A stretch of 64,000 bases of DNA from an uncultured Candidatus Saccharibacteria bacterium (GTDB lineage Bacteria > Patescibacteriota > Saccharimonadia > Saccharimonadales > CAYLGV01), in NCBI GenBank assembly GCA_964394925.1, contig CAYMZG010000001.1, positions 67,656 to 131,655 of the forward strand. Direction: 5' to 3'. The translations under genes and the position numbers were made by a program. Below, in pieces: positions 1 through 64,000 of this stretch; the stretch's first letter is position 1; each line of letters opens with the position of its first letter. The notes below the pieces were generated by a model that made no database searches, was not told the origin of the DNA, and saw nothing but the letters and a program-made list of their open reading frames with translations.

Positions 1-880
1 CCAGCCGACGGTACCGTACAAGTTCGCGGGCTGAGCGCAGTGCAGCCATTGGGCGAAGGTCGGGCAATGTCACAATATAGAGTGCGAATAACGATGATGC
101 CACCATATAAAACGATAAAATACAAAGGATAATACAGAGTAGGATCCACAGTGTCTTCTCGATAGAGGTAACCGCCAGCCCACCGCCAAGTACTGCATTC
201 CCCAAAAAATTAGCAATCAGCAGCGGGATAAACTGCAGCTCAATAACAATAATAACCAGCACAAATGGCACGAGTGGATAGAGACCTTTATAGAAGGCAT
301 CTCGGACCGAGGGTACATGCTTTTTCTCGGTCGTAGTTTGGCGTAGCGCCCAGATCAGAACCAAGCTGACAATGAGTAGCACAATAGTCTGATACGTGCT
401 GGTAGCTGAACTATCACTGCTGCCGACATTGCTTAACAAGGTCCCGAATAAGGTTAATGAAGTTTTAATGTTAGCCGCACTACCGCTAAAAGCGCTTTGT
501 AATGTCCCCTTCAGCTCGCTAATATTATTGCCCGTGCCAAGACTCTTCACCAAAACAATGTTAAGCACGATATAAATTAAGGTGATGCCACCAAACAATC
601 GCCAATTCTTAATGAGTTGCTTAAACGTACTTTTGAGTAATTTAAAGGCGCTGGGCAATGGCTTGCTCTGATGCTTAATGCGCCGACTCATCTTGAATGA
701 CTGATAACGTGACGGTTTCAACTTTCGGACCTTGAGTTCTTGCGACTCTGATACCTTTGCCGTCTTAGCGCTGCCCTTGGCGGGTGTTTTTTGGACTTTG
801 CCCTTGGCGGTGAGCCGAGTACCATCAACAGGCTTAGATGACTTTTTAACCGGTTTTTTTGACTTCTTGTTAGCTGCCAT
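1..880 (-). CDS. Multi-pass membrane protein with Lys-rich N-terminus, partial (C-terminus beyond window edge)
   Basis: ATG at 880-878 (MAANKKSKKPVKKSSKP...). My translation stays open to position 1 and shows several hydrophobic helices. The start overlaps the htpX stop by 11 nt. It is absent from the ORF track because it has no stop in the window. Confidence 0.55.
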   Translation of the reverse strand, partial: MAANKKSKKPVKKSSKPVDGTRLTAKGKVQKTPAKGSAKTAKVSESQELKVRKLKPSRYQSFKMSRRIKHQSKPLPSAFKLLKSTFKQLIKNWRLFGGITLIYIVLNIVLVKSLGTGNNISELKGTLQSAFSGSAANIKTSLTLFGTLLSNVGSSDSSATSTYQTIVLLIVSLVLIWALRQTTTEKKHVPSVRDAFYKGLYPLVPFVLVIIVIELQFIPLLIANFLGNAVLGGGLAVTSIEKTLWILLCIILCILSFYMVASSLFALYIVTLPDLRPMAALRSARELVRYRRL

Positions 881-1748
881 TGTTTTCCATAGCCCGTAGG
901 CGTTTAATGCGATCTTCGATTGGAGGATGGGTGCTGAAGAGATTACTCACTTTTCCTTTTTTAAGTGGATTTGAAAAGAATAAATGGGCAGTTGAGGAGT
1001 TTTGTTTTTTCATAACGCTCCCAGACTTCTCAATCTTTTGCAGTGCACTTGCCAAACCTTCTGGATATCGCGTAGTTAGGGCACCGGTGGCATCGGCCAG
1101 GTATTCACGTTTGCGCGATATCGACAGTTGAATGAGCCAAGCAATCAATGGGGCAAGCAGCGCAGCCACAATACCGACAATGAAAAATATACTGTTATCA
1201 CTGTCGTTGTCGTTATCGCGAAACCACGTGGCACGTAGCATAATGTCGGCCAGCACACTCACCACGGCGACTAGCGCAAACACAATCATTGAAACCCGAA
1301 TGTCATAATTCTTTACATGGCCCATTTCATGCGCAAAGACACCCTCCAGTTCGGTATCACTCATCATATTGAGCAAACCTGTTGTAGCACAAACTGCTGA
1401 GTGTTTTGGGTCGCGACCAGTTGCAAAAGCGTTTGGTGCAGGATCATCAATAATATACACCTTGGGCATGGGGAGGCCATCAGTAATGGCCAGGTTTTCA
1501 ACTGTGCGCCAGAGGCGCGGATTGTCACTTTTTTGGATTTCGCGGGCTCCATTTATCGCCAATGCCATTTTGGAGCCACTCACGTAGCTAATAAAAGCGT
1601 AAACAAGTGCACCCGCCAAAACAAATGGCGTTAATGATGGCTGATGAAAGAACTCAGCAAACACCCAGCCAAGGCCACCAACGAGGAGCACAAAGATAAC
1701 CATCATAAAGACAGTTTTGCGCTTGTTAGCAGCAATTTCTTTGTACAT
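870..1748 (-). CDS. htpX: Zinc metalloprotease HtpX (peptidase M48)
   Basis: HEMGH zinc-binding motif (FAHEMGHVKNYD), N-terminal TM helices, and typical length and architecture. Confidence 0.9.
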   Translation of the reverse strand: MYKEIAANKRKTVFMMVIFVLLVGGLGWVFAEFFHQPSLTPFVLAGALVYAFISYVSGSKMALAINGAREIQKSDNPRLWRTVENLAITDGLPMPKVYIIDDPAPNAFATGRDPKHSAVCATTGLLNMMSDTELEGVFAHEMGHVKNYDIRVSMIVFALVAVVSVLADIMLRATWFRDNDNDSDNSIFFIVGIVAALLAPLIAWLIQLSISRKREYLADATGALTTRYPEGLASALQKIEKSGSVMKKQNSSTAHLFFSNPLKKGKVSNLFSTHPPIEDRIKRLRAMENNGS

Positions 1749-1776
1749 TAGTGACCCCAGGCTGGCTGGTGGGAGC

Positions 1777-2343
1777 CTAGAATTTTACTTCGGTTGGCTT
1801 TTGGATAGCTTCGGCTTCAGCAGCGTCAACTTCGTAGAAGTCTCGCTTTGTAAAGTGCAACATGCCAGCAATAATGCTGCTTGGGAAGGTCTGAATTTTG
1901 ATGTTCAGATCACGGGCTGAACCGTTGTAAAAGCGGCGAGCAGCTTGGATCTTGTCTTCGGTGTCGGTAAGCTCAGCTTGCAACTGTGCAAAGTTCTGGC
2001 TAGCCTTCAGGTCTGGGTTGCTTTCAGCTACGGCGAACACGCTCTTAAGAGCGCCTGTGATGGCGTTGTCGGCAGCAGCGGTGTCTTGGACCGATGAATT
2101 GCCGGTAATAACACTTGAGCGTTCCTTAGCAACGTTCTCGAGCGTCTCTGCTTCGTGCTTGGCATAGCCCTTTACGGTACTAACCAAGTTTGGAATCAGG
2201 TCAAGACGGCGCTTAAGCTGCACGTTAATATCGCTCCAGGCCTCGTCTGTGCGAACCTTAAGCTTCACTAAACCGTTATATATGCCGATACCCGCAAATA
2301 CGAGAACCAGCAGAATGATACCGATAACAATAAGTACTGTCAT
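1777..2343 (-). CDS. lemA: LemA family membrane protein
   Basis: Single N-terminal TM helix followed by a LemA-like sequence (YNGLVKLKVRTDEAWSDINVQLKRRLDLIPNLV). Classic lemA-htpX pairing. Confidence 0.9.
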   Translation of the reverse strand: MTVLIVIGIILLVLVFAGIGIYNGLVKLKVRTDEAWSDINVQLKRRLDLIPNLVSTVKGYAKHEAETLENVAKERSSVITGNSSVQDTAAADNAITGALKSVFAVAESNPDLKASQNFAQLQAELTDTEDKIQAARRFYNGSARDLNIKIQTFPSSIIAGMLHFTKRDFYEVDAAEAEAIQKPTEVKF

Positions 2344-2455
2344 GAAACGTTTACCCCTGTTTATTCACTAGTAACAAGTATAGCACCATTAAGGGGTGCA
2401 AAACAGTGGAAATTTATAGATAGACTGATCGTGTTCAGCAAGCTTGCGTGCTCTT

Positions 2456-2875
2456 CTACAAAATGACATGCGCAATTATATAGCGATAGATCGGCTGACA
2501 ATACAGTGCCAAAACAAAGCAGAAACTCCCTATAATCACCCCGCTGAGCACAAGCTGTTTGCTGTATTTCTTGACGCGCGGGAAAGCTAACAACCCCAGA
2601 CTAAATACAATAGCGATCAGAGATAATACTGCTGCAAATGCTGTCAGCCGATCAAGTTGCAACGAAATATTTTGATTAACCTCTCCAATGTTTGCTTCTG
2701 GAGCAACTCGGCCAGCGCTTAATAACATAAGGCTTTGAGCGGTAGCAATAAGTGTGGCCCATAGAATAATTGTGCCCGCGGCGGCAGCCAAGAGTGCTAT
2801 CTTTTGTGCTACCAGTACCAAATAATACAATCCTTGCTGATCAGCTTGTACGGTCGATGCCTTTTGTTTTGCCAT
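2456..2875 (-). CDS. Hypothetical membrane protein
   Basis: 139-aa ORF with 4 predicted hydrophobic segments. No recognisable motif. Confidence 0.5.
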   Translation of the reverse strand: MAKQKASTVQADQQGLYYLVLVAQKIALLAAAAGTIILWATLIATAQSLMLLSAGRVAPEANIGEVNQNISLQLDRLTAFAAVLSLIAIVFSLGLLAFPRVKKYSKQLVLSGVIIGSFCFVLALYCQPIYRYIIAHVIL

Positions 2876-3033
2876 GGTTTTTTCCTAGGTTATGTATATG
2901 CCGTCATCGTAGCACAGGTGTGTCTGAAAAGGTATATGCTTACACTAGACAAGCACCAGGAAAGCCTGAAGCAAGCTGCAAGCAATCTATTTAGTGTATT
3001 GACTACACTAACTATTTGGTTTATGCTGTTGAT

Positions 3034-3873
3034 ATGACAGAATTGAGACCCCCAGTTGAACGTGTGTTTATTGAAGCCGATGAACACAACGAGCGTAGTG
3101 AGCTGGTCACAGACCGGTTAGTTGCCTGTTTGGGCGAAGTAGCGATCGAGGTTGTGAGTGACCTAGCCGAAGCTGATGCATTTATTGTGCTGGGCGGAGA
3201 CGGCACGTTTCAGAAGAAGTTACACAAACATGCCCTGCCCGACGTCCCTGTTGCGGGCGTAAATATTGGCACAGTTGGCTTTTTAATGGATACGCTCGCG
3301 AGTCGTGAACACTTAAGTGCACATGTACAGAAGCTGGCTGATGGTGAGTTTAGAGTACAGTCGGTGCCAACCATTGAAATGGAAGTACCTGAAACTAGCT
3401 TAATAACCAATGCCATTAATGAAGTAGTTATTGAACGGGCAGCAGCACAGGCACTCAACGCCCATTACCGAGTTGGCAATGCCATGTTTACATCATATGT
3501 GGGCGACGGCTTAATCTTTGCAACGGCGCTTGGTTCGACGGGCTATGCAGCATCGGCTGGTGGCGTATACCTCGACCCCGACGTGCAAGGCTACGTAATG
3601 GTACATTCCAATGAATACCGTTCAAATCTGACCGACAGTCTGCAAAAACCTGCAGTTATTAGTGCGCGCACCAAAGTAGAAGTCCAAATGGACGGAGTGG
3701 ACAAGCGACCCTACCGCTTAACACGTGATGGTTTTGATCTCACAGATTGGCCAACCAATGGTTCGCCCGTATTGATAGGACTGTCAGAGGACAAATTCAT
3801 TCACATTATCCGCTTTGATGACTACGACTGGGGCACCCACCTTCGTGAAGTGCTGCACCCTAAGAGCGACTAA
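3034..3873 (+). CDS. nadK: NAD kinase
   Basis: GGDGT motif (FIVLGGDGTFQ), NE motif (AINEVVIER) and a Gly-rich C-terminal motif (LGSTGYAASAGG). The ATG at 3034 is preferred over the TTG at 3016. Confidence 0.85.
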   Translation: MTELRPPVERVFIEADEHNERSELVTDRLVACLGEVAIEVVSDLAEADAFIVLGGDGTFQKKLHKHALPDVPVAGVNIGTVGFLMDTLASREHLSAHVQKLADGEFRVQSVPTIEMEVPETSLITNAINEVVIERAAAQALNAHYRVGNAMFTSYVGDGLIFATALGSTGYAASAGGVYLDPDVQGYVMVHSNEYRSNLTDSLQKPAVISARTKVEVQMDGVDKRPYRLTRDGFDLTDWPTNGSPVLIGLSEDKFIHIIRFDDYDWGTHLREVLHPKSD

Positions 3874-3919
3874 CAGACATGCTCTGACATAAAAGCCTAG
3901 GCTCCCCAAACGAGGGGTT

Positions 3920-4207
3920 CTAGTACTTACTATCTGGACGTTGGTAAGCAGGATTTACGCAAGTTGTCTCATTGGCAACTACTAATCGTCCCCTATCGAA
4001 GCAAGCGCCACAACTCTCCACAGGACATTCGAAAGGCGTTTTCGAGGTTTGCCCAAAATCACGAACCTCTTGCCTTAAACAACCTTGAGTGGCTTCAATC
4101 GAGTCTTTTTGCACCTCAACATTGGTTGTTGTTACCGACTCCCAATACTTCAAACTATCAAGTTCTTCGTACGCTACCCCGAGCTGTTCGGTAGTTATGT
4201 TCTTCAT
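3920..4207 (-). CDS. Hypothetical protein (95 aa)
   Basis: ORF only. It contains several Cys residues but no recognisable family. Confidence 0.35.
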   Translation of the reverse strand: MKNITTEQLGVAYEELDSLKYWESVTTTNVEVQKDSIEATQGCLRQEVRDFGQTSKTPFECPVESCGACFDRGRLVVANETTCVNPAYQRPDSKY

Positions 4208-4240
4208 ATTTGGTTATTATAAACTTATATATGACTAAAG

Positions 4241-4696
4241 TCAAAATTCTATAGATTGCCACAGAATACGATCGATCGGTCCGTCTTTTGATTTTGCCGT
4301 AATGTTATTAAAGGATGCTTTCAGAATTTGCTCAAGCACAGTAACGTCTATGTCTTGGAGCGATTTAATATACACACAGTATCCCGTGGTTGTATGCTTG
4401 CCGAGGCCATCTATTAGTTTTGCGTATCGGGCCGTGCCGTCCATTATGTAAATCGTTATTTTACCTTTCCGCGGGTAGAAGGCCAGGGTGTGTGCCTCAC
4501 CTTTGCGACCACTGGTATATTCATATCGATACACGCCAAAACCGATAGTACCGTAACCATACAGAATCGGCTCTTCGCCACTGATCCGTGCCATGATTGC
4601 AATGAGAGTCTTGGTGTCTTGCGTAAGTGTTCCGTCTGGCAATGAAGCAACGTATTGGTCTACGGTAATGTCGCGTCGTTCGTCGGCTTTACTCAT
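4241..4696 (-). CDS. DUF1801 (YdhG-like) domain protein
   Basis: Sequence resembles the YdhG/DUF1801 fold (ITVDQYVASLP...LYGYGTIGFG...AFYPRKGKITIY). The start is set at the internal ATG 4696 (MSKADERRD) to avoid overlap with the divergent gene. Confidence 0.6.
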   Translation of the reverse strand: MSKADERRDITVDQYVASLPDGTLTQDTKTLIAIMARISGEEPILYGYGTIGFGVYRYEYTSGRKGEAHTLAFYPRKGKITIYIMDGTARYAKLIDGLGKHTTTGYCVYIKSLQDIDVTVLEQILKASFNNITAKSKDGPIDRILWQSIEF

Positions 4697-4784
4697 GTCT
4701 TTATAGTAACAAATGGACCAATCCTGAACACAAAGGTTTGCAACAGTATGGGTGTTATACTTTTCAATAGGATTATCAGATATC

Positions 4785-5540
4785 ATGGGAAAGATAGTAG
4801 CTATTGGTGGCGGTGAAATGGGACGGCCAAAGGAAGATGGTAGTGGCTTTTATCCCGTAGAGACAACAGCCATTGATCAAGAAATCATTACGTTAACAAA
4901 TAAGAAGCACCCAGCATTGCTCTTTTTGCCGACGGCAAGTGGTGATTCTGCCGGCTATGCCGAAGTAGTTCAGAAACACTTTACAAACCTCGGGTGCACT
5001 ACTGTAGATGTGCTGAATCTATCCGATAAGGCCCTGGCACATGAGCAGATACGAAAGATAATCCTATCACACGACGCTATTTATGTTGGTGGCGGTAACA
5101 CGCTTCGTATGATGACAATCTGGAGGAGACTCGGCGTCGATAAAATGCTTAAGGAAGCCTATGAAAAAGGAATCGTTTTATCTGGTATCAGTGCAGGCTC
5201 AATCTGCTGGTTCACGTCTGGCAGTTCAGATTCTCGTAAGCTTAAAAGCAACAATTTTGTAAACGTTAAGGGCCTGGGATTAATAGATGCGCTCAACTGC
5301 CCACACTACGACAGCGAACCTACCAGACAAACCGATTTAAGAAGAATGACAAGAACTACTCGAAAAACGGCAATCGCCCTCGACAACTGTGCTGCGCTTG
5401 AGGTGGTTGATAACTCATACAAAATCATAACTAGTAAACCAACTGCAAAAGCCAGAAAAGTCTGCTGGAATCACGACCAGTATGTCGTCGAAGAGATTGC
5501 TGTGAGCGAGGGGTATCAACCATTAGATGATATCCTTTGA
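4785..5540 (+). CDS. Peptidase S51 (dipeptidase E-like) family protein
   Basis: MGKIVAIGGGE N-terminus, GGGNTLRMM, and the nucleophile-elbow-like motif SGISAGSICWF. Confidence 0.7.
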   Translation: MGKIVAIGGGEMGRPKEDGSGFYPVETTAIDQEIITLTNKKHPALLFLPTASGDSAGYAEVVQKHFTNLGCTTVDVLNLSDKALAHEQIRKIILSHDAIYVGGGNTLRMMTIWRRLGVDKMLKEAYEKGIVLSGISAGSICWFTSGSSDSRKLKSNNFVNVKGLGLIDALNCPHYDSEPTRQTDLRRMTRTTRKTAIALDNCAALEVVDNSYKIITSKPTAKARKVCWNHDQYVVEEIAVSEGYQPLDDIL

Positions 5541-5646
5541 AATGCTCTTGCACTGGTTGGAATATCAAAGAACCATTTACGTTAACAAACTTGGTACTTC
5601 TGCTCTCCATAATCACATACCTTGCCGAGCGTTGTATAATTAAGGT

Positions 5647-6216
5647 ATGAAAATAAAACAGCAAAGTCTTTGGTGGATAATCGCCGGCAGTTCGGCAGTT
5701 GGCCTCATATCATCCCTAATACAGACCATTGAACGCATCAATAATGCACTGCATCCTAACGTTGGTCTTACCTGCGATATAAATGCCGTTTTTAGCTGCT
5801 CGAACGTTTTTAATGCGTGGCAGTCACGCGTTTTCGGCTTTTCAAACTCGCTCATTTGTATGATGTTTTTTGCTACCACGCTTGGCGTCGCCTTGGCGGC
5901 AGCCACCGGAAGCATTTTGCACTCCCGCTTGCGATACGTTTTTCATTTTTTCTCGGTGTTCTTTCTTGGTTTTGGGGCCTGGTACCTGTGGCAAAGCACG
6001 TACCGCATTGGATACATCTGTATGTTTTGTCTGTTTTGCTACAGCGCCGTTATTCTAATGAACTGGGCTTGGTTTAGGCTCCATTACGCTGCTTTACCTC
6101 TTAAAAAGGTATCGGCAGTTAAGCTCAATGCATTTGTTACTAGTGGGGGTGACATATTTGTCGCCATACTTTGGGCACTCGCTTTCGCGGCAATGATCAT
6201 CTTTCGTTTTTGGTAG
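5647..6216 (+). CDS. Vitamin K epoxide reductase (VKOR) family protein
   Basis: 4-5 TM helices, a loop cysteine pair (LTCDINAVFSCSNV) and a membrane CxxC (CMFCLFC). Confidence 0.7.
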   Translation: MKIKQQSLWWIIAGSSAVGLISSLIQTIERINNALHPNVGLTCDINAVFSCSNVFNAWQSRVFGFSNSLICMMFFATTLGVALAAATGSILHSRLRYVFHFFSVFFLGFGAWYLWQSTYRIGYICMFCLFCYSAVILMNWAWFRLHYAALPLKKVSAVKLNAFVTSGGDIFVAILWALAFAAMIIFRFW

Positions 6217-6282
6217 TGTCGACTTTTTCGTTCGTGATTTAGCGTATATCGCAACGATTAAACTTGTAGTATAATATTATTT

Positions 6283-7122
6283 ATGAATAGTCAATTTGAG
6301 GCGCCTACTAGCCATGATGAGTCCGTGGTTGAGCAAACGAGCATTGTTGATTCTTATTGGGTCCGTATGTATCCAAAAATCAACGGTGCCGCTAGTGTAG
6401 TTGAAGCTGCCTCGGGTTTGCTGACCGGTAATATAAGTGTTGCGGTTGATGGTATGCATGGTACGGCCGAAATTGTTATTGCTAATTCCCAGATTACACA
6501 CGCCCATGAGCATGATCATATTAACGATAAAAAGCGCAAGCGAATCTATACTGCCCTATCGGGGTTAGCGCTTGGTGCAGCGGGCTTAGCTTTAGCAGAG
6601 GCAACCGGCGTAGCCGATTGGCAATCAGACAACCAAGTGATGGAGACGGTCAGTTGGCTTTCATCGGGTGTTGCAGCAACATCAGCATGGGCCGCCGGTA
6701 CTGCCCTCGTAAAGCGCATACGTTCAAAATACCACCGTTATTTTCACGCCCCCCTTACCGAAACTGAGCATGACGTAACGAGGCATGTATTGCTTCTGGA
6801 TGTAACTGCATCAACCCTGGCATTTACTAGTGCGAGTGCCCGTATTGCAACGCAGATCCTTCAAAGCAAGGGTTACTCGGGCCTCGATACCGAAATGCTC
6901 GAGCATAGCATTGGAGTTGCGAGTGGCCTGTACGGAGCGTACTTATTTAGACCAACGAAATCCAACCTCCAGCACCACAGCCACACCGAAAGCCAGGAAA
7001 CCTTACCTCCCGCTGTTGAAGAAATGGAGCAAATACAGCCACGACAGCGTGTTTTGGCTCGCATGTTTGGCAGAAAAGCTCTCAAAGAAAACATCGATAC
7101 AATGACAGACACAGAAAACTAA
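6283..7122 (+). CDS. Hypothetical membrane protein, His-rich loop
   Basis: 279-aa ORF with HAHEHDH and hydrophobic segments. No confident family assignment. Confidence 0.45.
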   Translation: MNSQFEAPTSHDESVVEQTSIVDSYWVRMYPKINGAASVVEAASGLLTGNISVAVDGMHGTAEIVIANSQITHAHEHDHINDKKRKRIYTALSGLALGAAGLALAEATGVADWQSDNQVMETVSWLSSGVAATSAWAAGTALVKRIRSKYHRYFHAPLTETEHDVTRHVLLLDVTASTLAFTSASARIATQILQSKGYSGLDTEMLEHSIGVASGLYGAYLFRPTKSNLQHHSHTESQETLPPAVEEMEQIQPRQRVLARMFGRKALKENIDTMTDTEN

Positions 7123-7243
7123 GAGGTAACTCGACTACTATGCATCCTACGTTAGATACGTTTTGATGTCTTGAGATAGATTACCTTAGAGGAAATACTT
7201 TGCATTATATACCTTTATATGTTGTGTTAAAATTAAAGTATCT

Positions 7244-8026
7244 ATGGCAGAACCAACTGATGCAAGAAATCAACTAGACACTTTCGTAGTGCCCTTCGAA
7301 GAACAAACTTTAAGCTACGAAGCTGCCGTTCAGGCAGGAGTTATCTTCAGAGAGGGCATGGAAAACCTGTTCCTTCAAAATATGGAGGTCAGCATTCAGG
7401 CTGATCACAAAGATGGTGGTCCGCTGCATGCTGATGTCCGTCTACTCATTGAGGGTAGGGACTCATCAAAACTCCGAATTATAGTAAGAAAAAATAACCC
7501 CGAACACACAGATGATGAGGTAGTAGGCAGGCCACTTTATAGGATTCATATAACTGAAGAAAGACCAGATCGTTCAGACGGCACAATAATTTTTTATAGC
7601 TTCCACGAAAGCAGCAGTCTGGTAACTAGAAGGGATGTTTCTGAAGATTGGGAACAAGAATTGAAGCTGCGAAGACAACTCGAACCAATGCCTGATTTTA
7701 CAGGAATGAGCCGAGCAGAAACTGCTGCTTATTTTGACAAGGCTGCTGCTCGCTCACAGGAGAGAGTCGCAAATCTAAATTTAGAAGTTGAAATGGGTAT
7801 TAATGACCAGCCAGTTGGAGTAGAAGAGGTTGAGGCGTTGCTTGAATTACTACAGAGTGCTATACCACTATCTGAAGCCGACTGGGAACTTATGCAAATA
7901 ACGAAATATGACGGTTTTGATGGAGAAAATTGGGATAGTTCTCAAGAAACTGATGATAATGCAAATCGAGTTAGCAGAATTCGAAAAGCTGCTAGCACCC
8001 TTTTGAATCTTATTCGAAAAAGATAA
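7244..8026 (+). CDS. Hypothetical acidic protein
   Basis: 260-aa ORF convergent with the RT gene. No recognisable motif. Confidence 0.45.
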   Translation: MAEPTDARNQLDTFVVPFEEQTLSYEAAVQAGVIFREGMENLFLQNMEVSIQADHKDGGPLHADVRLLIEGRDSSKLRIIVRKNNPEHTDDEVVGRPLYRIHITEERPDRSDGTIIFYSFHESSSLVTRRDVSEDWEQELKLRRQLEPMPDFTGMSRAETAAYFDKAAARSQERVANLNLEVEMGINDQPVGVEEVEALLELLQSAIPLSEADWELMQITKYDGFDGENWDSSQETDDNANRVSRIRKAASTLLNLIRKR

Positions 8027-8195
8027 CCGTTTGACACTATTTGAGAGACGAAACAAGCCCATTCAGGCTCTAATTCAGTAATTCAAACATTTGGTGCGCA
8101 TTTACAGAATTTGCTCAAACTCTTCAATTCGCTCATGGATGATAACATATTCCGAGCTCTTACAATACCCGAACCACGGGAGATGTTAGGAAAAG

Positions 8196-9536
8196 TTATT
8201 TATTAGCTTCGGGTTTGGTAAAAAGCTCCTTTAGGTGCTTCTTATCCTCGTTCGTATTTATATTGTCTTTAACACTTTGGAGCTTGGTCTCGAACTTACT
8301 GAGACCTAGTGCCTTCAACTTCTTCTGGAATGTTCGGTCAGGATGCTTAAAGCTCAGCCCAAAGCTATCTACCAATTCTTCAATGGCTCTTGTATACACA
8401 AGGTTGATATTGAAGTAACTCGACTTAACTACCTTATCAGCTGATGTAAACCAGTATGTATTTGCCCAGGAATTACATATGCGCTCCAATGTTTCCAGTT
8501 TGTAGCCCAAAGACTTATTCATGTACTTTTTGTTCTTTAATATGGTCCTAATCTTGGTTGATGTTTTCTTGAACGCCCCGGCTGACGGATAAAGCCTACT
8601 CGCCTTAAAATGAATACCCAAGAATTCAAAATCATCAGTATTACAGACATATGATTTGCTCTTGTGTTTCTTGGCTTTCAGAATAGTCCGGGCTTGCAGC
8701 GGGTACAATTCCAGTTGCAGCTTTGCCACTTCCTCTCTCGCTATTTTGTCAGCCTCAAGAGCATCCTCAAGACTTTTAGTTAGTACCACAAAGTCATCTG
8801 CATACCGTATGAGCTTGAAACCTTTGTCCAATAGCACACGGTCAAAATCTTTTAAGTAGATGTTGGAGAACAACGGCGACAATATACCACCCTGGGGAAT
8901 ACCATACTCTAGGTCGGGGAATAGCTCTGATATTTCCTTTGAACCATGCTTTTTGCGCAAGGCTTGAATGTTACCTATTTCCTGGGCGAGACTAGCGCTT
9001 ATTAAATCATTGAGTGTTGTGTCCTTGGATAGCGCCGGAAAGACCATCTGGTCCAAAAGTATGTCACGCTTAACCTCGCCAAAGTAGTTCTTAATATCTC
9101 CCTTGTAGCAGACCGTATAGCCCTCACTAATGAGCCGATTTATTTCGCTTATCGCTTTTAGTAACCCTCGGTCCTTAATGTATGCATAGCTTGCATCGTT
9201 ATGGACATTGAAAGCCTTCTCTAGCACTTCGTGTATTTCAATCTCAATAGCTTTCTGTACCACCCGGTCGGCTACGGTTGCAACACGGATAGGTCGCTTT
9301 TTGCCCGTAAACCCTTTTGGTATTGCCACGCCTCTAATCTTAGAAAACTTATAACCACCCTTAGACAAGAGCTTGTCTCGGATATTATCCAAGTTAGCGT
9401 CAAGGTCAGCCTTGAAGGCTTGGATGGTCGTATTGTCTATGCCGTAAGAAAGCTTATTGCGGCGTAAAGACCTCCAGGCATTATTCAGCTGGTCTTTCTC
9501 TGCTATTCGTTGTAGTCGTGTAGTTGCATTGGGCAT
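8196..9536 (-). CDS. Stand-alone reverse transcriptase, group-II-intron-like/UG-type (447 aa)
   Basis: RT motifs: IPKGFTGKKRPIRVATVADRVVQKAI, SYAYIKDRG, GDIKNYFGEV, GIPQGGILSPLFSNIYL, RYADDFVVL, FEFLGIHF, and a thumb/X-like ICNSWANTYWF. The N-terminus MPNATTRLQRIAEKDQLNNAWRSLRRNK aligns with typical RT0 regions, so the ATG at 9536 is preferred. An alternative upstream ATG lies at 9812. Confidence 0.85.
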   Translation of the reverse strand: MPNATTRLQRIAEKDQLNNAWRSLRRNKLSYGIDNTTIQAFKADLDANLDNIRDKLLSKGGYKFSKIRGVAIPKGFTGKKRPIRVATVADRVVQKAIEIEIHEVLEKAFNVHNDASYAYIKDRGLLKAISEINRLISEGYTVCYKGDIKNYFGEVKRDILLDQMVFPALSKDTTLNDLISASLAQEIGNIQALRKKHGSKEISELFPDLEYGIPQGGILSPLFSNIYLKDFDRVLLDKGFKLIRYADDFVVLTKSLEDALEADKIAREEVAKLQLELYPLQARTILKAKKHKSKSYVCNTDDFEFLGIHFKASRLYPSAGAFKKTSTKIRTILKNKKYMNKSLGYKLETLERICNSWANTYWFTSADKVVKSSYFNINLVYTRAIEELVDSFGLSFKHPDRTFQKKLKALGLSKFETKLQSVKDNINTNEDKKHLKELFTKPEANK

Positions 9537-9597
9537 ATTATTTAACACCCTAATGCGCTTTGAGCTGTTAGACAGGGCGGTTACATATAGGTCTCCT

Positions 9598-9744
9598 CCA
9601 ACAGTAGTTTCGCTCCTGGTCATCATATGTCCAACAAAGGACATACTTGGCAGACCAGCCAACGCCACTATGATGGCGAGATACCACCTGCTCAGCAGAT
9701 GCAACAGCGAACTGTTACTCCTACCGTTTTGTTCCGCAGGGCAG
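9598..9744. repeat. 147-bp direct repeat, RT-proximal copy
   Basis: Identical by eye to 9904-10050; offset is exactly 306 bp. Confidence 0.9.
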
Positions 9745-9903
9745 TGGTCGATTTTCACATCTGACCCCTGGGTAGAACACAAATTGCTGCTCGGTTGTTG
9801 TGCGATTTGCATCGAAACCCCCGTCTCCTTCACGCTATTAGTTTTGTAAGTGGTCGTCTCAAAGCTTTGGGTGTCACCGCCAGCGACCTTAATGCGTGTT
9901 ACA

Positions 9904-10050
9904 CCAACAGTAGTTTCGCTCCTGGTCATCATATGTCCAACAAAGGACATACTTGGCAGACCAGCCAACGCCACTATGATGGCGAGATACCACCTGCTCA
10001 GCAGATGCAACAGCGAACTGTTACTCCTACCGTTTTGTTCCGCAGGGCAG
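9904..10050. repeat. 147-bp direct repeat, promoter-proximal copy
   Basis: Identical by eye to 9598-9744. It begins about 7 nt downstream of the predicted -10 box. Confidence 0.9.
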
Positions 10051-10057
10051 CCCTTAC

Positions 10058-10066
10058 ATTATAGCA
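10058..10066 (-). promoter_or_regulatory. Extended -10 promoter (TGCTATAAT) for the RT leader
   Basis: The minus strand reads ggggTGcTATAATgtaaggg|ctgccc. The predicted TSS coincides with the first bases of the upstream repeat copy. Confidence 0.5.
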
Positions 10067-10129
10067 CCCCTGTTGGTGAGACTCCGTTGTATAAATAGCC
10101 AATTTTTGGGGCTGAATTTACCAAAGCTT

Positions 10130-11260
10130 TTAAAAGCTCAGCCACTCTTCATTCTGGACAGCACCACGGTTCTTGATGCGAATACCTGGTTCGTCTGTCA
10201 CTTGACCTATTGCTTGAGCCACGACACCTGCTTGTGCAGCTTCCGCTAACACCTTTTCAGGTTCTGGTGTAGCGATAACCATTCCAGAACCCATGTGCCA
10301 TTTACCGTAGGCTTTTTCGTCATCAAAACCTCGTAACCGCTGAACTTCAAGCATTATTTTTGGTGGTGTAATCGGACTATCTAACGTAACACCTAAGCCA
10401 GAAGGTTCAAGCATTCGTCCTAACTTGCTAGGCTGACCGCCGCCAGTTATATGTGCCACGCCAGTCACTTTTGCCTTTGGCTCTTTTTCAATGTCGTATC
10501 CACCAGTTAATTCACTGACAAAACCTGAGTAAATAACCGATGGCTTTTGCACCAATCTACCCAGGCTAAGTTCACCAAGTTCTGCAATAACTTCATGTTG
10601 CCATTCTGGTCCATAGTGTTCCAGCATCGCTTTACGAACATCGGTTATCCCGTTAGAACGGAAACCATGCTCAGCTAGACCAACAAGCGTGTCACCAGGC
10701 TGTATTTGATGTCCAGTCAACATACGCTCTTTATGTGCAAACCATAAGACTGCTGCACCCCAGTTATAGTTAAAGTCACCATAACCACCAACCCTATCAC
10801 CCAGTTCGGCAACCTCGCCGTTCACAACCACAACTCTTGCAGCTTTTGCCGCATCTACATAACCTTGTCCAAGCTGCCGTACAGCATCGCGAGTGTGTTC
10901 TGTGTCGTTAAGCTGCCTAACATCAAGAATTGAGCCAATGGCAATTGGTTCTGCGCCACGCACTACCGCATCGTCACAAACCATAGCGAATAAGTCATGC
11001 GCAACAACCGAGTGGTCATCAAGCCGTTCAGAAACTTCTACTTTAGTGCCTACGCCATCAAATGCTAGGTTCATATACATATTGCCGAGGTCTTTCAGCG
11101 CAGTTGCAGGGATAGCCCGTAGACCTGAGAATGACTCATGAAACTCTACCAATAACCCTGGTCGGTTATCGTGTGTCATTTTTGATGCTTCGTAGAGCAT
11201 CCTCGAAACATCATCTCCTAGTTCAATATTCACATCTTGGATAGGTCCGCGTTCAGCCAT
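10130..11260 (-). CDS. purM: PurM-like AIR synthase family protein (phosphoribosylformylglycinamidine cyclo-ligase-like)
   Basis: DGVGTK motif (AFDGVGTKVEV), DLFAMVCDD and AHITGGGQ. The ATG at 11260 is preceded by AAAGGAG and a TATAAT box; the ORF-track start at 11317 is probably too long. Confidence 0.7.
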   Translation of the reverse strand: MAERGPIQDVNIELGDDVSRMLYEASKMTHDNRPGLLVEFHESFSGLRAIPATALKDLGNMYMNLAFDGVGTKVEVSERLDDHSVVAHDLFAMVCDDAVVRGAEPIAIGSILDVRQLNDTEHTRDAVRQLGQGYVDAAKAARVVVVNGEVAELGDRVGGYGDFNYNWGAAVLWFAHKERMLTGHQIQPGDTLVGLAEHGFRSNGITDVRKAMLEHYGPEWQHEVIAELGELSLGRLVQKPSVIYSGFVSELTGGYDIEKEPKAKVTGVAHITGGGQPSKLGRMLEPSGLGVTLDSPITPPKIMLEVQRLRGFDDEKAYGKWHMGSGMVIATPEPEKVLAEAAQAGVVAQAIGQVTDEPGIRIKNRGAVQNEEWLSF

Positions 11261-11535
11261 AAAACTCCTTTTCATAAGATTATAGATACCTATCACCGCA
11301 AACCAAAGCAGTAGCACTTTTAATAAGCATAAAACGGGGGGCGGGTCGCCTTTGACCCCTGTTAAAGGTACTCCGCTGTATAAATAGCGAATTTATGGGG
11401 GTAGATTTTACCAAGCGTTTTTTGGACAGAAAAAAGCAATACCGAATTTTTGGGAACAACTTTCAAAATACGCTTTTTGCGCCAAGAAATGGGCGACTCG
11501 CGTAATAGTATTCGGCGTAAGCTGGTACTGGTTTA

Positions 11536-11560
11536 GACGACCTGCGGGTCGTCCTTTTTT
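11536..11560 (+). terminator. Orphan rho-independent terminator
   Basis: GACGACC-tgcg-GGTCGTC hairpin followed by cTTTTTT. No annotated plus-strand gene lies upstream of it. Confidence 0.55.
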
Positions 11561-11604
11561 ATGGAATGGACCTGCTAATAACAAAGTAATAGGAGGTTCA
11601 TATC

Positions 11605-12018
11605 GTGAAAGATAAAAAGCTTTTTAAGAAATGGTGGTTCTGGGTAATCGTTGTTGTTGTCCTTGGGGCAATAGGTTCACTTGGTCAAAGCGGCAAGGAC
11701 AGCACAACCAATACAAATACGCAGCAAACCGCCAATAGTACAAACAACACTGGAACATTGCCAAGGCTAAACACAGACGACTATAAGGGCAAGGAGGGTC
11801 TGGTAGTTTACAAGGAGCTAAAAGCTAAGGGCTACAAAGTCGATGCCACCTTTGAGAACCAAGCTCTTACTGACATTAACGGCAAAGCATCTGATTTGTT
11901 TGAGCCACTAGACCCCAACAAAGCTAATGACAAGCAATCTGTTGACTCATTTGTAGTTGGTAGCCTAACGCAAGAAGGAGATAGCATTAGTCTGCTTATT
12001 GCTAAGTCATCAAACTAA
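11605..12018 (+). CDS. Hypothetical membrane-anchored/secreted protein
   Basis: GTG start with AGGAGG 8 nt upstream. N-terminal TM helix (WWFWVIVVVVLGAIG) followed by a Thr/Asn-rich linker. Confidence 0.55.
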   Translation: MKDKKLFKKWWFWVIVVVVLGAIGSLGQSGKDSTTNTNTQQTANSTNNTGTLPRLNTDDYKGKEGLVVYKELKAKGYKVDATFENQALTDINGKASDLFEPLDPNKANDKQSVDSFVVGSLTQEGDSISLLIAKSSN

Positions 12019-12396
12019 GACTGCGCTATACTAGGAATACACATTAAAAATTTAACCGTATTCCATGTAGCAGCTAATCGCGGAGACGACCCGCTTAAAC
12101 TATCGGGGCTGCACACATACATGGAATGTAAGTAAAAACGAGACACGGACTCGGCATAAAACGGGCTTACACGCGGACTAATTAGGGCAATTGCCTTGAG
12201 GAGTCGTTGTGGAGTCCGTTTTTTCACAAATCAACCGGGATATAGGAGTGGTCGCACTCCTAAGTATCCTTGCTACTTACGCAAAGGTAGAAACACAAAC
12301 TAAGCCATTCTTGATTAAGGACGGCATAAAAATCATTTTGTAGACATAAGCCTAAGTGAGCTCTAACTATGTGAGCAAGGATTATATAATCTAGCT

Positions 12397-14049
12397 ATGG
12401 CTGAGCTAAACAATACTCAGAAATTATTAGAACTACTCCAAGCAGGTCAACCAAAGTCACCGGCTGATGTTGACACTGGTACTGTTCGCTATGCGTTGTA
12501 TGCTCGCAAGTCAACCACTAGCGAAGACAGACAGGCGTCTTCTATTGAGGACCAAATTAAAGAGTGTATGGAGAATGTCGTATCTCCTAATAACCTTAAT
12601 ATCGTAAAGGTCTATGACGAAAGCTTCTCAGCAAAAGTAGCTGATACGCGCGTGAAGTTTAATGCAATGATTAGCGAGATTGAGAACGGTCGTATTGACG
12701 GCGTTATTGCATGGCATCCTGATAGGCTCTCACGAAATATGAAAGAGGCTGGTGCAATCATTGACCTTGTAGATAGAGGTCTAATTAAGGACCTACGATT
12801 TAGTACATTTACTTTTGAGAATACCCCTGCTGGCAAAATGCTCCTGGGCATAACTTTCGTCATGGCAAAGCAATACTCAGAGCACCTCTCGGAGTCAGTG
12901 GACCGAGGCAATAAGCGAACGGTCGTGGAAAGAACTGAGTTTATTGGCAAATTCAAGCATGGTTATATTGTAGATATTGACCGCGCATTCCAACCCGACC
13001 CACACAACTTCACCAAGGTTAAAGAGATGTTTGCCATGGCGCTCGCCGGTAAATCACAGAAGGATATCCGACTATGGATAAATGAGCAGGGTTATACGGT
13101 CCAAAAACGCGCAGGTGGTGAATATGTGCAGCACATCTGGGATAAAGATGATGTGTCTAAGCTACTCAGAGACCCTCACTATGCCGGGGTACACAAATGG
13201 GGCAAAAACCTGACCGACCTAGTTGAGGCTTACGACTTTGAGCCGATGATAACCGTTAATGAATTCCTCAGGATAAATAAGATAGATAGCCTGAACTCAT
13301 CAAAGGTATTGGCAATTAGTAGACCAAGGAGCGGTGATATAGGCGCTGACCTGCTTCGTGGTATGGTCTACTGCTCTATGTGTAATAAGACCTTTACCTC
13401 AATGCTTATACCAAAACGAGACAAAGTTACTAAGGAAATCATCCATGCTCGCTACTACTATAAATGCGAGACAGAAGGCTGCTCTATGGTTAATAAATCT
13501 GCTCGCGGTGGGCTGGTCATAGAGGCTGCGCAACAGTTCTTTAGGCAATACCTATTCGTTACTAAGAGCAACTATGCCTATTACGCGAAGGAGGCTGAAA
13601 AAGAGGCTAACCGTAAGGCGACTGAGTTTACTAGCGCCATAGCAAGACTAAAGCTGCTCATTGCCAACAAAGAGAAATCATATGAGGAGGTAAAAGACCT
13701 CATCATAAAGAACCCCGAGCTAAAAGACCACTACGACCTGGCAAAATATGCTAAGGAAATTAAAAAGCTCAAGAAAGACTATAAGGAGGCAGCCGACTCA
13801 CGCGACAAAATTAAGAGCGCTATTCCAAGTTTCGAGGAATACCTCAAACTCCTGGAGTCGACTCCCGTTATTCTGAGTAAAATACGCGACATGAAGACCA
13901 TGGATGCTCTACTGCGTGTTTTCTTCTCTAATTTCACGATTACACCGGGCGAAAAAGACTTTCGTAAGGGGTCAACTGTTACCTATAAACTAAACGAACC
14001 CTGGCAAGGGTTCGTTGATGACGATGATTTCGTTTCTGGTGCCAGATAG
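12397..14049 (+). CDS. Large serine recombinase (rec1)
   Basis: N-terminal resolvase-type catalytic region (YALYARKSTTSEDRQ...DGVIAWHPDRLSRN), a recombinase domain, a zinc ribbon (CSMCNK...YYKCETEGC) and a coiled-coil tail. The last 4 codons and the stop lie in the shared att-like core/IR. Confidence 0.9.
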   Translation: MAELNNTQKLLELLQAGQPKSPADVDTGTVRYALYARKSTTSEDRQASSIEDQIKECMENVVSPNNLNIVKVYDESFSAKVADTRVKFNAMISEIENGRIDGVIAWHPDRLSRNMKEAGAIIDLVDRGLIKDLRFSTFTFENTPAGKMLLGITFVMAKQYSEHLSESVDRGNKRTVVERTEFIGKFKHGYIVDIDRAFQPDPHNFTKVKEMFAMALAGKSQKDIRLWINEQGYTVQKRAGGEYVQHIWDKDDVSKLLRDPHYAGVHKWGKNLTDLVEAYDFEPMITVNEFLRINKIDSLNSSKVLAISRPRSGDIGADLLRGMVYCSMCNKTFTSMLIPKRDKVTKEIIHARYYYKCETEGCSMVNKSARGGLVIEAAQQFFRQYLFVTKSNYAYYAKEAEKEANRKATEFTSAIARLKLLIANKEKSYEEVKDLIIKNPELKDHYDLAKYAKEIKKLKKDYKEAADSRDKIKSAIPSFEEYLKLLESTPVILSKIRDMKTMDALLRVFFSNFTITPGEKDFRKGSTVTYKLNEPWQGFVDDDDFVSGAR

Positions 14050-14260
14050 CCAGCATATTCCAAACAATAAATGCCACTAATGTAGACGTGTACAAGCTTG
14101 AAGCTCTGGCACAGCAATTTAACCTAGCGGGAGATTTGCTCCAAGCATAAAGCTGGAAGGTAAATCACAGCCTGTGCAGGTTCTGTTTAATGACAAGTGC
14201 TTGGTAGCGCTTTGCTGCTGCCAATGTTGCTAGGCAATAACAGTGAGGTATCAGTGAGAA
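14037..14260. repeat. IR-A left arm (224 bp), begins with core TGGTGC
   Basis: Perfect reverse complement of 24003-24226 when compared block by block. Confidence 0.9.
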
Positions 14261-14910
14261 CTTAATTCAGATAGTAGCACCTTGAAGTTAAGCTCACCTA
14301 TATTCTTGGGCGAGATAACAACATTCTGTGCGCTGCTTAGTGTCATATAACTGTGGCTGACTAATTCAGGTATAGCTTGGAGCCAAAGAGCCTTGCTCCT
14401 CATAATTACAATCGTTTTATTTTGCTTTATTGCTTCCTTAACAAGCTCAAAGGAGTAAAGCTGTGAAGGAGTAAAAGCGTTGATATGTTTGTAGTTAATT
14501 GAGTGATAGGGAAAGTATTCAATCATCATAATTTTATCTCTAAGTGCTTCTAGGGACACGCCAGCATTTAATAGTGGTTTAAGTTTTGCGCTCCACCATT
14601 TATAGCCACCCGTTTTTTCTAGCCCGCCGTTAAAGTAATAGAATGGTGATTCAAAGGGGTCATTTAGATTACCCCGACACCCTTCAATAAATGCAGTGAG
14701 TTTCATATTCACGCTTACATCTGAATCAGTAAAACCTGGATTAAGTGCCAAGAACACTACCTTTGCATTATTAAGACCACCTACAAGAGGTTCAGGTAGC
14801 GTATCAAGTCGCAAGCCAATGAAGTTTTTGTGATTCTCAATAACTGCTAAGTCATCATCAAGAATATAAGGTTCTCTAAATGGTAGTGACTTCCAAGGAT
14901 TACTTCGCAT
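14251..14910 (-). CDS. Hypothetical protein, possible uracil-DNA glycosylase superfamily member
   Basis: VVFLALNPGF resembles the MUG/UDG motif-1 (G-x-NPG) and EYFPYHS loosely resembles motif 2. The assignment is weak. The last 10 nt lie inside IR-A. Confidence 0.45.
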   Translation of the reverse strand: MRSNPWKSLPFREPYILDDDLAVIENHKNFIGLRLDTLPEPLVGGLNNAKVVFLALNPGFTDSDVSVNMKLTAFIEGCRGNLNDPFESPFYYFNGGLEKTGGYKWWSAKLKPLLNAGVSLEALRDKIMMIEYFPYHSINYKHINAFTPSQLYSFELVKEAIKQNKTIVIMRSKALWLQAIPELVSHSYMTLSSAQNVVISPKNIGELNFKVLLSELSSH

Positions 14911-14996
14911 ACATATATGTTATTACATTCGTTTAGAAGTAATAGCTTTTACTTTTATTAGTTCCCCTATACCACTACAAAGTCTATAATCAGCTT

Positions 14997-15848
14997 ATGG
15001 GATTATTATCTAAACTATTCAATTCGGACAATCAAAAGGAACCAAAAATTACTGTAACCGTAACTGGCGGAATAGAAGATGACGGTTATAAACCAGCGAA
15101 GCGTGAGTTTAGTGATAATGAAGCTGGTTTACTAGATACTATTAACACTAATGAAACAGTAGTTCCCACGCAAAAACTTCCGTTTTCTAATGTATGTCCA
15201 TACTGTGGAGTAGTCCAATCCAAGCCAGTAGGACGCAAGAAGAACTGTTCAGATTGTAAAAAGCCTATCTATGTAAGAACTACGCAAGACCTTTTTCCTT
15301 CTAGTGCATTAACGGAAGAACAAGTAGCTCACGTTGATTTTTATATGGGAATGAAGAACTACCTAATGGCTACGAAAGATGATTTCAAAAGGCACGAAAA
15401 GCTCTTACAGAAGAAATGGAATACACCAAAAGTTAATACCTACGACGTACTTTGGTCAATGTACAACGACACAGAGCTTTTAAAGCGAAATATAGATAAA
15501 TCCTACACTGGAAAGTGGGCTACTATACAGTTATTACGTAATCATCAGATTGCTACTTTTGAAGCAGCAGAGTATCAAGCAGCAAGAGGTAATGACCCAA
15601 CCCCTTACCTAAAAACAGCACAAGAGTATTCACTAAAAATGGCAAAGTTAAATGAATACGCAAAAGGTCTTACAGTTCAAAGTTATTCTTGTTGCGACGC
15701 CTGTACAAAGTTCCACGATAAGACGTTCACATTAGACTTTATTGAAAAAACACCAGTACTACCTATTAAGACCTGTACTCACCCTTTTAGGGACGGTTCT
15801 AAGTTTGTTCTGTGTACTTGCAGGTACAGTGAATACACCGAATACTAA
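14997..15848 (+). CDS. Hypothetical Cys-rich (zinc-ribbon) protein
   Basis: CPYCG...CSDCKK and CCDAC...CTHPF...CTCRY clusters. No known family recognised. Confidence 0.5.
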   Translation: MGLLSKLFNSDNQKEPKITVTVTGGIEDDGYKPAKREFSDNEAGLLDTINTNETVVPTQKLPFSNVCPYCGVVQSKPVGRKKNCSDCKKPIYVRTTQDLFPSSALTEEQVAHVDFYMGMKNYLMATKDDFKRHEKLLQKKWNTPKVNTYDVLWSMYNDTELLKRNIDKSYTGKWATIQLLRNHQIATFEAAEYQAARGNDPTPYLKTAQEYSLKMAKLNEYAKGLTVQSYSCCDACTKFHDKTFTLDFIEKTPVLPIKTCTHPFRDGSKFVLCTCRYSEYTEY

Positions 15849-15852
15849 CAAG

Positions 15853-17355
15853 TTATTCCTTGCACAGCTCCATTAAGTAATCGTAAATCTTTACCATTGC
15901 TAGCGTGTCTAAGCAACAATAGGTTTTTAGCGACTTGTAAATATGTTGAGCTTCTTCGTTGGTTAAAGCGCCTGTAACAGCTTCATACCAGCGAATAGAA
16001 GCTGATAGTCCATTTTGTATATCAAGCTCTTTATAGCTAAACTCTGGGACTAATACCGGCAATACATATTTTATTGAGCTACTACCCTTAAAATCGTGAT
16101 GTACATAATGCTGTTTACTAAACACGTCCATTAAATCAAATACACGATTATTCATATCTGTAAGATAGTCGGAGTATTCGGGATACGACTTAGCCATTTC
16201 TACATTACGTCCAGTTTCAAAAGATTTATTCCAGACTATTACACTCCCTGTATCGCCAAGGTTTTCCTTCAAACTTCGCAGCAACCCTTCCATTGGAGCT
16301 TTCTCGTTATCGGTCGCTAAGTATTCAAAATGCTCTAGTTCACTATTTTTATCTTTCTTTACGTGTAAAGAATACTGGAAAGGTAATTGCTGAAACGGAG
16401 AGCTACCACTAACAAGCGGTAAGGCAGTAGATACAGTTTCGTAATCCAAAAAGTAAAGTGGAAACTCTAATTCGCTGCATAGCTCTTTAATAGAATCTTT
16501 ATCAATTATAGGCTCTTTTGTTTTCGCTACTTGAACTTGATTCTTTTGTATAACGGAAAGCTTTAAGTCTGCTGGAACGTCTTTCACATCATAAATATCA
16601 CCGTCAATGAGTATTCCTAATTTCTTACCGTTAATACGAGAGATATTAAAAACAGAGTATTCGGGAATGTTTGGATTAAAATAATGAAAAGTCGGACAAT
16701 GACCAGACCTAGTTTTTAATTTACAGCTACAGGATTTAGGCTCGTCACTCCTATTAACAAGCTCCACAGCGTCATTTATCTGCTGTTTGATTGTAGGCAT
16801 AATTTTTTCTACTTTTTCAGTTACATCTATTGTTATTAAAAGTTCTTTAGGGTTGATTGCACCTCTACGAACGTACTCTTTATTCAAGTGAATTACTTGT
16901 ACATTGGAGATGAGATACCCTGATTCTTCAAAAGCTATACGTTGAAAAGTAACATCATATATATGCTCTGGCTTAATTGAGTTTGTAGACTTAACTTCGT
17001 ATAGCGTCCAAGTATCATCAGCATTTTTCTTGATTACGTCAGCCATTGCTAATAAGCCAGTTTCAGTAACTACTGTTGCTTGAAATAGAGTTTTAGCATT
17101 CTCTGCAACTAAGACATCAGTGTCTTCTTTTGCTTTTCTACCTCTTGTAGTAATTAGTGTAGCTTCTGGGAATAATTCACGGGCTTTTGCTTCAACCTCG
17201 TTACCTTGTTCTAGGCGACGGTTAATAGCTTCTTCTTCATCAGTAGGGACTAGTTCTGGTTTATGTTTCCAAAGCCAAAGGTAACTAGGGCAACACTGAT
17301 ATTTCAAGAAATCTGACTTTGATAAATATGTTTTTGTTTTTGTGGCGGTTGTCAT
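15853..17355 (-). CDS. DUF2779 domain protein (predicted PD-(D/E)xK/Cas4-like nuclease N-terminus)
   Basis: The N-terminus YLSKSDFLKYQCCPSYLWLW is characteristic of DUF2779, and there is a Cys cluster (CSCKLKTRSGHCP). The start overlaps the upstream stop (ATGA). Confidence 0.7.
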   Translation of the reverse strand: MTTATKTKTYLSKSDFLKYQCCPSYLWLWKHKPELVPTDEEEAINRRLEQGNEVEAKARELFPEATLITTRGRKAKEDTDVLVAENAKTLFQATVVTETGLLAMADVIKKNADDTWTLYEVKSTNSIKPEHIYDVTFQRIAFEESGYLISNVQVIHLNKEYVRRGAINPKELLITIDVTEKVEKIMPTIKQQINDAVELVNRSDEPKSCSCKLKTRSGHCPTFHYFNPNIPEYSVFNISRINGKKLGILIDGDIYDVKDVPADLKLSVIQKNQVQVAKTKEPIIDKDSIKELCSELEFPLYFLDYETVSTALPLVSGSSPFQQLPFQYSLHVKKDKNSELEHFEYLATDNEKAPMEGLLRSLKENLGDTGSVIVWNKSFETGRNVEMAKSYPEYSDYLTDMNNRVFDLMDVFSKQHYVHHDFKGSSSIKYVLPVLVPEFSYKELDIQNGLSASIRWYEAVTGALTNEEAQHIYKSLKTYCCLDTLAMVKIYDYLMELCKE

Positions 17356-17744
17356 AGTTCTACATTTCTTATTCGGTCAAGACGATATTTATAACTGTAA
17401 CCCTTCGTACCTGGTATATGCAAATAAGTGTTATCAAATGTGAAGCTATAAAATACCCTAAAAGTTTTATCATCTTTGTAATAGATTTTTGCAGGTTGGT
17501 TTGATACAGAGCGATATTTCAAATACTCCAAGATGTATTCCATAGATACTTCTTGTTCAAACTTTACTCGTTTAACTACAGGTTTAGTTGCAGACCTAAC
17601 AGTCTTCTGTGTATTCCATTCACCGCACGAAGTACATCTGCCTGACCAAGTTTCAGTCACAGCGTCGCAGTTGCTGCACTGATACCAATTTTTATTAGAA
17701 GTAGATTTTTCTTGCCGACCTATTTGCTGCCTAAACGAGTGCAA
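17352..17744 (-). CDS. Zinc-ribbon protein; the coding frame very likely extends upstream to 17882 or beyond (see slippery site)
   Basis: CSNC-x10-CTSC ribbon. The track start is a TTG, but the same frame stays open upstream to 17939 and encodes a second ribbon (ICSVC-x17-CYLC) with no ATG/GTG/TTG start. Confidence 0.6.
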   Translation of the reverse strand: MHSFRQQIGRQEKSTSNKNWYQCSNCDAVTETWSGRCTSCGEWNTQKTVRSATKPVVKRVKFEQEVSMEYILEYLKYRSVSNQPAKIYYKDDKTFRVFYSFTFDNTYLHIPGTKGYSYKYRLDRIRNVEL

Positions 17745-17878
17745 CGTTTTGCCAGTTACTTTTTCGTAACATAGATAGCACTCTGGTCGTCCTTTGAAAG
17801 GAAATAGCCACGACCATTTTACTTCCTCACAAACGCTACAAATCCGCTTATCGCCTTTTTGTACTGATTCAATAACGG

Positions 17879-20800
17879 CTAAGAAACCGTCAATAGCCCC
17901 TTGCGTATATTCTTTTTTTTTACGACGTTGGCTAATAAGCCGTCAAGTTGCTTTATGGGTTCTTTTCCAAGGTTAAACTTGTTCAGTCTTAGAAACTTAT
18001 AGCCATAGCCTTCAAGTACTTTTTGCCTATAAACATCATCTGCTTTTAGATAACTTTCGTAGTTACTTTCATTTACTTCATCTAGGTTTATGAAATGTTC
18101 ATTAAATCCGTCATATTCAATAACTATTTTTTGTTTACCGAATGTAAGCAAGAAGTCTACTTTATACATTGGGTGGCTGTAATTTTTATCTAGCGACTTC
18201 AAGTATTCGCCTAGCGGGAACTGTGGAACTAGTTCTAGTTGGTCTTTGTTCTTTTGGTAGAACTCGGTCTGATAGAAGTAGTTCTGTACTAGAGGTTCCA
18301 TCGCAGACTTCTCGTCAGTACCACCGATTTGATGAGTAGTGGTGTTAAGAGCATTTTCATAATAAAGTAGCGCAGTTTTAACTTCGCCCCAATACTCATT
18401 GACAGGCTTACTAAGTACAAAATGTATTGTTTCTTTTGCTCGGCTGAAACCAACATTTAGACGTTGCTCACGTGTCCCGAACTCCTTCCCAGTCTTAACT
18501 GATTCTTCCATTGAAATTGGGAAAATATATCGGTGTGTATTCTCATCACTTTTTTCAACCATACTGTACAAAAGATAATCTCGTTCTTCGCCTTGGCAGG
18601 TATCAAAGGTCATCACCTTTAGGGAGTGTTCGTGTAGCCAGTCAGAAATCCCCGAGTCATTTAGCAGGTTGTTAATAAACGTGGCTTGCTCTCTGTGTGG
18701 TGTAATAACGCCTAATGAGCCAGCATAATCCTTGTTTTTGAGTGCTGTAAATTGCTCTAGGATATAGTTAGCTTCCGCAGAGTTTGTCAGCCTGTATTGT
18801 TCGGTGACACCTTCTGTCTCAACTTGCGTAAACTTGATAACTTCACTAATAGGTAATGAACGAGCTTTCATACACTGTAAGTTATTGTCATAGAAATACT
18901 TGTTTGAATAACCAATGATTTCTGGGTAACAACGAAAATGCTTTTTCAGCATTGTTTGATAATTTGTAATGAATCTACAGAAGTCCAAAATTGAGCGTTT
19001 AACATTAAAGTTTTCATCTACCCTTGCAGAGTAAACTGAACTGTAGTCTTTAGCCTGTGCGTCAATTGAAGCCCTTAAAGTTTTCAGTAGGTTACTGCGA
19101 TACTTGCTGTTAGTAAGTACGCTAGCGTTTCCAGCCTTTACGTTACTAAACTGCTTCTCATCACCAAGTACCAAGATTTTTTTGCCACGAATCAAAGCTG
19201 GTAGAGCTTGGGCAATACTAACCTGGGAAGCTTCGTCAATTATTACTAAATCAAACAAGCCTTTTTCTAAAGGAATATACGTTGCGTAATCTCTAATGCC
19301 AGCTAGTATGCAGGGGAACGCTTGCTTTAAGTCGCTGAAAAGAACTTTAGGAAACTTCTGCTTAGATTTGAGCATAGATTTCAGCGTTCTAATATCAGCA
19401 GCGTGGTGGTCTACATAGTCAATAATACGAGTATCTAAAATGTTAGCCATTTTAGCTGCATTAAGTAGGTACAGGCTTTCGGAACTATCTGCAAAGTTAT
19501 CTGTAGCTATAACTTCAAACTTATCGGCAAGTTTCTGTGCTTCTTTCTTATCATTCAGGTAATCAGCTAGTTCGCTTTCACTCATATCTATGAATCGCTT
19601 ATCAACTGCGTCTACAGATTCAGTGCCTTCTGTAAGGTTTATGGCTTGTGCAACATCAGGGTAGCTGAAAATGAATTGCTCTACTGTGCTTCTATGATTT
19701 AGAGCAGTTTCTAGTTCTTCAAGCTCACCAGCAAGTGATTTTAGTTTTTTGATTTCTTCATCAGGGCTTGATAACAATACATTTACGCTGGATTTAATAA
19801 TTGTAAGCACCTGTTCGTTAGCGTGAGCGATTTCCTGCAAATTACGAGCATTGCTTAATGCGGTAATGGCACTGTTAATGTCTTTGAGTTGCGATAGCTT
19901 GTAGCTCTTAATGAAGTCATTTTCATTTGGTTTACTTAGTAGATTTAATACTTTTTTAATGTTTTCTACTTCATCGCCTGGCAGGAGCAATAGCTCTAGG
20001 ACAGGTTTCCACGAACTTTCATCTAGTCCTTGTTGCTGCAATTTACCCTTTAGAAAGTTCAGTGTGTCTACGAACCCTACCAGCTCTGTAACGTGTTTTT
20101 CGGGCGAAGATAGGTTTAGATACGGAAGTTGAGTTTTAAGCTCCCTTACAAGGGCTTCTATTGAAGATTTCTTGCCAGAATAGCCAAGAAGCCTAGACCG
20201 TAGAGATTGTAGCTTTGAAATAAAGTCATTTAGTGAAGTATGTAATTCGCTTAGGCTTACTTCACATTTCAAAGATTGCTCAATAATATCTTTTGAGTTG
20301 TAGATATTAGGGGCAAACATTCTGACCGCATTTACTGTGTCCCTAGAGCGATAGAAATTATCTTCTGCTGCAAATACGTCAGCTATAGTACTAGCTTTGC
20401 TTAATGACTTAGTTCCGCTATATGATGATTCCTTCAAATAAGCTATACATTCATCTAGGTTTTCATTTATATCATCTACTTGCTGTTTTAGCTGGTTTTG
20501 ATTCTCAACACTTTGTTTCTTGTACCCATTGATAAACGCAGCGAAGTCTTTACTCAATGAATGCCGTGATTTTGCGTATGCGTCAGTAGCTAGAATAATT
20601 TGCTCTAAGTTTGATAAAGCTGGTGAATTAGCGAATGGAATCAAATACAAAACTTTGCTTTGTTTCAAGGCTAATACTGATTTATGTACGTCCTTGAAAG
20701 ATTCAATTAGTTCATCATCAACGGCACTAACCCAATCAATGCCTGTGTACTTTTCTTCTGACTTAATAACTGATTTAACATCAGATAAACTAATCTTTTC

Positions 20801-22549
20801 GCCAACACCAATTACCGTTTCTAGTGATTCTGTGGCTTCGTCCTTTGCTTCTTTTTCAGCAGTTTTAAAATCATTAACTCTACTTCTATATGCTCTAAGA
20901 TGTTCACGCACTTTTTCTAGTGCTTGTCCTTCAATAACCTTAGCTAGACCTCGGCTAGATTTTCCTAATCGCAGAATAGGATTTTGGAAGTTTTTGTCGT
21001 GCCTAATAGTACTTAATGTGTCAGTAATCTTGTCTTGAACTACATCAAGAGCTTCTTCTTTGTCTGAAAGCACAAGGACAGATTGACCTTCCAGGAGTGC
21101 CTTACAAACAATCGCAGTAATTGTATGGCTTTTACCAGTTCCTGGTGGACCTTCAAGTATTGCAACTTTACAGTCGTCTTTTTGCAGGGCTAGTAAAACT
21201 TGTTTCTGCTCTTCATTTAAGGCTATAGGGCTATCAACAATCAGCTTTTCTAAGATTGTTTTTTCTTCCCATTCTTGTGCAACGTCTTCAATAAAGTTTT
21301 GTGGATTTTCAGTAACGAAGCTGTCAATCAGTTCTGCAAAGGCTTCCGTAAGTTCGCCTTGGTCTTCAATAATTTCTTCATAATCATTTATTAAGGATTC
21401 GTCAGACTTATCAAAGAGAAATAGCTGTAAACGATTAGATATGCGTGTAACCATATTATTAGCAATTTGACTTGACGTTTCTTTAATGTCTACGGGCTTA
21501 GTTAGTCCCAATACGTCCCGAACATCATCTACAATTTTTTGTAACTGTGGCAATAAATCTTTTTTATTTTCAAAATAGATAATTCGGTCAAACGTACCAC
21601 CAACACTTTCATTACTTGAAGTAGCGACATTGTTTTGCTGAACTACAAACTCAATGGCTTTGATATTCACAAATACTCGGCTATCAAAACTGATTGAGAG
21701 TTTAGAATCCTCTTGTTCCACAGAGATAGGTACATAGAATAATGGAAATGAGAAGTTATTAACGCCAATCTCGCCGAAATATACATATAACTCTGTTTTA
21801 TCAAGCATATCTTTATTTCGGTTGAGCTGTAGTATTTCAGCATATGCGTCTGACGCACTAAACTCTTTGAAAAACTCCTTTAGAGCAGCCTTTACTGCAA
21901 GTGAGTCAAAAATACCTGCCAAAGCTTTAGAAAGGGACTTAGAATCCTGTGTAGCAGCAAAGAACTCCTCTAGGACTGTAGCTATACTATCTTCTGCAAG
22001 TGCATAGACCTTTGCAGTAGCGTCCGTTTCAAGCTGGTATAAGCTACTTTCAGCACTCCATCCAGCAGCTTCTAGTGATTGTTCAATGTCATTCAGGAGC
22101 GGGGCGATAACCTTTGTATCAAACTTATTCTTTATAACTTCTAGAGAAGTTTCAAAATAGTTATCATAATCCTTTTGATTATCTAGCCTAAGTTGATTTA
22201 TTTCCTTCGTGATTTCTTTTAGGGTGTCAATAATTTCATCATCGGATAGCTGGTCAATTCGCTGTTCAAGTAAAGAAACTAATCTATCAGAAATCTTAGT
22301 GGTGTATTTACCAAGTTCTACATCAAAACTTTCTTTTGCAAAACCACTTATGAAGTTTTTATAAAGTTCTCTATAGAGGGTCGGGTACTTATCAAGATAA
22401 AGCCCTGTAGACAAACCTTTATTTACCCTAGTTGTAAGGTTACGCTTTGGCTGTGTGCGTTTTTTGAAATCTGTTTCCAAAAAAGCCATAAAGTACTTGG
22501 CTACTTCGGTAACAAAATCTTTACTAATTACAGGGGGCTTCGTGTCCAT
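17879..22549 (-). CDS. Giant SF1 (Upf1/DNA2-like, AAA_11/AAA_12-type) helicase with C-terminal DUF559/Vsr-like endonuclease domain
   Basis: Walker A ILEGPPGTGKSHTI, Walker B LVIIDEASQ, motifs TFDTCQGEERDY and NVGFSRAKE. The C-terminal YKVDFLLTFGKQKIVIEYDGFNEHF is typical of DUF559/REase folds. About 600 aa are inserted between Walker A and B. Confidence 0.8.
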   Translation of the reverse strand: MDTKPPVISKDFVTEVAKYFMAFLETDFKKRTQPKRNLTTRVNKGLSTGLYLDKYPTLYRELYKNFISGFAKESFDVELGKYTTKISDRLVSLLEQRIDQLSDDEIIDTLKEITKEINQLRLDNQKDYDNYFETSLEVIKNKFDTKVIAPLLNDIEQSLEAAGWSAESSLYQLETDATAKVYALAEDSIATVLEEFFAATQDSKSLSKALAGIFDSLAVKAALKEFFKEFSASDAYAEILQLNRNKDMLDKTELYVYFGEIGVNNFSFPLFYVPISVEQEDSKLSISFDSRVFVNIKAIEFVVQQNNVATSSNESVGGTFDRIIYFENKKDLLPQLQKIVDDVRDVLGLTKPVDIKETSSQIANNMVTRISNRLQLFLFDKSDESLINDYEEIIEDQGELTEAFAELIDSFVTENPQNFIEDVAQEWEEKTILEKLIVDSPIALNEEQKQVLLALQKDDCKVAILEGPPGTGKSHTITAIVCKALLEGQSVLVLSDKEEALDVVQDKITDTLSTIRHDKNFQNPILRLGKSSRGLAKVIEGQALEKVREHLRAYRSRVNDFKTAEKEAKDEATESLETVIGVGEKISLSDVKSVIKSEEKYTGIDWVSAVDDELIESFKDVHKSVLALKQSKVLYLIPFANSPALSNLEQIILATDAYAKSRHSLSKDFAAFINGYKKQSVENQNQLKQQVDDINENLDECIAYLKESSYSGTKSLSKASTIADVFAAEDNFYRSRDTVNAVRMFAPNIYNSKDIIEQSLKCEVSLSELHTSLNDFISKLQSLRSRLLGYSGKKSSIEALVRELKTQLPYLNLSSPEKHVTELVGFVDTLNFLKGKLQQQGLDESSWKPVLELLLLPGDEVENIKKVLNLLSKPNENDFIKSYKLSQLKDINSAITALSNARNLQEIAHANEQVLTIIKSSVNVLLSSPDEEIKKLKSLAGELEELETALNHRSTVEQFIFSYPDVAQAINLTEGTESVDAVDKRFIDMSESELADYLNDKKEAQKLADKFEVIATDNFADSSESLYLLNAAKMANILDTRIIDYVDHHAADIRTLKSMLKSKQKFPKVLFSDLKQAFPCILAGIRDYATYIPLEKGLFDLVIIDEASQVSIAQALPALIRGKKILVLGDEKQFSNVKAGNASVLTNSKYRSNLLKTLRASIDAQAKDYSSVYSARVDENFNVKRSILDFCRFITNYQTMLKKHFRCYPEIIGYSNKYFYDNNLQCMKARSLPISEVIKFTQVETEGVTEQYRLTNSAEANYILEQFTALKNKDYAGSLGVITPHREQATFINNLLNDSGISDWLHEHSLKVMTFDTCQGEERDYLLYSMVEKSDENTHRYIFPISMEESVKTGKEFGTREQRLNVGFSRAKETIHFVLSKPVNEYWGEVKTALLYYENALNTTTHQIGGTDEKSAMEPLVQNYFYQTEFYQKNKDQLELVPQFPLGEYLKSLDKNYSHPMYKVDFLLTFGKQKIVIEYDGFNEHFINLDEVNESNYESYLKADDVYRQKVLEGYGYKFLRLNKFNLGKEPIKQLDGLLANVVKKKNIRKGLLTVS
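17912..17921 (-). promoter_or_regulatory. Slippery run A9G containing the A_AAA_AAG heptamer in the zero frame
   Basis: The minus strand reads GTA AAA AAA AAG AAT. The -1 frame (or a +1A transcript) continues without a stop into the zinc-ribbon ORF. Confidence 0.5.
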
Positions 22550-23049
22550 ATTTTGTGAGCTTGCTTACGAATAACTATACAACATTTACTCCTGTAAATC
22601 CTGCTTAAGTTAAAAATGGCAGGAAATACTTATTTAAGCCCTCTACAGCCCTATATGAAATGTCCTAAACTATAGATGTGGAAGAACTGCGTAAAAAAAT
22701 TTGAGGAGCATTAAAGAATATGCCACCCATTGACTGGTCGGACACTAGACCGCCAACTGAACACGCAGTTCACGCTATGATTAGGAACTTACACGCTGCT
22801 GCTGGCACAGACGCAGACAACACTCTAAAACGCAAAGAACAGTGAGATAACAGTGAGCAAATAGTGCGATAGTGCCTGACGCTGGTTGAGCTTTAAGGCT
22901 ACAGATTTTTCTGACAATGCCGCAAAACCCATTTGTGTTATTTTATATATACCTTGTACTAGGTACATACCTTTTACTTATACAGACCTAGTACTATACA
23001 AATCTAGTACTATACATAACGTAATAGTGCCATTTCATTACGTGAACTG

Positions 23050-23391
23050 TCACGAATCCTCTTGCAGGGCGTAATGTTTATCATTATGGGTACGGTTAAT
23101 AATTACACCAGAGTAACTTTCAACCTCGTCAATGATACTGTCTAACAAGAACCCGTAGAAAGATGAATGCTTGCCATACTCAAACTTATCTTTCCAGCGT
23201 TCACTGGATTTTTCTTTATAGCTCCCAGGATACAGGCCGTATTCACCCTTATGTGCGTGGAATAGTACAAACTTGAAATCCAAGTATAGGTCAATTGGCA
23301 TTATATGTACCTTAACTCTGTATGTGCCTTCGTCTAAACTTGTAGGGGCACTATATACTTCTACTTGTTCAAGATAGAGTTCTACCTGCAT
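23050..23391 (-). CDS. Hypothetical protein (113 aa)
   Basis: ORF overlaps the upstream gene by 10 nt (operonic). No recognisable motif. Confidence 0.45.
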   Translation of the reverse strand: MQVELYLEQVEVYSAPTSLDEGTYRVKVHIMPIDLYLDFKFVLFHAHKGEYGLYPGSYKEKSSERWKDKFEYGKHSSFYGFLLDSIIDEVESYSGVIINRTHNDKHYALQEDS

Positions 23392-23798
23392 AGCTCAACT
23401 CCATTTACCTCGTGCCATACAGAATGAAGTATGCAAACCCAGTCTTCATCACCACGAGCTTGAGCGCACATCACTTTGTCTAGCTGCGCTTCCCGCAATA
23501 TGTCATTCAATAGTTTCTTGCGCCGTTGATTAAGCTTAAACTTCCTGCGCAACCAGCCTGGCTTTACTTGGCCGTATTGCATAAAAAGCCAGCGTATCCA
23601 TTTGAACTGCTCGGTGCTTAGCTTAATCTCTATTTTGTTTATGACTCTACGCTGTAAAGTCGGGTCTAAAACCGCCGTCTGGGTGTCAGGAGCATAATTT
23701 GTACGCTTCGCATATTTGTCTAGCTTTTTGCTGCGACTTTCTACCGTAATGTTTTTTTGCAGGTTTTTGTGTCGGGACTCATCATATTGAGTTTTCAT
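23382..23798 (-). CDS. Hypothetical basic protein (138 aa)
   Basis: ORF downstream of a strong promoter. Lys/Arg-rich; possibly DNA-binding or a recombination directionality factor, which is speculative. Confidence 0.45.
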   Translation of the reverse strand: MKTQYDESRHKNLQKNITVESRSKKLDKYAKRTNYAPDTQTAVLDPTLQRRVINKIEIKLSTEQFKWIRWLFMQYGQVKPGWLRRKFKLNQRRKKLLNDILREAQLDKVMCAQARGDEDWVCILHSVWHEVNGVELCR

Positions 23799-23923
23799 TT
23801 AACCCTACCTTTATATAGAGCGAACAGACCAGTCGGCATACTGGCTCGCTTTTATTTAGGAGTAACGAAGCACACCTACGCTCCGTTAAACGCTGTTTGT
23901 AAGAGTCACTTTCACTTACCTAC

Positions 23924-23952
23924 AGTATACGCTAATGCTTATGGAAAGTCAA
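23924..23952 (-). promoter_or_regulatory. Sigma70-like promoter (TTGACT-17-TATACT)
   Basis: The minus strand reads TTGACTttccataagcattagcgTATACT. It lies just inside the segment bounded by IR-A, upstream of the 138-aa gene. Confidence 0.55.
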
Positions 23953-24002
23953 GCCGATTTATGTTCTAATAAACCTTTATAATAAAAAGTCGGCTTACAG
24001 TT

Positions 24003-24226
24003 TTCTCACTGATACCTCACTGTTATTGCCTAGCAACATTGGCAGCAGCAAAGCGCTACCAAGCACTTGTCATTAAACAGAACCTGCACAGGCTGTGATT
24101 TACCTTCCAGCTTTATGCTTGGAGCAAATCTCCCGCTAGGTTAAATTGCTGTGCCAGAGCTTCAAGCTTGTACACGTCTACATTAGTGGCATTTATTGTT
24201 TGGAATATGCTGGCTATCTGGCACCA
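24003..24226. repeat. IR-A right arm (224 bp)
   Basis: Perfect reverse complement of 14037-14260. It contains the last 37 codons of rec2. Confidence 0.9.
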
Positions 24227-25744
24227 AACTGCATTTTTAGCGCCTTCGGGCGCTTTTCTGTTTAATTGGGTAAGCTCGTTATAGGGGTAATTTACGCTAA
24301 ATGTGAGCTTTTTGCCGTTAAGTTGCAAGTTAGAAAGTAGGAAGCCAAGAAGCTTAGATTTTTGGGCTTCATCAGCACACTTGAACAGTTCTTCGGCTCT
24401 ATTTGCTAGGTCTAACAGATACGAACAAGTTAGTAACAAGTCTTTATTGCCCCTAGTTAGAATATCTAGCTTGTCATTTAGGCGTTCTTGACGCTTCGTA
24501 AGAGTTTTGACGACCTCGTCATACTTATCTGGTTCAATGCGGTCATCTACCAAGCGTTCCCACCACATATTGAGCTTTTTATCTACTGTGTCATACTCTT
24601 GTCTTGCTTCGGCTACAGACACTGCGTAGTGCTTTTGCTGGCTTTTGTGATTAGCTCTTAATTCTTGCGCAACTTTTTTAACTATGTAGTCTGGAAGCGT
24701 AATCTCTTTGATAACAGCTTCAATAGACCCCATAACCAAGGATTCTGCTGTATTAGGATTCTTGCAAGTAGGGTTTGCACAATTTAGGTATACCCATTGC
24801 TTTGACCTGAATGGCGATACTGCTCGTCCGCATACTCCACAACTCACAACGTCTTTAAGAGTGAAGTCCATACTGTCCCATTTACGTTTCATAGACTTGC
24901 GCTCATCTCTAACCAACTGACACCTATTAAACAAAGACCTGTCTATCAAAGGCTTGTACTTGTGTTTGTACTCCTTGCCCTTATGAACCATAGTGCCGTA
25001 GTAGAACTTATTGCTGATAATCTTTTCTACGCCAGCCTTAGTAAGTTCGGCCTTACCTGTTTTACGGCTTGTATAGCCAGCTTTGAGGAGTTCTTTAGCG
25101 ATAACACTGTACGGCATACCCAGCGCACGTAACTCAAAGGCTTTTACAATGTAATGGGAGCGTTCTGTGTCCTCGTGAATGTCCTTTATTGGCTTAGATA
25201 ACACTTCTGTTTGTATTAGCACATTCTTATAACCTACAGGCGCACGATGAACCCAAACACCGTCAGCTAATAGCTGCTCAAACCTGCGCTTAACATTGTC
25301 CCTTATGGAGCTTGAGTAGTAGCCAGCAAGCGCAATACCTATATCTAAGCGGAACAAATCAGGTGCAGGGGAATCCTTATGAATGAATAAGTTATCGCTA
25401 GGAAAGTGCATTTCAATCTTGCCCTGCCTAAACAACTTTGTCAGTGCAGCTCGTTCATTGGAAGTTGATTCACGGCTGAATCTGTCAATTTTGTCAAACA
25501 CAACAAAAGTTTGTGCATTGGCACTTTGTAATGGCTCAATTACCAACTCATTAAAGGTCTTGCGGTTTTCTTTGTAGGCTGTTTCGTCAAACTCCACATA
25601 CCTAAAGTCTTGCTTTTCAACCCAACGGCAGCGTTTAGCGTACTCATATAGGCGTTTTTTCTGGGCGGGTAGTGCTTTACGTTGCTCTACGTCCGACACC
25701 CTTGCTACTAATAATGCTTTTGGTTCATTGTGTGCTGTTTTCAT
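24113..25744 (-). CDS. Large serine recombinase (rec2)
   Basis: Catalytic region ALLVARVSDVEQR...FDKIDRFSRE, a zinc ribbon (CGVCGR...YLNCANPTC) and a coiled coil. The gene reads through the TGGTGC core at 24226-24221. Confidence 0.9.
   Translation of the reverse strand: MKTAHNEPKALLVARVSDVEQRKALPAQKKRLYEYAKRCRWVEKQDFRYVEFDETAYKENRKTFNELVIEPLQSANAQTFVVFDKIDRFSRESTSNERAALTKLFRQGKIEMHFPSDNLFIHKDSPAPDLFRLDIGIALAGYYSSSIRDNVKRRFEQLLADGVWVHRAPVGYKNVLIQTEVLSKPIKDIHEDTERSHYIVKAFELRALGMPYSVIAKELLKAGYTSRKTGKAELTKAGVEKIISNKFYYGTMVHKGKEYKHKYKPLIDRSLFNRCQLVRDERKSMKRKWDSMDFTLKDVVSCGVCGRAVSPFRSKQWVYLNCANPTCKNPNTAESLVMGSIEAVIKEITLPDYIVKKVAQELRANHKSQQKHYAVSVAEARQEYDTVDKKLNMWWERLVDDRIEPDKYDEVVKTLTKRQERLNDKLDILTRGNKDLLLTCSYLLDLANRAEELFKCADEAQKSKLLGFLLSNLQLNGKKLTFSVNYPYNELTQLNRKAPEGAKNAVWCQIASIFQTINATNVDVYKLEALAQQFNLAGDLLQA
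24221..24378. repeat. IR-B left arm (158 bp) inside rec2
   Basis: Perfect reverse complement of 27985-28142. It overlaps IR-A only in the 6-bp core. Confidence 0.9.
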
Positions 25745-25826
25745 CTTATAGTCCTTTACAAACTAACTATATGATGACCTCCGATACTAAAGCGACCGGA
25801 TAATTTGCGTATTCTAAACTTAAGTT

Positions 25827-26288
25827 TTAGTCAAACAGGCTAAGCTCTGCCATATCGGGTGGCTCTAATTGGCTAGCAGATTGTTCAAGGCGTTCTCTTG
25901 TGAGTACTGCGTCTTTGTCATTTTCTTTCTTATTGCGAGCGTCCACTCTACGCCATAACTCCTCAAACGGCACGTCAAGGTAGCGCAACTCTATTCTTAG
26001 ACCTAAAGAGTGAGCTTCAAGACGTAACTTATCTCGCTCCTCACGTCCCCAGAATCCGTTTTCCAGTATTACATTGCTACCTGACCTTGCTTGGTCTAAT
26101 GCCTTTTGCCATTGTTCAGCTTCAATTTCCGCTCTAGCTTTCTCATCAAAAAAACTAATACCGCGTTCATACATTTCTTGGTCTGGACTCATCACAGTGG
26201 CTTGCAGTTCCACGGCCAATTTTTTGGCAAGTGTGCTTTTACCTGCACCTGGCAATCCACAAAGCAAAATAAGTGTTCCTTGTTTCAT
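25827..26288 (-). CDS. P-loop kinase/ATPase (AAA_33-like)
   Basis: Walker A GLPGAGKSTLAKKL. Small size typical of a phosphotransferase. The start overlaps the ABC-F stop (ATGA). Confidence 0.65.
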   Translation of the reverse strand: MKQGTLILLCGLPGAGKSTLAKKLAVELQATVMSPDQEMYERGISFFDEKARAEIEAEQWQKALDQARSGSNVILENGFWGREERDKLRLEAHSLGLRIELRYLDVPFEELWRRVDARNKKENDKDAVLTRERLEQSASQLEPPDMAELSLFD

Positions 26289-27760
26289 TTGATTTCCTTA
26301 TCTAGATTAATTGTACGATTTATGCCAACTTGACGTAAGAAGTATTTGTCGTGTGAAGCAATTAACATTGCGCCTTGATAGTCCTGCAATGCAGCTTCAA
26401 TCTTTTCTCTGGTAGGCAAGTCTAAGTGATTAGTTGGCTCATCAAGAATCAAAAGATTATTTTGCGATAGTAATAGTTTTGCAAAACTAAGCTTAGCTTG
26501 CTGCCCTCGTGACAGCTCACCTGGCTTCTTTCTAAGGTCTTTTTCGTCTAGCCCTAGACTTCTGGCTTCACGGTAAATAGCTGTGGAACTTGACCCTGTA
26601 GTATCAAGGTTTTCAAAATTACTCAGGCTATAATCCAGTCCATTTACATCTTGGGAAAAGTAGCCGTACTTTATATTTTGTCCTAGCTCAATGTTCCCGC
26701 TATCTGGTGCAAGCAATCCAGCAGCGATTTTTAGTAGCGTAGTTTTGCCACTGCCATTAGTGCCTTGAATATGCAGCCTTTCCGTACCTCGTATTTCAAA
26801 GTCAGTATATGTAAGGGTTCGTTTATAGTATGCTTTCCTGACATTTTCAGCCCTTACGATCAGCTTAGTTGGCGGAACACTCCCAGCAAGTGTAACTTTG
26901 TAGTTTTTGCTGGACTCTGGCTTTTCAACTTCCTCTAGTTGCTCAAGCCGACCTTGCAGCATTTTGGCATTTTGACCGAACTTAACAGTTAAACGATTTT
27001 TGAAATAGTCCCGTTGTGCCTTGTCATTATCGGGGCGTTTTATGTTCTTGTGGATATGCTGGCTCTTATCGCTCTGAGCTTTAATAGCTTTTTCTAACCG
27101 CTTACGTTCCTCAATGTTACCTTCGTATTTTTCAAGCTCGGTTTGATATTCAGTTTCCTTTTGCTGTTTGTAAAAATCGTAATCACCGCCGTATTGCTTG
27201 AGCTTGCCTTTATGCAGTTCGGCAATACTTGTGGCAACTTTGTTAATGAAGGTTCTGTCGTGGCTGACGAGTACAATACCGCCCTTAAAGTTCTTGACGA
27301 ATTGCTCTAACCACAACAGACCGTCAACATCCAGATTGTTGGTAGGCTCATCAAGCAGTAGCACAGTAGGTTCTGGGTCGCTCGCAAGTACTTTTGCAAG
27401 TGCCAGGCGTGTTTTCTGACCACCACTTAAACTAGAAATGGCTCTGGTTTTTGGGACGCTTTCAAGCCCGACTAGACTTAATGCGTAGTCTATTTTCCAG
27501 TCCTCATACTTATCAAAGCTATCTTGAATAGTACCCACTGCTTCGGCTTCCTGTGGGACATAACCAATGACTTCGTGATGTAAGGCAACACTGCCACTGT
27601 CTGGCTTTAGCTGACCAAGAATTATTTTAAGTAAGGTTGTCTTGCCAGCACCATTTTCGCCAATAAGAGCAATGACCTCGCCAGGGTTAACCGACAGGCT
27701 TACATCTTCAAGTACAGGCTTATCTCTGTACGATTTGTGTATGTGTTGCAGGGCAAACAT
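26285..27760 (-). CDS. ABC-F family ATPase (two ABC domains, no TMD); possible ribosome-protection/ARE type
   Basis: Two Walker A motifs (GENGAGKTT, GTNGSGKTT), two signature motifs (LSGGQKTRL, LSRGQQAKL) and a charged inter-domain linker. Confidence 0.85.
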   Translation of the reverse strand: MFALQHIHKSYRDKPVLEDVSLSVNPGEVIALIGENGAGKTTLLKIILGQLKPDSGSVALHHEVIGYVPQEAEAVGTIQDSFDKYEDWKIDYALSLVGLESVPKTRAISSLSGGQKTRLALAKVLASDPEPTVLLLDEPTNNLDVDGLLWLEQFVKNFKGGIVLVSHDRTFINKVATSIAELHKGKLKQYGGDYDFYKQQKETEYQTELEKYEGNIEERKRLEKAIKAQSDKSQHIHKNIKRPDNDKAQRDYFKNRLTVKFGQNAKMLQGRLEQLEEVEKPESSKNYKVTLAGSVPPTKLIVRAENVRKAYYKRTLTYTDFEIRGTERLHIQGTNGSGKTTLLKIAAGLLAPDSGNIELGQNIKYGYFSQDVNGLDYSLSNFENLDTTGSSSTAIYREARSLGLDEKDLRKKPGELSRGQQAKLSFAKLLLSQNNLLILDEPTNHLDLPTREKIEAALQDYQGAMLIASHDKYFLRQVGINRTINLDKEIK

Positions 27761-27772
27761 ATAAACTCCTAA

Positions 27773-27972
27773 CTAAAAAACCGAGCGTGTTTGACGTATA
27801 TCGCCACACAACTGCTCGGTTTCTCAAAAGGGTTTAACTGATAGAATTACAATCAAATAGCAAAGCTACACAAAGCTGTGTGAACGACTTTAGCGGTTGA
27901 TTGTTACTATCATAAGTATGTTTAACTCCTTTAGTACATATAAACATTAACACTATAATCTCAATGTGTCAA
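27773..27972 (-). promoter_or_regulatory. ABC-F leader: promoter, 7-codon leader ORF and terminator-type attenuator
   Basis: TTGACA-17-TAATGT (27972-27944). AAGGAG followed by ATG ATA GTA ACA ATC AAC CGC TAA (27913-27890). Hairpin AACCGAGC...GCTCGGTT plus T6 (27822-27773), then AGGAG and the ABC-F ATG. Confidence 0.55.
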
Positions 27973-27984
27973 ATACTTTTATAC

Positions 27985-28142
27985 GTGCTGATGAAGCCCA
28001 AAAATCTAAGCTTCTTGGCTTCCTACTTTCTAACTTGCAACTTAACGGCAAAAAGCTCACATTTAGCGTAAATTACCCCTATAACGAGCTTACCCAATTA
28101 AACAGAAAAGCGCCCGAAGGCGCTAAAAATGCAGTTTGGTGC
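27985..28142 (+). pseudogene. Duplicated rec2 3' fragment (IR-B right arm) fused to the tRNA-Gly 3' end
   Basis: Encodes ADEAQKSKLLGF...NAVWC, identical to rec2 residues, and ends in the core. The track ORF 27966-28148 is this fragment. Confidence 0.8.
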
Positions 28143-28212
28143 GGGTGACGAGACTCAAACTCGTGGCCTCTTCCTTGGCAAGGAAGCGCTCTATCAACTG
28201 AGCTACACCCGC
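28137..28212 (-). tRNA. tRNA-Gly(GCC), CCA encoded
   Basis: Cloverleaf read by eye: GCGGGTG/CACCCGC acceptor and anticodon loop TTGCCAA. The D-loop is AGTTGATA and the T-loop TTTGAGT (apparent A19:U56 covariation). Confidence 0.85.
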
Positions 28213-28347
28213 TTAACAGGTGAGGATTATAGCTATTTTGACCCGATGAATCAAGTTTACATTTGTCCAGTATTAGGAATAGTATGCGATTCAAAGAAGC
28301 AATAGGATAGCATCCTCTATTACGTTATAATAGTGGCGGCATAAAAT

Positions 28348-28422
28348 GGCGCGTTGGCCGAGGAGTTTAGGCACAGCTCTGCAAAAGCTGGGACACCGGT
28401 GCGAATCCGGTACGCGCCTCCA
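28348..28422 (+). tRNA. tRNA-Cys(GCA), CCA encoded
   Basis: Acceptor GGCGCGT/ACGCGCC, anticodon loop CTGCAAA, T arm ACCGG-TGCGAAT-CCGGT. Confidence 0.8.
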
Positions 28423-28423
28423 T

Positions 28424-28867
28424 TTATGACTTATACCAGCCGAACTGTTTAGCCGTATGACGCTTATGGCAATTTGCACACAATACACGGCACTTTGCTA
28501 ACTCTTCAAGAATTATTGCCCAACTATGGCCTAGTTTTACAGCTTGAGAAATACTAAAAAATTTTGAACTTGGGTCTATATGATCCATTTCAAGTACAAC
28601 TAAATCCGATTCACCGCAAATAGCACAAGCCTTGTCTTCCAAGTACTCAAGCATATTCACACGATACTCCCTCTTTGCCTTGGTGCGTCTTATCCTGGCG
28701 CGCGCTCGATAAGCATCACCATATTTCTCGTAGTGGTGTTTGTGGTATGTCTTTCGATGTTCTCTATAGCAAGCTTTGCACTGAGCATGAAACTTTCCTA
28801 GCCTCCTATCTTTGAAGAAGAAGTCGCTCTTGCTTTTAACTTTCGTGCACTTGGAGCATTTTTTCAT
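28424..28867 (-). CDS. HNH endonuclease
   Basis: N-terminal Cys clusters (CSKC...CKAC) and an HNH core CAICGESDLVVLEMDHIDP...LCANCHKRH. The stop is 2 nt from the tRNA-Cys 3' end. Confidence 0.8.
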   Translation of the reverse strand: MKKCSKCTKVKSKSDFFFKDRRLGKFHAQCKACYREHRKTYHKHHYEKYGDAYRARARIRRTKAKREYRVNMLEYLEDKACAICGESDLVVLEMDHIDPSSKFFSISQAVKLGHSWAIILEELAKCRVLCANCHKRHTAKQFGWYKS

Positions 28868-28976
28868 ATACTGATTATAATCTGAGTTATAGCTGTAAGA
28901 TATTGTATTTTTTAATCGTGTCTGTGGTATGGTAAAAATACCACTGTTAGCGAGCGAGGCATTAGGAAAGAATTAT

Positions 28977-29798
28977 ATGAACAAACCCACTATTGGTATT
29001 GAAATAGAGCTTCCTTGGCGCTATATGCTGGAGCGCGTCGACCCTGAGGCGGGCGAGATAATGGCTGGCGGCAATGGATTCTATACGCTTTCCGCCGAAG
29101 AACAAGCACGTGTACAGCAGGGCTTTGAAGCTGTCGACACAGAGTACAAAGAACGCATTAACGATGTGTTCGGAGAAGACATTGCCAAAGGGAACGATGG
29201 CTTTGCAGAATTTGCCCTGCGTCCAAAGGCAGAGTCCGAGGAGCTCGTACAAGTAACGGCCGGCCTGTTTGAAGAAGGCATTTTGCGTGATGATGAACTT
29301 TATTCCCTGCACATTACCCTCGGTAATGTAGCGTGTAACAGATCAGCATGGTTAGCGATTATGGCCACAGAACTTTCCGGCGGCACCACGCCAGACAGAA
29401 TAAAGCAGCGTGGCACCTGGGAACGAAAAGGTCATGCTGGCATTATGCGACGCTTTCCCCACGAGATGGCTCTTGGTGCCAGGCAAGGCTTTGAAATGCG
29501 CACACTTGCCTTGCATGGGTTACAGGGGCTCGAGCAAACGCTTCGAGTTGCGCAGGATACTGGTCACCTACTTGCTAAACGCGATGGCAACAACAAAGAA
29601 GCCCGCGATTCGCTGCGCGATCTCTACCGACACCTTATTGCCGGCACACAAGAAAAAGGCGTAGATGCGACGACCCGTTGGGCCAACCCCAGTAAAGACA
29701 TCACACCATGGTCACAAATAAGTGCTGCCCTTGAAGATCCTGTGTGGCAGAAAAGAATGGAAGCAGGTGTTCTAGACATACTTAGCGATGTAACTTGA
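28977..29798 (+). CDS. Hypothetical protein, possibly amidoligase/GCS2-like
   Basis: The N-terminal IGIEIELPW strand and FAEFALRP/HITLG motifs are reminiscent of glutamine-synthetase-fold amidoligases (weak). The ATG at 28977 is preferred. Confidence 0.4.
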   Translation: MNKPTIGIEIELPWRYMLERVDPEAGEIMAGGNGFYTLSAEEQARVQQGFEAVDTEYKERINDVFGEDIAKGNDGFAEFALRPKAESEELVQVTAGLFEEGILRDDELYSLHITLGNVACNRSAWLAIMATELSGGTTPDRIKQRGTWERKGHAGIMRRFPHEMALGARQGFEMRTLALHGLQGLEQTLRVAQDTGHLLAKRDGNNKEARDSLRDLYRHLIAGTQEKGVDATTRWANPSKDITPWSQISAALEDPVWQKRMEAGVLDILSDVT

Positions 29799-29928
29799 CC
29801 ATATCAATGGAGACAGATACGATAATCGCATAGAGAACTTACGGATTCTCTGCCCCAACTGTCATAGCTTGCAGCCAACCCACCGTGGTCGTAATAAAAA
29901 AGCAAGATTGATAAAGTTGACAAAATAG
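29794..29928 (+). pseudogene. HNH endonuclease C-terminal remnant
   Basis: A frame without a start codon encodes LDHINGDRYDNRIENLRILCPNCHSLQPTHRGRNKK. It is bounded by an upstream TAA and ends 2 nt before tRNA-Leu. Confidence 0.7.
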
Positions 29929-29929
29929 C

Positions 29930-30014
29930 GCGCAGGTGGTGGAATAGGCAGACACGCGAGACTTAAAATTTCGTGCCGAAAGGCGTGCGGGTTCGATTCC
30001 CGCCCTGCGCACCA
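29930..30014 (+). tRNA. tRNA-Leu(UAA), class II, CCA encoded
   Basis: Acceptor GCGCAGG/CCTGCGC, anticodon loop CTTAAAA, long variable arm GCC-GAAA-GGC, T arm GCGGG-TTCGATT-CCCGC. Confidence 0.85.
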
Positions 30015-30047
30015 ATCTCAGAATCATTGAACTCTTACTCGGCTATA

Positions 30048-30362
30048 CTACCGATACAGAATAATCATAACCACCACAATTAGCTCTATAACCGTATACA
30101 GCGCGTACATCAGCATGATTGGCTTGAGTTTGTAGTAGTAGCCGTACAGTAACCAGACCGAATTTGAAGCAATAAAGTACACCCAGGTGTATATGGATAC
30201 ATCTTTAGAGCTCTGGTGCTGATAGATGTGTGCTGCCTGCGTCAACTCGAACAAAGGTGTTGTGATAGCAAAAAAGTATATCCAAAAGTTAAACAGTCGT
30301 TTGGTGTGTAGTTTTTTGCTTACGCGTGCTTTTGCTTTTGTTTTTGTTTTTGTTTTCGCCAT
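30048..30362 (-). CDS. SemiSWEET/PQ-loop-like small transporter
   Basis: About 104 aa with 3 TM helices. The pattern ...LTQAAHIYQHQSSKDVSIYTW...LLYG resembles PQ-loop SemiSWEETs. The ATG (MAKTKTK) at 30362 is preferred. Confidence 0.5.
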   Translation of the reverse strand: MAKTKTKTKAKARVSKKLHTKRLFNFWIYFFAITTPLFELTQAAHIYQHQSSKDVSIYTWVYFIASNSVWLLYGYYYKLKPIMLMYALYTVIELIVVVMIILYR

Positions 30363-30439
30363 AGCCCTAGTTTCGTTGAACTGAGTATTCTTAGATACTA
30401 TCAGCTCATTGTATCCATAGTTAGGCAAAATGTATATGG

Positions 30440-31246
30440 TTAAGTAGCCACGAAATGCGTGCCGATCTCGCCCCCTAATGCGCGTTCAATGGCGTTTTCG
30501 GCGCGCCCATTAGCCACCCATGTGTCTATTCCAGCTGGCATAGCAATACGTGCTGCGCCAATTTTCGTGGTCATTCCACCAGTGCCATTCTCGTGCCTTG
30601 TGCCAAGCGCCAAATGCTCAATTTCATCAATGTTCTCAATGCGACGTATAACCGAGCCAGGGTCGTTAACATCTTCGTAAACACCATCAACATCGCTGAG
30701 GATCATGAGTCGAACATTGTCACCAAACAGTGCTGAGTAACCAATCTGGGCGGCGAACAATGCCGATAACGTATCATTATCGCCAAAGGCAATTTCCTGG
30801 TGGGCAATCACATCATTCTCGTTCGCGACTGGCGTATCGCCATGCCCACAGAGAGCGTGTGTAACCCGTAGCACTTCGTCTCGCTCAGAATCTAGTTCAA
30901 GCTCATGACGTGTTAGCAATAGCTCGCCAATGTGCGAGGGCTGCAATGCTTCACCCCAGCTATTTAGAACAAGCCGCCAGCCGATACTGGCCAAACGCTG
31001 CAATTCGGGCATTTCGGTGTCTTTGGAAGGCCTCGATTGCAGGCCGGTCTCCACCATTCCTGCGGTAATTGCCGCCGAGGACACAATCACCACGTGCCGT
31101 CCCTGCTCTTTTAGGGCCAGCACTTGCCTGCCAATACGCTCAAACGAATCAGTATCGAGCCGCTCTGAACCATCTGCCTGTTTTTCAATAAGTGTATTCG
31201 TGCCTACTTTTAGCACCAACACGTCATTAATTGCCTCAATCATCAT
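30440..31246 (-). CDS. proB: Glutamate 5-kinase (amino-acid kinase family, no PUA domain)
   Basis: VLKVGTNTL, VIVSSAAITAGM, NENDVIA..FGDNDTLSA and GTGGMTTK. Confidence 0.8.
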   Translation of the reverse strand: MMIEAINDVLVLKVGTNTLIEKQADGSERLDTDSFERIGRQVLALKEQGRHVVIVSSAAITAGMVETGLQSRPSKDTEMPELQRLASIGWRLVLNSWGEALQPSHIGELLLTRHELELDSERDEVLRVTHALCGHGDTPVANENDVIAHQEIAFGDNDTLSALFAAQIGYSALFGDNVRLMILSDVDGVYEDVNDPGSVIRRIENIDEIEHLALGTRHENGTGGMTTKIGAARIAMPAGIDTWVANGRAENAIERALGGEIGTHFVAT

Positions 31247-31512
31247 GTCTCCAATACGCCGCAGACGCTTTTGGGCATCAAAAAGCCCCTTTGTCGGGAC
31301 TGTCTGTGCGTTGTTGTTTAGTTATTGCTATCAGGCCCCGACTGTCATAGTGGTCGCGGCAGTGGTAGAACCGAAGCTGTAGTCTGATAACGATATTTCA
31401 TGAAAATGATTCTAAACTTATTATAGGATATGTCAATTCATGCCATCGCTGTGATGCTTTTATTTCACGTACATCATCCCTGCACAACCATATATTTGCT
31501 ATCATTGAATGA

Positions 31513-31950
31513 GTGAAAGTTACTTATGACACTACTGTGCTAGGATTGGGCAACCACGCCGCCATTGAGATCCCAGATGAACAGCTTGCAAAGCTTGGCG
31601 GCAATAAGCGTGCACCTCTTAAAGTCACTATCAACAACTATACGTACCAGAGCACTGCCACTGGCATGGACGGTACATGCCTAGTGGTGTTCCCTGCAAA
31701 AGACCGAGAAGCCTCGAACACTAAGGCTGGTGATCGATTAACTGTCACGCTCGAATTAGATGATAGCTACCGTGAAGTCAACATGCCCGCAGAACTTACT
31801 AAGGCACTCATTCAAGCAAGCCTAAGCGAAGTTTTTCACGATCTAACCTATTCCAAACGTAAAGAGTATGCCCGCCAGGTAAGTGATGCCAAGGCCGAAG
31901 ATACCAAGCAGCGACGCATCACAAAAATTATTGAGGAGCTAACAATATGA
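31513..31950 (+). CDS. DUF1905 / YdeI-like protein
   Basis: GTG start. A DUF1905-like beta domain, then LTYSKRKEYARQVSDAKAEDTKQRRI, typical of the YdeI C-terminus. Confidence 0.6.
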   Translation: MKVTYDTTVLGLGNHAAIEIPDEQLAKLGGNKRAPLKVTINNYTYQSTATGMDGTCLVVFPAKDREASNTKAGDRLTVTLELDDSYREVNMPAELTKALIQASLSEVFHDLTYSKRKEYARQVSDAKAEDTKQRRITKIIEELTI

Positions 31951-32357
31951 ACGATCAAAATCACTATCGCATCAGCGTAAAAGGTATCGTTATCGATAAA
32001 GCGGGTCGTTTTTTACTCGCCAAAGAAGAAGATGGTCAGTGGGAGCTGCTTGGTGGCGGGCTTCATCACAACGAAGAACCCATTGATGGCCTGAAACGTG
32101 AAGTGATGGAAGAAGCAGGCCTGGAAGTCACGTACGTCTCACCAACTCCAAAGTACTTTTATACCTTTCCAAAAGTTGGTCATGAAGGACACGCTGCAAA
32201 TGTGGTCTATGAAATGAATCTTAAAAATTTAGACTTTACGCCATCAGAAGAATGCATTGAGTTACGTTTCTTCACGGTGGAAGAGGCACATAGAACTAAT
32301 CCTTCAATAAGAACTGCGAAATTCTTAGACCTCTTCGACCCTTCGCTCCACAAATAA
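31947..32357 (+). CDS. NUDIX hydrolase
   Basis: Nudix box GGGLHHNEEPIDGLKREVMEEAGLEV. 4-nt overlap with the upstream gene. Confidence 0.85.
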   Translation: MNDQNHYRISVKGIVIDKAGRFLLAKEEDGQWELLGGGLHHNEEPIDGLKREVMEEAGLEVTYVSPTPKYFYTFPKVGHEGHAANVVYEMNLKNLDFTPSEECIELRFFTVEEAHRTNPSIRTAKFLDLFDPSLHK

Positions 32358-32397
32358 ATAGCACCGCCATACGACGGTGCTATTTGGAGGCACGGAA

Positions 32398-32589
32398 CTA
32401 CTTGCTCCAGCCAAAAGCCTGGCTCAATATCCACAGCGTTGCAGCAATAGATATGAAGAACAGGCCGAGACCTACGGGACTACCCCAGCTGAACCATGAA
32501 CCCCATGATCGCCAATGCTTCAGGTGTTCATCGTAGCTCCAGCCGTATTCCTTTTTGAGGTCTTCGGGGGTTTTGCCTTGATGTTTCAT
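32398..32589 (-). CDS. Small membrane protein (63 aa)
   Basis: ORF with a C-terminal TM helix; Trp-rich. Confidence 0.4.
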   Translation of the reverse strand: MKHQGKTPEDLKKEYGWSYDEHLKHWRSWGSWFSWGSPVGLGLFFISIAATLWILSQAFGWSK

Positions 32590-32821
32590 AAGCTTCCCTT
32601 GTTAATTAATGAGTGTTCGCACCTCGAGGCTTCGACTAGTGGCCTAACGAAACGCGAACCAACTCATTCATCAGTGATCCTATATGTCTGTTCATGTTGT
32701 TCGCCGAATGAGTGACGCATGAATTGTAACGACGATCACGCTTCTCATATTTAATCATAAAGTTCTAAAACATAGTAATCCCATAATTGCTATTATGTAT
32801 GATTAGTTGTATAATATATTC

Positions 32822-33283
32822 ATGCATGAAGCGTTGCCTGGGCAGCTCTATTTGCCCGATGATCAATTTGGTATGTTCAAACAGTTTGTGTTTAAACGCT
32901 ATGGTATGAGCGTACCTGAAATTACAAATGTTGAGACAGAGCCAGCCTTTGATATTGTGCGAAACGCCTTAATCGGAACGTATATTCACCGGAAACATTT
33001 ATCATTTGTTGCCTGGGATTATGATTCGGACGGCAACCTAACAACGGGGTTGATTGTTGATCGAAAGTCCGATGGCGAAGAGGCATTTTACCAACTAGCA
33101 CGACATAGCGCCGAACGTGTTGTTGATGGTTTACGATCTGATTATTATGACCAAGCAGCAAACATTACCATCGAAGTACCACGTATGCCAAGCCTGCTAA
33201 CAAAATTGCGCAGGCTGTCAGGCACGAACAAATCTATTACCGTTATCTCTCACCAGCCACATATGGCCGATGAAACCGTCTAA
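32822..33283 (+). CDS. Hypothetical protein
   Basis: The ATG at 32822 lies 6 nt after a TATAAT box (32810-32815), suggesting a leaderless mRNA. Confidence 0.5.
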   Translation: MHEALPGQLYLPDDQFGMFKQFVFKRYGMSVPEITNVETEPAFDIVRNALIGTYIHRKHLSFVAWDYDSDGNLTTGLIVDRKSDGEEAFYQLARHSAERVVDGLRSDYYDQAANITIEVPRMPSLLTKLRRLSGTNKSITVISHQPHMADETV

Positions 33284-33402
33284 CATCGCACAAGATAATA
33301 TGATTCCCAAATAACCCCGCTTATGTTATAGTATTAGCTAATAGTTAACGTTTGGGCGCTATTACATGAGAGCGCCTTTTTAATTTCAAACATCGAGAAC
33401 AT

Positions 33403-35232
33403 ATGAGCCAAGACCCTAGTAAGATTCGAAATATTGCCATTATTGCCCATGTTGACCACGGCAAAACCACCTTGGTTGATGGCCTGTTAAAACAAAGCCA
33501 CACCTTCCGCGACAACCAGGCCGAGATGAGCCAAGAACTTATCATGGACAGTGGCGATCAAGAACGCGAGCGCGGCATTACCATTACTGCTAAGGTGACC
33601 GCCGTACAGTACGACGACTACCGCATTAACATTATCGACACCCCGGGTCACGCCGACTTTAGCGGCGAGATTGAGCGTACCATTAACATGGCAGACGGCT
33701 GTATTCTGATTGTTGACGCCCAAGAAGGGCCCATGCCACAAACCAAGTTCGTGCTCGGCATTGCCCTTGCTCATGAGCTCAAGCCAATCGTAATTATTAA
33801 CAAGATCGACAAGCAAGGCGCCCGCATTGCTGAGGTTGAAGACGAATTAGCAAACTTGTTCTTGGAACTCGCCGTTCACGAAGATCAACTCCACTACCCT
33901 ATTTATTACGCGATTGGCCGCAGTGGCAAGGCATGGGAAACACCACCAAGTAACCCCGACGAAGCTGCCGACCTCTCTGCAATTTTCAATGCGATTCGTG
34001 ATCAAATTCCTGCGCCAAATGTTGAAGCCGACAAGCCGCTTCAAATGCTCGTATCTGCCCTATCTTACGACAGTTACAAGGGTAAATATGCCATTGGGCG
34101 CATTAACCGCGGCAGCATCAAGCCGGGCGAACAAGTAACTGTTTGTAAGATTGATGGTTCACAGGCCAAAGCCAAAGTCGACGCGGTTATGATTAGCCAA
34201 GGCACCGGCAAAACTGAGGTACCAGAAGGCGTTGCAGGTGACATTGTGCAACTAACCGGTATTGCCGACGCGAAGATTGGCGAAACGATTGCCGACAGCA
34301 CCAACCCCGAAGCATTGCCCGTCATGGAAGTCGAAGCCCCCACTCTTAAGGTGTATCTGGGACCTAACACCAGCCCATTCAAGGGTACTGAAGCCGAGTT
34401 TAGTACCAGCCGCCAGATTGGCGACCGCTTAAAGAAAGAGCTAGAAACGAATGTGGGACTGCGTGTAGAAGAAGATGGTATTGGCTTTGAAGTCGCTGGT
34501 CGCGGTGAGCTTCACTTATCTGTTCTGATCGAAACACTGCGCCGCGAGGGTTACGAATTTGAAGTTGGCCGCCCCTATGTAGTCACTCACGAAGAAAACG
34601 GCCAAACCATGGAACCGCTTGAAGAAGCCATCATTGAAGTACCCGCCGAATACGTTGGCGCTGTACAACAAGAGCTCGGCAGTCGCCGTGCTACCGTTAA
34701 AGAGCAATTCGCCAACAACAAAGGCATGACCAAACTTGTGGCCGAACTTCCGACTCGTGCCCTCCTTGGTATGCGAAATGCACTTATCACTGCTACCCGC
34801 GGCACCGTCATCATGAATAGCCTTATGATCGGCTACCAACCGCTCGGGGCACCACTCCAGAAACTACGTAACGGTGTGTTAATAGCCTGGGAAACGGGCA
34901 CCAGCATGGCCTACAGCCTCGAAACGGCCGAAACCCGCGGCACTATCTTTATTGAACCAAGTCAAAAGGTGTATGCCGGGCAAATCATTGGCCTCAACCG
35001 TCGCCACGACGACATGGAAATTAACGTTTGTAAGGCCAAGCACTTGACCAACATGCGCAGCAGTAGCAGCGACGGTACCGTGCAATTAACACCTCCAAAA
35101 ATTATGAGCCTTGAGGAATGCCTCGGCTTTATTGAAGACGATGAGCTGCTCGAAGTAACGCCCGAAGCCTTGCGCCTACGCAAGCGCGAGCTAGACCCAA
35201 ACAAGCGCAAGCGCGCTAACAAGAACGCTTAG
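33403..35232 (+). CDS. typA: Translational GTPase TypA/BipA
   Basis: G1 AHVDHGKTT, DTPGHADF and NKID, with overall EF-G-like domain order and a 609-aa length. Confidence 0.95.
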   Translation: MSQDPSKIRNIAIIAHVDHGKTTLVDGLLKQSHTFRDNQAEMSQELIMDSGDQERERGITITAKVTAVQYDDYRINIIDTPGHADFSGEIERTINMADGCILIVDAQEGPMPQTKFVLGIALAHELKPIVIINKIDKQGARIAEVEDELANLFLELAVHEDQLHYPIYYAIGRSGKAWETPPSNPDEAADLSAIFNAIRDQIPAPNVEADKPLQMLVSALSYDSYKGKYAIGRINRGSIKPGEQVTVCKIDGSQAKAKVDAVMISQGTGKTEVPEGVAGDIVQLTGIADAKIGETIADSTNPEALPVMEVEAPTLKVYLGPNTSPFKGTEAEFSTSRQIGDRLKKELETNVGLRVEEDGIGFEVAGRGELHLSVLIETLRREGYEFEVGRPYVVTHEENGQTMEPLEEAIIEVPAEYVGAVQQELGSRRATVKEQFANNKGMTKLVAELPTRALLGMRNALITATRGTVIMNSLMIGYQPLGAPLQKLRNGVLIAWETGTSMAYSLETAETRGTIFIEPSQKVYAGQIIGLNRRHDDMEINVCKAKHLTNMRSSSSDGTVQLTPPKIMSLEECLGFIEDDELLEVTPEALRLRKRELDPNKRKRANKNA

Positions 35233-35307
35233 TGGTATTCAATTTTTACTCGTTAATCTTATGCAACTAATTGCTTTTTCGTCCATAATGTAGCATTATG
35301 TATATGT

Positions 35308-36381
35308 ATGAACCATAAGCAGACTGGTGAGACCGTTAGTATACAGCAGATACACGAATCTCGGGGTATTCTTAAAGCCGCCCAGGAAGAAGACTTTTTA
35401 GATGAGCTTTGTGAAGCGGAGCATGAGCTGAAAGAAAAAGACTTAGATATTGAGGTGCTTGAGGTACTTCCACAGGCCGCAGTAACCAGAGCAAATGATG
35501 AAATCACAATTCACTTATTCGATGATATGCCCGAACAGACCAACTTGCAGCCTGTAATGATGAATGCTGGGCAGAACGGCGACCAACAGCAGGGTGCAAA
35601 CAACGCATCGAGCAATCCCTTCCCTAAACCGAGCGCAGAGAAAACCGCCAACACGACAACACCACAGTGGGGTGAAAAACAATCGGGAGATGAGCAGCCT
35701 GATGTCTGGTCAACCTCAGGAAAGATTCCCTTCAAAGAATACCGGCAAGGTTTTGACCACGAAGAGCACGAGGAACCTGAAGACGAAAACCAGGACAGCC
35801 AAGATGCTGATTTAAGTTCAGTGGACTATCTGAACGCCATGTTTGAAGCAGACGCTTATCAGGAGCCCGTTGGACCGACTGAACAGGCTCATGTGCCAGT
35901 CACTCCTGCGCGGAAACAGAAGCACAAAAAACCAGGAAAATTACGCCAGCTGCTATTTAAAAAACAGTTCGTATTCGAAGGTAGCCACCGTAGAGACTAT
36001 GGTAACAATGTACCGTATTCGGCTATATTACTTGGTCGTGCTAAGTATCTTCGAAAGATTGAACATCAGAACGAGCCAAAACGACGCGTCGGTCGTGTGA
36101 TTGGTGCTGTTGCGCTGGGTGCCGCGATATTTGCCGCCGGCATTGGTGTAGGCACTCAAATCAATCATGATACACCAGGCAAGCAGGAAGTCGCCTCAGC
36201 CACAACAGCCACATTACATACCGCTCCGTCTACAACTGAACAGCAGCAAGTGACCATGCCAGTTTTAACAGCCGAACAATATGTTGCTTTTAATTCGATG
36301 GTTCGCTGGATATATGAAAACCCCGACAAAGATTTCTCAACTGAGTTCCAAAAGGCTGCAGCCGCCGGCTATTTCGACTAA
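35308..36381 (+). CDS. Hypothetical acidic protein with one TM segment
   Basis: 357-aa ORF with low-complexity acidic/Gln-rich regions and a TM helix (VIGAVALGAAIFAAGIGVG). Confidence 0.5.
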   Translation: MNHKQTGETVSIQQIHESRGILKAAQEEDFLDELCEAEHELKEKDLDIEVLEVLPQAAVTRANDEITIHLFDDMPEQTNLQPVMMNAGQNGDQQQGANNASSNPFPKPSAEKTANTTTPQWGEKQSGDEQPDVWSTSGKIPFKEYRQGFDHEEHEEPEDENQDSQDADLSSVDYLNAMFEADAYQEPVGPTEQAHVPVTPARKQKHKKPGKLRQLLFKKQFVFEGSHRRDYGNNVPYSAILLGRAKYLRKIEHQNEPKRRVGRVIGAVALGAAIFAAGIGVGTQINHDTPGKQEVASATTATLHTAPSTTEQQQVTMPVLTAEQYVAFNSMVRWIYENPDKDFSTEFQKAAAAGYFD

Positions 36382-36453
36382 CAAGCACCGACCAGCGATG
36401 CCTTGAGTGCTTGATTATATCTGTTAACACGTGTAAAATGGCGGGGTTAGTGT

Positions 36454-36529
36454 GGCTCTTTAGCTCAGTTGGTAGAGCAGAGGCCTGAAGAGCCTTGTGT
36501 CCCCAGTTCGAGTCTGGGAGGAGCCACCA
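36454..36529 (+). tRNA. tRNA-Phe(GAA), CCA encoded
   Basis: GGCTCTT/AGGAGCC acceptor, D arm GCTC-AGTTGGTA-GAGC, anticodon loop CTGAAGA, T arm CCCAG-TTCGAGT-CTGGG. Confidence 0.9.
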
Positions 36530-36532
36530 ACA

Positions 36533-38074
36533 TTATTTTCGCCTGATAACAACGTCTTCACCGTAGTGTTTCTCGAGACGTTTCGTAATACTTCCCTCGT
36601 GGCGCCCAAGCTCGTTAGAGAGCTTTTCTAGCGTGGCGCCGTCATCGAATAATGTCTGTAGTGTATTGTCATCTTCCGCAGACCACCGTTGATAGGCATT
36701 CGGATACTTTTCACGCATTTTAGAAAGCTTGTCGGACCAGCTCGAATTTGCAGGTTTCTGCTTTTTTGGTTGCACGTCTCGTAGCTTCTCGTTGTCGTGC
36801 CATGCTTGAATAGTGTGCTGGTGGTGTTCTAGCGCTTGTGCGCTTCGGCGACGTAGATCGGTGTCGATCTCACGCGCCAGCGGACTTACGCGTAGCGCCA
36901 TGCCATTAAGCCCATCTAATATTAGGTGACGCATGCCGCGCACTCGCGAGAGGGCCACATAGCCCATGCCTTCCACAAAGGCTTTTCGAAGATCAATTCG
37001 TGCCGCGTCAAGTGTCATGCCCTGACTTTTATGAACCGTGATCGCCCATGCTAAACGAAGTGGCAGCTGTGTTAAGCTGGCACGAAGTTTTTCGCCATCA
37101 CGCAGCTCCCACGTGTCGGGTCGAACGGTAATGAGCCGGTCATTATTGAGACGTACCATGGGATAATCCGTCACTTCTTCAAAATCCTCTACAACACCCA
37201 GCGAACCATTAACATATTTCTTATCGGGACTGTTTTTGATACACATTACGCTCGCCCCTTTCTTAAGCTGCAATAGCTCGGGCGCCAGACATGACCGTTT
37301 GAGGGTTTCAATGAAGGCCTTGCCACCAGAGGTTTCCATGGCATATTCGTAGGTATCGCCTGGTAGCTTTTCTAAATGTTCCAAATTGATCGCGTCTACA
37401 TCTGAGTTGGTGGTGAGCAGCCGAGTGCGTGTGGTAAATGGGTCGTCGACCGCGTTAGCGCGGGCCTGTAAGCTGTCGAGTTGGCTGCGCGTGAGCACGC
37501 CGGCACGTATACCATTCAAAATGCTTTCGTATGTTTCATCCTCGGATTGTCGATATTGCTTTTCGAGGTAACACACGTCAAAACCACCGTTCTGCCACAC
37601 CTTCGAGGCCGTTATAAAGCTACCTTGCTTGTTCTCTTGGCGATTCACGGGTGGCAGCTGGAAAAAGTCACCACACAAAACTACCTGTATACCGCCAAAC
37701 GGCGCATCTACTTCGCGCACGTGTCGCAGCACTTCATCGACTAAATCAAGGCGGAAATCGTGCAGCATGCTGATTTCGTCAATTATAAGAATGTCGGTTT
37801 TAGTAATAATATCTCGGCGCTGCTTGCCCATTTTGAGTAGGTGTTTTTTTGGCAATTCATCGTGTACACCGATACCAGACCACGCATGAATAGTGGCACC
37901 ATTTAAATGTGTTGCAGCCAGGCCCGTGGTGGCTGTTACCGAAACGGCTTTGCCATCTTCACGAGCACGCTTAATAAACTTGCGCAGCAAGTAGGTCTTG
38001 CCCGTGCCAGCCGCTCCCGTTAACAGAGCCGACTGCCCAGACTCCAAAATTGCCAAGGCCTCATCTTGTGTCAT
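36533..38074 (-). CDS. Pif1/RecD-like SF1 DNA helicase
   Basis: Walker A GAAGTGKTYLL, Walker B LIIDEISM, and VHKSQGMT. Confidence 0.8.
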   Translation of the reverse strand: MTQDEALAILESGQSALLTGAAGTGKTYLLRKFIKRAREDGKAVSVTATTGLAATHLNGATIHAWSGIGVHDELPKKHLLKMGKQRRDIITKTDILIIDEISMLHDFRLDLVDEVLRHVREVDAPFGGIQVVLCGDFFQLPPVNRQENKQGSFITASKVWQNGGFDVCYLEKQYRQSEDETYESILNGIRAGVLTRSQLDSLQARANAVDDPFTTRTRLLTTNSDVDAINLEHLEKLPGDTYEYAMETSGGKAFIETLKRSCLAPELLQLKKGASVMCIKNSPDKKYVNGSLGVVEDFEEVTDYPMVRLNNDRLITVRPDTWELRDGEKLRASLTQLPLRLAWAITVHKSQGMTLDAARIDLRKAFVEGMGYVALSRVRGMRHLILDGLNGMALRVSPLAREIDTDLRRRSAQALEHHQHTIQAWHDNEKLRDVQPKKQKPANSSWSDKLSKMREKYPNAYQRWSAEDDNTLQTLFDDGATLEKLSNELGRHEGSITKRLEKHYGEDVVIRRK

Positions 38075-38131
38075 GTACGGTATATTGTAGCGGTTCTTGG
38101 CGATAATTGTGCAGGAGAAAGATGGAAACGA

Positions 38132-38893
38132 CTAGCTCTCTTTGGCCATGAATTCTTTAACGCTCGAGACCGTGTCCATGAACTGTGATGGGAAGATGAT
38201 GGTGCTATTCTTTTCTGCAGCAACTTCATTGAGCACCTGTAGGTTTCGAAGCTGCAAAGCAATTGGGTGGGCAGCAATTATATCGGCTGCTTCACCAAGC
38301 TTTGCTGCACTAAGTTGTTCACCCTCAGCGGCGATGATCTTGGCACGCTTTTCACGTTCTGCTTCAGCTTCTTTAGCCATGGCTCGTTGCATGCTTTCGG
38401 GTAGCGTAATATCTTTGAGCTCCACTGTGCTTATATACACGCCCCACTTTTCGGTGGCGTCGTCTAAGATACCCTTGATCGCTTCGTTAATCTTGGCCGT
38501 TTGACTCAATACTTCGTCGAGCGAGCTCTGGCCTACCACGTTACGTACGGTGGTTTGGGCAATTTGGTAGATAGCAGAGATCACGTTTTCGATCTCAACC
38601 ACCGACTTGATCGGATCGGTCACCTGATAATATGCTACTGCCGCAACATCGATTGAGACATTGTCTTTGGTAATAATCTTTTGTGAATCCACTGGTAGCG
38701 TCACAATGCGGAGTGCAACTTTACGCATTTGGTCAACAAATGGAATAATCACGCGTAAACCAGGGTCTTTTACGGCTGGGCGAACACGTCCCAAGCGGAA
38801 CACCACACCGCGCTCATACTGGTTGATTACCCGCAGGCCAGCTGCAATCACAACCCCTAAAATGATGATCAAAATAATAACTAGTGCCACCAT
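38132..38893 (-). CDS. SPFH/Band 7 (stomatin-like) protein
   Basis: N-terminal TM helix followed by a typical SPFH core ([11 protein letters not shown]...[24 protein letters not shown]) and a coiled-coil [11 protein letters not shown]. Confidence 0.9.
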
Positions 38894-39061
38894 GGAAATG
38901 CCTCTCTCTTAGATATAGCTGTATTGTAGAAGATTATGGCCGGCCGAAGCAAACTAATTACGTTTTTCTAGGTCATGAAGATGCTGAGTTTTTATAATTA
39001 GTGTTTGTAAGATTGGACACATATGGTAAGATAACCTCTGTTCTTTGACATTTTGGTGCAT

Positions 39062-39147
39062 GCGCGGGTGGCGGAATTGGTAGACGCGCTAGTTTCAGGT
39101 ACTAGTGAGCATTGCTCGTGGAGGTTCAAGTCCTCTCTCGCGCACCA
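39062..39147 (+). tRNA. tRNA-Leu(CAG), class II, CCA encoded
   Basis: Acceptor GCGCGGG/CTCGCGC, anticodon loop TTCAGGT, long variable arm. Confidence 0.85.
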
Positions 39148-39165
39148 GCCAAACGCACAATTTTC

Positions 39166-39242
39166 GGGTGATTAGCTCAGTTGGCTAGAGCATCTCGTTT
39201 ACACCGAGAGGGTCGGGGGTTCGAGTCCCTCATCACCCACCA
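39166..39242 (+). tRNA. tRNA-Val(UAC), CCA encoded
   Basis: Acceptor GGGTGAT/ATCACCC, anticodon loop TTTACAC, T arm GGGGG-TTCGAGT-CCCTC. Confidence 0.9.
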
Positions 39243-39247
39243 CATCT

Positions 39248-39276
39248 ATACACGCATGGACATGCGTGTATTTTCA
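39248..39276 (+). terminator. Rho-independent terminator after the tRNA pair
   Basis: TACACGCATG-ga-CATGCGTGTA palindrome followed by TTTTCATTT. Confidence 0.7.
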
Positions 39277-39391
39277 TTTCATGGCAAAAGAGTTTCTGGG
39301 GTTTTTGTCTCCCAACCTCTAGGTAGTGAGTCCTGGAGGAACCTAGAACCTTATGCTTGCCGGAAAGCGATCACCATGAGTTACTAGTAAT

Positions 39392-40144
39392 ATGGATGTT
39401 GAGATTCGGAAGGTTTATTGCCGTGTTGAAGTATTACCCATTCCCAATGGCACCTTGTTCGCTTCGAAAGAATTCGGCAACTCTCTTACGAGAGAGGCCG
39501 TACTTTACCTCAAGCAGAACGGTGTCAAGGCTGTGGCTGAGCCTTTCGGCCCCAAAGGAGGCGGGTACACCAAGCTGTTTGATATCATAAGACAACTGTG
39601 GTCAAATCGAGAAATCATACTAATGATCCTCGCAATTCTAGGAAGCGTCCGAGATGGTTTTCGCAGAGTCATGTCACATTTTCATAATCGAGGCAGACCA
39701 ACGATCAGCATTTCTCTGAAAGTTATAGTTGAAGGAAATTACGATGGGTGGGAATACGCATTCCCACCGCTAGCACAGACAATGACCGGCCTGAAGGTCG
39801 CTGCTGATGATCTTCGAGAACGTCTGCTCAAGAAATATCCACTGTTCAGATTTGACGAGTATCTGGGAGTGAGTATTAATCAACGTAGCTGGCGATCGAA
39901 CTTGTATATGAAGCATCGTCAGATAGGTCGACTGAATAATGCTCGTGCTATTCACCAGTGTGAAACACTTCGAGTCGGAACAGATATAGATCAACGTTTC
40001 AGTTTCACGATTCTTGGTCTGGTGGAAAGGAACGAATATCCCACCAAGTACAGTTCGGCTGGACACTGGTCTTCGTCGTCTAGAGCGAAGAGATATTTCA
40101 CGGCTATATCTACACAAATCTGGGAAGATCGGTCTCGCAAATAA
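39392..40144 (+). CDS. Hypothetical protein (250 aa)
   Basis: ORF only, with one central hydrophobic segment. Confidence 0.45.
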   Translation: MDVEIRKVYCRVEVLPIPNGTLFASKEFGNSLTREAVLYLKQNGVKAVAEPFGPKGGGYTKLFDIIRQLWSNREIILMILAILGSVRDGFRRVMSHFHNRGRPTISISLKVIVEGNYDGWEYAFPPLAQTMTGLKVAADDLRERLLKKYPLFRFDEYLGVSINQRSWRSNLYMKHRQIGRLNNARAIHQCETLRVGTDIDQRFSFTILGLVERNEYPTKYSSAGHWSSSSRAKRYFTAISTQIWEDRSRK

Positions 40145-40467
40145 CTCCTGCACAGATGTTGTGGTTTCAGCGCGTCCTCTTGGTGTGGGCGCCCTTTAGC
40201 GCGACAATGATCGCGACCATTGAAGGAGGGTCATGCCATCAAAGACAAGAAGCCAAGAGGTATCTATATAGCCGGGGCTGTTCGTAAAGATCCGCCTGAC
40301 ATCGACAAACTCGTTGATGCGCTGCTTGAACTGACCAAACAACTCTGCGAGGAGGATGGTTTGGGTGAGAACTGGAAGCGGAAGCCGAAGAAGTAGTGTC
40401 GCCCAATCTATGATGTAAGACGCTCATGCTTGCATAAGTTGTTCCCTGATAGGACAATACTATCATT

Positions 40468-41052
40468 ATGTTAGACGCTCGGCATGCTACCCAAACGCCA
40501 GAACAGTTTATACTTCGAGAAGAAGCTGCCGCATCGAACCCCGAGTTTGCCACATTTGAAGGCAGAGCCATGCAAGATGTTAGGGATACGCTTGCCTGCC
40601 TGGCTCTAGGCATGCGACCAAAGACGGTGCTTGGTGGACTGATAGTGAACCAATTTGGGCCCTATGATTCAACGCTTGTTGATTCTAACGGGAGACACGC
40701 TATAGAAGTTGGTGTTAGAGGAAGTGTTCAGCCCCACACACCAAATGAACGTGGAGACACAGTTCAAGATGTACTGGAGGGCTTGGTGCTGTTAGGTCTA
40801 GTTGAAAGAACATTCGACCCGAGATCAGTGGATGCTGAAATGGTGCCAGATGATGATCATAGAAAACAGATGGACGTGCCATTCTATCGGCTGTCTACGC
40901 AAGGTCTGCCGGCAGAAGTGCAGGAGACTATAGGCCGCATACGGTTGGAACAGGCGACGGATGATGTATATGAAGCTGAGCGCGAAGCGCGGCGAGAACA
41001 AAAAGCTGAGCGAAAAGCAAAAAGAACGGGTATCTTTAGGCGCATCAAATAG
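40468..41052 (+). CDS. Hypothetical protein (194 aa)
   Basis: ORF with a charged coiled C-terminus (EAEREARREQKAERKAKR). Confidence 0.45.
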   Translation: MLDARHATQTPEQFILREEAAASNPEFATFEGRAMQDVRDTLACLALGMRPKTVLGGLIVNQFGPYDSTLVDSNGRHAIEVGVRGSVQPHTPNERGDTVQDVLEGLVLLGLVERTFDPRSVDAEMVPDDDHRKQMDVPFYRLSTQGLPAEVQETIGRIRLEQATDDVYEAEREARREQKAERKAKRTGIFRRIK

Positions 41053-41069
41053 CTCTGGGTGCTGAGTAG

Positions 41070-41624
41070 CTACTTCTGCTCAATAGTCGTCGATGAATTC
41101 TTGAACTGGGCCGTAATACGCGTAAATATGCCTGCCTGGTTTTTGGCTTTATCTGTCGTACTCGAACTCAGGTGCTGCTGAGTCGGCTCCACAAATAACT
41201 GAACTTTTTGACCAGTGTCGTTGCGCTTCCCAACCTCAACAATGAGCTCTAGACCCTTCTGAGTATCAGCCAGTTGTGCGTCAATAAAGTAGCGAGGATC
41301 AAGCTGTTTATGTTCCTCAGCTAAAATTGTTCTGCCTTCAGAGTCTACGCGAACAGTCTTGATGCCACCCCGTTTTCTCTGCGCGGCGGCTATCTGTTCC
41401 TCTCCAAAACTCATATATTCTTTGGTGGTCTTAAAGTTATGGGGAATCTGGAAGATTTGTCCACATTGCTTACATTCAAAATAGTACTCATCTACAAAGA
41501 GTTTTGTACCGTGAATCATACAGGCTGGATATGTATGGTTTGGCCCGTAATACAGCCATTTAATGCCTTGGATTGGCTCATCGCTAAACTCGTAGTATTT
41601 ATACTCAGTAGTGCTCACAATCAC
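41070..41624 (-). CDS. Hypothetical protein with putative zinc ribbon
   Basis: CMIHGTKL...CKQCGQ. No family recognised. Confidence 0.45.
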   Translation of the reverse strand: MIVSTTEYKYYEFSDEPIQGIKWLYYGPNHTYPACMIHGTKLFVDEYYFECKQCGQIFQIPHNFKTTKEYMSFGEEQIAAAQRKRGGIKTVRVDSEGRTILAEEHKQLDPRYFIDAQLADTQKGLELIVEVGKRNDTGQKVQLFVEPTQQHLSSSTTDKAKNQAGIFTRITAQFKNSSTTIEQK

Positions 41625-41687
41625 CTTATTGTCTGACTATCTACACAATATGTCAATTAATATGGCAATGACCGACTATGCTTATGC

Positions 41688-42137
41688 TTGCATTACAAAT
41701 CAATAATGAGACAATCTTCTAATATGACTAATCCTGAACCAATGCCCCCAGAAACCCCGCCCACCGACTTTGATGTTGATGGCTTTGTGGGAGCACTCCA
41801 GTTTTTTGATGGTTATGACAGAGTTGTGGAGTATTTATATGGCCCTTTTGCTAGTGAACACCCCGAGGCTGTAATACCAACGTATACAAAGCTGGCTCGG
41901 CATGAAGATCCATCATTACGAGTCAAGGCTGCCGTTGGAATCACAGAAGTACTTCAAAGAGATCCGGAGCTTGCTGCTGAAATACTTTGTAAACTGTTAG
42001 AAGATGACGACACGCATGTGCGTACCCGTGCACGCGAAAGCCTACTAGGGCTCGCCGACGCGCATCCGCCCACTGACATTAATCTTCTTATACGCTTGAG
42101 CAAAGTCGCGCTGGCACACCAAGATACGAACGGATAA
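41688..42137 (+). CDS. HEAT-repeat protein
   Basis: Repeated DPSLRVKAA.../DDDTHVRTRARESL helices typical of HEAT/PBS lyase repeats. The start is uncertain. Confidence 0.5.
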   Translation: MHYKSIMRQSSNMTNPEPMPPETPPTDFDVDGFVGALQFFDGYDRVVEYLYGPFASEHPEAVIPTYTKLARHEDPSLRVKAAVGITEVLQRDPELAAEILCKLLEDDDTHVRTRARESLLGLADAHPPTDINLLIRLSKVALAHQDTNG

Positions 42138-42141
42138 GCTG

Positions 42142-43779
42142 CTAGCTGCGTGGCATGTGATCGTAAAAATGTGACATGTTATAGTCTTGGCCAATGAGTG
42201 GCTTGAGGTCTTCCATGCTCACGCCAATTTTCACGCCTGGATTCATGGTGCCATACGGATCAAAGATATGTTTTACTTGCCGAAACACCTGATACATTTC
42301 AGAGCCATAGAGCTTCTCTAGGTATGGCGCCCGTATACGGCCATCGCCGTGCTCTCCAGAGGTGCTACCGCCAAGGCGCATAACCAAGTCGTAATAATCA
42401 TCGAGGAGCTTGAAGACCTTCTGGCGGTCACCCACTTGTGAAAGATTCAACAGCGGTCGAGCATGCAAGTTTGCATTTCCAGCATGACCCCAGACGGCCA
42501 CCGGCAGGTGTTGCGACTCAAAAATCTGGTAAATTCCCTCAATGAAGTCAACTAAACGATCTTGCGGCACAATACCATCTTCAATAATTGGCAATGGCTT
42601 GGCACCAGCTTCGTTATGCGACAGAATGGCCGAGGCTGCTTCACGAATTTTCCAGAGCTCTTCTTTCTTGCTCGGATCGGTTTCCATGCGATACGATACT
42701 TGATGTTTTTGGAACAGCTTAGCGGCTTTTTTGGCCATGCGCTTTTGCACCCTATCCGACAAGTTGTCGAATTCAACAAATAGGGCCATTTTTTGGAATG
42801 GGGGCTCCAACACACCCTTGAGAAGTGTTGGGTTGTGAGCGTGTACAAAATCGAGTAAGTGCTTGTCGACCATCTCCATAATAGTTGGTAGCTCAGAGAA
42901 CTTGCGCAAATCAGCAATTACCTCTTGGGCAAGTTTAAGGTCATCGAAGAAGGCCACGAGCAGTGTGGTGTTGGGGTTGTGTTGTTCGGTTTCAAGGGTT
43001 GCCTCGGTCACAATGCCAAGCGTGCCTTGCGAACCAACAAACAGCGGCACCAAGTTGAACGATCCATCTTTGCGTTGGATTTCTCCAAGCATGTAACCGG
43101 CCGCATTCTTGGACACTTCTCGTTTAGACTTCTGAATTAGTACCTTGTTCTCTTCAAGCAAGCGGTCCATTTGGCGATAGATCTCGCCTTCCATACTGTT
43201 CAAGCCCAGCTTCTTATTGAGTTCGCGTCGGCTTAAACGACGAACTTCGATGACTTCTCCGTTAGCCAGTACTACGCGCAAACGTTTTACAAACGAACGC
43301 GTTGATCCATACTTAAAACTGCGCTCACCAGAAGCATTATTAGCGATCGCACCGCCAATGGTCGAGTACTCAAGCGATGCCGGATAGGGTGGTAAGAACC
43401 GATTGTGTGTTTGCAGGGTTTGTTGCAACTTACCGTATACAATACCTGGCTCAATCGTGACATCACCCGATTTTCCGTCGAATTCAAGAATACGGTGCAT
43501 GTGTGCCGGAAAAACCAGCATAATACCGCTGCCGAGAGCAGCTCCGCTGAGATCGGTGCCGAGGCCACGAGCTGTCATGGGTATCTGACGGCCACGTTCC
43601 GCTAACTGCCAAGTAAAGCGAGCCGTTTTACGAACGTCGTTCTCGTTACGTGGATACACAACTATTGCTGGCGGTATGGCAAAGATACTGCCATCGGTAG
43701 CAAAATAACGACGTGCATCGACGCTCGTCATAACCTCGCCAACTAAATGTTCTTGCAGATAGTGTGCAACCTTACTCAT
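42142..43779 (-). CDS. FAD-linked oxidase (GlcD/D-lactate dehydrogenase-like)
   Basis: FAD_binding_4-like N-terminal half (ARGLGTDLSGAALG...) and an FAD-oxidase C-terminal half (GGSTSGEHGDGRIR). Confidence 0.8.
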   Translation of the reverse strand: MSKVAHYLQEHLVGEVMTSVDARRYFATDGSIFAIPPAIVVYPRNENDVRKTARFTWQLAERGRQIPMTARGLGTDLSGAALGSGIMLVFPAHMHRILEFDGKSGDVTIEPGIVYGKLQQTLQTHNRFLPPYPASLEYSTIGGAIANNASGERSFKYGSTRSFVKRLRVVLANGEVIEVRRLSRRELNKKLGLNSMEGEIYRQMDRLLEENKVLIQKSKREVSKNAAGYMLGEIQRKDGSFNLVPLFVGSQGTLGIVTEATLETEQHNPNTTLLVAFFDDLKLAQEVIADLRKFSELPTIMEMVDKHLLDFVHAHNPTLLKGVLEPPFQKMALFVEFDNLSDRVQKRMAKKAAKLFQKHQVSYRMETDPSKKEELWKIREAASAILSHNEAGAKPLPIIEDGIVPQDRLVDFIEGIYQIFESQHLPVAVWGHAGNANLHARPLLNLSQVGDRQKVFKLLDDYYDLVMRLGGSTSGEHGDGRIRAPYLEKLYGSEMYQVFRQVKHIFDPYGTMNPGVKIGVSMEDLKPLIGQDYNMSHFYDHMPRS

Positions 43780-43890
43780 CAGTCCCTATTCCACCAGAGG
43801 TATTTAGCGTTAGCATTCTGCCACTCATGATAGCAGATAGCACGCAATCCGTGAACACGCATACTAATTTACAATGTATACTGGCTTAAG

Positions 43891-44571
43891 ATGAGGTATC
43901 GAAACAAGAGAATTTACACATGGTCACCAAGTATAGCCTATGCTACAGGCCTCATAGCGAGTGACGGCTGTCTTCTGTCTGACGGGAGACATATTGACCT
44001 AACCTCAAAAGATATTGATCAATTGGAAAACTTCTGCAAAGCAATTGGACGGGATATAAACATTACTACGAAGACGAGTGGAAAGCGTGATACATACTAT
44101 AGGGTTCAATTCAGTGATGTAGCATTCTACGATTTCTTGCTAGGCTGTGGCTTAACCCCAAATAAAAGTTTAAGCATTGGCGGGCTAGAAATGCCCGAGA
44201 GATATTACTCCCATTTCTTACGAGGTGTATTTGATGGCGATGGGACAACATATGGGTATTATGACTTGCGCTGGCGTTCAAGTTTTCTTTACTATGTTTC
44301 CTTTGCCGGTGCTAGTTTGGATTTCATCAAATATTTATGTGACATGAATGCTAAGGCGCTCAATACACTTGGAAGATCTATCACAAAAGGCAATCGAGTG
44401 TTTAGTTTGCAATATGCAAAACGTGATGCTTACCGGTTATATCGTGGTATGTATTTGGACGCAGGCGATTTGTTTCTTGCTCGCAAACGAACCAAGTTAG
44501 AAGATTTTATTAAACAAGATAAAAATGGTACAATTCTCCAGTCATTGAGCGCGAGTGGCGTAATCCGGTAG
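43891..44571 (+). CDS. LAGLIDADG homing endonuclease (double-motif)
   Basis: Two LAGLIDADG motifs (YATGLIASDGCL and FLRGVFDGDGTT). The last 23 nt overlap tRNA-Leu(GAG). Confidence 0.8.
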   Translation: MRYRNKRIYTWSPSIAYATGLIASDGCLLSDGRHIDLTSKDIDQLENFCKAIGRDINITTKTSGKRDTYYRVQFSDVAFYDFLLGCGLTPNKSLSIGGLEMPERYYSHFLRGVFDGDGTTYGYYDLRWRSSFLYYVSFAGASLDFIKYLCDMNAKALNTLGRSITKGNRVFSLQYAKRDAYRLYRGMYLDAGDLFLARKRTKLEDFIKQDKNGTILQSLSASGVIR

Positions 44572-44636
44572 CCGCGCTAGCATGAGGGGCTAGTGTCCGA
44601 AAGGACGTGGAGGTTCAAATCCTCTCTCGCGCACCA
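44549..44636 (+). tRNA. tRNA-Leu(GAG), class II, CCA encoded
   Basis: Acceptor GCGCGAG/CTCGCGC, anticodon stem CTAGC/GCTAG with loop ATGAGGG, variable arm GTCC-GAAA-GGAC, T arm GGAGG-TTCAAAT-CCTCT. Confidence 0.8.
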
Positions 44637-44700
44637 ATGTTTGCAAATCAGCTCCCAACACGGAGCTGTTTTTATTTTGTTACCTGTTACTAACTGAGGG

Positions 44701-46491
44701 CTAGTCTTTGAGCGATGGCTCTTGAACCACCATCCAGTTTTCAACGTTAGCGAACCGATCAGCTGCTGTATTTACTGTTTTGCTGTCGAGGCCGAAGACA
44801 TGCTCATGCGTGACATAGTAAAAACGTGGTTGATACAGGGCAAGTGCGGGCGCATCATTCTTCCAGGCCTGCAGGAAAGGTAGATACTTGGCCGTTCGTA
44901 TCTGTGTATCTATGCGCGTCCTGCCACCTTCCAGGGCCTTATCTGCCACGCCAGACTTGTAATTAGAGAAGTTTAGGCGGTTAACAGAGCGTATGTCGGC
45001 CTGTGAGCTATGCCAGTAGGCAAAGACATCTGGGTCCGAACCAATCGAAATTCCATACAGCAATGCATCATATTGACGGCCGGAAACAGTCGCCTGCAAA
45101 TCTTGATCAGCAGGCAGTACAACCTCTGTTTTGACCCCGACTTCTTGCCACGCCTTTTGTAGCTTCTGGGAAACAGCCGCGTAATCGGCATTGTTTGGCG
45201 CATACAGTCGAATCGTCAACTCTTCTTTGCCCTTTTTACGAGTTTGGCCAGCGCCCGGCTGGTTCCAGCCGGCTTCGTCGAGCAGCTTGGCGGCTTGCGC
45301 TTTGTCGTAGCCAAGTTGTTTTGCTGCTGGATTGTAGCCAAGTTGACCCTTCAAAATTGGCTCATCCGCCATAACGACCGGATAGCCGAGGCCACTCACG
45401 GCATCGGCGGTGCTCACTGATTGAATGAGTGCTTTGCGAACCTTGACATCTTTCAGTATCTCGCTGTCGGTCTTAAAAAAGACCATGGTTTCGGCAGTAA
45501 GAGGTATACTGTATTCCTGAATGTTCTTCGTTTTAGCCAACTGGTCTGGCAGACGCTCAATGCCAACCATAGCGTTAATTTCTTGCTCTTTAAAGCTATC
45601 GGCGAGCATGTTTTCATTCGGATATGTCTTAACCACAAATTGACTTATCTTTGGGGCACCAGCGTGATACCCGTTAAATGCTTCAAGACCGATCTGTTGC
45701 TGGTTGGCCTGGTTATTGCCGCTGGCAGTCAGCTCGATAGTATCCCATTTAAATGGGCCCGCCCCAATTGGCCGTGAAGTGTTAAACGAAGCTGAGCGGA
45801 GCTGTGCGGCAGGAATGCTTTTAAGGCTGTGTTTTGGCACAAGGCCGGTCGTGAGGCTCTGCGGGAAAGATGCCAGCACCCCAGGCAAGGTAAAGGTAAG
45901 CTGACGCGGACTATCAATTTTGATCTTCACACCTTGCAAGCCATGGAAGAGCGGCGACTTGGCGTCGGGATTCTGAATAGTCTGAAACGTAAAAGCTACG
46001 TCTTCACTGGTAAGTGGCTGGCCATCTTGCCAGGTTAGATCGGGCTTTAGCACAACAGTGTAGCTCTTGCCGTCAGCGCCTACTTTCCAGCTTTCTGCCA
46101 GATCGCCCACCAAGTGGTTGTGGCTGTCATATTTTAGTAAACCAGCGAAAATTAGACGAGAAACAGTGCTGTCTGTCATGCTTGTGGCGTACAGTGGGTT
46201 AGCGTTGGTGAATGTTCCCACGATGCCTTCGGTGTAAGTACCACCAGCAACGGGTTTGAGGTCAAGGTAATAATTCTCGAGGGCACGTAGTTGCATGCCC
46301 ACACCAACCATCAAGATGACCACCAATAAAAGCCAGGCAATCACAAATCGCTTCACACCCGCTAAGCGCGGTAAACGTCGAAAGAAATTGCGCTCCAGAT
46401 GGTCTTCGGCCTGTGAGCCGAGATCTTCAACCTGCCGCTTGCTGCGGCGCACATGGCGTCGAAACTTCAGCTTGGTTTTTCGATCAATCAT
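44701..46491 (-). CDS. ABC transporter substrate-binding protein, family 5 (peptide/nickel type)
   Basis: N-terminal TM anchor and length/sequence typical of SBP_bac_5 (LKYDSHNHLVGDLAESW...KPDLTWQDG). Confidence 0.75.
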   Translation of the reverse strand: MIDRKTKLKFRRHVRRSKRQVEDLGSQAEDHLERNFFRRLPRLAGVKRFVIAWLLLVVILMVGVGMQLRALENYYLDLKPVAGGTYTEGIVGTFTNANPLYATSMTDSTVSRLIFAGLLKYDSHNHLVGDLAESWKVGADGKSYTVVLKPDLTWQDGQPLTSEDVAFTFQTIQNPDAKSPLFHGLQGVKIKIDSPRQLTFTLPGVLASFPQSLTTGLVPKHSLKSIPAAQLRSASFNTSRPIGAGPFKWDTIELTASGNNQANQQQIGLEAFNGYHAGAPKISQFVVKTYPNENMLADSFKEQEINAMVGIERLPDQLAKTKNIQEYSIPLTAETMVFFKTDSEILKDVKVRKALIQSVSTADAVSGLGYPVVMADEPILKGQLGYNPAAKQLGYDKAQAAKLLDEAGWNQPGAGQTRKKGKEELTIRLYAPNNADYAAVSQKLQKAWQEVGVKTEVVLPADQDLQATVSGRQYDALLYGISIGSDPDVFAYWHSSQADIRSVNRLNFSNYKSGVADKALEGGRTRIDTQIRTAKYLPFLQAWKNDAPALALYQPRFYYVTHEHVFGLDSKTVNTAADRFANVENWMVVQEPSLKD

Positions 46492-46516
46492 GAAATGGCT
46501 TTAGACTCCTCTTGCC

Positions 46517-46729
46517 CTAGGCAACGATACCTAGTAGCAGAGAGGCGGCAAAAATGATCACAGCCACAATGGTGATCTGGTGCAGCGTACGGTCTGAACC
46601 GCGTCGCACCGTATTCACTTCGCCGCCACCACCCATGCCAGCCCCCAGGCTTGCACCGCGCGTCTGAATTAATACCAAAATGGTCACGAATACTGCCGAG
46701 ACAATAGTCAAATAGTTATAAATATTCAT
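46517..46729 (-). CDS. secG: Preprotein translocase subunit SecG
   Basis: 70 aa with two TM helices and a Gly-rich loop (RGASLGAGMGGGG). Confidence 0.8.
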   Translation of the reverse strand: MNIYNYLTIVSAVFVTILVLIQTRGASLGAGMGGGGEVNTVRRGSDRTLHQITIVAVIIFAASLLLGIVA

Positions 46730-47121
46730 CGATCCTCCAGAATTGCACTCACTAGATAGTTTACCAGGCCAATCACCATACCAGCAAGCATTGCGGCCCC
46801 AAAATTATTCACCTGGAGCGGCGGGTAAAGCCAACTCACCAGCAAAACCATCAGACCATTTATAACAATCATAAATAAGCCGAGGCTGAAAAGGATAGCC
46901 GGTAACGACAAAATAACCACTAACGGCTTAATGATGGTGTTAATAAGTGCTAGTAGGAAACCGGCAATCAATAGCACAGTAATGGTGCTGCCTTCATAGG
47001 TGACACGCTGGCCAAGAATGCCGGCAGCAATCCAAATTCCAAGGCCACAAACAAACCATCTCAATAGAAAGCGCGTTAACGGGCCTTGTTTCATTAGCGT
47101 TATTGTACCACCTCTCAACAA
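46726..47121 (-). CDS. Phage holin family 4 / DUF360 membrane protein
   Basis: Four TM helices and the INTIIKPLVVILSLPAILFSLGLF pattern typical of PF04020. Confidence 0.65.
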   Translation of the reverse strand: MLRGGTITLMKQGPLTRFLLRWFVCGLGIWIAAGILGQRVTYEGSTITVLLIAGFLLALINTIIKPLVVILSLPAILFSLGLFMIVINGLMVLLVSWLYPPLQVNNFGAAMLAGMVIGLVNYLVSAILEDR

Positions 47122-47124
47122 GTC

Positions 47125-47742
47125 TTATACAACTGGTTTTAGGTACAACCGCCAGAAACGCGCATAGAGTTTTACAAGTACAACCAAAATAGCTATGCCG
47201 CCAGCAAAGGCAATTACTGTGCCTATTAGAGACAGAATGTCTCGTAAGGCAAAGCTGCTGGTAACGGCACTGAGGAATAGCAATTTGCAGCTTGGAACAA
47301 TAACCGCCAAGAAAAAGAACACATAGCCCAATATCAGAATAGTGAGCGCTGCAAAAAATAGGTAGTGCGCTGCTACCGACTGAATAACATTGCCGCGCCG
47401 CTTAGTGTTCTGCTCGTGCTCAACAAGCTCTTCATCCTCTTTGATCTTGAGGAGCGAATTCTGCATCAACCAAATACCAGCATAAATAAGGCTTCCAATA
47501 GCACCCCAAAAAAACATCACGCTGGCCGTGCCAAGCAGTGATGATCTGCGCAAGGCGTCAATCTTGAGCCATAAAATGTTAGCGTTAGCACCGAACGTTA
47601 CAACATCAACCGTAATACCATCGCTCAGGTGTCCCCATATTTGACTAACATTCAGCAATGTCAGAATCAGCGCCGAAGCAATAACATAGGTTATAATCTC
47701 AACGCCGCCGGGGAGCAAGGAGTTATCTTCACGATTTGACAT
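47125..47742 (-). CDS. Hypothetical multi-pass membrane protein
   Basis: 205-aa ORF with 5 or more hydrophobic helices. Confidence 0.5.
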   Translation of the reverse strand: MSNREDNSLLPGGVEIITYVIASALILTLLNVSQIWGHLSDGITVDVVTFGANANILWLKIDALRRSSLLGTASVMFFWGAIGSLIYAGIWLMQNSLLKIKEDEELVEHEQNTKRRGNVIQSVAAHYLFFAALTILILGYVFFFLAVIVPSCKLLFLSAVTSSFALRDILSLIGTVIAFAGGIAILVVLVKLYARFWRLYLKPVV

Positions 47743-47766
47743 ATGTATATCGTAGCCTGATATTGT

Positions 47767-48975
47767 CTACACCCCAAGCACGTTGTGGCCGGTACTAGTG
47801 ATGAGCACATCGTCTTCAATTCGCACACCAATTCCCTCTTTAGGAATATAGATGCCTGGCTCAACTGTTAGAATTACACCTTCGCTGAGAGGCTCATCAT
47901 AGTCGCCCGTGTCGTGCACATCAATGCCTAAGAAATGAGATGTGGCATGCGGGAAATATTCACGAATGGCCTCGTGACTTGGCTCTTTAATGAGGCCAAG
48001 CTTTTGAAGTTCTTCGCCCATTCGTGCCTCGACTTGTTTTTCGTAATCACGCATCAGCACACCCGGCTTGAGAAGTGACATGGCGTATTCGGCAACAGCT
48101 TCAACGCTTTCATATACTTCCCAAAAGCGCTTATTTTCTTTTGGCGCCCAGCAGCGTGATATATCGGCCGTGTAGTGCTCATACTCGGCACCAATATCGA
48201 GTAACATGCTCGAGCTATTATCGACTGCTTGGTAATTTCCAAAGGGGTGAATGGTCGCAGCCTTGGAGCCGCCAGCAACAATCGGGTCAAAGCCGTGACC
48301 ATTGCCACCGTCTTGGTAAAAGGCACGGGTGAGTGCTAGCTCAATATCAAGTTCGGTCTTGAAAATCTTGCCTTCAAAACCGCGCCGCACTTCTTGTATG
48401 CCAGCCATGGTAATGTCGACCGCTCTTTGGATGGCGGCTTGCTCCAGTGGTTGCTTGACCATGCGCATTTTGCCAACAGTCGAGCGAATATCTATCAGCT
48501 CAAGCTCTTTATTGACGGATTGCATTTGCTCAACCAAACGCTTGCGCGCTGGGTTGGTATACATGCCAAACCACTCAATGTAGGCATCTGGCGGCCGTAA
48601 AATGCCGACACGCTTTGACTTTTTCAGTATTTTACTCAAGCGATCCCAACCTGCTTCCCACGCTAGCACCTCGTTAACACCACTTGCCGCCTGTAAGTCC
48701 TCGGCGCTTACCGTGCCATCAAACGCTTGCCGTGTGGCACTCAGTTCAGGTACAACTAGAAAACTCGTATCGCCATCTATAACAATTAGAACATTTGGTT
48801 CATCAACTCCCGTAAAATACCAAAAACTACCATCTTGCTTGAAGGGATACGTAGTATCTGTGCTTTTTTGGAGTAGGCCGCTAGCCGTCAGAATTATAGG
48901 GTAATCTGCGCCCACTAAGCTCACGAGTCGTGTGCGGTTTTGCTGAAAGAAATCATTTGTAAAGTGAGCATTCAT
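47767..48975 (-). CDS. Xaa-Pro aminopeptidase (M24B)
   Basis: Metal ligand context DIGAEYEHYTADISR, HFLGIDVHD, EPGIY and RIEDD. Confidence 0.85.
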   Translation of the reverse strand: MNAHFTNDFFQQNRTRLVSLVGADYPIILTASGLLQKSTDTTYPFKQDGSFWYFTGVDEPNVLIVIDGDTSFLVVPELSATRQAFDGTVSAEDLQAASGVNEVLAWEAGWDRLSKILKKSKRVGILRPPDAYIEWFGMYTNPARKRLVEQMQSVNKELELIDIRSTVGKMRMVKQPLEQAAIQRAVDITMAGIQEVRRGFEGKIFKTELDIELALTRAFYQDGGNGHGFDPIVAGGSKAATIHPFGNYQAVDNSSSMLLDIGAEYEHYTADISRCWAPKENKRFWEVYESVEAVAEYAMSLLKPGVLMRDYEKQVEARMGEELQKLGLIKEPSHEAIREYFPHATSHFLGIDVHDTGDYDEPLSEGVILTVEPGIYIPKEGIGVRIEDDVLITSTGHNVLGV

Positions 48976-48994
48976 AGTCCAAAGCAGTATAGCA

Positions 48995-50539
48995 TTACTT
49001 ATCTGGCTCGCTAATGGGTGGAGCTAGCTCAACTTTGGCTTCGCGTTTTAGGGGTCGTAGGTACTGCTTTAAAATGGCCGCTTTCTTTTCACCGACAACC
49101 TTTTCGAGCTCGGCATCGCGGGCTTGCATTACGCCCTTCAAGCTGCCAAACGTGCGTATTAGTTTTTTACGCGTCGCGGGACCAATGGTCGGGATATCAT
49201 CGAGCATACTGGCTGTTTGGCGCTTCTGTTTTAGCACCGAGTGATAACTAACTGCGAACCGATGAGATTCATCACGAATACGCTGCAACAGTTTCACGGC
49301 ATGGCTATTTTTTGGTAATAATATTAGGGTAAAGTCTTCCGATTCGGTGGTAATCGCGTTCAGTCGATGCAGCTCGCTCTTGTTGATTGTTGCGTTGGAT
49401 TTTTCCAGATGCACCACAATTTCCTCTTCGCGTTTGGCCAGGCCAATCATGGGTGTTTGTAGGCCAGCAGCATCACGCGCTTTGATGGCCGCACCAAGCT
49501 GCCCCTTACCTCCGTCTATCAGGAATAAGCTTGGCACACCCCAGGCTTTACGATTCTTTTCACTCAGCCGACGCGATATGGCCTCGTTCATATGAGCAAA
49601 ATCGTCATTGCCAGGAATACGCATCTTAAATTTGCGATACGCCGCCTTGTCGGGCAGGCCATTTACAAACACCACCATACTGGCTACGTTGTCCGTGCCT
49701 TGCATGTGGCTTATGTCGTAGCCTTCGATGCGCTTGGGCACCTCAGGCAGTCCCAGGATCTGTGCCAACTCCATAAGCCCCTTATCCTTACTGATGTCCA
49801 GGAACTCACGATCCGAAAATACAATTTGCCTGTCCAGCCCCTTCAGTGCCAGTAACTGGTTTCGGTATGCCGCCGCCTGCTCGAACTCCTTAGCTTTAGC
49901 CGCCTTATTCATACTCTTTTCAAGGTCTTTTATAAGTACTTTTCGCTCGCCACGTAAATATTGCATGAGATAGCGTAGGTTTTTACGATATTCTTTTACG
50001 TCGGTTTTGCCTGCCTCAATCCCCGGGCATAAGCCCAAGTGATACTGCAAACAAGCACGTTTGGGCACCTCGCGGTAATGCGTAGAATACGGAAAGGCTC
50101 GGCGCAGATATTTGAGGGCACGCTTCACGGCCAAAGCACTAAAATATGGACCGAGGTAGGTTGCACCATCGTCGAGCGGTCGACGGGTCAGCGTGACCGT
50201 TGGATGGGGATCATTATAGCTAATACGTACATAACTAAGGCTCTTGTCGTCACGCAGCAGAATGTTATACGGCGGCATATAGCGACGAATAAGCTCGGCT
50301 TCTAGGAATAAGGCGTCGAGCTCGGTCTCTACCTCCGTCCATTCCACATCGGCAATCTCAGCAACTAAAGCATCTGTTTTTGGGTCACGCGTGCGAGATT
50401 TCTGAAAGTACTGTCGTACACGGTTACGGAGCACCGCCGCTTTGCCAATGTAAATAATGTCGCCCTTGGCGTTCTTATGAAAATACACACCCGGCGTTTT
50501 GGGCAGTTCCTGTAGTTTTGTCTCCAGCTGCTTATTCAC
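48995..50539 (-). CDS. uvrC: Excinuclease ABC subunit C
   Basis: GIY-YIG (GVYFHKNAKGDIIYIGKA), a UVR domain, an endonuclease V-like domain and a C-terminal HhH (IPTIGPATRKKLIRTFGS). Confidence 0.9.
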   Translation of the reverse strand: MNKQLETKLQELPKTPGVYFHKNAKGDIIYIGKAAVLRNRVRQYFQKSRTRDPKTDALVAEIADVEWTEVETELDALFLEAELIRRYMPPYNILLRDDKSLSYVRISYNDPHPTVTLTRRPLDDGATYLGPYFSALAVKRALKYLRRAFPYSTHYREVPKRACLQYHLGLCPGIEAGKTDVKEYRKNLRYLMQYLRGERKVLIKDLEKSMNKAAKAKEFEQAAAYRNQLLALKGLDRQIVFSDREFLDISKDKGLMELAQILGLPEVPKRIEGYDISHMQGTDNVASMVVFVNGLPDKAAYRKFKMRIPGNDDFAHMNEAISRRLSEKNRKAWGVPSLFLIDGGKGQLGAAIKARDAAGLQTPMIGLAKREEEIVVHLEKSNATINKSELHRLNAITTESEDFTLILLPKNSHAVKLLQRIRDESHRFAVSYHSVLKQKRQTASMLDDIPTIGPATRKKLIRTFGSLKGVMQARDAELEKVVGEKKAAILKQYLRPLKREAKVELAPPISEPDK

Positions 50540-50569
50540 ACCTATAGTATAAGGTGTTTTCTCTTTTGC

Positions 50570-51457
50570 TCAACGGGCAGGCGCCAGTGCGCCAGCATGC
50601 TTTTCGCAGAACGATGCTCCATTATCGCATTTTGCGCACATAAGGACCAAGCGGTTACAGCTCACATCGGCACAGTTAACAAAGTTACTCGTCTTGGCAC
50701 CACAATGTACACACTCACCAATGTCTTTGGCGTTAGCACTAAAACGATGTGTCATGCGCCCGTCGAAGATGTATAGCGTACCTTCCCATAAACCGTCGTC
50801 ACCATACTTTTCGCCGTATTTTACAATGCCGCCGTCGATTTGATACACCTCTTTAAAGCCGCGATTCTTCATGAGCACACTCAAGATTTCACATCGAATT
50901 CCACCGGTGCAATAGGTAATAATAGGCCGATTCTTGATCTCGTCGTACTTTGGATCTTCTAGTTCTTTCAAAAAATCGGGCGTTGTTTTAACGTTTGGAA
51001 TAATGGCATTTTTGAACTTTCCAACTTGCGCCTCGTAAGCATTGCGCCCATCGAAAAAGACGACCTCATCGCCCCGTTCTTGAATGAGCTTGTGTACTTC
51101 TTCGGGCTTTAAGTGAACGCCGCCGTTCTCGACGCCTTTTTCACTCACCACCAGCTCGTCAGCTGCCTTGAAGGCCACTAGCTCGTCACGAACCTTAATA
51201 GACAATTTTGGAAAGTCATCGGCGGTTCCGTCGGACCATTTATAGGTGATACCTTTAAACGTAACTGAGCGGTTCATCTCCCGTTTATATTCCAAAACGT
51301 TCTCGAGTTTGCCGCCGAGTGTACCATTAATGCCGTGCGGCGAAAGAATAATGCGCCCCTTAAGGCCTAAACGGTTACACAACTCACGCTGCCAGCGCAT
51401 TGTCATGGCTGGATCAGCCAACGGCACAAACTTGTAATACAGTATGATTTTCTCCAT
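50570..51457 (-). CDS. trhO: Rhodanese-domain tRNA uridine(34) hydroxylase TrhO (UPF0176/YceA)
   Basis: N-terminal ILYYKFVPLADP, rhodanese loop YCTGGIRCE, and a C-terminal Cys cluster. Confidence 0.8.
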   Translation of the reverse strand: MEKIILYYKFVPLADPAMTMRWQRELCNRLGLKGRIILSPHGINGTLGGKLENVLEYKREMNRSVTFKGITYKWSDGTADDFPKLSIKVRDELVAFKAADELVVSEKGVENGGVHLKPEEVHKLIQERGDEVVFFDGRNAYEAQVGKFKNAIIPNVKTTPDFLKELEDPKYDEIKNRPIITYCTGGIRCEILSVLMKNRGFKEVYQIDGGIVKYGEKYGDDGLWEGTLYIFDGRMTHRFSANAKDIGECVHCGAKTSNFVNCADVSCNRLVLMCAKCDNGASFCEKHAGALAPAR

Positions 51458-51501
51458 GTCAGCTACCCATTATACCGTACACCAAGCTAATATGAGGTGA
51501 T

Positions 51502-53025
51502 TCAGAATACAACCAAGAATAAGATGACGAGCAGTACGCCAACTCCAACAGCCAGCAGTGTGATGGTTTGTTTTTTGTTGCCGCTTGACCGCAGTGTATC
51601 ACCAGCGTTATTTGGCTGCGGGCTAGAAGCACTGCTGTCTTGTGTCGTCGATCCATAGGCGTAAGGTTGAACGCCCTCCGCATGAATTGCGTGGCTATAC
51701 GAACTCGTAGTGGCGTTACTAGCAGCCGATTGGTTCGCTGTGCCAGCAGTCTTGTGATTAGCGTGGTCAGGATCTTGCTCGATCCCCTCTACTTTGTTTG
51801 ACCGCAACTCTTCATGGAGGATGTTTTCAAAGGCCTTGCCGCTTAAATAAGCCTTCAAGACGCGGCGCAAACCCTTCTCATCTAGACGACCCGTTTCGAA
51901 GAGGCGCTTGGCATTTCCACTCTCAACCTTCAGACGTTCAGCAACCACCAGTAGCTCAGTTATGTTCATGCTATCGACAGACTTTGTGTGTATCTCCTGT
52001 GATTTTCTGGTCGGTGCTTCTGGACGGAAAGCAATCTTGCCAATCTTTTCGCTGGTTGCTTGGCGAGGTGCACTCGACTCTGGCGACTTAGATATTTCGG
52101 TCTTTTGTGCATGTTTGCGTTCTGCCATCTCGGCCTGTAGGCTCGACTGTTTTTCGGCTTGTTTACGTGTTAGTTTGCGGATCTTTTCTTCGCGAAGAAC
52201 GATTTGGTTTTCTAGATCAACCACTTGTTTCTCGAGTTTCTTTTGAATTGGCCCTAAGCGACGCTCGGTTTTAATGCGACCACGACGACGACCAATCAAA
52301 TATCCAACCAGCCCACCAGCCAACAAATACGGTGCTGCCGATTGACGCTCTGGCGCGCCAGCCGGGGCAATGTTCGGTGTAGGTGGTGTGATGAGAATAT
52401 TTGGAGCCCCTCCTGGGCCACCGAGAGCGCCAGGTCCGGCTGGGCCCGTGGGGCCTGCAGGCGCACCGCCGCCACCTGGAGGTGGAGTGCCAGCCCCACC
52501 AGCTGGTGGTGTCGAGCCAGTTGTAGCATCATCGTCGACCCGCTCTTCAGCATCATCATCTGGCGTTTCAATAATTTCGGCGTCGTCTACCGCTGATTCG
52601 TCGGGTGCTTCGATGTCAATGTCATCGCCCAGGAGTTCGGTGGCTGTCGCTTCAGCATTTTCCATAGCCTCATCGAAAGACTGGCCCGCTTCAAGATTCT
52701 CTTGCAAGGCTTCATCAAATTCAACGACTGGTATCACTTCTGTTTGCTCAACCGAGCCATCGGTGGCATCAACAAGTTCTTGCTTGGCAGCCTCTGCACG
52801 TAATCGTGCCAGCTCCACGGCAATTGCCGATGTTTCATCACTAGTAAGCTTCTCTACCGAGACAGCTTCTTCCCGATCACGTTTTTCGGCTTTATCATCT
52901 GCGTGATGCTCCTTAGCGGCCTTGCGTTCAACCTTTTTTGTGGATTTTTTCTCCTTTGAATCATTCGAATCATCATCGTCATCAGACGAAGCTTCAGGTG
53001 TGTAGCCAGGAAAATATTCTGCCAT
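51502..53025 (-). CDS. Hypothetical acidic, Pro/Gly-rich protein with C-terminal TM anchor
   Basis: Long low-complexity ORF. The ATG at 53025 (MAEYFPGY) is preferred. The C-terminus is LLAVGVGVLLVILFLVVF. Confidence 0.5.
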   Translation of the reverse strand: MAEYFPGYTPEASSDDDDDSNDSKEKKSTKKVERKAAKEHHADDKAEKRDREEAVSVEKLTSDETSAIAVELARLRAEAAKQELVDATDGSVEQTEVIPVVEFDEALQENLEAGQSFDEAMENAEATATELLGDDIDIEAPDESAVDDAEIIETPDDDAEERVDDDATTGSTPPAGGAGTPPPGGGGAPAGPTGPAGPGALGGPGGAPNILITPPTPNIAPAGAPERQSAAPYLLAGGLVGYLIGRRRGRIKTERRLGPIQKKLEKQVVDLENQIVLREEKIRKLTRKQAEKQSSLQAEMAERKHAQKTEISKSPESSAPRQATSEKIGKIAFRPEAPTRKSQEIHTKSVDSMNITELLVVAERLKVESGNAKRLFETGRLDEKGLRRVLKAYLSGKAFENILHEELRSNKVEGIEQDPDHANHKTAGTANQSAASNATTSSYSHAIHAEGVQPYAYGSTTQDSSASSPQPNNAGDTLRSSGNKKQTITLLAVGVGVLLVILFLVVF

Positions 53026-53287
53026 TACCCCCGTATTGTACCCACCACGTACCACCTCTGTAAATAAGATAATTCTCGACAAGCGCTTGACAAAAGTGAT
53101 ACAATACCTAGTCTAATTATCAAATTAAGGGAAAGGCCGGCACTTTTTATGATTATGCAATCTACGTTTCAGCGTGGTTATGCCGGTCGAACGGCTTGCT
53201 AGCCACCCTTGTAGAATCTCTTACTAAACTAAATTACCTTTTAAAACTAAATAGCCCTAAACCAGCGCAAGCGGGAGGCTTGCCGCT

Positions 53288-55066
53288 ATGAAAACAACTA
53301 TCAAATCCAACAAAATCCTGAGTTACTACTGGCGAACCGCAAAGCATGATATGCGGCTGGTTGTTGGCCTGCTTATTAGCGTACCAATAACTATCTTGTT
53401 TGGTTCATTCTTGCCACCACTTGTGCTCGCAAACGTTCTGACACGCTTGAGCCAGCACCAGTATATGGGGCATGATATATGGCACAGCTTTGGTGTTGCC
53501 CTGCTACTATATGGCTTCATCTTGTTCGCCAACTTAATGTTGTGGCGTGTGGTCGACTACTGCATGTGGCGACTGGAGCTTTCTGTACAGCAACGTATGG
53601 CTGAAGAGGTGTTTGACCACCTCATGTATGAAAGTGCCGATTTCCATGCCAATCGTTTTAGCGGTTCACTGGTTTCACAGACGAACAAGCTGCTGGGTGG
53701 ATACATTCGAACGGCCGACACAATCATCTTTCAAGTATTGCCCATGATGTGGGGCATTGTTTTCGCCGCCGTTATATTGCTGCCTAAGGTACCCTGGTAC
53801 TCCGCCGTACTCGTTGTTACCTCAATGCTATTTATTGCATTTTCATCTTGGGCAACCAAGGATACGCGGCGCCATGGCACCATATCAGTAGCTGCCGAAA
53901 GCAAGCAAACAGGCTACTTGGCTGATGCCATAACAAACGTGATGGCAATCAAGAGCTTTGCCCGCGAGCGTTACGAGCAACAACGCTTCCACGGCGCAAC
54001 CACCAACACCCGACATAAACAACATCGCCTATCTACGGCTCACCAATGGCAAATGGTCAAACTTGGTGGTAGCACCCGCGTGATGTCATGGCTGGCCCTA
54101 TTTATGGCCATAGTAAGTGTGATGGTTTTTAACGCCAACGTTGCAATAGTCTTCTTGATATTTAGCTACACGTCAACGGTGGTCGATCAGCTTTTTACCT
54201 TTAGCAACAACAGCTTGCGCAACTTCAACCGAGCGTTTGGTGATGCCGCAGAAATGGTTGAGATACTCGGCCAAACAGCAGATGTGCTCGATCCCGCTGA
54301 GCCAGAACCACTGGCTATAGCTGATGGTACCTTGGATTTTAATAATGTGACATTTACACACAAAGGAAACGATGAAGCAATTTTCGACAAGCTCAACATT
54401 CACATTAAGCAAGGTGAAAAAGTCGGCTTGGTTGGTCACTCTGGATCTGGTAAAACAACCTTTACCAGATTGCTGCTTCGTTTTTCTGACATTGACAGCG
54501 GCTCAATCACCATTGACGGACAGAACATTGCCCACATTACACAGTCAGATCTGCACAAAATGATTGCCTACGTGCCACAGGAGCCATTGCTCTTCCACAG
54601 AACAATTGCCGAGAACATTTCGTATGGTAACCCGGATGCGTCTCCTGAAGCGATCGCTGAGGCGGCGCGGTCAGCCCATGCCGCCGAGTTCATTGACGGC
54701 CTGATGGAAGGCTATGAAACCCTTGTGGGAGAACGTGGGGTGAAACTGTCTGGTGGTCAACGCCAACGCATCGCCATTGCCCGTGCCATGCTAAAAGATG
54801 CCCCCTTGCTGGTTCTAGACGAAGCCACTAGTGCGCTTGACTCGGAGTCGGAAGGCTTGATTCAAGACGCCCTTTGGAAGCTCATGCAAAACCGCACAGC
54901 CATTGTGATTGCCCACCGATTAAGTACAATTCAAAGAATGGATCGTATTATTGTGCTCGAACATGGTCGCATTGTCGAGGAGGGCAGCCACCACGAACTG
55001 ATTAAACATGGTCGTGTCTACGCCGATCTATGGAACCGCCAAAGTGGAGGCTTCATAGATGACTAA
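53288..55066 (+). CDS. ABC exporter, fused permease/ATPase (MsbA-like), subunit 1
   Basis: 6-TM domain followed by GHSGSGKTT, LSGGQRQRIAIARA and LVLDEATSALD. Confidence 0.9.
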   Translation: MKTTIKSNKILSYYWRTAKHDMRLVVGLLISVPITILFGSFLPPLVLANVLTRLSQHQYMGHDIWHSFGVALLLYGFILFANLMLWRVVDYCMWRLELSVQQRMAEEVFDHLMYESADFHANRFSGSLVSQTNKLLGGYIRTADTIIFQVLPMMWGIVFAAVILLPKVPWYSAVLVVTSMLFIAFSSWATKDTRRHGTISVAAESKQTGYLADAITNVMAIKSFARERYEQQRFHGATTNTRHKQHRLSTAHQWQMVKLGGSTRVMSWLALFMAIVSVMVFNANVAIVFLIFSYTSTVVDQLFTFSNNSLRNFNRAFGDAAEMVEILGQTADVLDPAEPEPLAIADGTLDFNNVTFTHKGNDEAIFDKLNIHIKQGEKVGLVGHSGSGKTTFTRLLLRFSDIDSGSITIDGQNIAHITQSDLHKMIAYVPQEPLLFHRTIAENISYGNPDASPEAIAEAARSAHAAEFIDGLMEGYETLVGERGVKLSGGQRQRIAIARAMLKDAPLLVLDEATSALDSESEGLIQDALWKLMQNRTAIVIAHRLSTIQRMDRIIVLEHGRIVEEGSHHELIKHGRVYADLWNRQSGGFIDD

Positions 55067-56828
55067 GTCAGGTAATGGGCAATCGAACTATAAAGCTGTC
55101 CTGCGGCACTTCCTACAAGTAAGTTGGCGTCATAAATATTTGGCGCTGCTTGCTTTTCTGCAGCCCATTGGCGCTATCTTTACTAACGTTGGTGTGCCAT
55201 TCTTTGCTGGACGGGCCATTGCTAGCATAGCACTTCATAATGGTGGCTTTGCGACCAACATATGGCTCGTAGCAGCCTGTGCAGTACTTGGCATCGTAGC
55301 CAACCGTATTGGGTTCGTGAAACTCATGACACTACAAGCCGAGGCCTCGAGCGATCTGAGCGTTGAAGTATTTGATCGGCTTATGGACCGAAGTGTTGGC
55401 TTCCATACCAATCAGATAAGTGGCAAGCTGATATCTGATGCTATTGACTTTGTGGGTTCTTACTTGCAGCTCTCGAATGCCGCTTTTAACAACGGCTTCT
55501 CGTTTTTGATGATCCTTGTTTCAGGCATCATTGTCGTTTCAATTAGCAGCTGGCAACTCGGCCTTTTGCTATTCGTGATAGCAGCTGTTACGTTGGTCTG
55601 GGCGATTTTGGAAAGTAACCGACGCACTGAGTTACGGCATGTTCGCCTGAATGCCACTCGCAATGTAACCGCCCATTTATCTGACTCAATTGTTAATGCA
55701 CAAACAGTCAAGATGTTCTCGGCTGAGAAGCGCGAAAAAAGTATGAACCGCAAGCTTAACGCTACGCTTAAAGAGTTGCGCGTTCGTGACTGGCGACGTG
55801 CCGGCATTAGTGGCAATAACCGCATTGGTGCCTTGCTAGTGATGCTCATTGTGTTACTTTTGGTAATTAATTACCTGGCCAGCACCAACCCCGCCATCCT
55901 CGCCGCTGGTATCTTTGCCTACACCTACACACTCACTTTGATCTTACGATTATTCGAACTCAATGTTTTAACGCGTCAGATCGAAGAGGCCTTTCTTCAG
56001 GCATCACCTATGATGAATATTCTGCTGGAGCCAATTGAAATTGCTGACCTGCCCCACGCCACAGACATGGTAGTTGATGAGGGTAAAATTGAGCTGCGTG
56101 ATGTTTCGTTCCGCTACGCCGACAATAAGCAAAAACAAGCCGTCTTCGCAAACCTTAATATCACCATACAGCCAGGCGAGCGAGTTGGTCTGATTGGACC
56201 AAGTGGCGGCGGCAAATCAACGCTTACAAAGTTATTGCTTAGGCTCGAAGACGTCCAAGCCGGCCGAATTTTAGTCGACAATCAAAGTATTAGCGATGTC
56301 ACGCAAGCCAGCCTGCGGCGTGCAATTGCCTATGTACCGCAGGAGCCTCTGCTCTTCCACCGCACAATCAAAGAGAATATCGGCTACGGTAAAGAAAAAA
56401 CGACAATCGACGAGATTATGCAAGCCGCTAAGTTGGCTCATGCCGATGCCTTTATTGGCAAGCTTCCGAAAGGATACGATACGGTTGTTGGGGAGCGCGG
56501 CGTTAAGCTTTCGGGCGGTCAACGTCAGCGTATTGCCATTGCTCGTGCCATCTTAAAAAACGCCCCGATATTAATTCTGGATGAAGCAACCAGCGCTCTC
56601 GACAGCGAAAGTGAAAAAGCAATTCAACATGCACTCTGGCAACTCATGCAAGACAAAACTGCCCTCGTGATTGCCCACCGACTCAGCACCATTCAAAAAC
56701 TTGATCGCATATTAGTACTAGACGATGGCGAGGTCATTGAAGAGGGCACACACGAAACATTGCTCGCCAAGAACGGCCTATACGCCCGTTTGTGGAACCA
56801 CCAATCGGGTGGCTTTATACAAGATTAG
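55059..56828 (+). CDS. ABC exporter, fused permease/ATPase, subunit 2
   Basis: GPSGGGKST, LSGGQRQRIAIARA and ILDEATSALD. 8-nt overlap with subunit 1 (heterodimer). Confidence 0.9.
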   Translation: MTKSGNGQSNYKAVLRHFLQVSWRHKYLALLAFLQPIGAIFTNVGVPFFAGRAIASIALHNGGFATNIWLVAACAVLGIVANRIGFVKLMTLQAEASSDLSVEVFDRLMDRSVGFHTNQISGKLISDAIDFVGSYLQLSNAAFNNGFSFLMILVSGIIVVSISSWQLGLLLFVIAAVTLVWAILESNRRTELRHVRLNATRNVTAHLSDSIVNAQTVKMFSAEKREKSMNRKLNATLKELRVRDWRRAGISGNNRIGALLVMLIVLLLVINYLASTNPAILAAGIFAYTYTLTLILRLFELNVLTRQIEEAFLQASPMMNILLEPIEIADLPHATDMVVDEGKIELRDVSFRYADNKQKQAVFANLNITIQPGERVGLIGPSGGGKSTLTKLLLRLEDVQAGRILVDNQSISDVTQASLRRAIAYVPQEPLLFHRTIKENIGYGKEKTTIDEIMQAAKLAHADAFIGKLPKGYDTVVGERGVKLSGGQRQRIAIARAILKNAPILILDEATSALDSESEKAIQHALWQLMQDKTALVIAHRLSTIQKLDRILVLDDGEVIEEGTHETLLAKNGLYARLWNHQSGGFIQD

Positions 56829-56835
56829 CGGGAAA

Positions 56836-57498
56836 CTATTCTTCTTCTGGTGACTCGTCACTTTTAGCTTCGCCCGCTGCGTCACCAGCATCGGCGGCAA
56901 GCTCAGCTGCTGCTGCGTTAGCCTCGGCAATTTGATCGCGTGGCATTTCAACGGTAGCAATGTTGGTATCAGGCTCAGTGAGCACTGTAACGCCACCCGG
57001 AACAATCAGATCAGCCACTGATAGGGTGTCGCCCACTTCTTTCAAAGTGCTTGGATCAACAACCAGTTGGTCGGGCAAATCACGTGGCAAAGCTTTAACT
57101 TCAACGTGGTCAAGCTGCTTGAGTACGAGTAGGCTGGCTTTTTCGGCTGGGATTTCGGCATTTTCTTTGAAGACCACAGGGATCTCGGCTTCAACTTCTT
57201 CGTTTTGCTTAATAGCCTGGAATACAACATGGCGCAAACGGTGCTTGGCCGGCTCAAAGTCAACATCTTTAATAAGAGCTAAGTGTTGTTTGCCGCCAAC
57301 CGCAACTTCAACCGGGTGGTGTTTACCAGCTCGGCTATACACCTTAGTGAGCTTTAAGTACTCGCCCATCACCAGCAAAGATTCCTTGCCGTGATTATGA
57401 ATAACGGCTGGCACCATACCTTCGTCACGAAGTCCCTTAAGGCCTTTCCTGACAACCGTTCGTTCTTGTAATTCCACCGCAATCTTGTCTTCGGGCAT
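56836..57498 (-). CDS. rplY: 50S ribosomal protein L25/Ctc
   Basis: L25/TL5 N-domain (RKGLKGLRDEGMVPAVIHNHG) and an acidic tail. The ATG at 57498 is preceded by GGAGGGG. Confidence 0.8.
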   Translation of the reverse strand: MPEDKIAVELQERTVVRKGLKGLRDEGMVPAVIHNHGKESLLVMGEYLKLTKVYSRAGKHHPVEVAVGGKQHLALIKDVDFEPAKHRLRHVVFQAIKQNEEVEAEIPVVFKENAEIPAEKASLLVLKQLDHVEVKALPRDLPDQLVVDPSTLKEVGDTLSVADLIVPGGVTVLTEPDTNIATVEMPRDQIAEANAAAAELAADAGDAAGEAKSDESPEEE

Positions 57499-57572
57499 GT
57501 TCCCCTCCACGTTCACATAAATACTTGAAAAGACTTCCTTATTATAGCAAAAAACGGTAGGATTAGGGACAG

Positions 57573-58217
57573 ATGTTTGACGTTGAATCTATTATTCGTG
57601 CTGGTGGCATACTCATCGTTGCTGGTATTGTTTTTGCTGAATCAGGTCTGCTTATTGGTTTTTTCTTGCCTGGCGATACCTTACTCTTTGGCGCAGGCCT
57701 GCTAGCCTCACAAGGTGAAATGAACATATGGGTGTTGGTTGCAGCCGTTATTGTAGCCGCGGTTCTTGGTGATAATGTTGGCTATAGCATTGGCCAAAAG
57801 GCAGGGCCACGTATGTTTAGTAAAAAGGATGGGATTCTTTTTCGCCGTGAATACATTGAGAAGGCAGAAGCTTTCTACGAAAAGCATGGTGGTAAAACAA
57901 TCATTCTTGCCCGCTTCACACCAATTGTTCGGACGTTTGCACCAGTTGTTGCTGGCATTGGTAATATGTCTCGTCGTCGATTTTTTTTGTATAACATTAT
58001 TGGCGCAGTGCTGTGGGCGACCACAATTATCTTGCTTGGCTACTGGCTAGGTAGCAAAATTCCGCACTTAGATAAATTCATCGAATACGTACTGCTTGCG
58101 GTCGTCATTGCAAGCTTAGTTGTTGCCTTTGGTCATGTACTGAAAGATCCCAAAAACCGCCGTATCATGATTGCCAACATCAAGAAAAGTTGGGCGCAAC
58201 GCTTTTCAAAAAAATAG
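57573..58217 (+). CDS. DedA/VTT-domain membrane protein
   Basis: Typical FFLPGDTLLFGAG...ARFTPIVRTFAPVVAG sequence. Confidence 0.85.
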   Translation: MFDVESIIRAGGILIVAGIVFAESGLLIGFFLPGDTLLFGAGLLASQGEMNIWVLVAAVIVAAVLGDNVGYSIGQKAGPRMFSKKDGILFRREYIEKAEAFYEKHGGKTIILARFTPIVRTFAPVVAGIGNMSRRRFFLYNIIGAVLWATTIILLGYWLGSKIPHLDKFIEYVLLAVVIASLVVAFGHVLKDPKNRRIMIANIKKSWAQRFSKK

Positions 58218-58218
58218 G

Positions 58219-58509
58219 CTACCTGAATCGTTCTAGGTCACTTGGCTTAAGCTCGCTAAAAATCTTTCGTCGCACATTATTCGACGCTGCGAATGACATA
58301 CTACCCGGTGGTAGATGAAATTCTTGGGCATAATATGTAGTGATTTCCTCGGCCGTTGTTATTGGTCTATCTGATTGCATACAGGCACTGATGAACCAGC
58401 CTCGAAAGGCTTCAATCTTCTCTTCGTACGTTTCAGCCTGCTTGACACGCTCCGTCCATTCATGCAGCGCCGGGAAATCAGCGGGTAGGCCTTCTGCGCT
58501 GCTGTTCAT
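58219..58509 (-). CDS. Hypothetical protein (96 aa)
   Basis: ORF immediately downstream of uvrA (2-nt gap between the genes). Confidence 0.4.
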   Translation of the reverse strand: MNSSAEGLPADFPALHEWTERVKQAETYEEKIEAFRGWFISACMQSDRPITTAEEITTYYAQEFHLPPGSMSFAASNNVRRKIFSELKPSDLERFR

Positions 58510-58511
58510 GG

Positions 58512-61322
58512 CTAAATCATCCTTTTCAGGAACTGGCCGGTGTATGACTTGGTGTTTTTAGCGACCTGCTCTGGCGTGCCTTCAGCAATCACTTGACCAC
58601 CGTTGGCGCCACCTTCAGGACCCATATCAATCAGCCAGTCGGCATTCTTAATAACATCAAGGTTATGTTCAATAACCACCATACTATTTCCCGTATCTAC
58701 CAAAGCATGAAGCACGCCGAGTAACTTATGAACATCTTCCATGTGTAGGCCGGTGGTTGGCTCGTCGAGAATATACAACGTGCGACCAGTTGGGCGACGA
58801 CTCAGTTCGGTCGCCAGCTTAACGCGTTGCGCCTCGCCACCAGACAAGGTAGTAGCAGGCTGTCCGAGTGCAATGTAACCCAGACCAACGTCAACCATGG
58901 TCTGTAGTTTGCGTGCGATTGTTGGAATATTTTCAAAGAACTCCAGCGCCTGTTCACAGGTCATTTGCAGCACATCACTAATAGTTTTACCCTTGTAATG
59001 AATCTCGAGTGCTTCACGGTTGTAGCGCTGACCCTTACAGACCTCACAGGGTACGTACACATCGGGCAAGAAGTGCATTTCAATCTTAATAATGCCATCG
59101 CCGCTACAGTTTTCACAGCGGCCACCACGGACGTTAAAGCTAAACCGCCCCGGTCCATACCCCCTTAGCTTGGCCTCGGGGACACTGGCGAATAGTTCAC
59201 GGATTGGCGTGAACAGACCCGTGTACGTGGCCGGGTTAGATCGTGGCGTACGACCGATTGGCGACTGGTCAATAATAATGGCTTTGTCGAGTTCCTTAAT
59301 GCCTTCAATGTTGTCGTGTGCCCCGGGCACCGCATTAGCACGCATAAGTCTCGATGATAGCTCCTTGGCAAGGATGTCATTAATGAGTGATGACTTGCCC
59401 GAGCCAGACACGCCGCTCACCACCACAAGCTTGCCGAGCGGGATTTCAACGTCAACATTCTTAAGATTATTCTCTCGCGCACCACGAATCTTTAGAGCTT
59501 TGCCATTACCACTTCGGCGCTTCTTGGGCACGGGAATCGTTTTCTTGCCTTCCAAATACAGACCAGTAACACTCTTCGGATTCTTTGCCACTTCGCTCGG
59601 CGTACCAGCGGCAATAATCTCACCACCATGTATGCCGGCACCAGGACCAATGTCGAGTAGGTAATCGGCTGTTCGAATGGTGTCTTCATCATGCTCTACC
59701 ACCAGTACGGTATTACCGAGGTCGCGCAGATGCTTGAGAGTGGTAATGAGCCGCTCGTTATCACGTTGGTGCAAACCAATACTTGGCTCATCGAGCACAT
59801 ACAAAACACCTTGCAAACCTGAACCAATTTGAGTGGCCAAGCGAATACGCTGCGCTTCACCGCCAGACAACGTTACCGCACTACGCAACAGATTTAGGTA
59901 GTTAAGGCCAACGTCTTGCATAAAGGTGAGGCGCGCCGTTACTTCTTTAATGACCTGCTTGGCAATTTGTTTTTCTTTGTCGTTAAATTTAACACTTGCA
60001 AAAAAAGCAATGGCGTCATCAATGGATAGTTGGCAAATATCCATGATTGATTTGTCCGCTACGCTCACTGCAAGTACTTCAGGTTTGAGGCGTAGGCCCT
60101 TACAGACATGACACGGTTTTTCACGCATAAAGCGTTCAATGTCACGACGCATAAAGTCACTTTCGGTTTCTTTATGACGGCGCTCGAGGTTGGGGATCAC
60201 CCCTTCGTATGTTGTTTGGAAGGTACGGCCTGCCCCGAGTGAAACTTTATACGTTTCCGTGCCAGTGCCATACAAAATCTTATCGAGATCTTCTTTTTTT
60301 AGTTCCCCTGTCGGCGTATGCAAACTAAAGCCATACGTGTCAGCTACCGCCTGCATTTTCTTGGTGTACCAAGCATCGCTGTTAATGCGGTTAAATGGGC
60401 GGATGGCGCCTTCGGCAATCGTCAGGCGACCATTTGGAATGACAAGTTCTGGATCAACTTCAAGTCGAGAACCGAGACCCGTACAGGTTGGGCACGCCCC
60501 GTGTGGGCTATTAAAACTAAATGTACGCGGCTCAAGCTCAGGGATAGCAACATCGGGATGATCAAGACAGGCGTACATTAGGCTATAGTCATGTTCTTCA
60601 TTGGTGTCGGCATTAATCACCTTCATGCGCCCTTCAGCAAGATCAAGGGCCTGCTCAATGGACTGCGTGAGACGGCCGCGACTAGCTTCATCGTTAACTA
60701 CACGATCGGCTACAATTTCGACGTTATGCTTGTAGTTTTTATCGAGTTCAGGGAATTCGTCGAGCGAATATACCACGCCATCTACCCGAGCACGTGCAAA
60801 ACCAGCCCGCATGTACTGTTCTGGAATGTGTTCAAAGGCACCCTTTTTGTCGGTAACCACTGGTGCCAGTACCATTAATCGTGCACCAGCTGGTAAAGCA
60901 ACCACTTGGTCAACAATAGCATTTGAGGTTTGCCGCGTTACTGGTTTACCGCAAACAGGGCAGTGCGGTACACCGATACGGGCAAACATCAGGCGCAAAT
61001 AATCATAAATTTCTGTAACCGTAGCAACGGTGCTGCGCGGGTTACGGCTGGTAGACTTTTGGTCAATCGAAATCGCTGGGCTTAAGCCGTCGATCTGGTC
61101 AACGTCCGGCTTTTCCATGAGCCCCAAGAATTGGCGCGCATAGGCGCTGAGCGACTCGACGTAGCGACGCTGCCCCTCGGCATAAATAGTATCGAAAGCC
61201 AATGACGATTTACCCGAACCAGACAGGCCAGTAATAACCACCAGTTTGTTGCGTGGAATTTCAACGCTCACATTCTTTAGGTTGTGTTCTCTGGCACCCT
61301 GCACTCGAATAACATCGCTCAT
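58512..61322 (-). CDS. uvrA: Excinuclease ABC subunit A
   Basis: [14 protein letters not shown], zinc-finger Cys clusters, a second [10 protein letters not shown], and two LSGGEAQR signatures. The ATG at 61322 ([17 protein letters not shown]) is preceded by AAGGAG. Confidence 0.95.
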
Positions 61323-61428
61323 AGGCTCATCGTCTCCTTTTCGTCGCTCCAACATGCACACCACACCGTGGCCTTACATGACCATGTAGTCTAGCAGAAA
61401 ACAGAGAAAAATTCCAGCTACTACGGCT

Positions 61429-64000
61429 TTATGGCATTAGGTCGTAGCTTGCCATAGAGCGCAGTTGACTCAGCGTATACTCGCGTGTGAAGCCGGTTCT
61501 ATTGCGGTAAACGAAATACACTTCACGACCATCTTCTAACCTAACCGAGTCTTCATCGTTATCGAATACAAAACTTAGGTTTTGTACCTTAACGAGTGGT
61601 TTGCCGTGCCGATAGTCAACGTGACGTATGCGGCTACCGACCAATATCTCGGTAGGCGCCTTTTCGAGTATGTCAGCAACGATATCGTCGGGCACAAACA
61701 TACTGCGCGTTATTGCCGTCTCTGGGTCAAGACTCATTAATCGCAAGTTATCCTCAATCGTAGCTGGGTTGGTAATATCGTATGGGGCGGCCTCATGAAT
61801 CAACTGTTCAAGGCGCTGCTGCGTAAGTTGCGGTACGTGACGCTTAGTCAGATGGGAGAGCTCTTCGAGCTCTTTCTTTACCTGACGTATTTTGCGCTGT
61901 TCTGCCCCTGGCATTTGTAAGGCTTCCTCTATGATTTTCAAACGGAGTGCGTATGATGGCTCGGGTTCTACCTCACGTTCTTGTTTCAAATCAAAACCAT
62001 TGAATGCATACGCACGCTCAACTTGTACCACTTTATCGAGTAAGACACTGTTTGTTCCCGAGACACGATAATCTTCAACTCGCCAAACCGTATGTTTTGC
62101 CGCCAAACGCGCGACCTGTTCTTCTGTAATGGCAGTCACATTATGGATAAGGTGCAGGAAGCCACCACCTTGGAGCTCGACTCGCCATGGATCACCAACC
62201 ACAAAGTCTGGATTTGTATATTTACCCACCCGACTGCGGGTGGAAATCTCACGAAGTGTGGGGGAGTGTGAGTTCGATATATTTGCATATTTACCTTCAC
62301 CTTTATGGTGATAAATAGCTGGCATAAAGCCGATCAAACTACACTCAAGGATCATGTCACGCTCTTCTTCTGTAGGAGGTTTTAAAACCTCAGCATATGC
62401 CGATGCGGTTTTAGCAATCTTGGTGTACTGCTCGCGTGCACGATGCACATTACTCACATCAAAGCCATATGCCCGTAGTTCAGCATCGGTCATGTGTTGC
62501 GCAGCAATAAATAAGTCGAGTTGGACAAGCAGATCAGACTGCGTTTCTTCACTTAGCTCACGCCAAAGGTTACTCACATTTCGGCCATAAAACTGTAGAC
62601 CACCCAGTTCTTTTGAAGCTGTCATGGCGGCTAGATAACTACGCACTGGCCGAGGGTAGCCGGCGGACTCTACCATGATTCTTGCTGATGAGGTGCAAAG
62701 CGGATATTCATTCATTGATCGGCCAATCGGAGCAACGGCCCCGCTCTCGGGACCCACTGCATCCAGCAATACAAGATTTACGTCGGCAAGTTTTAAAATG
62801 TGCCCGGAGGTTTTATGTAACCAGTCAAAAATTCTTGCCTCGTAACCCGCTACTCTAAGGCGTAGACTGTTACGTTGCATGTCAGTACGTAGAATCTGTG
62901 CAACAGGATACATCTCCCGTTCGTGTAAAGGTGTATAGGCCCTATCTTGATTTATTCGAGTTGAGATGTACGTGCCTTTAGACGTACGACCGACTCGTCC
63001 CATTCGTTGCACGAAGTTAGCCGTGGTAGCCGTAACGGTTTGCAGGCCTTTAGTGCCTTCATCGTCTATGTCTTCTTGGCGGTTGAGCCCGGCGTCAACC
63101 ACGTATTTTAGGCCATCGACTGTTATGCTGGACTCTGCAATATTCGTGGCAAATATGAACTTAATATGGTTTGGGTATCGACGGATGGCAGCATCTTGTT
63201 CGCTCGGTGAAAGATTACGATGTAGGGCGAAAAGCTTCACTCTGCTATGCATGTCCTTTGGCAGGCGGCGCTTAACCTCATGCATCACTTCCTCAATCTC
63301 ACGTTTACCGGGCAGGAAAGCGAGGACATCACCGCGCGTCTTAGGGTTAAAGCCAGCTTCGTCCCTATCCTCGTTTGTCCCCTTCATTGACAGAGCCAAC
63401 TGTACCACTTCTGTGGCTACGGTACTCTCGGGTCTTTCTATAACTTCCACTTCGTGCATCTCACCAGGAAGCTCCATAATTGGTGGCCTGGCGACTGTAA
63501 CGTCTGCAAAATAATCGGCTAGTTCGTTGGTGTCCATTTTGGCACTCATAAGTACGACTCGGAAATTCGGGTCAGACCTAACCCGTTCTTTAGCCAAGGC
63601 AAGCAATATCTCTATGTTTGAATTAGCCTCGTGTGTTTCGTCAATAACGAGCACGTCACGACCGCTTGCACCCTTACCCATAAGTTCCAAAATTACCTGC
63701 AGGCCATCCGTCACAATCTTAATAGCCGCATTTTCAGGTCCTTCTTTTTGGGCAGCATGATGAAGGCTAATATAATCGATCGCACTAACCCCAAAGACGT
63801 TTGATAGCTCTTCTTTTATTCTTGAGAATACGTTATTAGCTGCCAGGCGCCGCGGTTGCGAAACAATAATTTGGTTATACTGCTCAGTCTCGAGTAGATA
63901 TTGAGGGATTTGTGTGCTTTTGCCAGTGCCTGTTTGAGCGGTAATAATCGTAACTGCATTATCAGCAATCGTCTCTGTAATCTCGCACTTATACGGATAT
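61429..64000 (-). CDS. DExH-box helicase, HrpA/HrpB-like, partial (N-terminus beyond window)
   Basis: DExH (VLVIDETHE), a helicase C domain (FLPGKREIEE...TNIAESSITVDG...QRMGRVGR). The upstream in-frame sequence at 63900-63960 encodes TAQTGTGKSTQIPQY, so the ORF continues past 64000. Confidence 0.8.
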   Translation of the reverse strand, partial: YPYKCEITETIADNAVTIITAQTGTGKSTQIPQYLLETEQYNQIIVSQPRRLAANNVFSRIKEELSNVFGVSAIDYISLHHAAQKEGPENAAIKIVTDGLQVILELMGKGASGRDVLVIDETHEANSNIEILLALAKERVRSDPNFRVVLMSAKMDTNELADYFADVTVARPPIMELPGEMHEVEVIERPESTVATEVVQLALSMKGTNEDRDEAGFNPKTRGDVLAFLPGKREIEEVMHEVKRRLPKDMHSRVKLFALHRNLSPSEQDAAIRRYPNHIKFIFATNIAESSITVDGLKYVVDAGLNRQEDIDDEGTKGLQTVTATTANFVQRMGRVGRTSKGTYISTRINQDRAYTPLHEREMYPVAQILRTDMQRNSLRLRVAGYEARIFDWLHKTSGHILKLADVNLVLLDAVGPESGAVAPIGRSMNEYPLCTSSARIMVESAGYPRPVRSYLAAMTASKELGGLQFYGRNVSNLWRELSEETQSDLLVQLDLFIAAQHMTDAELRAYGFDVSNVHRAREQYTKIAKTASAYAEVLKPPTEEERDMILECSLIGFMPAIYHHKGEGKYANISNSHSPTLREISTRSRVGKYTNPDFVVGDPWRVELQGGGFLHLIHNVTAITEEQVARLAAKHTVWRVEDYRVSGTNSVLLDKVVQVERAYAFNGFDLKQEREVEPEPSYALRLKIIEEALQMPGAEQRKIRQVKKELEELSHLTKRHVPQLTQQRLEQLIHEAAPYDITNPATIEDNLRLMSLDPETAITRSMFVPDDIVADILEKAPTEILVGSRIRHVDYRHGKPLVKVQNLSFVFDNDEDSVRLEDGREVYFVYRNRTGFTREYTLSQLRSMASYDLMP

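Follow-up and report, generated by a model that had tools for sequence, protein, structure and literature searches.

A tandem pair of large serine recombinase elements at a Saccharibacteria tRNA-Gly gene, one of which probably contains a second, internal attP in inverted orientation

The stretch of DNA analyzed here (64,000 nucleotides from an uncultured Candidatus Saccharibacteria bacterium; referred to as the window) raises the question of why three junctions with the same hexamer, TGGTGC, should be linked by long, perfect repeats in inverted orientation. Within positions 12000 to 30000, a repeat search returned two inverted pairs, each with 100% identity: IR-A (224 nt; 14037 to 14260, plus strand, versus 24003 to 24226, minus strand) and IR-B (158 nt; 24221 to 24378, minus strand, versus 27985 to 28142, plus strand). 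Besides these, the search found no repeats of at least 30 nt in that interval. The two pairs, whose arms are called A and B below, overlap only at 24221 to 24226, the TGGTGC core, and every arm stops precisely at such a core. The sequence is cgtttcTGGTGCcagatagccagc at S1 (core at 14037 to 14042, plus strand), gcagttTGGTGCcagatagccagc at S2 (24221 to 24226, minus strand) and gcagttTGGTGCgggtgacgag at S3 (28137 to 28142, plus strand); repeat search and direct reading thus both bear out the interlocked pairs described in an earlier note on this DNA. By itself, the hexamer is uninformative (55 occurrences in the window versus 35 expected). That two perfect repeats, 224 and 158 nt long, both end on it, however, cannot be chance.

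As also proposed earlier, TGGTGC is the reverse complement of GCACCA, the 3' end of tRNA-Gly(GCC). ARAGORN and Rfam (71.2 bits) placed an intact gene for this tRNA at 28137 to 28212 on the minus strand, with its last 6 nt forming the S3 core and a promoter-like site at 28254 to 28226. Its intrinsic terminator hairpin lies antisense inside the B arm (28109 to 28124, minus strand), has a second copy at 24239 to 24254 (plus strand) and is kept in eight family members, which show compensatory changes. The tRNA gene is the attB target, and attB as reconstructed reads aaacattTGGTGCgggtgacg.

Two genes in the window, rec1 (12397 to 14049, plus strand; 550 amino acids [aa]) and rec2 (24113 to 25744, minus strand; 543 aa), encode large serine recombinases. 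Both contain the N-terminal resolvase-type catalytic domain PF00239 (E = 1.5e-20 for rec1 and 1.6e-11 for rec2) as well as PF07508, and the Pfam profile of rec1 (Resolvase and Recombinase) also includes a weak Zn_ribbon_recom match. The AF2 model of Rec2 (mean pLDDT, 86) found its best Foldseek matches among the SPbeta, Bxb1, PhiC31 and LI integrases (E = 1e-17 to 1e-10). In alignment numbering, which is one below ORF numbering, S16 and R14 (ORF S17 and R15) are invariant or nearly so in 45 sequences, and the model shows four conserved cysteines (C301, C304, C321 and C326) and long paired helices at 351 to 398 and 404 to 455.

The position of the core within these genes turned out to be informative. 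In rec2, the S2 core forms codons W507-C508. Among its 120 best relatives, 87 end in ...WC+G* or run antisense through tRNA-Gly, while five (P0010, P0048, P0058, P0080 and P0100) keep a conserved tail of ~35 aa after WC that resembles the rec2 tail at S2. The rec1 family behaves in the same way at the core, in another reading frame, with 91 of the 120 best relatives ending in tRNA-Gly-derived sequence and four keeping a conserved tail. Because most relatives end in the tRNA and few keep a ~35-aa tail like that of rec2, S2 is identified as an intact attP (B arm, core and A arm, inverted with respect to S1 and S3) and S1 and S3 as the corresponding attL and attR, an assignment made in the earlier note that this comparison upholds. 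The same data indicate that, in both families, attP is situated within the recombinase ORF, ~35 codons before the stop. Crossover would take place within TGGTGC, the crossover region being defined only down to this 6-bp common core, and integration would sever the conserved C-terminal tail and leave the gene ending in the tRNA. A single 90% cluster contains members with a Z tail (P0001), with a full A-type tail (P0248) and with a WCG end (P0249), such that the same rec lineage meets different partners at its 3' end. Simple forms, in which the repeats are absent, were seen as well: in contig L011, rec runs into tRNA-Gly, and in L008, two large serine recombinase elements stand in tandem at tRNA-Gly. 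The S3 junction (B arm, core and tRNA body) also occurs in L002, L007 and L011. In contigs L013, L014 and L010, attP is uninterrupted; a search for terminal overlap in these contigs detected none.

In rec1, which adjoins the core at 14037 and enters S1 to terminate in ...FVSGAR*, the native tail is missing. A fourth TGGTGC core, not covered by the earlier note, was identified at 8092 to 8097 (S0, plus strand): when the part of rec1 that ends with its core, at 14042, is joined to the sequence after 8097, the ORF becomes longer by HLQNLLKLFNSLMDDNIFRALTIPEPREMLGKVIY*, and this tail matches the conserved tails of the full-length relatives P0136, P0176, P0185 and P0220. The region to the right of S0 (8098 to 8206, plus strand) is the P' arm of a first element, E1, coding for the native Rec1 C terminus from which rec1 was parted by integration. 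E1 extends from 8092 to 14042 (6 kb), with its attL at 8092 to 8097. Tandem integration behind rec1, as suggested earlier, is thereby supported and extended.

The second element, E2, occupies 14037 to 28142 (14.1 kb), and the order of the array is E1, E2, tRNA-Gly. Insertion is at the tRNA 3' end, the tRNA is regenerated, the cores at 8092, 14037 and 28137 are all in direct orientation, providing the far-end repeat, and a recombinase gene is found at one end, with rec1 adjoining 14037 and the rec of relatives adjoining the tRNA. In this respect, the array resembles genomic-island accretion at tRNA genes, where successive elements stack at one 3' end and each regenerates the target. S1 consists of the rec1 3' end, the core and an A arm, which makes it a former attR of E1 turned attL of E2. 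The IR-A arm at S1 comprises the core and the E2 P' arm and carries coding sequence for the Rec2 tail, here detached from rec2, whereas its counterpart at S2 is continuous with rec2 and codes for the last 35 aa of the protein plus 110 nt downstream. Similarly, the IR-B arm at S2 comprises the core and the final 152 nt of rec2 ahead of it, and the arm at S3 is a detached rec2 3' fragment adjoining tRNA-Gly. IR-A thus surrounds one segment, U1 (14261 to 24002), and IR-B another, U2 (24379 to 27984), each lying between inverted sites.

The same interlocked layout is present in L006, L007 and L002, three independent assemblies of relatives with 81 to 83% nucleotide identity. Arm lengths and cargo differ among these and the window: in L006, the A arms are 343 nt and the B arms 160 nt long, and the B arms measure 141 nt in L007, where A'-core'-B' lies upstream of rec, and 120 nt in L002. 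The layout was found only in this close clade (rec at least ~81% identical at the nucleotide level) and was absent from relatives at 43 to 66% identity. Within each of the four genomes, the paired arms show 0 differences (100% identity), while between genomes the B arms are 75 to 91% and the A arms 75% identical; the paired arms evolve in concert. The window and L006 also agree in the rec codons (K-C-A-D) at which the B arm ends on its inner side. Opposite orientations of the rec segment were seen between genomes only: in the window rec points to S2, and in the relatives L002, L006 and L007 it points to S3, the site on the tRNA side. Once arms exceed the assembler k, a short-read contig depends on read pairs for orienting U1 and U2, and the orientation it shows can be arbitrary; this difference is therefore suggestive and not proof, although the orientation in L002 (arm of 120 nt, k141 contig) is backed by k-mers. 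In L006, the S3-equivalent site adjoins the arm of another element and not the tRNA, which means that arrays can be more complex than our simple model.

Taken together, we favor, at a probability of roughly 0.7, two integrative elements arrayed in tandem, each with its own large serine recombinase, in which E2 contains an internal inverted attP duplicate bracketing two invertible segments. E1 would have integrated first and E2 later, between E1 and the tRNA, as a result of which rec1 now ends in the E2 A arm. The attP region of E2 (B arm, core and A arm; 376 bp) would have been present twice, in inverted orientation, one copy being used and split into S1 and S3 and the other left intact as S2. 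Such a doubling and splitting would necessarily yield two perfect repeat pairs meeting in one core, with U1 and its cargo and U2 and rec2 each bracketed by inverted arms. As to the origin of the duplication, our guess is that the circular element formed a head-to-head dimer and then lost both palindrome centers by asymmetric deletion; no residual homology was found beyond the arm ends. We know of no serine integrase reaction that joins attP with attL or attR, or that creates an inverted duplication. Recombination between arms would flip the segments and keep the arms identical. We infer that flipping is ongoing and regard homologous recombination of the RecA type as the most conservative choice of catalyst, with action of Rec2 at the cores also possible. 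A flip of U2 would change the arm into which rec2 reads: into S2, the state in the window, it yields the full-length protein of 543 aa, and into S3, it would yield a tail-less protein of 509 aa ending in WCG*. The tail, modeled as two helices (pLDDT block means, 74 to 84) and conserved at the protein level down to 48% identity, presumably matters for activity or directionality. The earlier proposal that both segments could flip gains only indirect support from the reversed rec segment in three relatives and the identity of paired arms. As for the idea of a three-site, two-recombinase system, the sites are real, but the inverted layout does not involve rec1 and is best described as that of a single element, E2, with its internal attP duplicate.

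Alternatively, the inverted attP might be the relic of one old rearrangement, with no flipping today and no consequence. The origin of the duplication does look accidental, and single-copy remnants exist (Logan contigs with P0255 and P0256 pass straight through a partial rec fragment). However, an inert old copy should diverge, yet identical arms within four genomes stand against differences of 9 to 25% between them, and the rec segment occurs in both orientations across genomes. We therefore regard such a scar as unlikely.

At the other extreme, the internal attP might be a selected device, with Rec2 inverting U2 (S2 × S3) and U1 (S1 × S2) at the cores, or host recombination flipping the rec-bearing segment, either to toggle rec2 between full-length and tail-less isoforms that differ in directionality or to amplify an excised circle in the manner of the yeast 2-micron plasmid and Flp. 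To our knowledge, attP pairs only with attB in characterized serine integrases, or attL with attR given an RDF, and a site-specific reaction could do without arms of 120 to 343 nt, which fit homologous recombination better. In favor of a device are the ending of all arms right at the crossover core and the conservation and predicted helical structure of the tail. Moreover, giving the Mx8 int gene a new 3' end was reported to change specificity rather than inactivate the integrase (PMC6070905), and DNA flanked by inverted att sites is inverted by an archaeal integrase, Int-pTN3 (PMC5495485). On balance, we consider selection for such a device quite improbable, and amplification of the excised E2 circle is pure speculation. 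If true, the integrated element could alternate between making a tail-less, "locked" integrase and a full-length one normally restricted to the excised circle, amounting to self-encoded directionality control in a serine integrase.

Although each arm is present twice, the layout is most improbably the product of two separate element copies, one having inserted backward, either within the other or at a second target lying inverted: insertion into an inverted target would give core'-B'...A'-core' and not the contiguous A'-core'-B', there is a single rec body without homology past the arm ends, the core, being non-palindromic, has a polarity that rules out an inverted insert at S1 or S3, and none of the loci examined came from a relative in which both inverted copies were complete and hybrid sites stood at an internal target. 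A metagenomic assembly chimera, in which the assembler fused a simple element's integrated state with its excised state and the inverted arms exist in no single molecule, was considered in the earlier note and is rejected here as equally remote: the window does come from a 319,735-bp NCBI contig without a stated assembly method, the relatives are metagenome assemblies and the L007 arm of exactly 141 nt equals a common maximum k, but merging both forms yields direct junctions only and cannot make 27984|27985, 14260|14261 or 24002|24003, and four different assemblies share the layout at 81 to 83% identity with unequal arms and cargo. Furthermore, the first of these junctions is present in Logan contig L001 (k = 31), which equals window positions 25792 to 28014 exactly and stops 30 nt (k-1) into the second IR-B arm, where a true repeat boundary is expected at this k. 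Such loci resemble misassemblies, a practical warning; the E2 locus is none.

Rec1 and Rec2 share with PhiC31, Bxb1, SPbeta SprA and Listeria A118/LI the Resolvase and Recombinase domains and, in the model, a zinc ribbon and coiled coil; large serine integrases provide the best full-length structural matches, form attL/attR hybrids around a short core and have their gene next to an att site, as here. Rec1 and Rec2 differ in having attP inside the ORF, a tRNA 3' end as target and a conserved ~35-aa tail that is lost on integration, and we know of no characterized serine integrase with this arrangement, nor did a literature search find one. Mx8 likewise targets a tRNA gene. In Mx8 IntP, attP lies in the int coding sequence and integration rewrites the int 3' end (PMC6070905), and in SSV-type archaeal integrases, attP lies in int and integration splits the gene (PMC7253208). 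The attP inside the ORF and the altered or split protein are thus shared, but these are tyrosine recombinases, with another fold and chemistry and without an internal inverted attP, so that Rec1 and Rec2 are not members of their group. Int-pTN3, also a tyrosine integrase, has been linked to megabase-scale chromosomal inversions between tRNA/att sites in Thermococcales (PMC5495485); in E2, in contrast, the inverted sites lie inside one element. Hin, Gin and Cin resemble E2 in that inverted sites bracket a segment holding or adjoining a serine recombinase gene, but they are small invertases with 26-bp sites and a Fis enhancer that switch a neighboring gene, whereas here the arms measure 120 to 343 nt across genomes and a large integrase would have its own C terminus switched. 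The yeast 2-micron plasmid, which does not integrate, carries FRT sites within 599-bp inverted repeats and is acted on by the tyrosine recombinase Flp. The predicted excised E2 circle (S1 × S3) would resemble it, and plastid repeats, in having two unique segments, long identical inverted repeats with a recombination site in each, flip-flop isomers and concerted repeat evolution.

Serine integrases rank among the main tools of genome engineering, and how their directionality is controlled is actively researched. The two families, large and apparently undescribed (more than 440 database proteins in one and more than 1,290 in the other), occur in ultra-small Saccharibacteria-type bacteria, have attP in their own gene, share a 6-bp target in tRNA-Gly that each meets in a different reading frame, and shed a conserved tail when they integrate; their tailed and tail-less forms make a natural isoform pair for comparing activity and directionality. 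The internal inverted attP variant is a natural, conserved case in which to test serine integrase against host machinery as the agent of DNA inversion between attP and attL/attR, and bears on how a minimal genome keeps long inverted repeats identical.

As for cargo, U2 holds, besides the rec2 body, genes for an AAA_33/zeta-toxin-like kinase (25827 to 26288, minus strand) and an ABC-F-type ATPase (26285 to 27760, minus strand). U1 encodes a 1,556-aa SF1 helicase (PDC-S37/MkoA/Hhe-like), a DUF2779/Cas4-like protein, a 130-aa zinc-ribbon protein, proteins of 219 and 283 aa and two small ORFs, at a GC content of 0.35 to 0.41 versus 0.45 to 0.50 in most sequence outside the array. Its module at 14955 to 22598 is 77% identical to positions 12272 to 19922 of L006, where it lies outside the repeats.

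A repeat search over positions 12000 to 30000 returned exactly two inverted pairs, IR-A (14037-14260 against 24003-24226; 224 nt, 100% identity) and IR-B (24221-24378 against 27985-28142; 158 nt, 100% identity), which overlap only at 24221-24226. The claim of the earlier note that two perfect inverted-repeat pairs meet in a single core was thereby borne out, and sequence reads agreed with its description of three junctions: S1 (14037), S2 (24221-24226, minus strand) and S3 (28137). The shared core, TGGTGC, is the reverse complement of the 3' end of tRNA-Gly(GCC), since that tRNA lies at 28137-28212 on the minus strand. The hexamer alone is common (55 copies in the window); the signal consists of the long perfect arms ending on it.

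S2 is read through by rec2 (24113-25744, minus strand), which encodes a 543-aa protein with Resolvase and Recombinase domains. In its AlphaFold model (mean pLDDT, 86), a coiled-coil insert is recognizable by its long paired helices, and its top PDB matches, over the whole length, were the SPbeta, Bxb1, PhiC31 and Listeria large serine integrases. The core (TGG TGC) provides codons W507-C508, after which 35 more residues come from the A arm (the repeat unit of IR-A). A database search yielded 440 relatives at E<=1e-30; among the best 120 of these 440, whose C-terminal ends were scored, 60 end in WCG followed by a stop, 27 read on antisense through tRNA-Gly (WCGYRDSNPGPLPWQGSAL...) and 5 retain a clear homolog of the Rec2 tail (e.g., P0048, KIVDAFQTSALDAQNDYKLKHLVEVFGLSGDLL). 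Additionally, the rec gene runs directly into tRNA-Gly(GCC) in three contigs of relatives (L002, L007 and L011) and into tRNA-Arg in a 43% relative (L003 and L005). Since these family ends and loci agree, S2 represents attP in intact form, and S3, made up of the B arm, core and tRNA, is attR, as proposed earlier. A viral-contig scan for a conserved P' half-site found nothing.

The second recombinase gene, rec1 (12397-14049, plus strand; 550 aa, Resolvase and Recombinase domains), encodes a protein only 22% identical to Rec2, and its family reads the core in another frame (x-GGT-GCx, or "GA"). Relatives numbered 1,298 at E<=1e-30, and C-terminal ends, scored in the best 120 of these, were tRNA-Gly derived in 91 cases and of the tail form xLQNLLKLF...IIY in 4. 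A fourth TGGTGC lies at 8092-8097. When rec1 is joined at the core to what follows that copy on the right, it continues as GAHLQNLLKLFNSLMDDNIF...KVIY before a stop; because the tail is restored in this way, 8092 is attL of the rec1 element, in line with the tandem of elements at tRNA-Gly suggested by the earlier note. The native tail coding sequence lies at 8098-8206. E1 (8092-14042) is a complete second element, bounded by TGGTGC at 8092 and 14037, and carries a reverse transcriptase (8196-10010, minus strand; PADLOC RT/UG17-like), an AIR-synthase-related protein (10130-11317, minus strand), a secreted-looking 137-aa ORF and rec1; an inverted arm of rec1's own was looked for and not found. 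The order of the array is X0, core (8092), E1 (5.95 kb), core (14037), the rec2 element E2 (14.1 kb), core (28137) and tRNA-Gly. The predicted empty site would read aaacattTGGTGCgggtgacg, and the predicted junction after loss of E2 only, cgtttcTGGTGCgggtgacg. Two large families thus carry attP inside the integrase gene, an arrangement for which literature searches gave no description. Where relatives have been named taxonomically, they point to Candidatus Saccharibacteria/Saccharimonadales as the host.

E1 also contains a perfect 147-nt direct repeat (9598-9744 and 9904-10050; 306 nt from start to start) just 5' of the reverse transcriptase domain, with no Rfam match and no tandem array. A template/variable repeat (TR/VR) pair of a DGR was rejected, as the copies are identical and lie outside any target ORF, and so was a group II intron, given the missing Rfam match. 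A 66-nt repeat (77% identity; 10066-10131 and 11355-11420) on both sides of the AIR-synthase-related gene may represent a regulatory or terminator element.

On the antisense strand, the final ~45 nt of rec2 ahead of the core fold into a perfect intrinsic terminator that immediately follows the 3' end of tRNA-Gly (AGCGCCttcgGGCGCT plus TTTTCT; 28092-28136, minus strand, and 24227-24271, plus strand). Across the window and seven contigs of relatives (L002, L006, L007, L008, L011, L013 and L014), the hairpin is kept by compensatory changes though the region is also protein-coding; three of the six pairs covary, and 0/500 shuffles reached the observed score. The tRNA-Gly terminator is thus provided by the element, from inside its integrase gene.

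The inverted layout recurs in three relatives whose rec genes share 81 to 83% nucleotide identity with rec2. In L006 (NCBI JAWVHH010000040.1; 364 kb), A arms of 343 nt (957-1299 and 8953-9295) and B arms of 160 nt (9290-9449 and 11368-11527) meet in a single inverted core; L007 (JGI) has A'-core'-B' at 162-406 and B arms of 141 nt, with rec then running into tRNA-Gly; and in L002 (MEGAHIT k141), the A arms are not on the contig and B arms of 120 nt surround rec alone. The cargo of the B-bracketed segment varies among the four loci (nothing, a racemase-like gene, a 137-aa ORF, or a kinase plus ABC-F). Exact-protein look-ups with rec2, rec1, the helicase and a 147-aa neighbor gave no matching contigs, and only the ABC-F protein retrieved a Logan contig, L001 (run SRR13287419), which equals 25792-28014 and ends exactly 30 nt into IR-B, the behavior of a k=31 graph at a true repeat boundary. 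The possibility that an assembly mix of integrated and excised forms made the layout, named in the earlier note as its refutation, was rejected, because such a mixture cannot produce the inner arm junctions; the three relatives and the L001 boundary speak against it as well. The inverted layout is genuine and conserved. It was not found in relatives at 43 to 66% identity; L008 shows tandem stacking without inverted repeats, and a metagenome scan with rec2 gave one distant locus, also without repeats. Three short proteins (P0242, P0255 and P0256), which combine a partial rec fragment with a tail or with WCG, were initially regarded as additional examples and then set aside. At P0255 and P0256, k=31 Logan contigs continue across the arm, so that these two may be remnants with a single copy; they were left out of the count.

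Overall, serine-integrase elements are stacked in tandem at a tRNA gene, and two features stand out, the attP within the integrase gene and the conserved internal inverted attP; of the latter, too, we found no description in the literature. The simplest description is that E2 is one element whose 376-bp attP region (B-core-A) exists twice, in inverted orientation: integration via one copy would have given S1 and S3, and the other copy would stay as S2. This single assumption accounts for both repeat pairs, the one shared core and the two bracketed segments, and the earlier reading of S1, S2 and S3 stands with these refinements. The conserved internal attP would make both halves of E2 invertible. 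Pairing of attP with attL or attR is not known for serine integrases; arms of 120 to 343 nt suit homologous recombination as a candidate route of flipping. A tyrosine integrase from archaea catalyzes inversion of DNA that is flanked by att sites in opposite orientation (PMC5495485).

Within each of the four genomes, identity between paired arms is 100%; between genomes the arms diverge (B arms, 75 to 91% identity; A arms, 75%). In both the window and L006, the B arm has its inner boundary at identical rec codons, which argues for an inherited duplication whose copies were kept identical. In L002, L006 and L007, the rec gene runs into the site on the tRNA side, and in the window it runs into S2, an orientation that rests on read pairs where arms exceed the assembler's k and is secured by k-mers only in L002 (120 nt < k=141). 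One 90% cluster joins the same recombinase to three C-terminal partners (P0001; P0248, with the full A-type tail; and P0249, ending in WCG). A flip of the segment inside IR-B would swap the 543-aa and 509-aa forms of Rec2, and since conservation of the tail extends down to 48% identity and the model shows it as two short helices, this difference probably matters. Similarly, the int gene of Mx8 gains a new 3' end on integration, which is reported to modify integrase specificity (PMC6070905).

As to origin, conservative site-specific events worked out on paper (tandem dimers, integration into inverted pseudo-sites, antiparallel exchange at a palindromic GC dinucleotide and two inverted tRNA targets) were all rejected, because each predicts another arm order or palindromic B-core-B' junctions; events of the conservative site-specific kind do not give rise to inverted duplications. 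Residual homology beyond the arm ends, as from a decayed second full copy, scored like shuffled sequence in the four genomes. One possible origin is that the circle formed a head-to-head dimer and then lost both palindrome centers asymmetrically, which would explain the sharp and variable inner arm boundaries.

The kinase and ABC-F ATPase pair (25792-27984) looks like an exchangeable cassette. Homology upstream of rec with L002 and L006 ends at 25776 and 25820, and L001 has its left end at 25792, ~30 nt to the left of 25822, as would fit a k=31 branch point close to the cassette boundary; other Logan contigs of 3.7 kb carry ABC-F proteins that are nearly identical. In L006, a tRNA-Phe-like fragment (846-956) adjoins the S1-like site, and the S3-like site is followed, over 11528-19922, by the arm of another element rather than a tRNA (tail AISYEVKTLLLRDYQKLLEN, also in P0017). 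The helicase module found inside the IR-A-bracketed segment of the window sits beyond that arm, and cargo modules thus shift from one position to another within such arrays. L008 (11713-14192), from another Saccharibacteria genome with a tandem array at tRNA-Gly, carries an RVT_1 reverse transcriptase and a DUF4238 protein between two integrases; as a rule, these elements seem to carry defense-like cargo. Finally, tRNA-Gly(GCC) immediately adjoins tRNA-Phe on the same strand in L002, L007 and L008, and the two are 8 kb apart on opposite strands in the window (28137-28212 versus 36454-36529), which implies that the region was rearranged locally and that a breakpoint lies next to the integration hot spot. 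An ORF abutting tRNA-Phe (36533-38074, minus strand) was considered as a third integrase and rejected, being a PIF1-like helicase; its stop lies 3 nt past the tRNA-Phe 3' end.

Follow-up and report, generated by a model that had tools for sequence, protein, structure and literature searches.

On its minus strand, the 64-kb stretch of DNA analysed here (the window) carries a long ORF for an SF1 helicase, the C-terminal domain of which resembled REase_MTES_1575/DUF559 at a sub-threshold score. This ORF ended with GTC GTA AAA AAA AAG AAT ATA CGC AAG GGG CTA TTG ACG GTT TCT TAG, the stop being situated 11 codons past a run of nine A residues (Table 1). The -1 frame was open from eight codons before the run and continued for 186 codons; from the run it read KKKEYTQGAIDGF...CSVC...CYLC... 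and passed directly into a listed 130-aa ORF with a TTG start. This TTG (position 17744, 56 codons downstream) was the first possible start of the -1 frame, neither ATG, GTG nor TTG being encountered earlier. The sequence statements of a preliminary description of the locus, including the point at which the -1 frame opens and the absence of earlier starts, were all recovered on the minus strand. The fusion of the helicase with the zinc-ribbon ORF proposed there was likewise retained, whereas its size of ~1720 aa was corrected to a predicted 1732 aa; the first ribbon, given as CxxC-x17-CxxC, is in fact CxxC-x16-CxxC. The listed 130-aa ORF itself is an artefact of ORF calling.

Table 1. Position of the helicase locus features in the window
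Feature	Position	Strand	Remarks
SF1 helicase ORF (zero frame, short isoform)	17879..22549	-	1556 aa; AAA_11/AAA_12/AAA_30
A9 run (T9 on + strand), proposed slippage site	17913..17921	-	conserved in 50 orthologous junctions
A_AAA_AAG heptamer in helicase frame, possible -1 ribosomal shift site	17912..17918	-	Z base varies in orthologs
Zero-frame tail NIRKGLLTVS and TAG stop	17879..17911	-	short (0-16 codons) and unconserved in orthologs
Trans-frame (-1) extension, joined after ...VVKKK	17352..17912	-	186 codons + stop
Zinc ribbon 1, CSVC-x16-CYLC	17769..17840	-	conserved core of extension
130-aa TTG ORF	17352..17744	-	3' two-thirds of extension
Zinc ribbon 2, CSNC-x10-CTSC	17625..17678	-	RadA/LapB rubredoxin type (PF18073)
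WYL-like beta-barrel domain, C-terminus of extension	17355..17525	-	hhalign against Pfam-WYL-positive orthologous ends
Candidate nascent-RNA hairpin GAC-GGCU-UAUU-AGCC-AAC-GUC	17924..17944	-	ends 2 nt 5' of run; covaries in the window's clade
Downstream gene, 500-aa DUF2779/Cas4-like nuclease	15853..17355	-	ATG overlaps extension stop (ATGA)

The first CxxC of ribbon 1 was found at a constant 24 codons past the run in orthologs. At the other end of the extension, a search with Pfam WYL (PF13280) gave no match in the window at E <= 1; extensions of the orthologous loci L013, L014, L101 and L009 scored 30 to 49 bits (cutoff 21.8), and hhalign aligned the window-type end with such Pfam-WYL-positive ends at a probability of 95.9 % (E 6e-9). 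The AF2 model of the extension (mean pLDDT 68) was confident in two parts only, ribbon 2 and the C-terminal barrel, the C-terminal part displaying a helix and five strands with pLDDT values of 75 to 93. Foldseek searches with this model yielded nothing at E <= 0.001, and the matches to CapW, DriD, BrxR and Hfq all had E > 0.04. Given these weak matches and the partial confidence of the model, the fold was assigned mainly from the profile comparison. WYL proteins bound to ssDNA are represented among PDB entries. The ribbon-WYL module would serve to sense or target nucleic acid, probably ssDNA, hence the presumed need for two isoforms.

The DUF2779/Cas4-like neighbour was present in locus L001 and missing from most orthologous loci. 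The helicase locus is situated in a mobile, defence-like island. A search for near-identical DNA gave no plasmid match, and the neighbouring stretch 30000-42000 of the window had no near-identical DNA in E. coli genomes. Protein searches of phages and IMG/VR viral contigs gave no match and thus no evidence for a phage gene. The named anti-phage helicases ProA, Hhe, MkoA/Mokosh and PDC-S37 were rejected as assignments, none giving a full-length match above its curated cutoff (ProA 148 bits for a cutoff of 1500, Hhe 92 for a cutoff of 2000); PADLOC matches were partial and restricted to the helicase core.

The window contained no A9/T9 run other than this one, compared with 2.8 expected for A9 in 64 kb after shuffling. 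A single A9 is therefore within chance and its significance rests on conservation. A run of A9 or A10 was found at the identical position in 48 unique orthologous junctions of the census, as well as in L008 and L016 (50 in total), from assemblies in ENA, JGI, Logan and GenBank. These loci are related by phylogeny, and fewer independent observations are involved than the counts suggest. The position was exact, 71 nt after the LRxNKFN anchor, with A10 in five cases and A9 in the others; the taxa concerned included Patescibacteria, Atribacterota, Spirochaetia, Omnitrophota, Margulisiibacteriota, Gammaproteobacteria and other groups. In all but three run-bearing junctions, the ribbon frame can be reached only with an additional A or by a -1 ribosomal shift. 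The three in-frame alleles (L009, L082 and L088) retained exactly A9 and had gained or lost a non-A base outside the run, and the in-frame protein of L082 and L088 is the same protein for which L106 requires a shift. The five A10 alleles resulted from substitution of the next base and were still out of frame.

In the 45 phase-2 loci, the base immediately 3' of the run was G in 24, C in 17 and A in four, so that the dnaX-type A_AAA_AAG heptamer put forward in the preliminary description is not what is conserved. The codon supplying the first A was GTA (41 loci), CTA (three) or TTA (one), its third position being A in 45 out of 45 for a background A frequency of 43 % at that wobble position. In L008, a T precedes the run and is compensated by A10, the ribbon lying in the -1 frame. 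A9 was otherwise avoided in these genes, only one further KKK tripeptide out of 54 being encoded in this way even though AAA made up 74 % of Lys codons. The constant feature is thus a stretch of at least nine A's that includes the wobble base of the preceding Val or Leu codon, and not a dnaX-type heptamer. Run length was conserved whatever the codon phase or the flanking bases.

Immediately past the run, the -1 frame is already coding, with divergence of 0.46, 0.36 and 0.59 at its codon positions 1, 2 and 3, and the extension is under purifying selection. In none of the 45 loci did the -1 frame contain a start codon ahead of the run, and in 37 of them the first one lay past the first CxxC. Starts proposed by gene callers were ragged and often inside the ribbon, producing separate annotated ORFs of 113 to 161 aa. 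Independent initiation of the extension is excluded, as the early reading of the upstream ribbon (coding, without initiation of its own) had held. Comparison with orthologs, which had been suggested at the same time, gave the anticipated outcome, one set having kept the slippery site and another having the fusion in frame. The latter set comprised 44 run-less metagenomic or genomic loci in which a single frame covers helicase, linker and ribbon, and a separately found Priestia plasmid protein (WP_323874070) displayed the same fusion. Since these relatives encode the fusion in frame, it is regarded as the functional product. WYL domains were present in 39 of 47 run loci and in none of the 44 run-less loci.

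Elements known to stimulate recoding were searched for on both sides of the run. No 3' structure was conserved over the 60 nt downstream (mean z 0.05, 48 loci); the sole 3' hairpin in the window began 20 nt downstream of the run (z -0.82) and was unconserved. An Rfam search of the window gave no family at E <= 10, hence no frameshift element. Direct reading of the stacked junctions revealed no conserved GGAGG/AGGGAG-like Shine-Dalgarno element 5' of the site, the window displaying GCCAACGUCGU at the corresponding position (~10 nt upstream). The 5' hairpin of Table 1 covaried within the eight-member clade of the window (84 % of cells paired, a level reached by none of 500 shuffles and compared with 9 to 45 % in slid controls). 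Over the loci as a whole, a 5' hairpin was only weakly enriched (mean z -0.68 with the run versus -0.24 for controls lacking it; p = 0.06 by Mann-Whitney); that of the window is not general beyond its clade, and such a hairpin was not retained as a general stimulator. In the RLQNL clade, it can be ascribed to conserved R-L-x-N-L codons that are also present in run-less controls.

Taken as a whole, the sequence comparison points to programmed recoding at the conserved A9 run, probably by transcriptional slippage (programmed transcriptional realignment). RNA polymerase would transcribe a T9 template stretch 11 codons ahead of the helicase stop, where the all-rA:dT hybrid may at times realign by a single position, so that some of the transcripts become A10 mRNAs. 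Faithful A9 mRNAs would give the 1556-aa helicase with its short unconserved tail, while A10 mRNAs would be decoded in the ordinary way via ...VVKKK into the genomic -1 frame, giving the 1732-aa isoform. The 186 added residues would then consist of a linker helix, the CxxC-x16-CxxC ribbon, the RadA/LapB-type ribbon and the WYL-like barrel. The homopolymer sits exactly at the frame junction and is of the length (about eight to nine nt or more) expected of slippage sites. In vivo, runs of nine A or T give rise to efficient slippage, and dnaX of Thermus thermophilus makes use of such a run (Atkins 2016, PMC5009743). The efficiency of slippage climbs with poly-A/T run length, and an A9 cassette led to a frame change of 40 % in E. 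coli (Antonov 2013, PMC3711429). We infer both the stage at which the shift would take place (transcription, not translation) and the efficiency of slippage. A protein search across the junction for transcript-derived fused (A10) ORFs matched only run-less in-frame relatives. Synthesis of at least part of the helicase as a zinc-ribbon fusion, by recoding at the A run, had been anticipated in the preliminary description; this part is supported by the orthologs, the evidence favouring the transcriptional slippage mentioned there in passing over frameshifting of the dnaX type.

Every phase-2 A9 run (45 loci, as well as the window) includes a correctly phased A_AAA_AAN heptamer, so that -1 ribosomal frameshifting could yield the same product. 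It is a possible contributor beside slippage. As the main route, with faithful transcripts and the P- and A-site tRNA-Lys slipping back by one base to give the same 1732-aa fusion, it appears possible but rather unlikely, even if A_AA.A_AA.G is a high-efficiency site in E. coli and A_AAA_AAC a proven one in IS1, where no stimulator is known. A heptamer has no need for the A that invariably precedes the first Lys codon, nor does it account for the A10 that offsets a T at this place in L008 or for the A9 retained by in-frame variants. The invariant wobble A, the variable Z base and the absence of a conserved SD-like element, 3' stem-loop or pseudoknot, together with the lack of an Rfam frameshift match, favour slippage over ribosomal frameshifting of the dnaX type. 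The broad taxonomy, with tRNA-Lys sets differing between many phyla, would also argue for a mechanism independent of any particular set.

Phase-variable tracts are normally length-polymorphic between isolates. None of the 50 junctions was brought in frame by a change of run length, the five A10 alleles being next-base substitutions that remain out of frame and the three in-frame alleles differing by a non-A base outside an intact A9. Replication slippage in a contingency tract that would switch the extension ON (A10) or OFF (A9) in subpopulations is thus very unlikely, despite the location in a mobile, defence-like island and the fact that poly-A tracts are slippery for DNA polymerase too (Antonov 2013, PMC3711429). 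It is highly improbable that the zinc-ribbon/WYL part is a separate gene, the translation of which would begin at a non-canonical start codon or depend on termination-reinitiation past the helicase stop. The ORFs annotated by gene callers and a weak AAGGGG purine stretch past the run in the window would agree with this, but the called starts are ragged, 37 of 45 loci have no ATG, GTG or TTG ahead of the first CxxC, coding periodicity of the -1 frame begins right after the run and ahead of the helicase stop, and relatives encode one continuous protein. In favour of an A lost or gained in the assembly, an alternative named in the preliminary description, homopolymers are error-prone and chance could well supply one A9 in 64 kb. 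The probability of such an error, or of a pseudogene, is negligible: ortholog comparison refuted it, the same arrangement with its A9 recurring in about 50 independent assemblies from various projects and technologies, and the extension is under purifying selection.

A further, rather doubtful proposal goes beyond slippage itself and regards the A9 run as an evolved isoform-ratio device, arising whenever the helicase family gains a WYL-type sensor module. The run would then have arisen at least twice at the same linker position, in the whole ribbon clade 'FPxK' and in a subclade that falls within the fusions lacking a run, and would be retained in either polarity, the zero frame encoding either the short or the long product. 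Tight linkage to WYL and retention in either polarity would imply that the cell needs a fixed mix of sensor-bearing and sensor-less helicase, perhaps within one assembly as with the tau and gamma products of dnaX. Nucleotide pools, infection or similar conditions could even modulate the slippage rate.

To our knowledge, few chromosomal non-transposon bacterial genes make two proteins via a conserved homopolymer run. The present helicases would add a widespread recoding family, with at least 50 distinct alleles in many phyla, candidate-phyla-radiation bacteria among them. Alleles that bear the run in frame, in-frame fusions without a run and the A9G and A9C alleles constitute built-in controls, by which slippage and frameshifting become directly testable against each other. 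In current annotation, a helicase of 1556 aa stands next to a small spurious ORF with an arbitrary start, so that the ribbon-WYL module goes unrecognized as a helicase part. The helicase-nuclease appears to carry this probable ssDNA-sensing module only at a predicted sub-stoichiometric level. No prior description was found in literature on helicase, WYL or zinc ribbon combined with slippage or frameshift, and the text and two supplement files of the GeneTack paper contained no helicase or AAA_11/AAA_12 term. The recoded family appears to be previously undescribed, and its putative A9 slippage is a new addition to a known recoding class.

Within this class, GeneTack poly-A clusters (e.g. magnesium chelatase, A7-A11) and Shigella spa13/mxiE resemble the window in that a conserved poly-A/T tract joins two frames of a cellular gene. 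OrfA-OrfB transposase fusions of insertion sequences, formed on heptamers in IS3 and IS1 or by A/T-run slippage in IS630 and other IS elements, likewise extend a short product into a startless trans-frame ORF and share an A-rich motif as the site. Some orthologs even displayed a 6-bp GCAA-loop hairpin (CAGAUU-gcaa-AAUCUG) 2 nt upstream of this motif, resembling the GCGGGC-gcaa-GCCCGC of Roseiflexus IS630, in which slippage is hairpin-stimulated. The window gene, however, is no transposase, the ortholog hairpin is not general and is partly a matter of codon constraint, and the run is long enough alone, so that no stimulator should be needed. The E. coli dnaX cassette for -1 frameshifting combines A_AAA_AAG with an upstream SD and a 3' stem-loop; the window lacks an SD-like element, a conserved stem-loop and an Rfam match, its orthologs vary in the Z base, and the shifted product is the longer one.

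The combination of helicase and WYL is known from T. elfii PIF1. Like PIF1-WYL and the other WYL accessory modules (DriD, CapW, BrxR, PafBC), the window extension probably ends with a WYL-like Sm/SH3 barrel; it differs in being preceded by zinc ribbons, in a copy below the Pfam threshold and in its predicted conditional attachment via recoding. Thermus thermophilus dnaX (tau/gamma) and the window share a nine-base homopolymer that is fixed in position within a cellular non-IS gene, where one gene would give two isoforms differing in their C-terminal domains and no elaborate stimulator is involved. They differ in gene family (clamp-loader subunit versus SF1 helicase), and slippage in the window is a prediction from sequence. 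Polarity is also opposite, Thermus dnaX encoding the long product in the zero frame and the short one by slippage, an arrangement that is encountered among the helicases in L009, L082 and L088.

At the junction in the window, the -1 frame (...KKKEYTQGAIDGFLAVIESVQKGDKRICSVCEEVKWSWLFPFKGRPECYLCYEKVTGKT) continued stop-free from the A9 run into a mechanically listed 130-aa ORF starting with TTG, and it opened eight codons 5' of the run, as the preliminary description had stated and as was verified on the minus strand. Its remark that the upstream ribbon had no ATG, GTG or TTG of its own was also borne out, the first such codon being a TTG 56 codons past the run and 3' of the whole zinc ribbon 1. 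Two figures were corrected: ribbon 1 is spaced CxxC-x16-CxxC (not x17), and the computed length of the fusion is 1732 aa (not ~1720). A single A9 run was unremarkable in 64 kb (2.8 expected from shuffles), so the case rests on cross-sequence comparison.

Features around the junction and their positions in the window
Feature	Position	Strand	Remark
RVT_1 reverse transcriptase (group II intron-, retron- or DRT-like), 604-aa ORF	8196-10010	-	just beyond island
Large serine recombinase gene	12397-14049	+	island boundary
DUF2779/Cas4-like gene	directly 3' of extension	-	ATGA overlap
130-aa TTG ORF	17744..17352	-	entered by -1 frame
A9 run	17921..17913	-	sequence reading
Helicase ORF, 1556 aa	22549..17879	-	ends GCC AAC GTC GTA AAA AAA AAG AAT ATA CGC AAG GGG CTA TTG ACG GTT TCT TAG
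Large serine recombinase gene	24113-25744	-	island boundary
ABC-F-type double ABC ATPase (491 aa) and overlapping 153-aa AAA_33/zeta-toxin-like kinase	25827-27760	-
tRNA-Gly/Cys/Leu cluster	28137-30014		beside island

Protein-database homologs of the small ORF had ragged called starts, several of them inside ribbon 1, all of which was nonetheless retained in the most complete homolog. The first four orthologous loci (Logan, ENA, JGI) all displayed a 1556-aa helicase, GTA AAA AAA AAG, a TAG 11 codons after the run and a ribbon read in the -1 frame. A further 106 loci came from searches that used the helicase C-terminus alone as bait, run on JGI metagenomes and on a set with one genome for each species. 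Anchored on the conserved LRxNKFN motif, 48 unique junctions had a run of nine or more A's whose first base lay exactly 71-72 nt past the anchor. In 40 the run was A9 and the extension lay in the -1 frame; in four, the next base had been substituted to give A10, and the -1 frame still held the extension; three (L082, L088 and L009) had A9 yet were in frame, one non-A base adjoining the run being extra in the first two and missing in the third. The remaining locus, L044, carried a nonsense change within its extension; TTA was replaced by TAA relative to L043, near-identical at the junction, which suggests a recent loss of the long isoform. Two loci beyond the 48 also had a -1 extension, L016 (A9) and L008 (T followed by A10); in L008 (5309-5480), GTT preceded A10 and the ribbon CEIC...CKAC was still in the -1 frame. 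The Gracilibacteria MAG locus L024 displayed A6 and no A9 at the junction (~5230-5340); its lineage decodes UGA as Gly, and in-frame TGA codons in the helicase frame are therefore mis-scored with table 11.

Recurrence of the run at this site in the 48 junctions and in L008 and L016, with Logan, ENA and JGI among the sources, argues against the earlier alternative that the assembly had lost or gained one A; error or pseudogenization at A9 was ruled out by conservation and purifying selection. None of the 45 out-of-frame loci had a start codon in the -1 frame 5' of the run, and in 37 of them the first possible start lay 3' of the first CxxC, whose position was fixed at 24 codons past the run. 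Pairwise divergence over 150 nt past the run was 0.46/0.36/0.59 at -1-frame codon positions 1/2/3, a pattern already seen within the initial 30 nt, where the helicase tail overlaps; 5' of the run, zero-frame values were 0.39/0.14/0.56. Zero-frame tails (0-16 codons) showed no conservation across loci. Separate initiation of a ribbon protein was rejected, as starts were lacking and coding begins at the run.

The comparison of orthologs proposed in the preliminary description revealed a conserved run in one set and one-frame fusions in another. A single frame spanned the helicase, the linker helix and the zinc ribbon in 44 unique run-less loci; these came from many metagenomic lineages and from Lysobacter, Xanthomonadaceae and Pseudomonas. 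A Priestia megaterium plasmid gene from a separate search, annotated as a single AAA-domain protein, had the same architecture, and L082 and L088 carried in one frame (...IVKKKLYNHD...) the same protein for which their sister L106 would need the shift. These relatives indicate that the helicase-ribbon fusion is the functional product.

By neighbour joining on the helicase part, the family divided into two clades. The FP[FY]K-ribbon clade, which includes the window, displayed the run in all members, with in-frame L009 nested within; the G-R-x-C-ribbon clade was run-less and in frame, save one nested subclade (L101, L106 and L110 out of frame, L082 and L088 in frame). This distribution points to repeated gain, or loss, of the run at one linker position. 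With HMMs built from WYL-type ends, matches came from 39 of 47 extensions that follow a run and from none of the 44 fusions lacking one (Fisher's exact test, 4e-18, uncorrected for phylogeny); thus, the run accompanied long modular extensions with extra ribbons, winged-helix modules and WYL domains, and was absent where the helicase terminates in a bare ribbon.

The 1556-aa protein was an SF1 helicase (AAA_11, AAA_12, AAA_30), its C-terminal domain displaying sub-threshold REase_MTES_1575/DUF559 similarity. Its core resembled anti-phage ProA, Hhe and MkoA and candidate PDC-S37, far under family cutoffs. Helicases of L001-L003 were also exactly 1556 aa long, and the C-terminal 450 aa were 81-92% identical to the window (L001-L003, L031, L032), extension identity falling to 42-49% in the L003 group. 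The extension comprised ribbon 1, a RadA/LapB-type ribbon (PF18073) and a C-terminal domain, which matched orthologous extension ends in profile-profile comparison (95.9% probability, E 6e-9); these ends are genuine WYL domains by Pfam (30-49 bits). The RadA-type ribbon 2 was found in the window, L001 and L002, and was missing from the L003 group; the extension evolves as a swappable module. An AF2 model of the extension was confident for ribbon 2 and the C-terminal barrel only, its best PDB matches, all non-significant, being LapB, the WYL proteins CapW, DriD and BrxR, and Hfq-like barrels. Roles of both isoforms we only infer: WYL domains are ssDNA-bound in solved structures (PDB entry descriptions), which suggests that in the long form the helicase-nuclease senses a ligand or DNA.

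Orthologs conserved the length of the A run at the junction, nine or more, rather than the dnaX heptamer. After the ninth A came G in 24 loci, C in 17 and A in 4. The first A came from GTA, CTA or TTA, third-position A occurring in 45/45 loci vs 43% at equivalent positions elsewhere in these genes; L008, with T at the pre-run position, had its run lengthened 3' to A10, and in-frame alleles kept exactly A9 in another codon phase. Elsewhere in the helicase genes A9 encoded one of 54 KKK tripeptides although AAA made up 74% of Lys codons, so A9 runs were avoided except at the junction. Conserved structure 3' of the run (mean z 0.05), an SD-like element and an Rfam frameshift element were all absent. 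An 8-bp hairpin around the helicase UAG stop (UGACGGUU-UCUU-AGCCGUUA; 17873-17892, minus strand, 20 nt 3' of the run) was not conserved among orthologs (regional z-score -0.82).

Runs of nine A or T are efficient slippage sites for bacterial RNA polymerase in vivo, and Thermus dnaX uses one (PMC5009743); in E. coli cassettes, A7, A9 and A11 changed frame at 10%, 40% and 63% (PMC3711429). With run length conserved instead of the heptamer, no conserved downstream structure, and published slippage at such runs, we favour transcriptional slippage adding one A. The resulting A10 mRNA would encode 1732 aa, A9, A8 and A11 mRNAs being predicted to give 1556, 1552 and 1553 aa. The fusion may also stem from -1 ribosomal frameshifting: the dnaX-type heptamer of the preliminary description was present as A_AAA_AAN in every phase-2 run, and shifting is known at both its G and C versions, but its last base varied and neither an SD-like element nor a conserved stem-loop accompanied it. 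Slippage and frameshifting may act together. Phase variation was rejected, no allele being switched through run length.

A stem 5' of the run (GAC-GGCU/AGCC-GUC in the window) ended 2 nt before it. In the eight-member window clade 84% of cells paired, a value reached by 0/500 shuffles (slid controls 9-45%), and four pairs were altered on both sides, even across amino-acid replacements (GLLA, DLLV). Another clade displayed CAGAUU-gcaa-AAUCUG 2 nt 5' of the run; this resembles the Roseiflexus IS630 stimulatory hairpin and is a consequence of R-L-x-N-L codons common to controls. Enrichment over all run loci vs run-less controls was marginal (p = 0.06), and the 5' hairpin is an unproven stimulator.

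The helicase cassette lay in a low-GC island (12000-28000; 37-42% GC vs 45-49% in the flanks), which is probably an integrative mobile element. The ABC-F/kinase pair was situated between a recombinase gene and the tRNA cluster. In two loci, gene context hints at DNA-damage tolerance, instead of or besides phage defence. In L001 (414-2678) and L111 (Priestia plasmid NZ_CP065336, 322-1937), the helicase gene was located directly 3' of a Y-family polymerase gene (IMS/'damage repair protein'), whose small partner was YolD-like in Priestia and a 99-aa ORF plus SRAP gene in L001.

Full-text literature searches, together with the text and available supplements of the GeneTack paper, turned up no account of recoding in this helicase family. 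The window site differs from the E. coli dnaX-type cassette by its non-conserved heptamer and by lacking both SD element and 3' stem-loop. The recoding proposed for the run would be of the kind found in Thermus dnaX, IS OrfAB and Shigella spa13.

Follow-up and report, generated by a model that had tools for sequence, protein, structure and literature searches.

The window, the 64,000-nt stretch of DNA analysed here, carries two small integrative islands in tandem at the 3′ end of a tRNA-Gly(GCC) gene of a Candidatus Saccharibacteria genome. The large serine recombinase (LSR) gene of each island reads across the attachment core at which the islands are joined to each other and to the tRNA gene. 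We consider it probable that all parts of the following picture hold jointly: the array of two islands grew by accretion, attP lies inside the LSR genes, the enzymes exist as isoforms that depend on the state of the element, the terminator of the tRNA gene is replaced upon integration, and the clade to which the window belongs has acquired an additional, inverted copy of attP.

Two islands in tandem at a tRNA-Gly gene

Along the window, a chromosomal flank is followed by island E1 (8098-14036, with the recombinase gene rec1), island E2 (14043-28136, with rec2) and the tRNA-Gly gene (Table 1). The core, TGGTGC, corresponds to the 3′ end of tRNA-Gly(GCC), GCACCA, read in antisense, and is found at four window sites, S0 to S3. 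The leftmost of them, at 8092-8097, was absent from the list of core sites in an earlier note on this DNA. Downstream of it, the rec1 frame reads GA/HLQNLLKLFNSLMDDNIFRALTIPEPREMLGKVIY and then a stop (here and below, a slash within a protein sequence marks the core), which is the conserved tail of the rec1 family (tblastn against the tail of protein P0204, E=1.5e-4). The core at this position and the rec1-type tail that follows it thus identify the window as an array in which E1 precedes E2. E1 contains an RT-like gene, an AIR-synthase-like gene and rec1. The first cargo segment of E2 is syntenic with positions 12272-19922 of the related locus L001, at 77% nucleotide identity.

Table 1. Positions of the islands' attachment sites, arms, genes and cargo in the window
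Feature	Position	Strand	Description
S0, core TGGTGC	8092-8097	+	Left end (attL) of E1; rec1-type tail after the core
Orphaned rec1-type tail coding segment (P′ arm of E1)	8098-8206	+	Motif as in the tails of P0153, P0196, P0204 and P0222
rec1, large serine recombinase, 550 aa	12397-14049	+	Pfam Resolvase and Recombinase; truncated (integrated) state, out of frame with the E2 tail arm
S1, core	14037-14042	+	Hybrid junction: right end of E1 and left end (attL) of E2
Y arm, copy 1	14043-14260	+	rec2-type tail coding 14043-14147 plus stop, then 110 nt; 100% inverted repeat of 24003-24220
E2 cargo segment 1	14261-24002	.	Brig1-like protein (219 aa), 283-aa ORF, DUF2779 protein (500 aa), SF1 helicase-like protein (1556 aa), small ORFs
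Y arm, copy 2	24003-24220	-	Encodes the final 35 codons of rec2 (24116-24220) and the stop (24113-24115)
S2, core within rec2, codons W507-C508	24221-24226	-	Internal attP-like site, inverted relative to S1 and S3
rec2, large serine recombinase, 543 aa	24113-25744	-	Full-length tail-bearing form; Pfam domains, AF2, Foldseek
X arm inside rec2 (P arm)	24227-24378	-	Antisense terminator hairpin at 24239-24254
E2 cargo segment 2, upstream of rec2	25827-27760	-	AAA_33 kinase-like protein (153 aa); ABC-F ATPase (491 aa)
X arm copy, 152-nt fragment of the rec2 3′ end adjoining the tRNA	27985-28136	+	Terminator on the antisense strand, 28124-28109
S3, core = last 6 nt (GCACCA) of tRNA-Gly	28137-28142	+	Right end (attR) of E2
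tRNA-Gly(GCC), integration target	28137-28212	-	ARAGORN; Rfam tRNA, 71 bits

Junctions of the S1 type, with a rec1 end joined to a rec2 tail, are not confined to the window: at locus L025 the attL flank is likewise the end of a rec1-type gene. Proteins P0124 and P0160 end in GAR and a stop as rec1 does, and protein P0121 is identical to rec1. A tandem array of islands of the same family is present in a chromosome-level MAG assembly (L011), in which the upstream recombinase bears a tail. Tail-bearing ORFs in databases may also come from arrays of this kind; other tail-bearing homologs (L002, L003 and L084) lie on short contigs.

An Rfam search of the window returned nothing but tRNAs at gathering score. 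Two candidate features of the region were rejected. Inversion of tRNA-Gly out of a Gly-Cys-Leu operon was discarded, the divergent Gly(-)/Cys(+) arrangement being native in L007 and L045. Genes suspected to be further recombinases beside tRNA-Phe/tRNA-Leu proved to encode a PIF1 helicase (36533-38074), an FAD oxidase (42142-43779) and a solute-binding protein (44701-46491).

rec1 and rec2 are large serine recombinases

Both proteins are large serine recombinases of Candidatus Saccharibacteria. Each matches the Resolvase domain PF00239 (1.5e-20 for rec1 and 1.6e-11 for rec2) and the Recombinase domain PF07508; the Pfam model Zn_ribbon_recom gave a sub-threshold match only, in rec1. The two are 22% identical and colinear up to the C-terminus. 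In the alignment of 77 homologs, the catalytic serine S17 is invariant within R15-V16-S17-D18, with R15 nearly invariant, and C302, C305, C322 and C327 are invariant throughout the 77 sequences. A sequence search of the PDB reached no further than the catalytic domain of TP901-1; a fold search was needed. In the AF2 model of rec2 (pLDDT 86), a long coiled coil, as is typical of serine integrases, spans residues 352-456 (helices 352-399 and 405-456), and the top Foldseek matches of the full-length protein are serine integrase-DNA complexes (9dxd, 9dxh, 9tep and 4kis; E down to 5e-17), with PhiC31, Listeria LI and Bxb1 among the best structural matches. NCBIfam matches to Ccr and XisF fall far under the cut-off, indicating that we are dealing with separate, undescribed LSR clades.

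The last conserved elements before the rec2 tail are a beta hairpin (470-484) and a helix (488-497); the residues exchanged by integration are those after position 508 only, outside the conserved domains. We identified 448 homologs of rec2, and nearly all of those with source names are labelled Candidatus Saccharibacteria. The 79 genome loci that we retrieved all belong to MAGs, most of them labelled Saccharibacteria/Patescibacteria.

Both recombinase genes read across the core

The protein encoded by rec2 ends in ...KAPEGAKNAVWC/QIASIFQTINATNVDVYKLEALAQQFNLAGDLLQA and a stop (NAVWC/QIASIFQT...DLLQA), with the core being GCACCA on the plus strand at 24221-24226. In a different frame, rec1 ends in ...DDDDFVSG/AR and a stop over TGGTGC at 14037-14042. 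Coordinates and translations therefore bear out the claim of the earlier note that both genes read over the shared core, in two frames, and its description of a rec1 stop located two codons into the arm in the other frame agrees with the sequence. The note had also proposed that rec2 takes its last 37 codons from the repeat arm; the crossing at NAVWC/QIAS is correct, but the tail is 35 codons long. A 60-codon ORF (27966-28148) duplicates the end of rec2 and stops with ...NAVWCG inside the tRNA-Gly(GCC) gene, just as had been described for the duplicated fragment at S3.

The region contains two perfect inverted repeats, one of 224 nt (14037-14260 versus 24003-24226) and one of 158 nt (24221-24378 versus 27985-28142), which overlap in the 6-nt core only. 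Since they are perfect over such lengths, these repeats did not arise by chance. When segment 24227-28136 was flipped in silico, rec2 was shortened from 543 aa to 509 aa, with W507, C508 and G509 directly followed by a stop. The flip yielded both predicted products, the shortened recombinase and a fusion of the orphan fragment to the tail, with two corrections in size: the short form has 509 aa, not 507, and the tail that is joined to the fragment has 35 codons, not 37.

Gene ends on tRNA genes across both families

We next compared C-termini in the best 120 clusters of each family. Among those of the rec2 family, 67 stop one or two codons past WC, 31 read through the antisense of tRNA-Gly (as in WCGYRDSNPGPLPWQGSAL, whose PWQG corresponds to the GCC anticodon loop in antisense), and 5 have a tail homologous to that of rec2. 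In the rec1 set, 40 stop directly past GA (GAG and a stop), 62 read through antisense tRNA-Gly (...GAGEETLTLDLFLGKEAL and a stop), and 4 carry the conserved tail of their own family, GA/xxQNLLKLF...IIY. Thus, about 80-85% of the listed clusters in each family stop in, or read through, an antisense tRNA.

A convergent tRNA whose 3′ CCA forms the invariant W507 codon was detected by ARAGORN at 58 of the 79 genome loci; the invariant Trp codon TGG of the rec2 family is the CCA of the tRNA. Targets in the 58 loci are Gly-GCC (35), Asn (13), Trp (3), Asp (3), Arg (2), Ser (1) and Gly-TCC (1). The occurrence of various tRNAs with their CCA at W507 indicates that the family radiated over tRNA targets while the crossover stayed at the CCA end. 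That homologous LSR genes in other genomes also span their att cores, which the earlier note had put forward as a check, is borne out at these 58 loci, where the end of the recombinase ORF overlaps the 3′ end of a tRNA gene in convergent orientation. Sequence comparison thus shows the gene-over-att layout to be family-wide, with hundreds of relatives sharing it.

An antisense terminator in the 3′ end of the recombinase gene

On the tRNA strand, the X arm reads AGCGCCTTCGGGCGCT followed by TTTCTGTTT, beginning 12 nt past the 3′ end of the tRNA. A hairpin with a T-run is found at the same position in all 28 Gly-GCC-joined relatives examined and in two of the three Trp-joined ones. The stems come in 11 sequence variants, with pairing kept in each. 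This preservation indicates that the recombinase codons ...KAPEGAK... or ...KKALSGS... double as an antisense terminator. Encoded opposite the last 40 nt of the recombinase gene before the core, it would substitute for the tRNA gene's own terminator, which is lost on integration.

The tail is left at attL and bears the signature of selection on protein

Some 28 loci have an intact tail ORF of 33-39 codons, located 6-11 kb upstream of the recombinase gene and in direct orientation. These ORFs begin directly after TGGTGC (TGGCAG in Trp-targeting elements), and the sequences to the left of them are unrelated. In 15 simple elements of 6.5-11.1 kb, the identity between attL and attR is limited to the 6-nt TGGTGC, as would fit conservative recombination with a 2-bp crossover at short att sites lacking long attP/attB identity. 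This places the true crossover at the core; its location elsewhere had been named in the earlier note as grounds for abandoning the proposal. Given that attL consists of flank, core and tail and attR of recombinase end, core and tRNA, excision must rebuild a recombinase gene with a tail. The full-length form, we deduce, would be made from the excised circle. No circular contig was found among the 45 metagenome matches and the short contigs tested, in which terminal overlaps were sought.

The consensus of rec2-type tails is xIVDAFQTSAIxAxxDYKLKHLVEQFxLSGxLL. Each of the 26 distinct tails is an uninterrupted reading frame that continues from the core in frame and without a gap, and their lengths are similar. 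Pairwise comparison of these tails gave pN of 0.32 versus pS of 0.66, with differences of 0.38/0.27/0.54 at codon positions 1/2/3. In the distal codons (past the first 27 nt) pN is 0.33 and pS 0.75, i.e. saturated. In the first 9 codons pS is lowered to 0.43, consistent with what might be expected of a protein-binding P′ half-site of the recombinase. Residues L22 and L28 are invariant, and DYKLK is nearly so. The AF2 model places helices at 503-515, 524-534 and 539-542 of the rec2 end, with moderate confidence. Substitution patterns thus show that the tail evolves under protein-level selection, and the conservation among homologs that the earlier note had demanded of the tail is found. In-frame stretches upstream of attL tails are mostly 1-20 codons long; with the tail untranslated at attL, it must be as an excised element or within an array that the tail is exposed to selection.

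Tails terminate in ...NLI, ...SLL or ...LLQA, without a clear ...LAA-type (ssrA-like) tag, and neither a recognisable degron nor a known domain was found in them. No RDF gene was identified, and IMG/VR yielded no relatives of the elements.

An internal inverted attP copy in the clade of the window

A simple element contains one X arm and one Y arm. In the window there are two copies of each, S2 being a complete attP-like site (X, core and Y) inside E2. An extra inverted site is present in three further genomes whose recombinases are 86-88% identical to rec2. Their inverted repeats measure 358 nt (98% identity) and 160 nt (100%) in L001, 120 nt (100%) in L004 and 141 nt (100%) in L083. Over the four genomes the X arm is 114, 135, 152 or 154 nt long, corresponding to 120-160 nt with the core. 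The arms of the cassette are 98-100% identical within a genome and 73-87% identical between genomes. Such a combination points to concerted evolution, that is, to continuing recombination between arms.

The full recombinase gene is joined to the tRNA in L004 and L083, and to an arm of another element in L001; in all three, a fragment of 114-154 nt is joined to the tail. This is the reverse of the arrangement in the window. The flipped isomer predicted in the earlier note therefore exists: all three relatives have the orientation opposite to that of the window, and both orientations are seen among the four assemblies, across different genomes. The invertible segment of L004 is essentially the recombinase gene alone. 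Orientation in the window (isomer A) may be the assembler's choice, since a perfect repeat of 158 nt exceeds most short-read k-mers. Inversion may also be ongoing within one population.

Over perfect arms, the sole effect of inversion is the choice of the recombinase C-terminus, local junctions being unchanged. The flip is limited to one small clade; family-wide, the C-terminus is rewritten mainly via integration and excision. The most likely route of inversion is RecA-type homologous recombination over the 114-154 identical bases. Conservative serine recombination cannot create the arm duplications, and no single-step path to the cassette from a tandem array was found when single inversions and deletions were followed on paper. 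The cassette may have originated from a circle that already had two inverted attP copies, or through a multi-step rearrangement. Direct-orientation remnants made of a recombinase fragment and a tail are common in metagenomes, as are recombinase-less mini-remnants beside tRNA-Gly; the hotspot is thus rich in raw material for such rearrangements.

Proposed mechanism and alternatives

In the mechanism that we propose, each island would be moved by an LSR with attP inside the last codons of its own gene, with the crossover taking place within TGGTGC. In the excised circle, the recombinase ORF would run over the core into the conserved tail of about 35 codons. Integration would leave the tail at the far end of the island (attL), and the gene would then stop in, or read through, the antisense tRNA, so that two protein isoforms would be made according to the state of the element. 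A new island would enter between the previous recombinase gene and the tRNA; insertion of E2 between rec1 and the tRNA would explain why rec1 reads two codons into the E2 tail arm. In the clade of the window, recombination between the X arm of S2 and the X arm at the tRNA would invert the rec2-bearing segment and toggle rec2 between a 543-aa tail-bearing form (window) and a 509-aa tRNA-terminated form (the three relatives).

Sequence and comparison show that the attP core falls within the recombinase ORF, that a conserved tail is traded for a stop or an antisense-tRNA read-through when integration takes place at the CCA end of the tRNA, that selection acts on the tail as protein, that a terminator is present in the P arm, that islands accumulate in arrays, and that one clade possesses an inverted silent attP copy, found in both orientations. 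Gene structure and conservation thus support the interpretation of this layout as a putative C-terminal switch. We infer that the tail would change the behaviour of the enzyme, be it activity, directionality or stability. According to our preferred reading, the tail-bearing form, produced from the circle or following a flip only, would be integration-proficient or short-lived, and the truncated form would be the resident enzyme, with all conserved domains. A bolder version, which we find somewhat doubtful, is that direction might be set by the topology of the recombinase's own gene without an RDF: the tailed enzyme, encoded by the circle only, would integrate or be confined to integration, the tail-less one of the integrated element would excise or stay quiescent, and the clade of the window would flip the segment to regain the tail unexcised. 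If true, this clade would possess a self-directed C-terminal phase switch of a recombinase operated through an inverted silent attP copy.

The overlap of attP and gene could instead be a matter of compaction only, imposed on tiny islands that need a terminator after the tRNA. The tail would then be a natural C-terminus rather than part of a regulatory switch, and its loss would either cripple the enzyme, a lock-in like that of archaeal 'suicidal' integrases, or have no effect. The overlap region is indeed dual-coded with the terminator, only 35 residues are lost, all of them beyond the beta hairpin 470-484 and the helix 488-497, and the many decayed fragments and recombinase-less mini-remnants at the hotspot fit elements that are often stuck. 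However, the tail is protein-selected in 26 distinct elements though untranslated at attL, and must therefore matter in the excised state; moreover, the two LSR families, which share just 22% identity, have each retained a tail of their own, about 35 aa long, at the same position, which argues for function over accident. On balance, we consider compaction alone unlikely. We give hardly any credence to the idea that conservation past the core reflects a function of DNA (att P′ arm, promoter or origin) rather than a translated tail. The drop in pS over the first 9 codons relative to the distal ones is consistent with a half-site at that place, but past roughly 27 nt, saturation at synonymous sites goes together with conserved amino acids (L22, L28 and DYKLK), and all 26 tail ORFs are uninterrupted, continue the frame of the core and have similar lengths.

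For the cassette, the choice is closer. S2 with its duplicated arms may be a neutral relic, such as an array junction left behind in inverted form, homogenised by gene conversion and with no selected switch behind it, and in our estimate this falls just short of an even chance. Among the loci examined, the cassette is seen only in the window, L001, L004 and L083, with recombinases at least 86% identical to rec2; X-arm lengths vary from genome to genome, and direct-orientation fragment-plus-tail remnants elsewhere offer plentiful raw material. Against a relic, the cassette has outlasted divergence to 73-87% nucleotide identity with arms still 98-100% identical within genomes, its tail ORF has been kept intact, the four assemblies show both orientations, and what can be inverted in L004 is essentially just the recombinase gene. 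That the three-site structure stems from assembly of a mixed integrated/excised or two-orientation population, with inverted repeats that do not lie on one molecule, seems very improbable to us. All sequences do come from MAG or metagenome contigs, and several of them (L003, L004 and L083) end in or close to the core or the Y arm; yet the same architecture recurs in four independent assemblies from different samples and with diverged sequence. At 120 nt, the arms of L004 fall below the k=141 that the contig name implies, and the assembly path is therefore directly supported there, and junctions 14260/14261, 24002/24003, 24378/24379 and 27984/27985 need real duplicates in either orientation.

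Comparison with known systems

As in PhiC31, Bxb1, Listeria A118/LI, TP901-1 and SCCmec Ccr, the recombinases described here combine Resolvase and Recombinase domains with a Cys4 zinc ribbon that has an inserted coiled coil. They resemble phage-type LSRs and Ccr in having what appear to be short att sites, with few bases in common around the crossover, and in the position of the gene at the edge of the element. They differ in carrying attP within the coding sequence of the enzyme and in targeting the CCA end of a tRNA gene, and no RDF has been identified.

Closest in logic is the integration-dependent immunity of mycobacteriophage BPs and relatives, with attP within an ORF and a tRNA target. 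In BPs, the repressor gene spans attP, the product becomes 33 residues shorter after integration, and the long form carries an ssrA-like tag (PMC4557955); the two forms behave differently (PMC4557955), and the integrase is a tyrosine recombinase. The earlier note had cited truncation of mycobacteriophage tyrosine integrases as a precedent, which is incorrect, since it is the repressor gene of BPs, and not the integrase gene, that spans attP (PMC4557955). An attP within an ORF and a shorter integrated form are found here as well (543 versus 509 aa; both families). Unlike in BPs, where the remodelled gene is a repressor whose long form is inactivated via the ssrA-like degron, the remodelled gene here is a serine recombinase, and it resides in islands of 6-14 kb with defence-like cargo.

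SSV1-type 'suicidal' tyrosine integrases, which occur in viruses and plasmids of archaea and are stated to be exclusive to archaea, have attP in their own gene and target tRNA genes (PMC8371274); a bacterial tyrosine integrase case, with a 5′-proximal split, is reported for Riemerella RAP44-like phages (PMC12169736). The recombination site in the enzyme's own gene, the tRNA target and a gene changed by integration are common to the SSV1 type and the islands. In the former the gene is split and the enzyme destroyed, whereas here a bacterial serine recombinase exchanges only its 35-aa tail, i.e. the residues after 508.

In the Gin/Cin/Min tail-fibre switches and the R64 shufflon, inversion of a segment flanked by inverted repeats provides a constant protein body with alternative 3′ ends. 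Inverted repeats, two orientations and alternative products are likewise found in the clade of the window (the 158-nt repeat, the flip, and L001, L004 and L083). In contrast to those switches, the remodelled gene is that of the recombinase itself, and perfect arms of 120-160 nt with the att core are involved, in four genomes.

A full-text literature search turned up no account of LSR genes that run across attP, nor of these Saccharibacteria elements. The principle, an att site inside an ORF, is known; the enzyme class and the target are new, and the inversion cassette is an addition. LSRs are prized as genome-engineering tools for their directionality, which is thought to depend on an RDF acting on the coiled coil. 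A large natural family of LSRs whose protein sequence is altered by the recombination event itself would offer an alternative route to state-sensing. The finding also adds tRNA genes to the targets of serine integrases, the CCA end being translated as a Trp codon that never varies. Clades that have switched between Gly, Trp, Asn, Asp, Arg and Ser tRNAs constitute a ready series for the study of att-site specificity. The elements are apparently the main small integrative islands with defence-like cargo in Saccharibacteria, for which there are few genetic tools and where defined attP/attB pairs could be useful. Their layout is compact, with protein tail, att site and antisense terminator all overlapping.

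Terminators and tRNA targets of the recombinase family

The att core lies at the 3′ end of the large serine recombinase gene, and the last codons of this gene contain, in antisense, an intrinsic-terminator hairpin that begins 12 nt past the 3′ end of tRNA-Gly. The hairpin is kept in all 28 relatives that target tRNA-Gly(GCC), with compensatory changes in the stem. In more distant clades of the same family (genome loci L040-L082), the recombinases terminate at the CCA of a different tRNA (Trp, Asn, Asp, Arg, Ser or Gly-TCC), and the acceptor stem dictates the residues that follow the invariant Trp (WQG, WLR, WRA, WCP, WRR).

In L001, a relative carrying an internal inverted attP copy, the attL flank (870-962) is a degenerate tRNA-Phe-like 5′ half adjoining a genuine tRNA-Phe (747-822). 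The 7.6 kb separating its Y arms, the tail-coding segments, hold pyrD, pyrF and an inositol monophosphatase gene.

Recombinase-less elements

Six metagenome loci (L088, L113, L114, L120, L124, L129) lack a recombinase gene: a convergent tRNA-Gly lies only 0.5-0.9 kb beyond the core and an intact tail. They are miniature or decayed elements retaining both ends, and they might be mobilised in trans.

Cargo and neighbouring insertions

Features of the islands and the adjoining tRNA cluster
Feature	Position	Strand	Size	Match
Terminator hairpin	24239-24254	+		
Terminator hairpin	28124-28109	-		
Cys-rich protein ORF	28424-28867	-	147 aa	no Pfam match
ORF	28929-29798	+	289 aa	no Pfam match
RT-like ORF (E1)	8196..10010	-		group II intron RT/maturase, 200 bits, under cut-off
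Perfect direct repeat (E1)	9598-9744, 9904-10050		147 nt	
AIR-synthase-like gene (E1)	10130..11317			
Direct repeat (E1)	10066-10131, 11355-11420		66 nt	
Brig1-like protein (E2)			219 aa	far under curated cut-off
DUF2779/Cas4-like protein (E2)			500 aa	far under curated cut-off
SF1 helicase-like protein (E2)			1556 aa	also ProA/Hhe-like; all far under curated cut-offs

The cargo of island E2 (window 14251-23798) looks like a set of anti-phage defence genes. The two ORFs lacking a Pfam match, sited between tRNA-Cys and tRNA-Leu(TAA), may represent a further small insertion in the tRNA cluster.

In island E1, the RT-like ORF also has Drt2 and retron matches, weaker than that to group II intron RT/maturase. 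The 147-nt repeat copies, spaced 306 nt apart, occupy its 5′ part and the sequence upstream of it. An Rfam search over the repeat region (window 9598-10050) gave no match. Since the RT domain begins near aa 172, the repeats may correspond to a non-coding RNA or leader. The AIR-synthase-like gene is flanked by the 66-nt direct repeat, whose copies share 77% identity.
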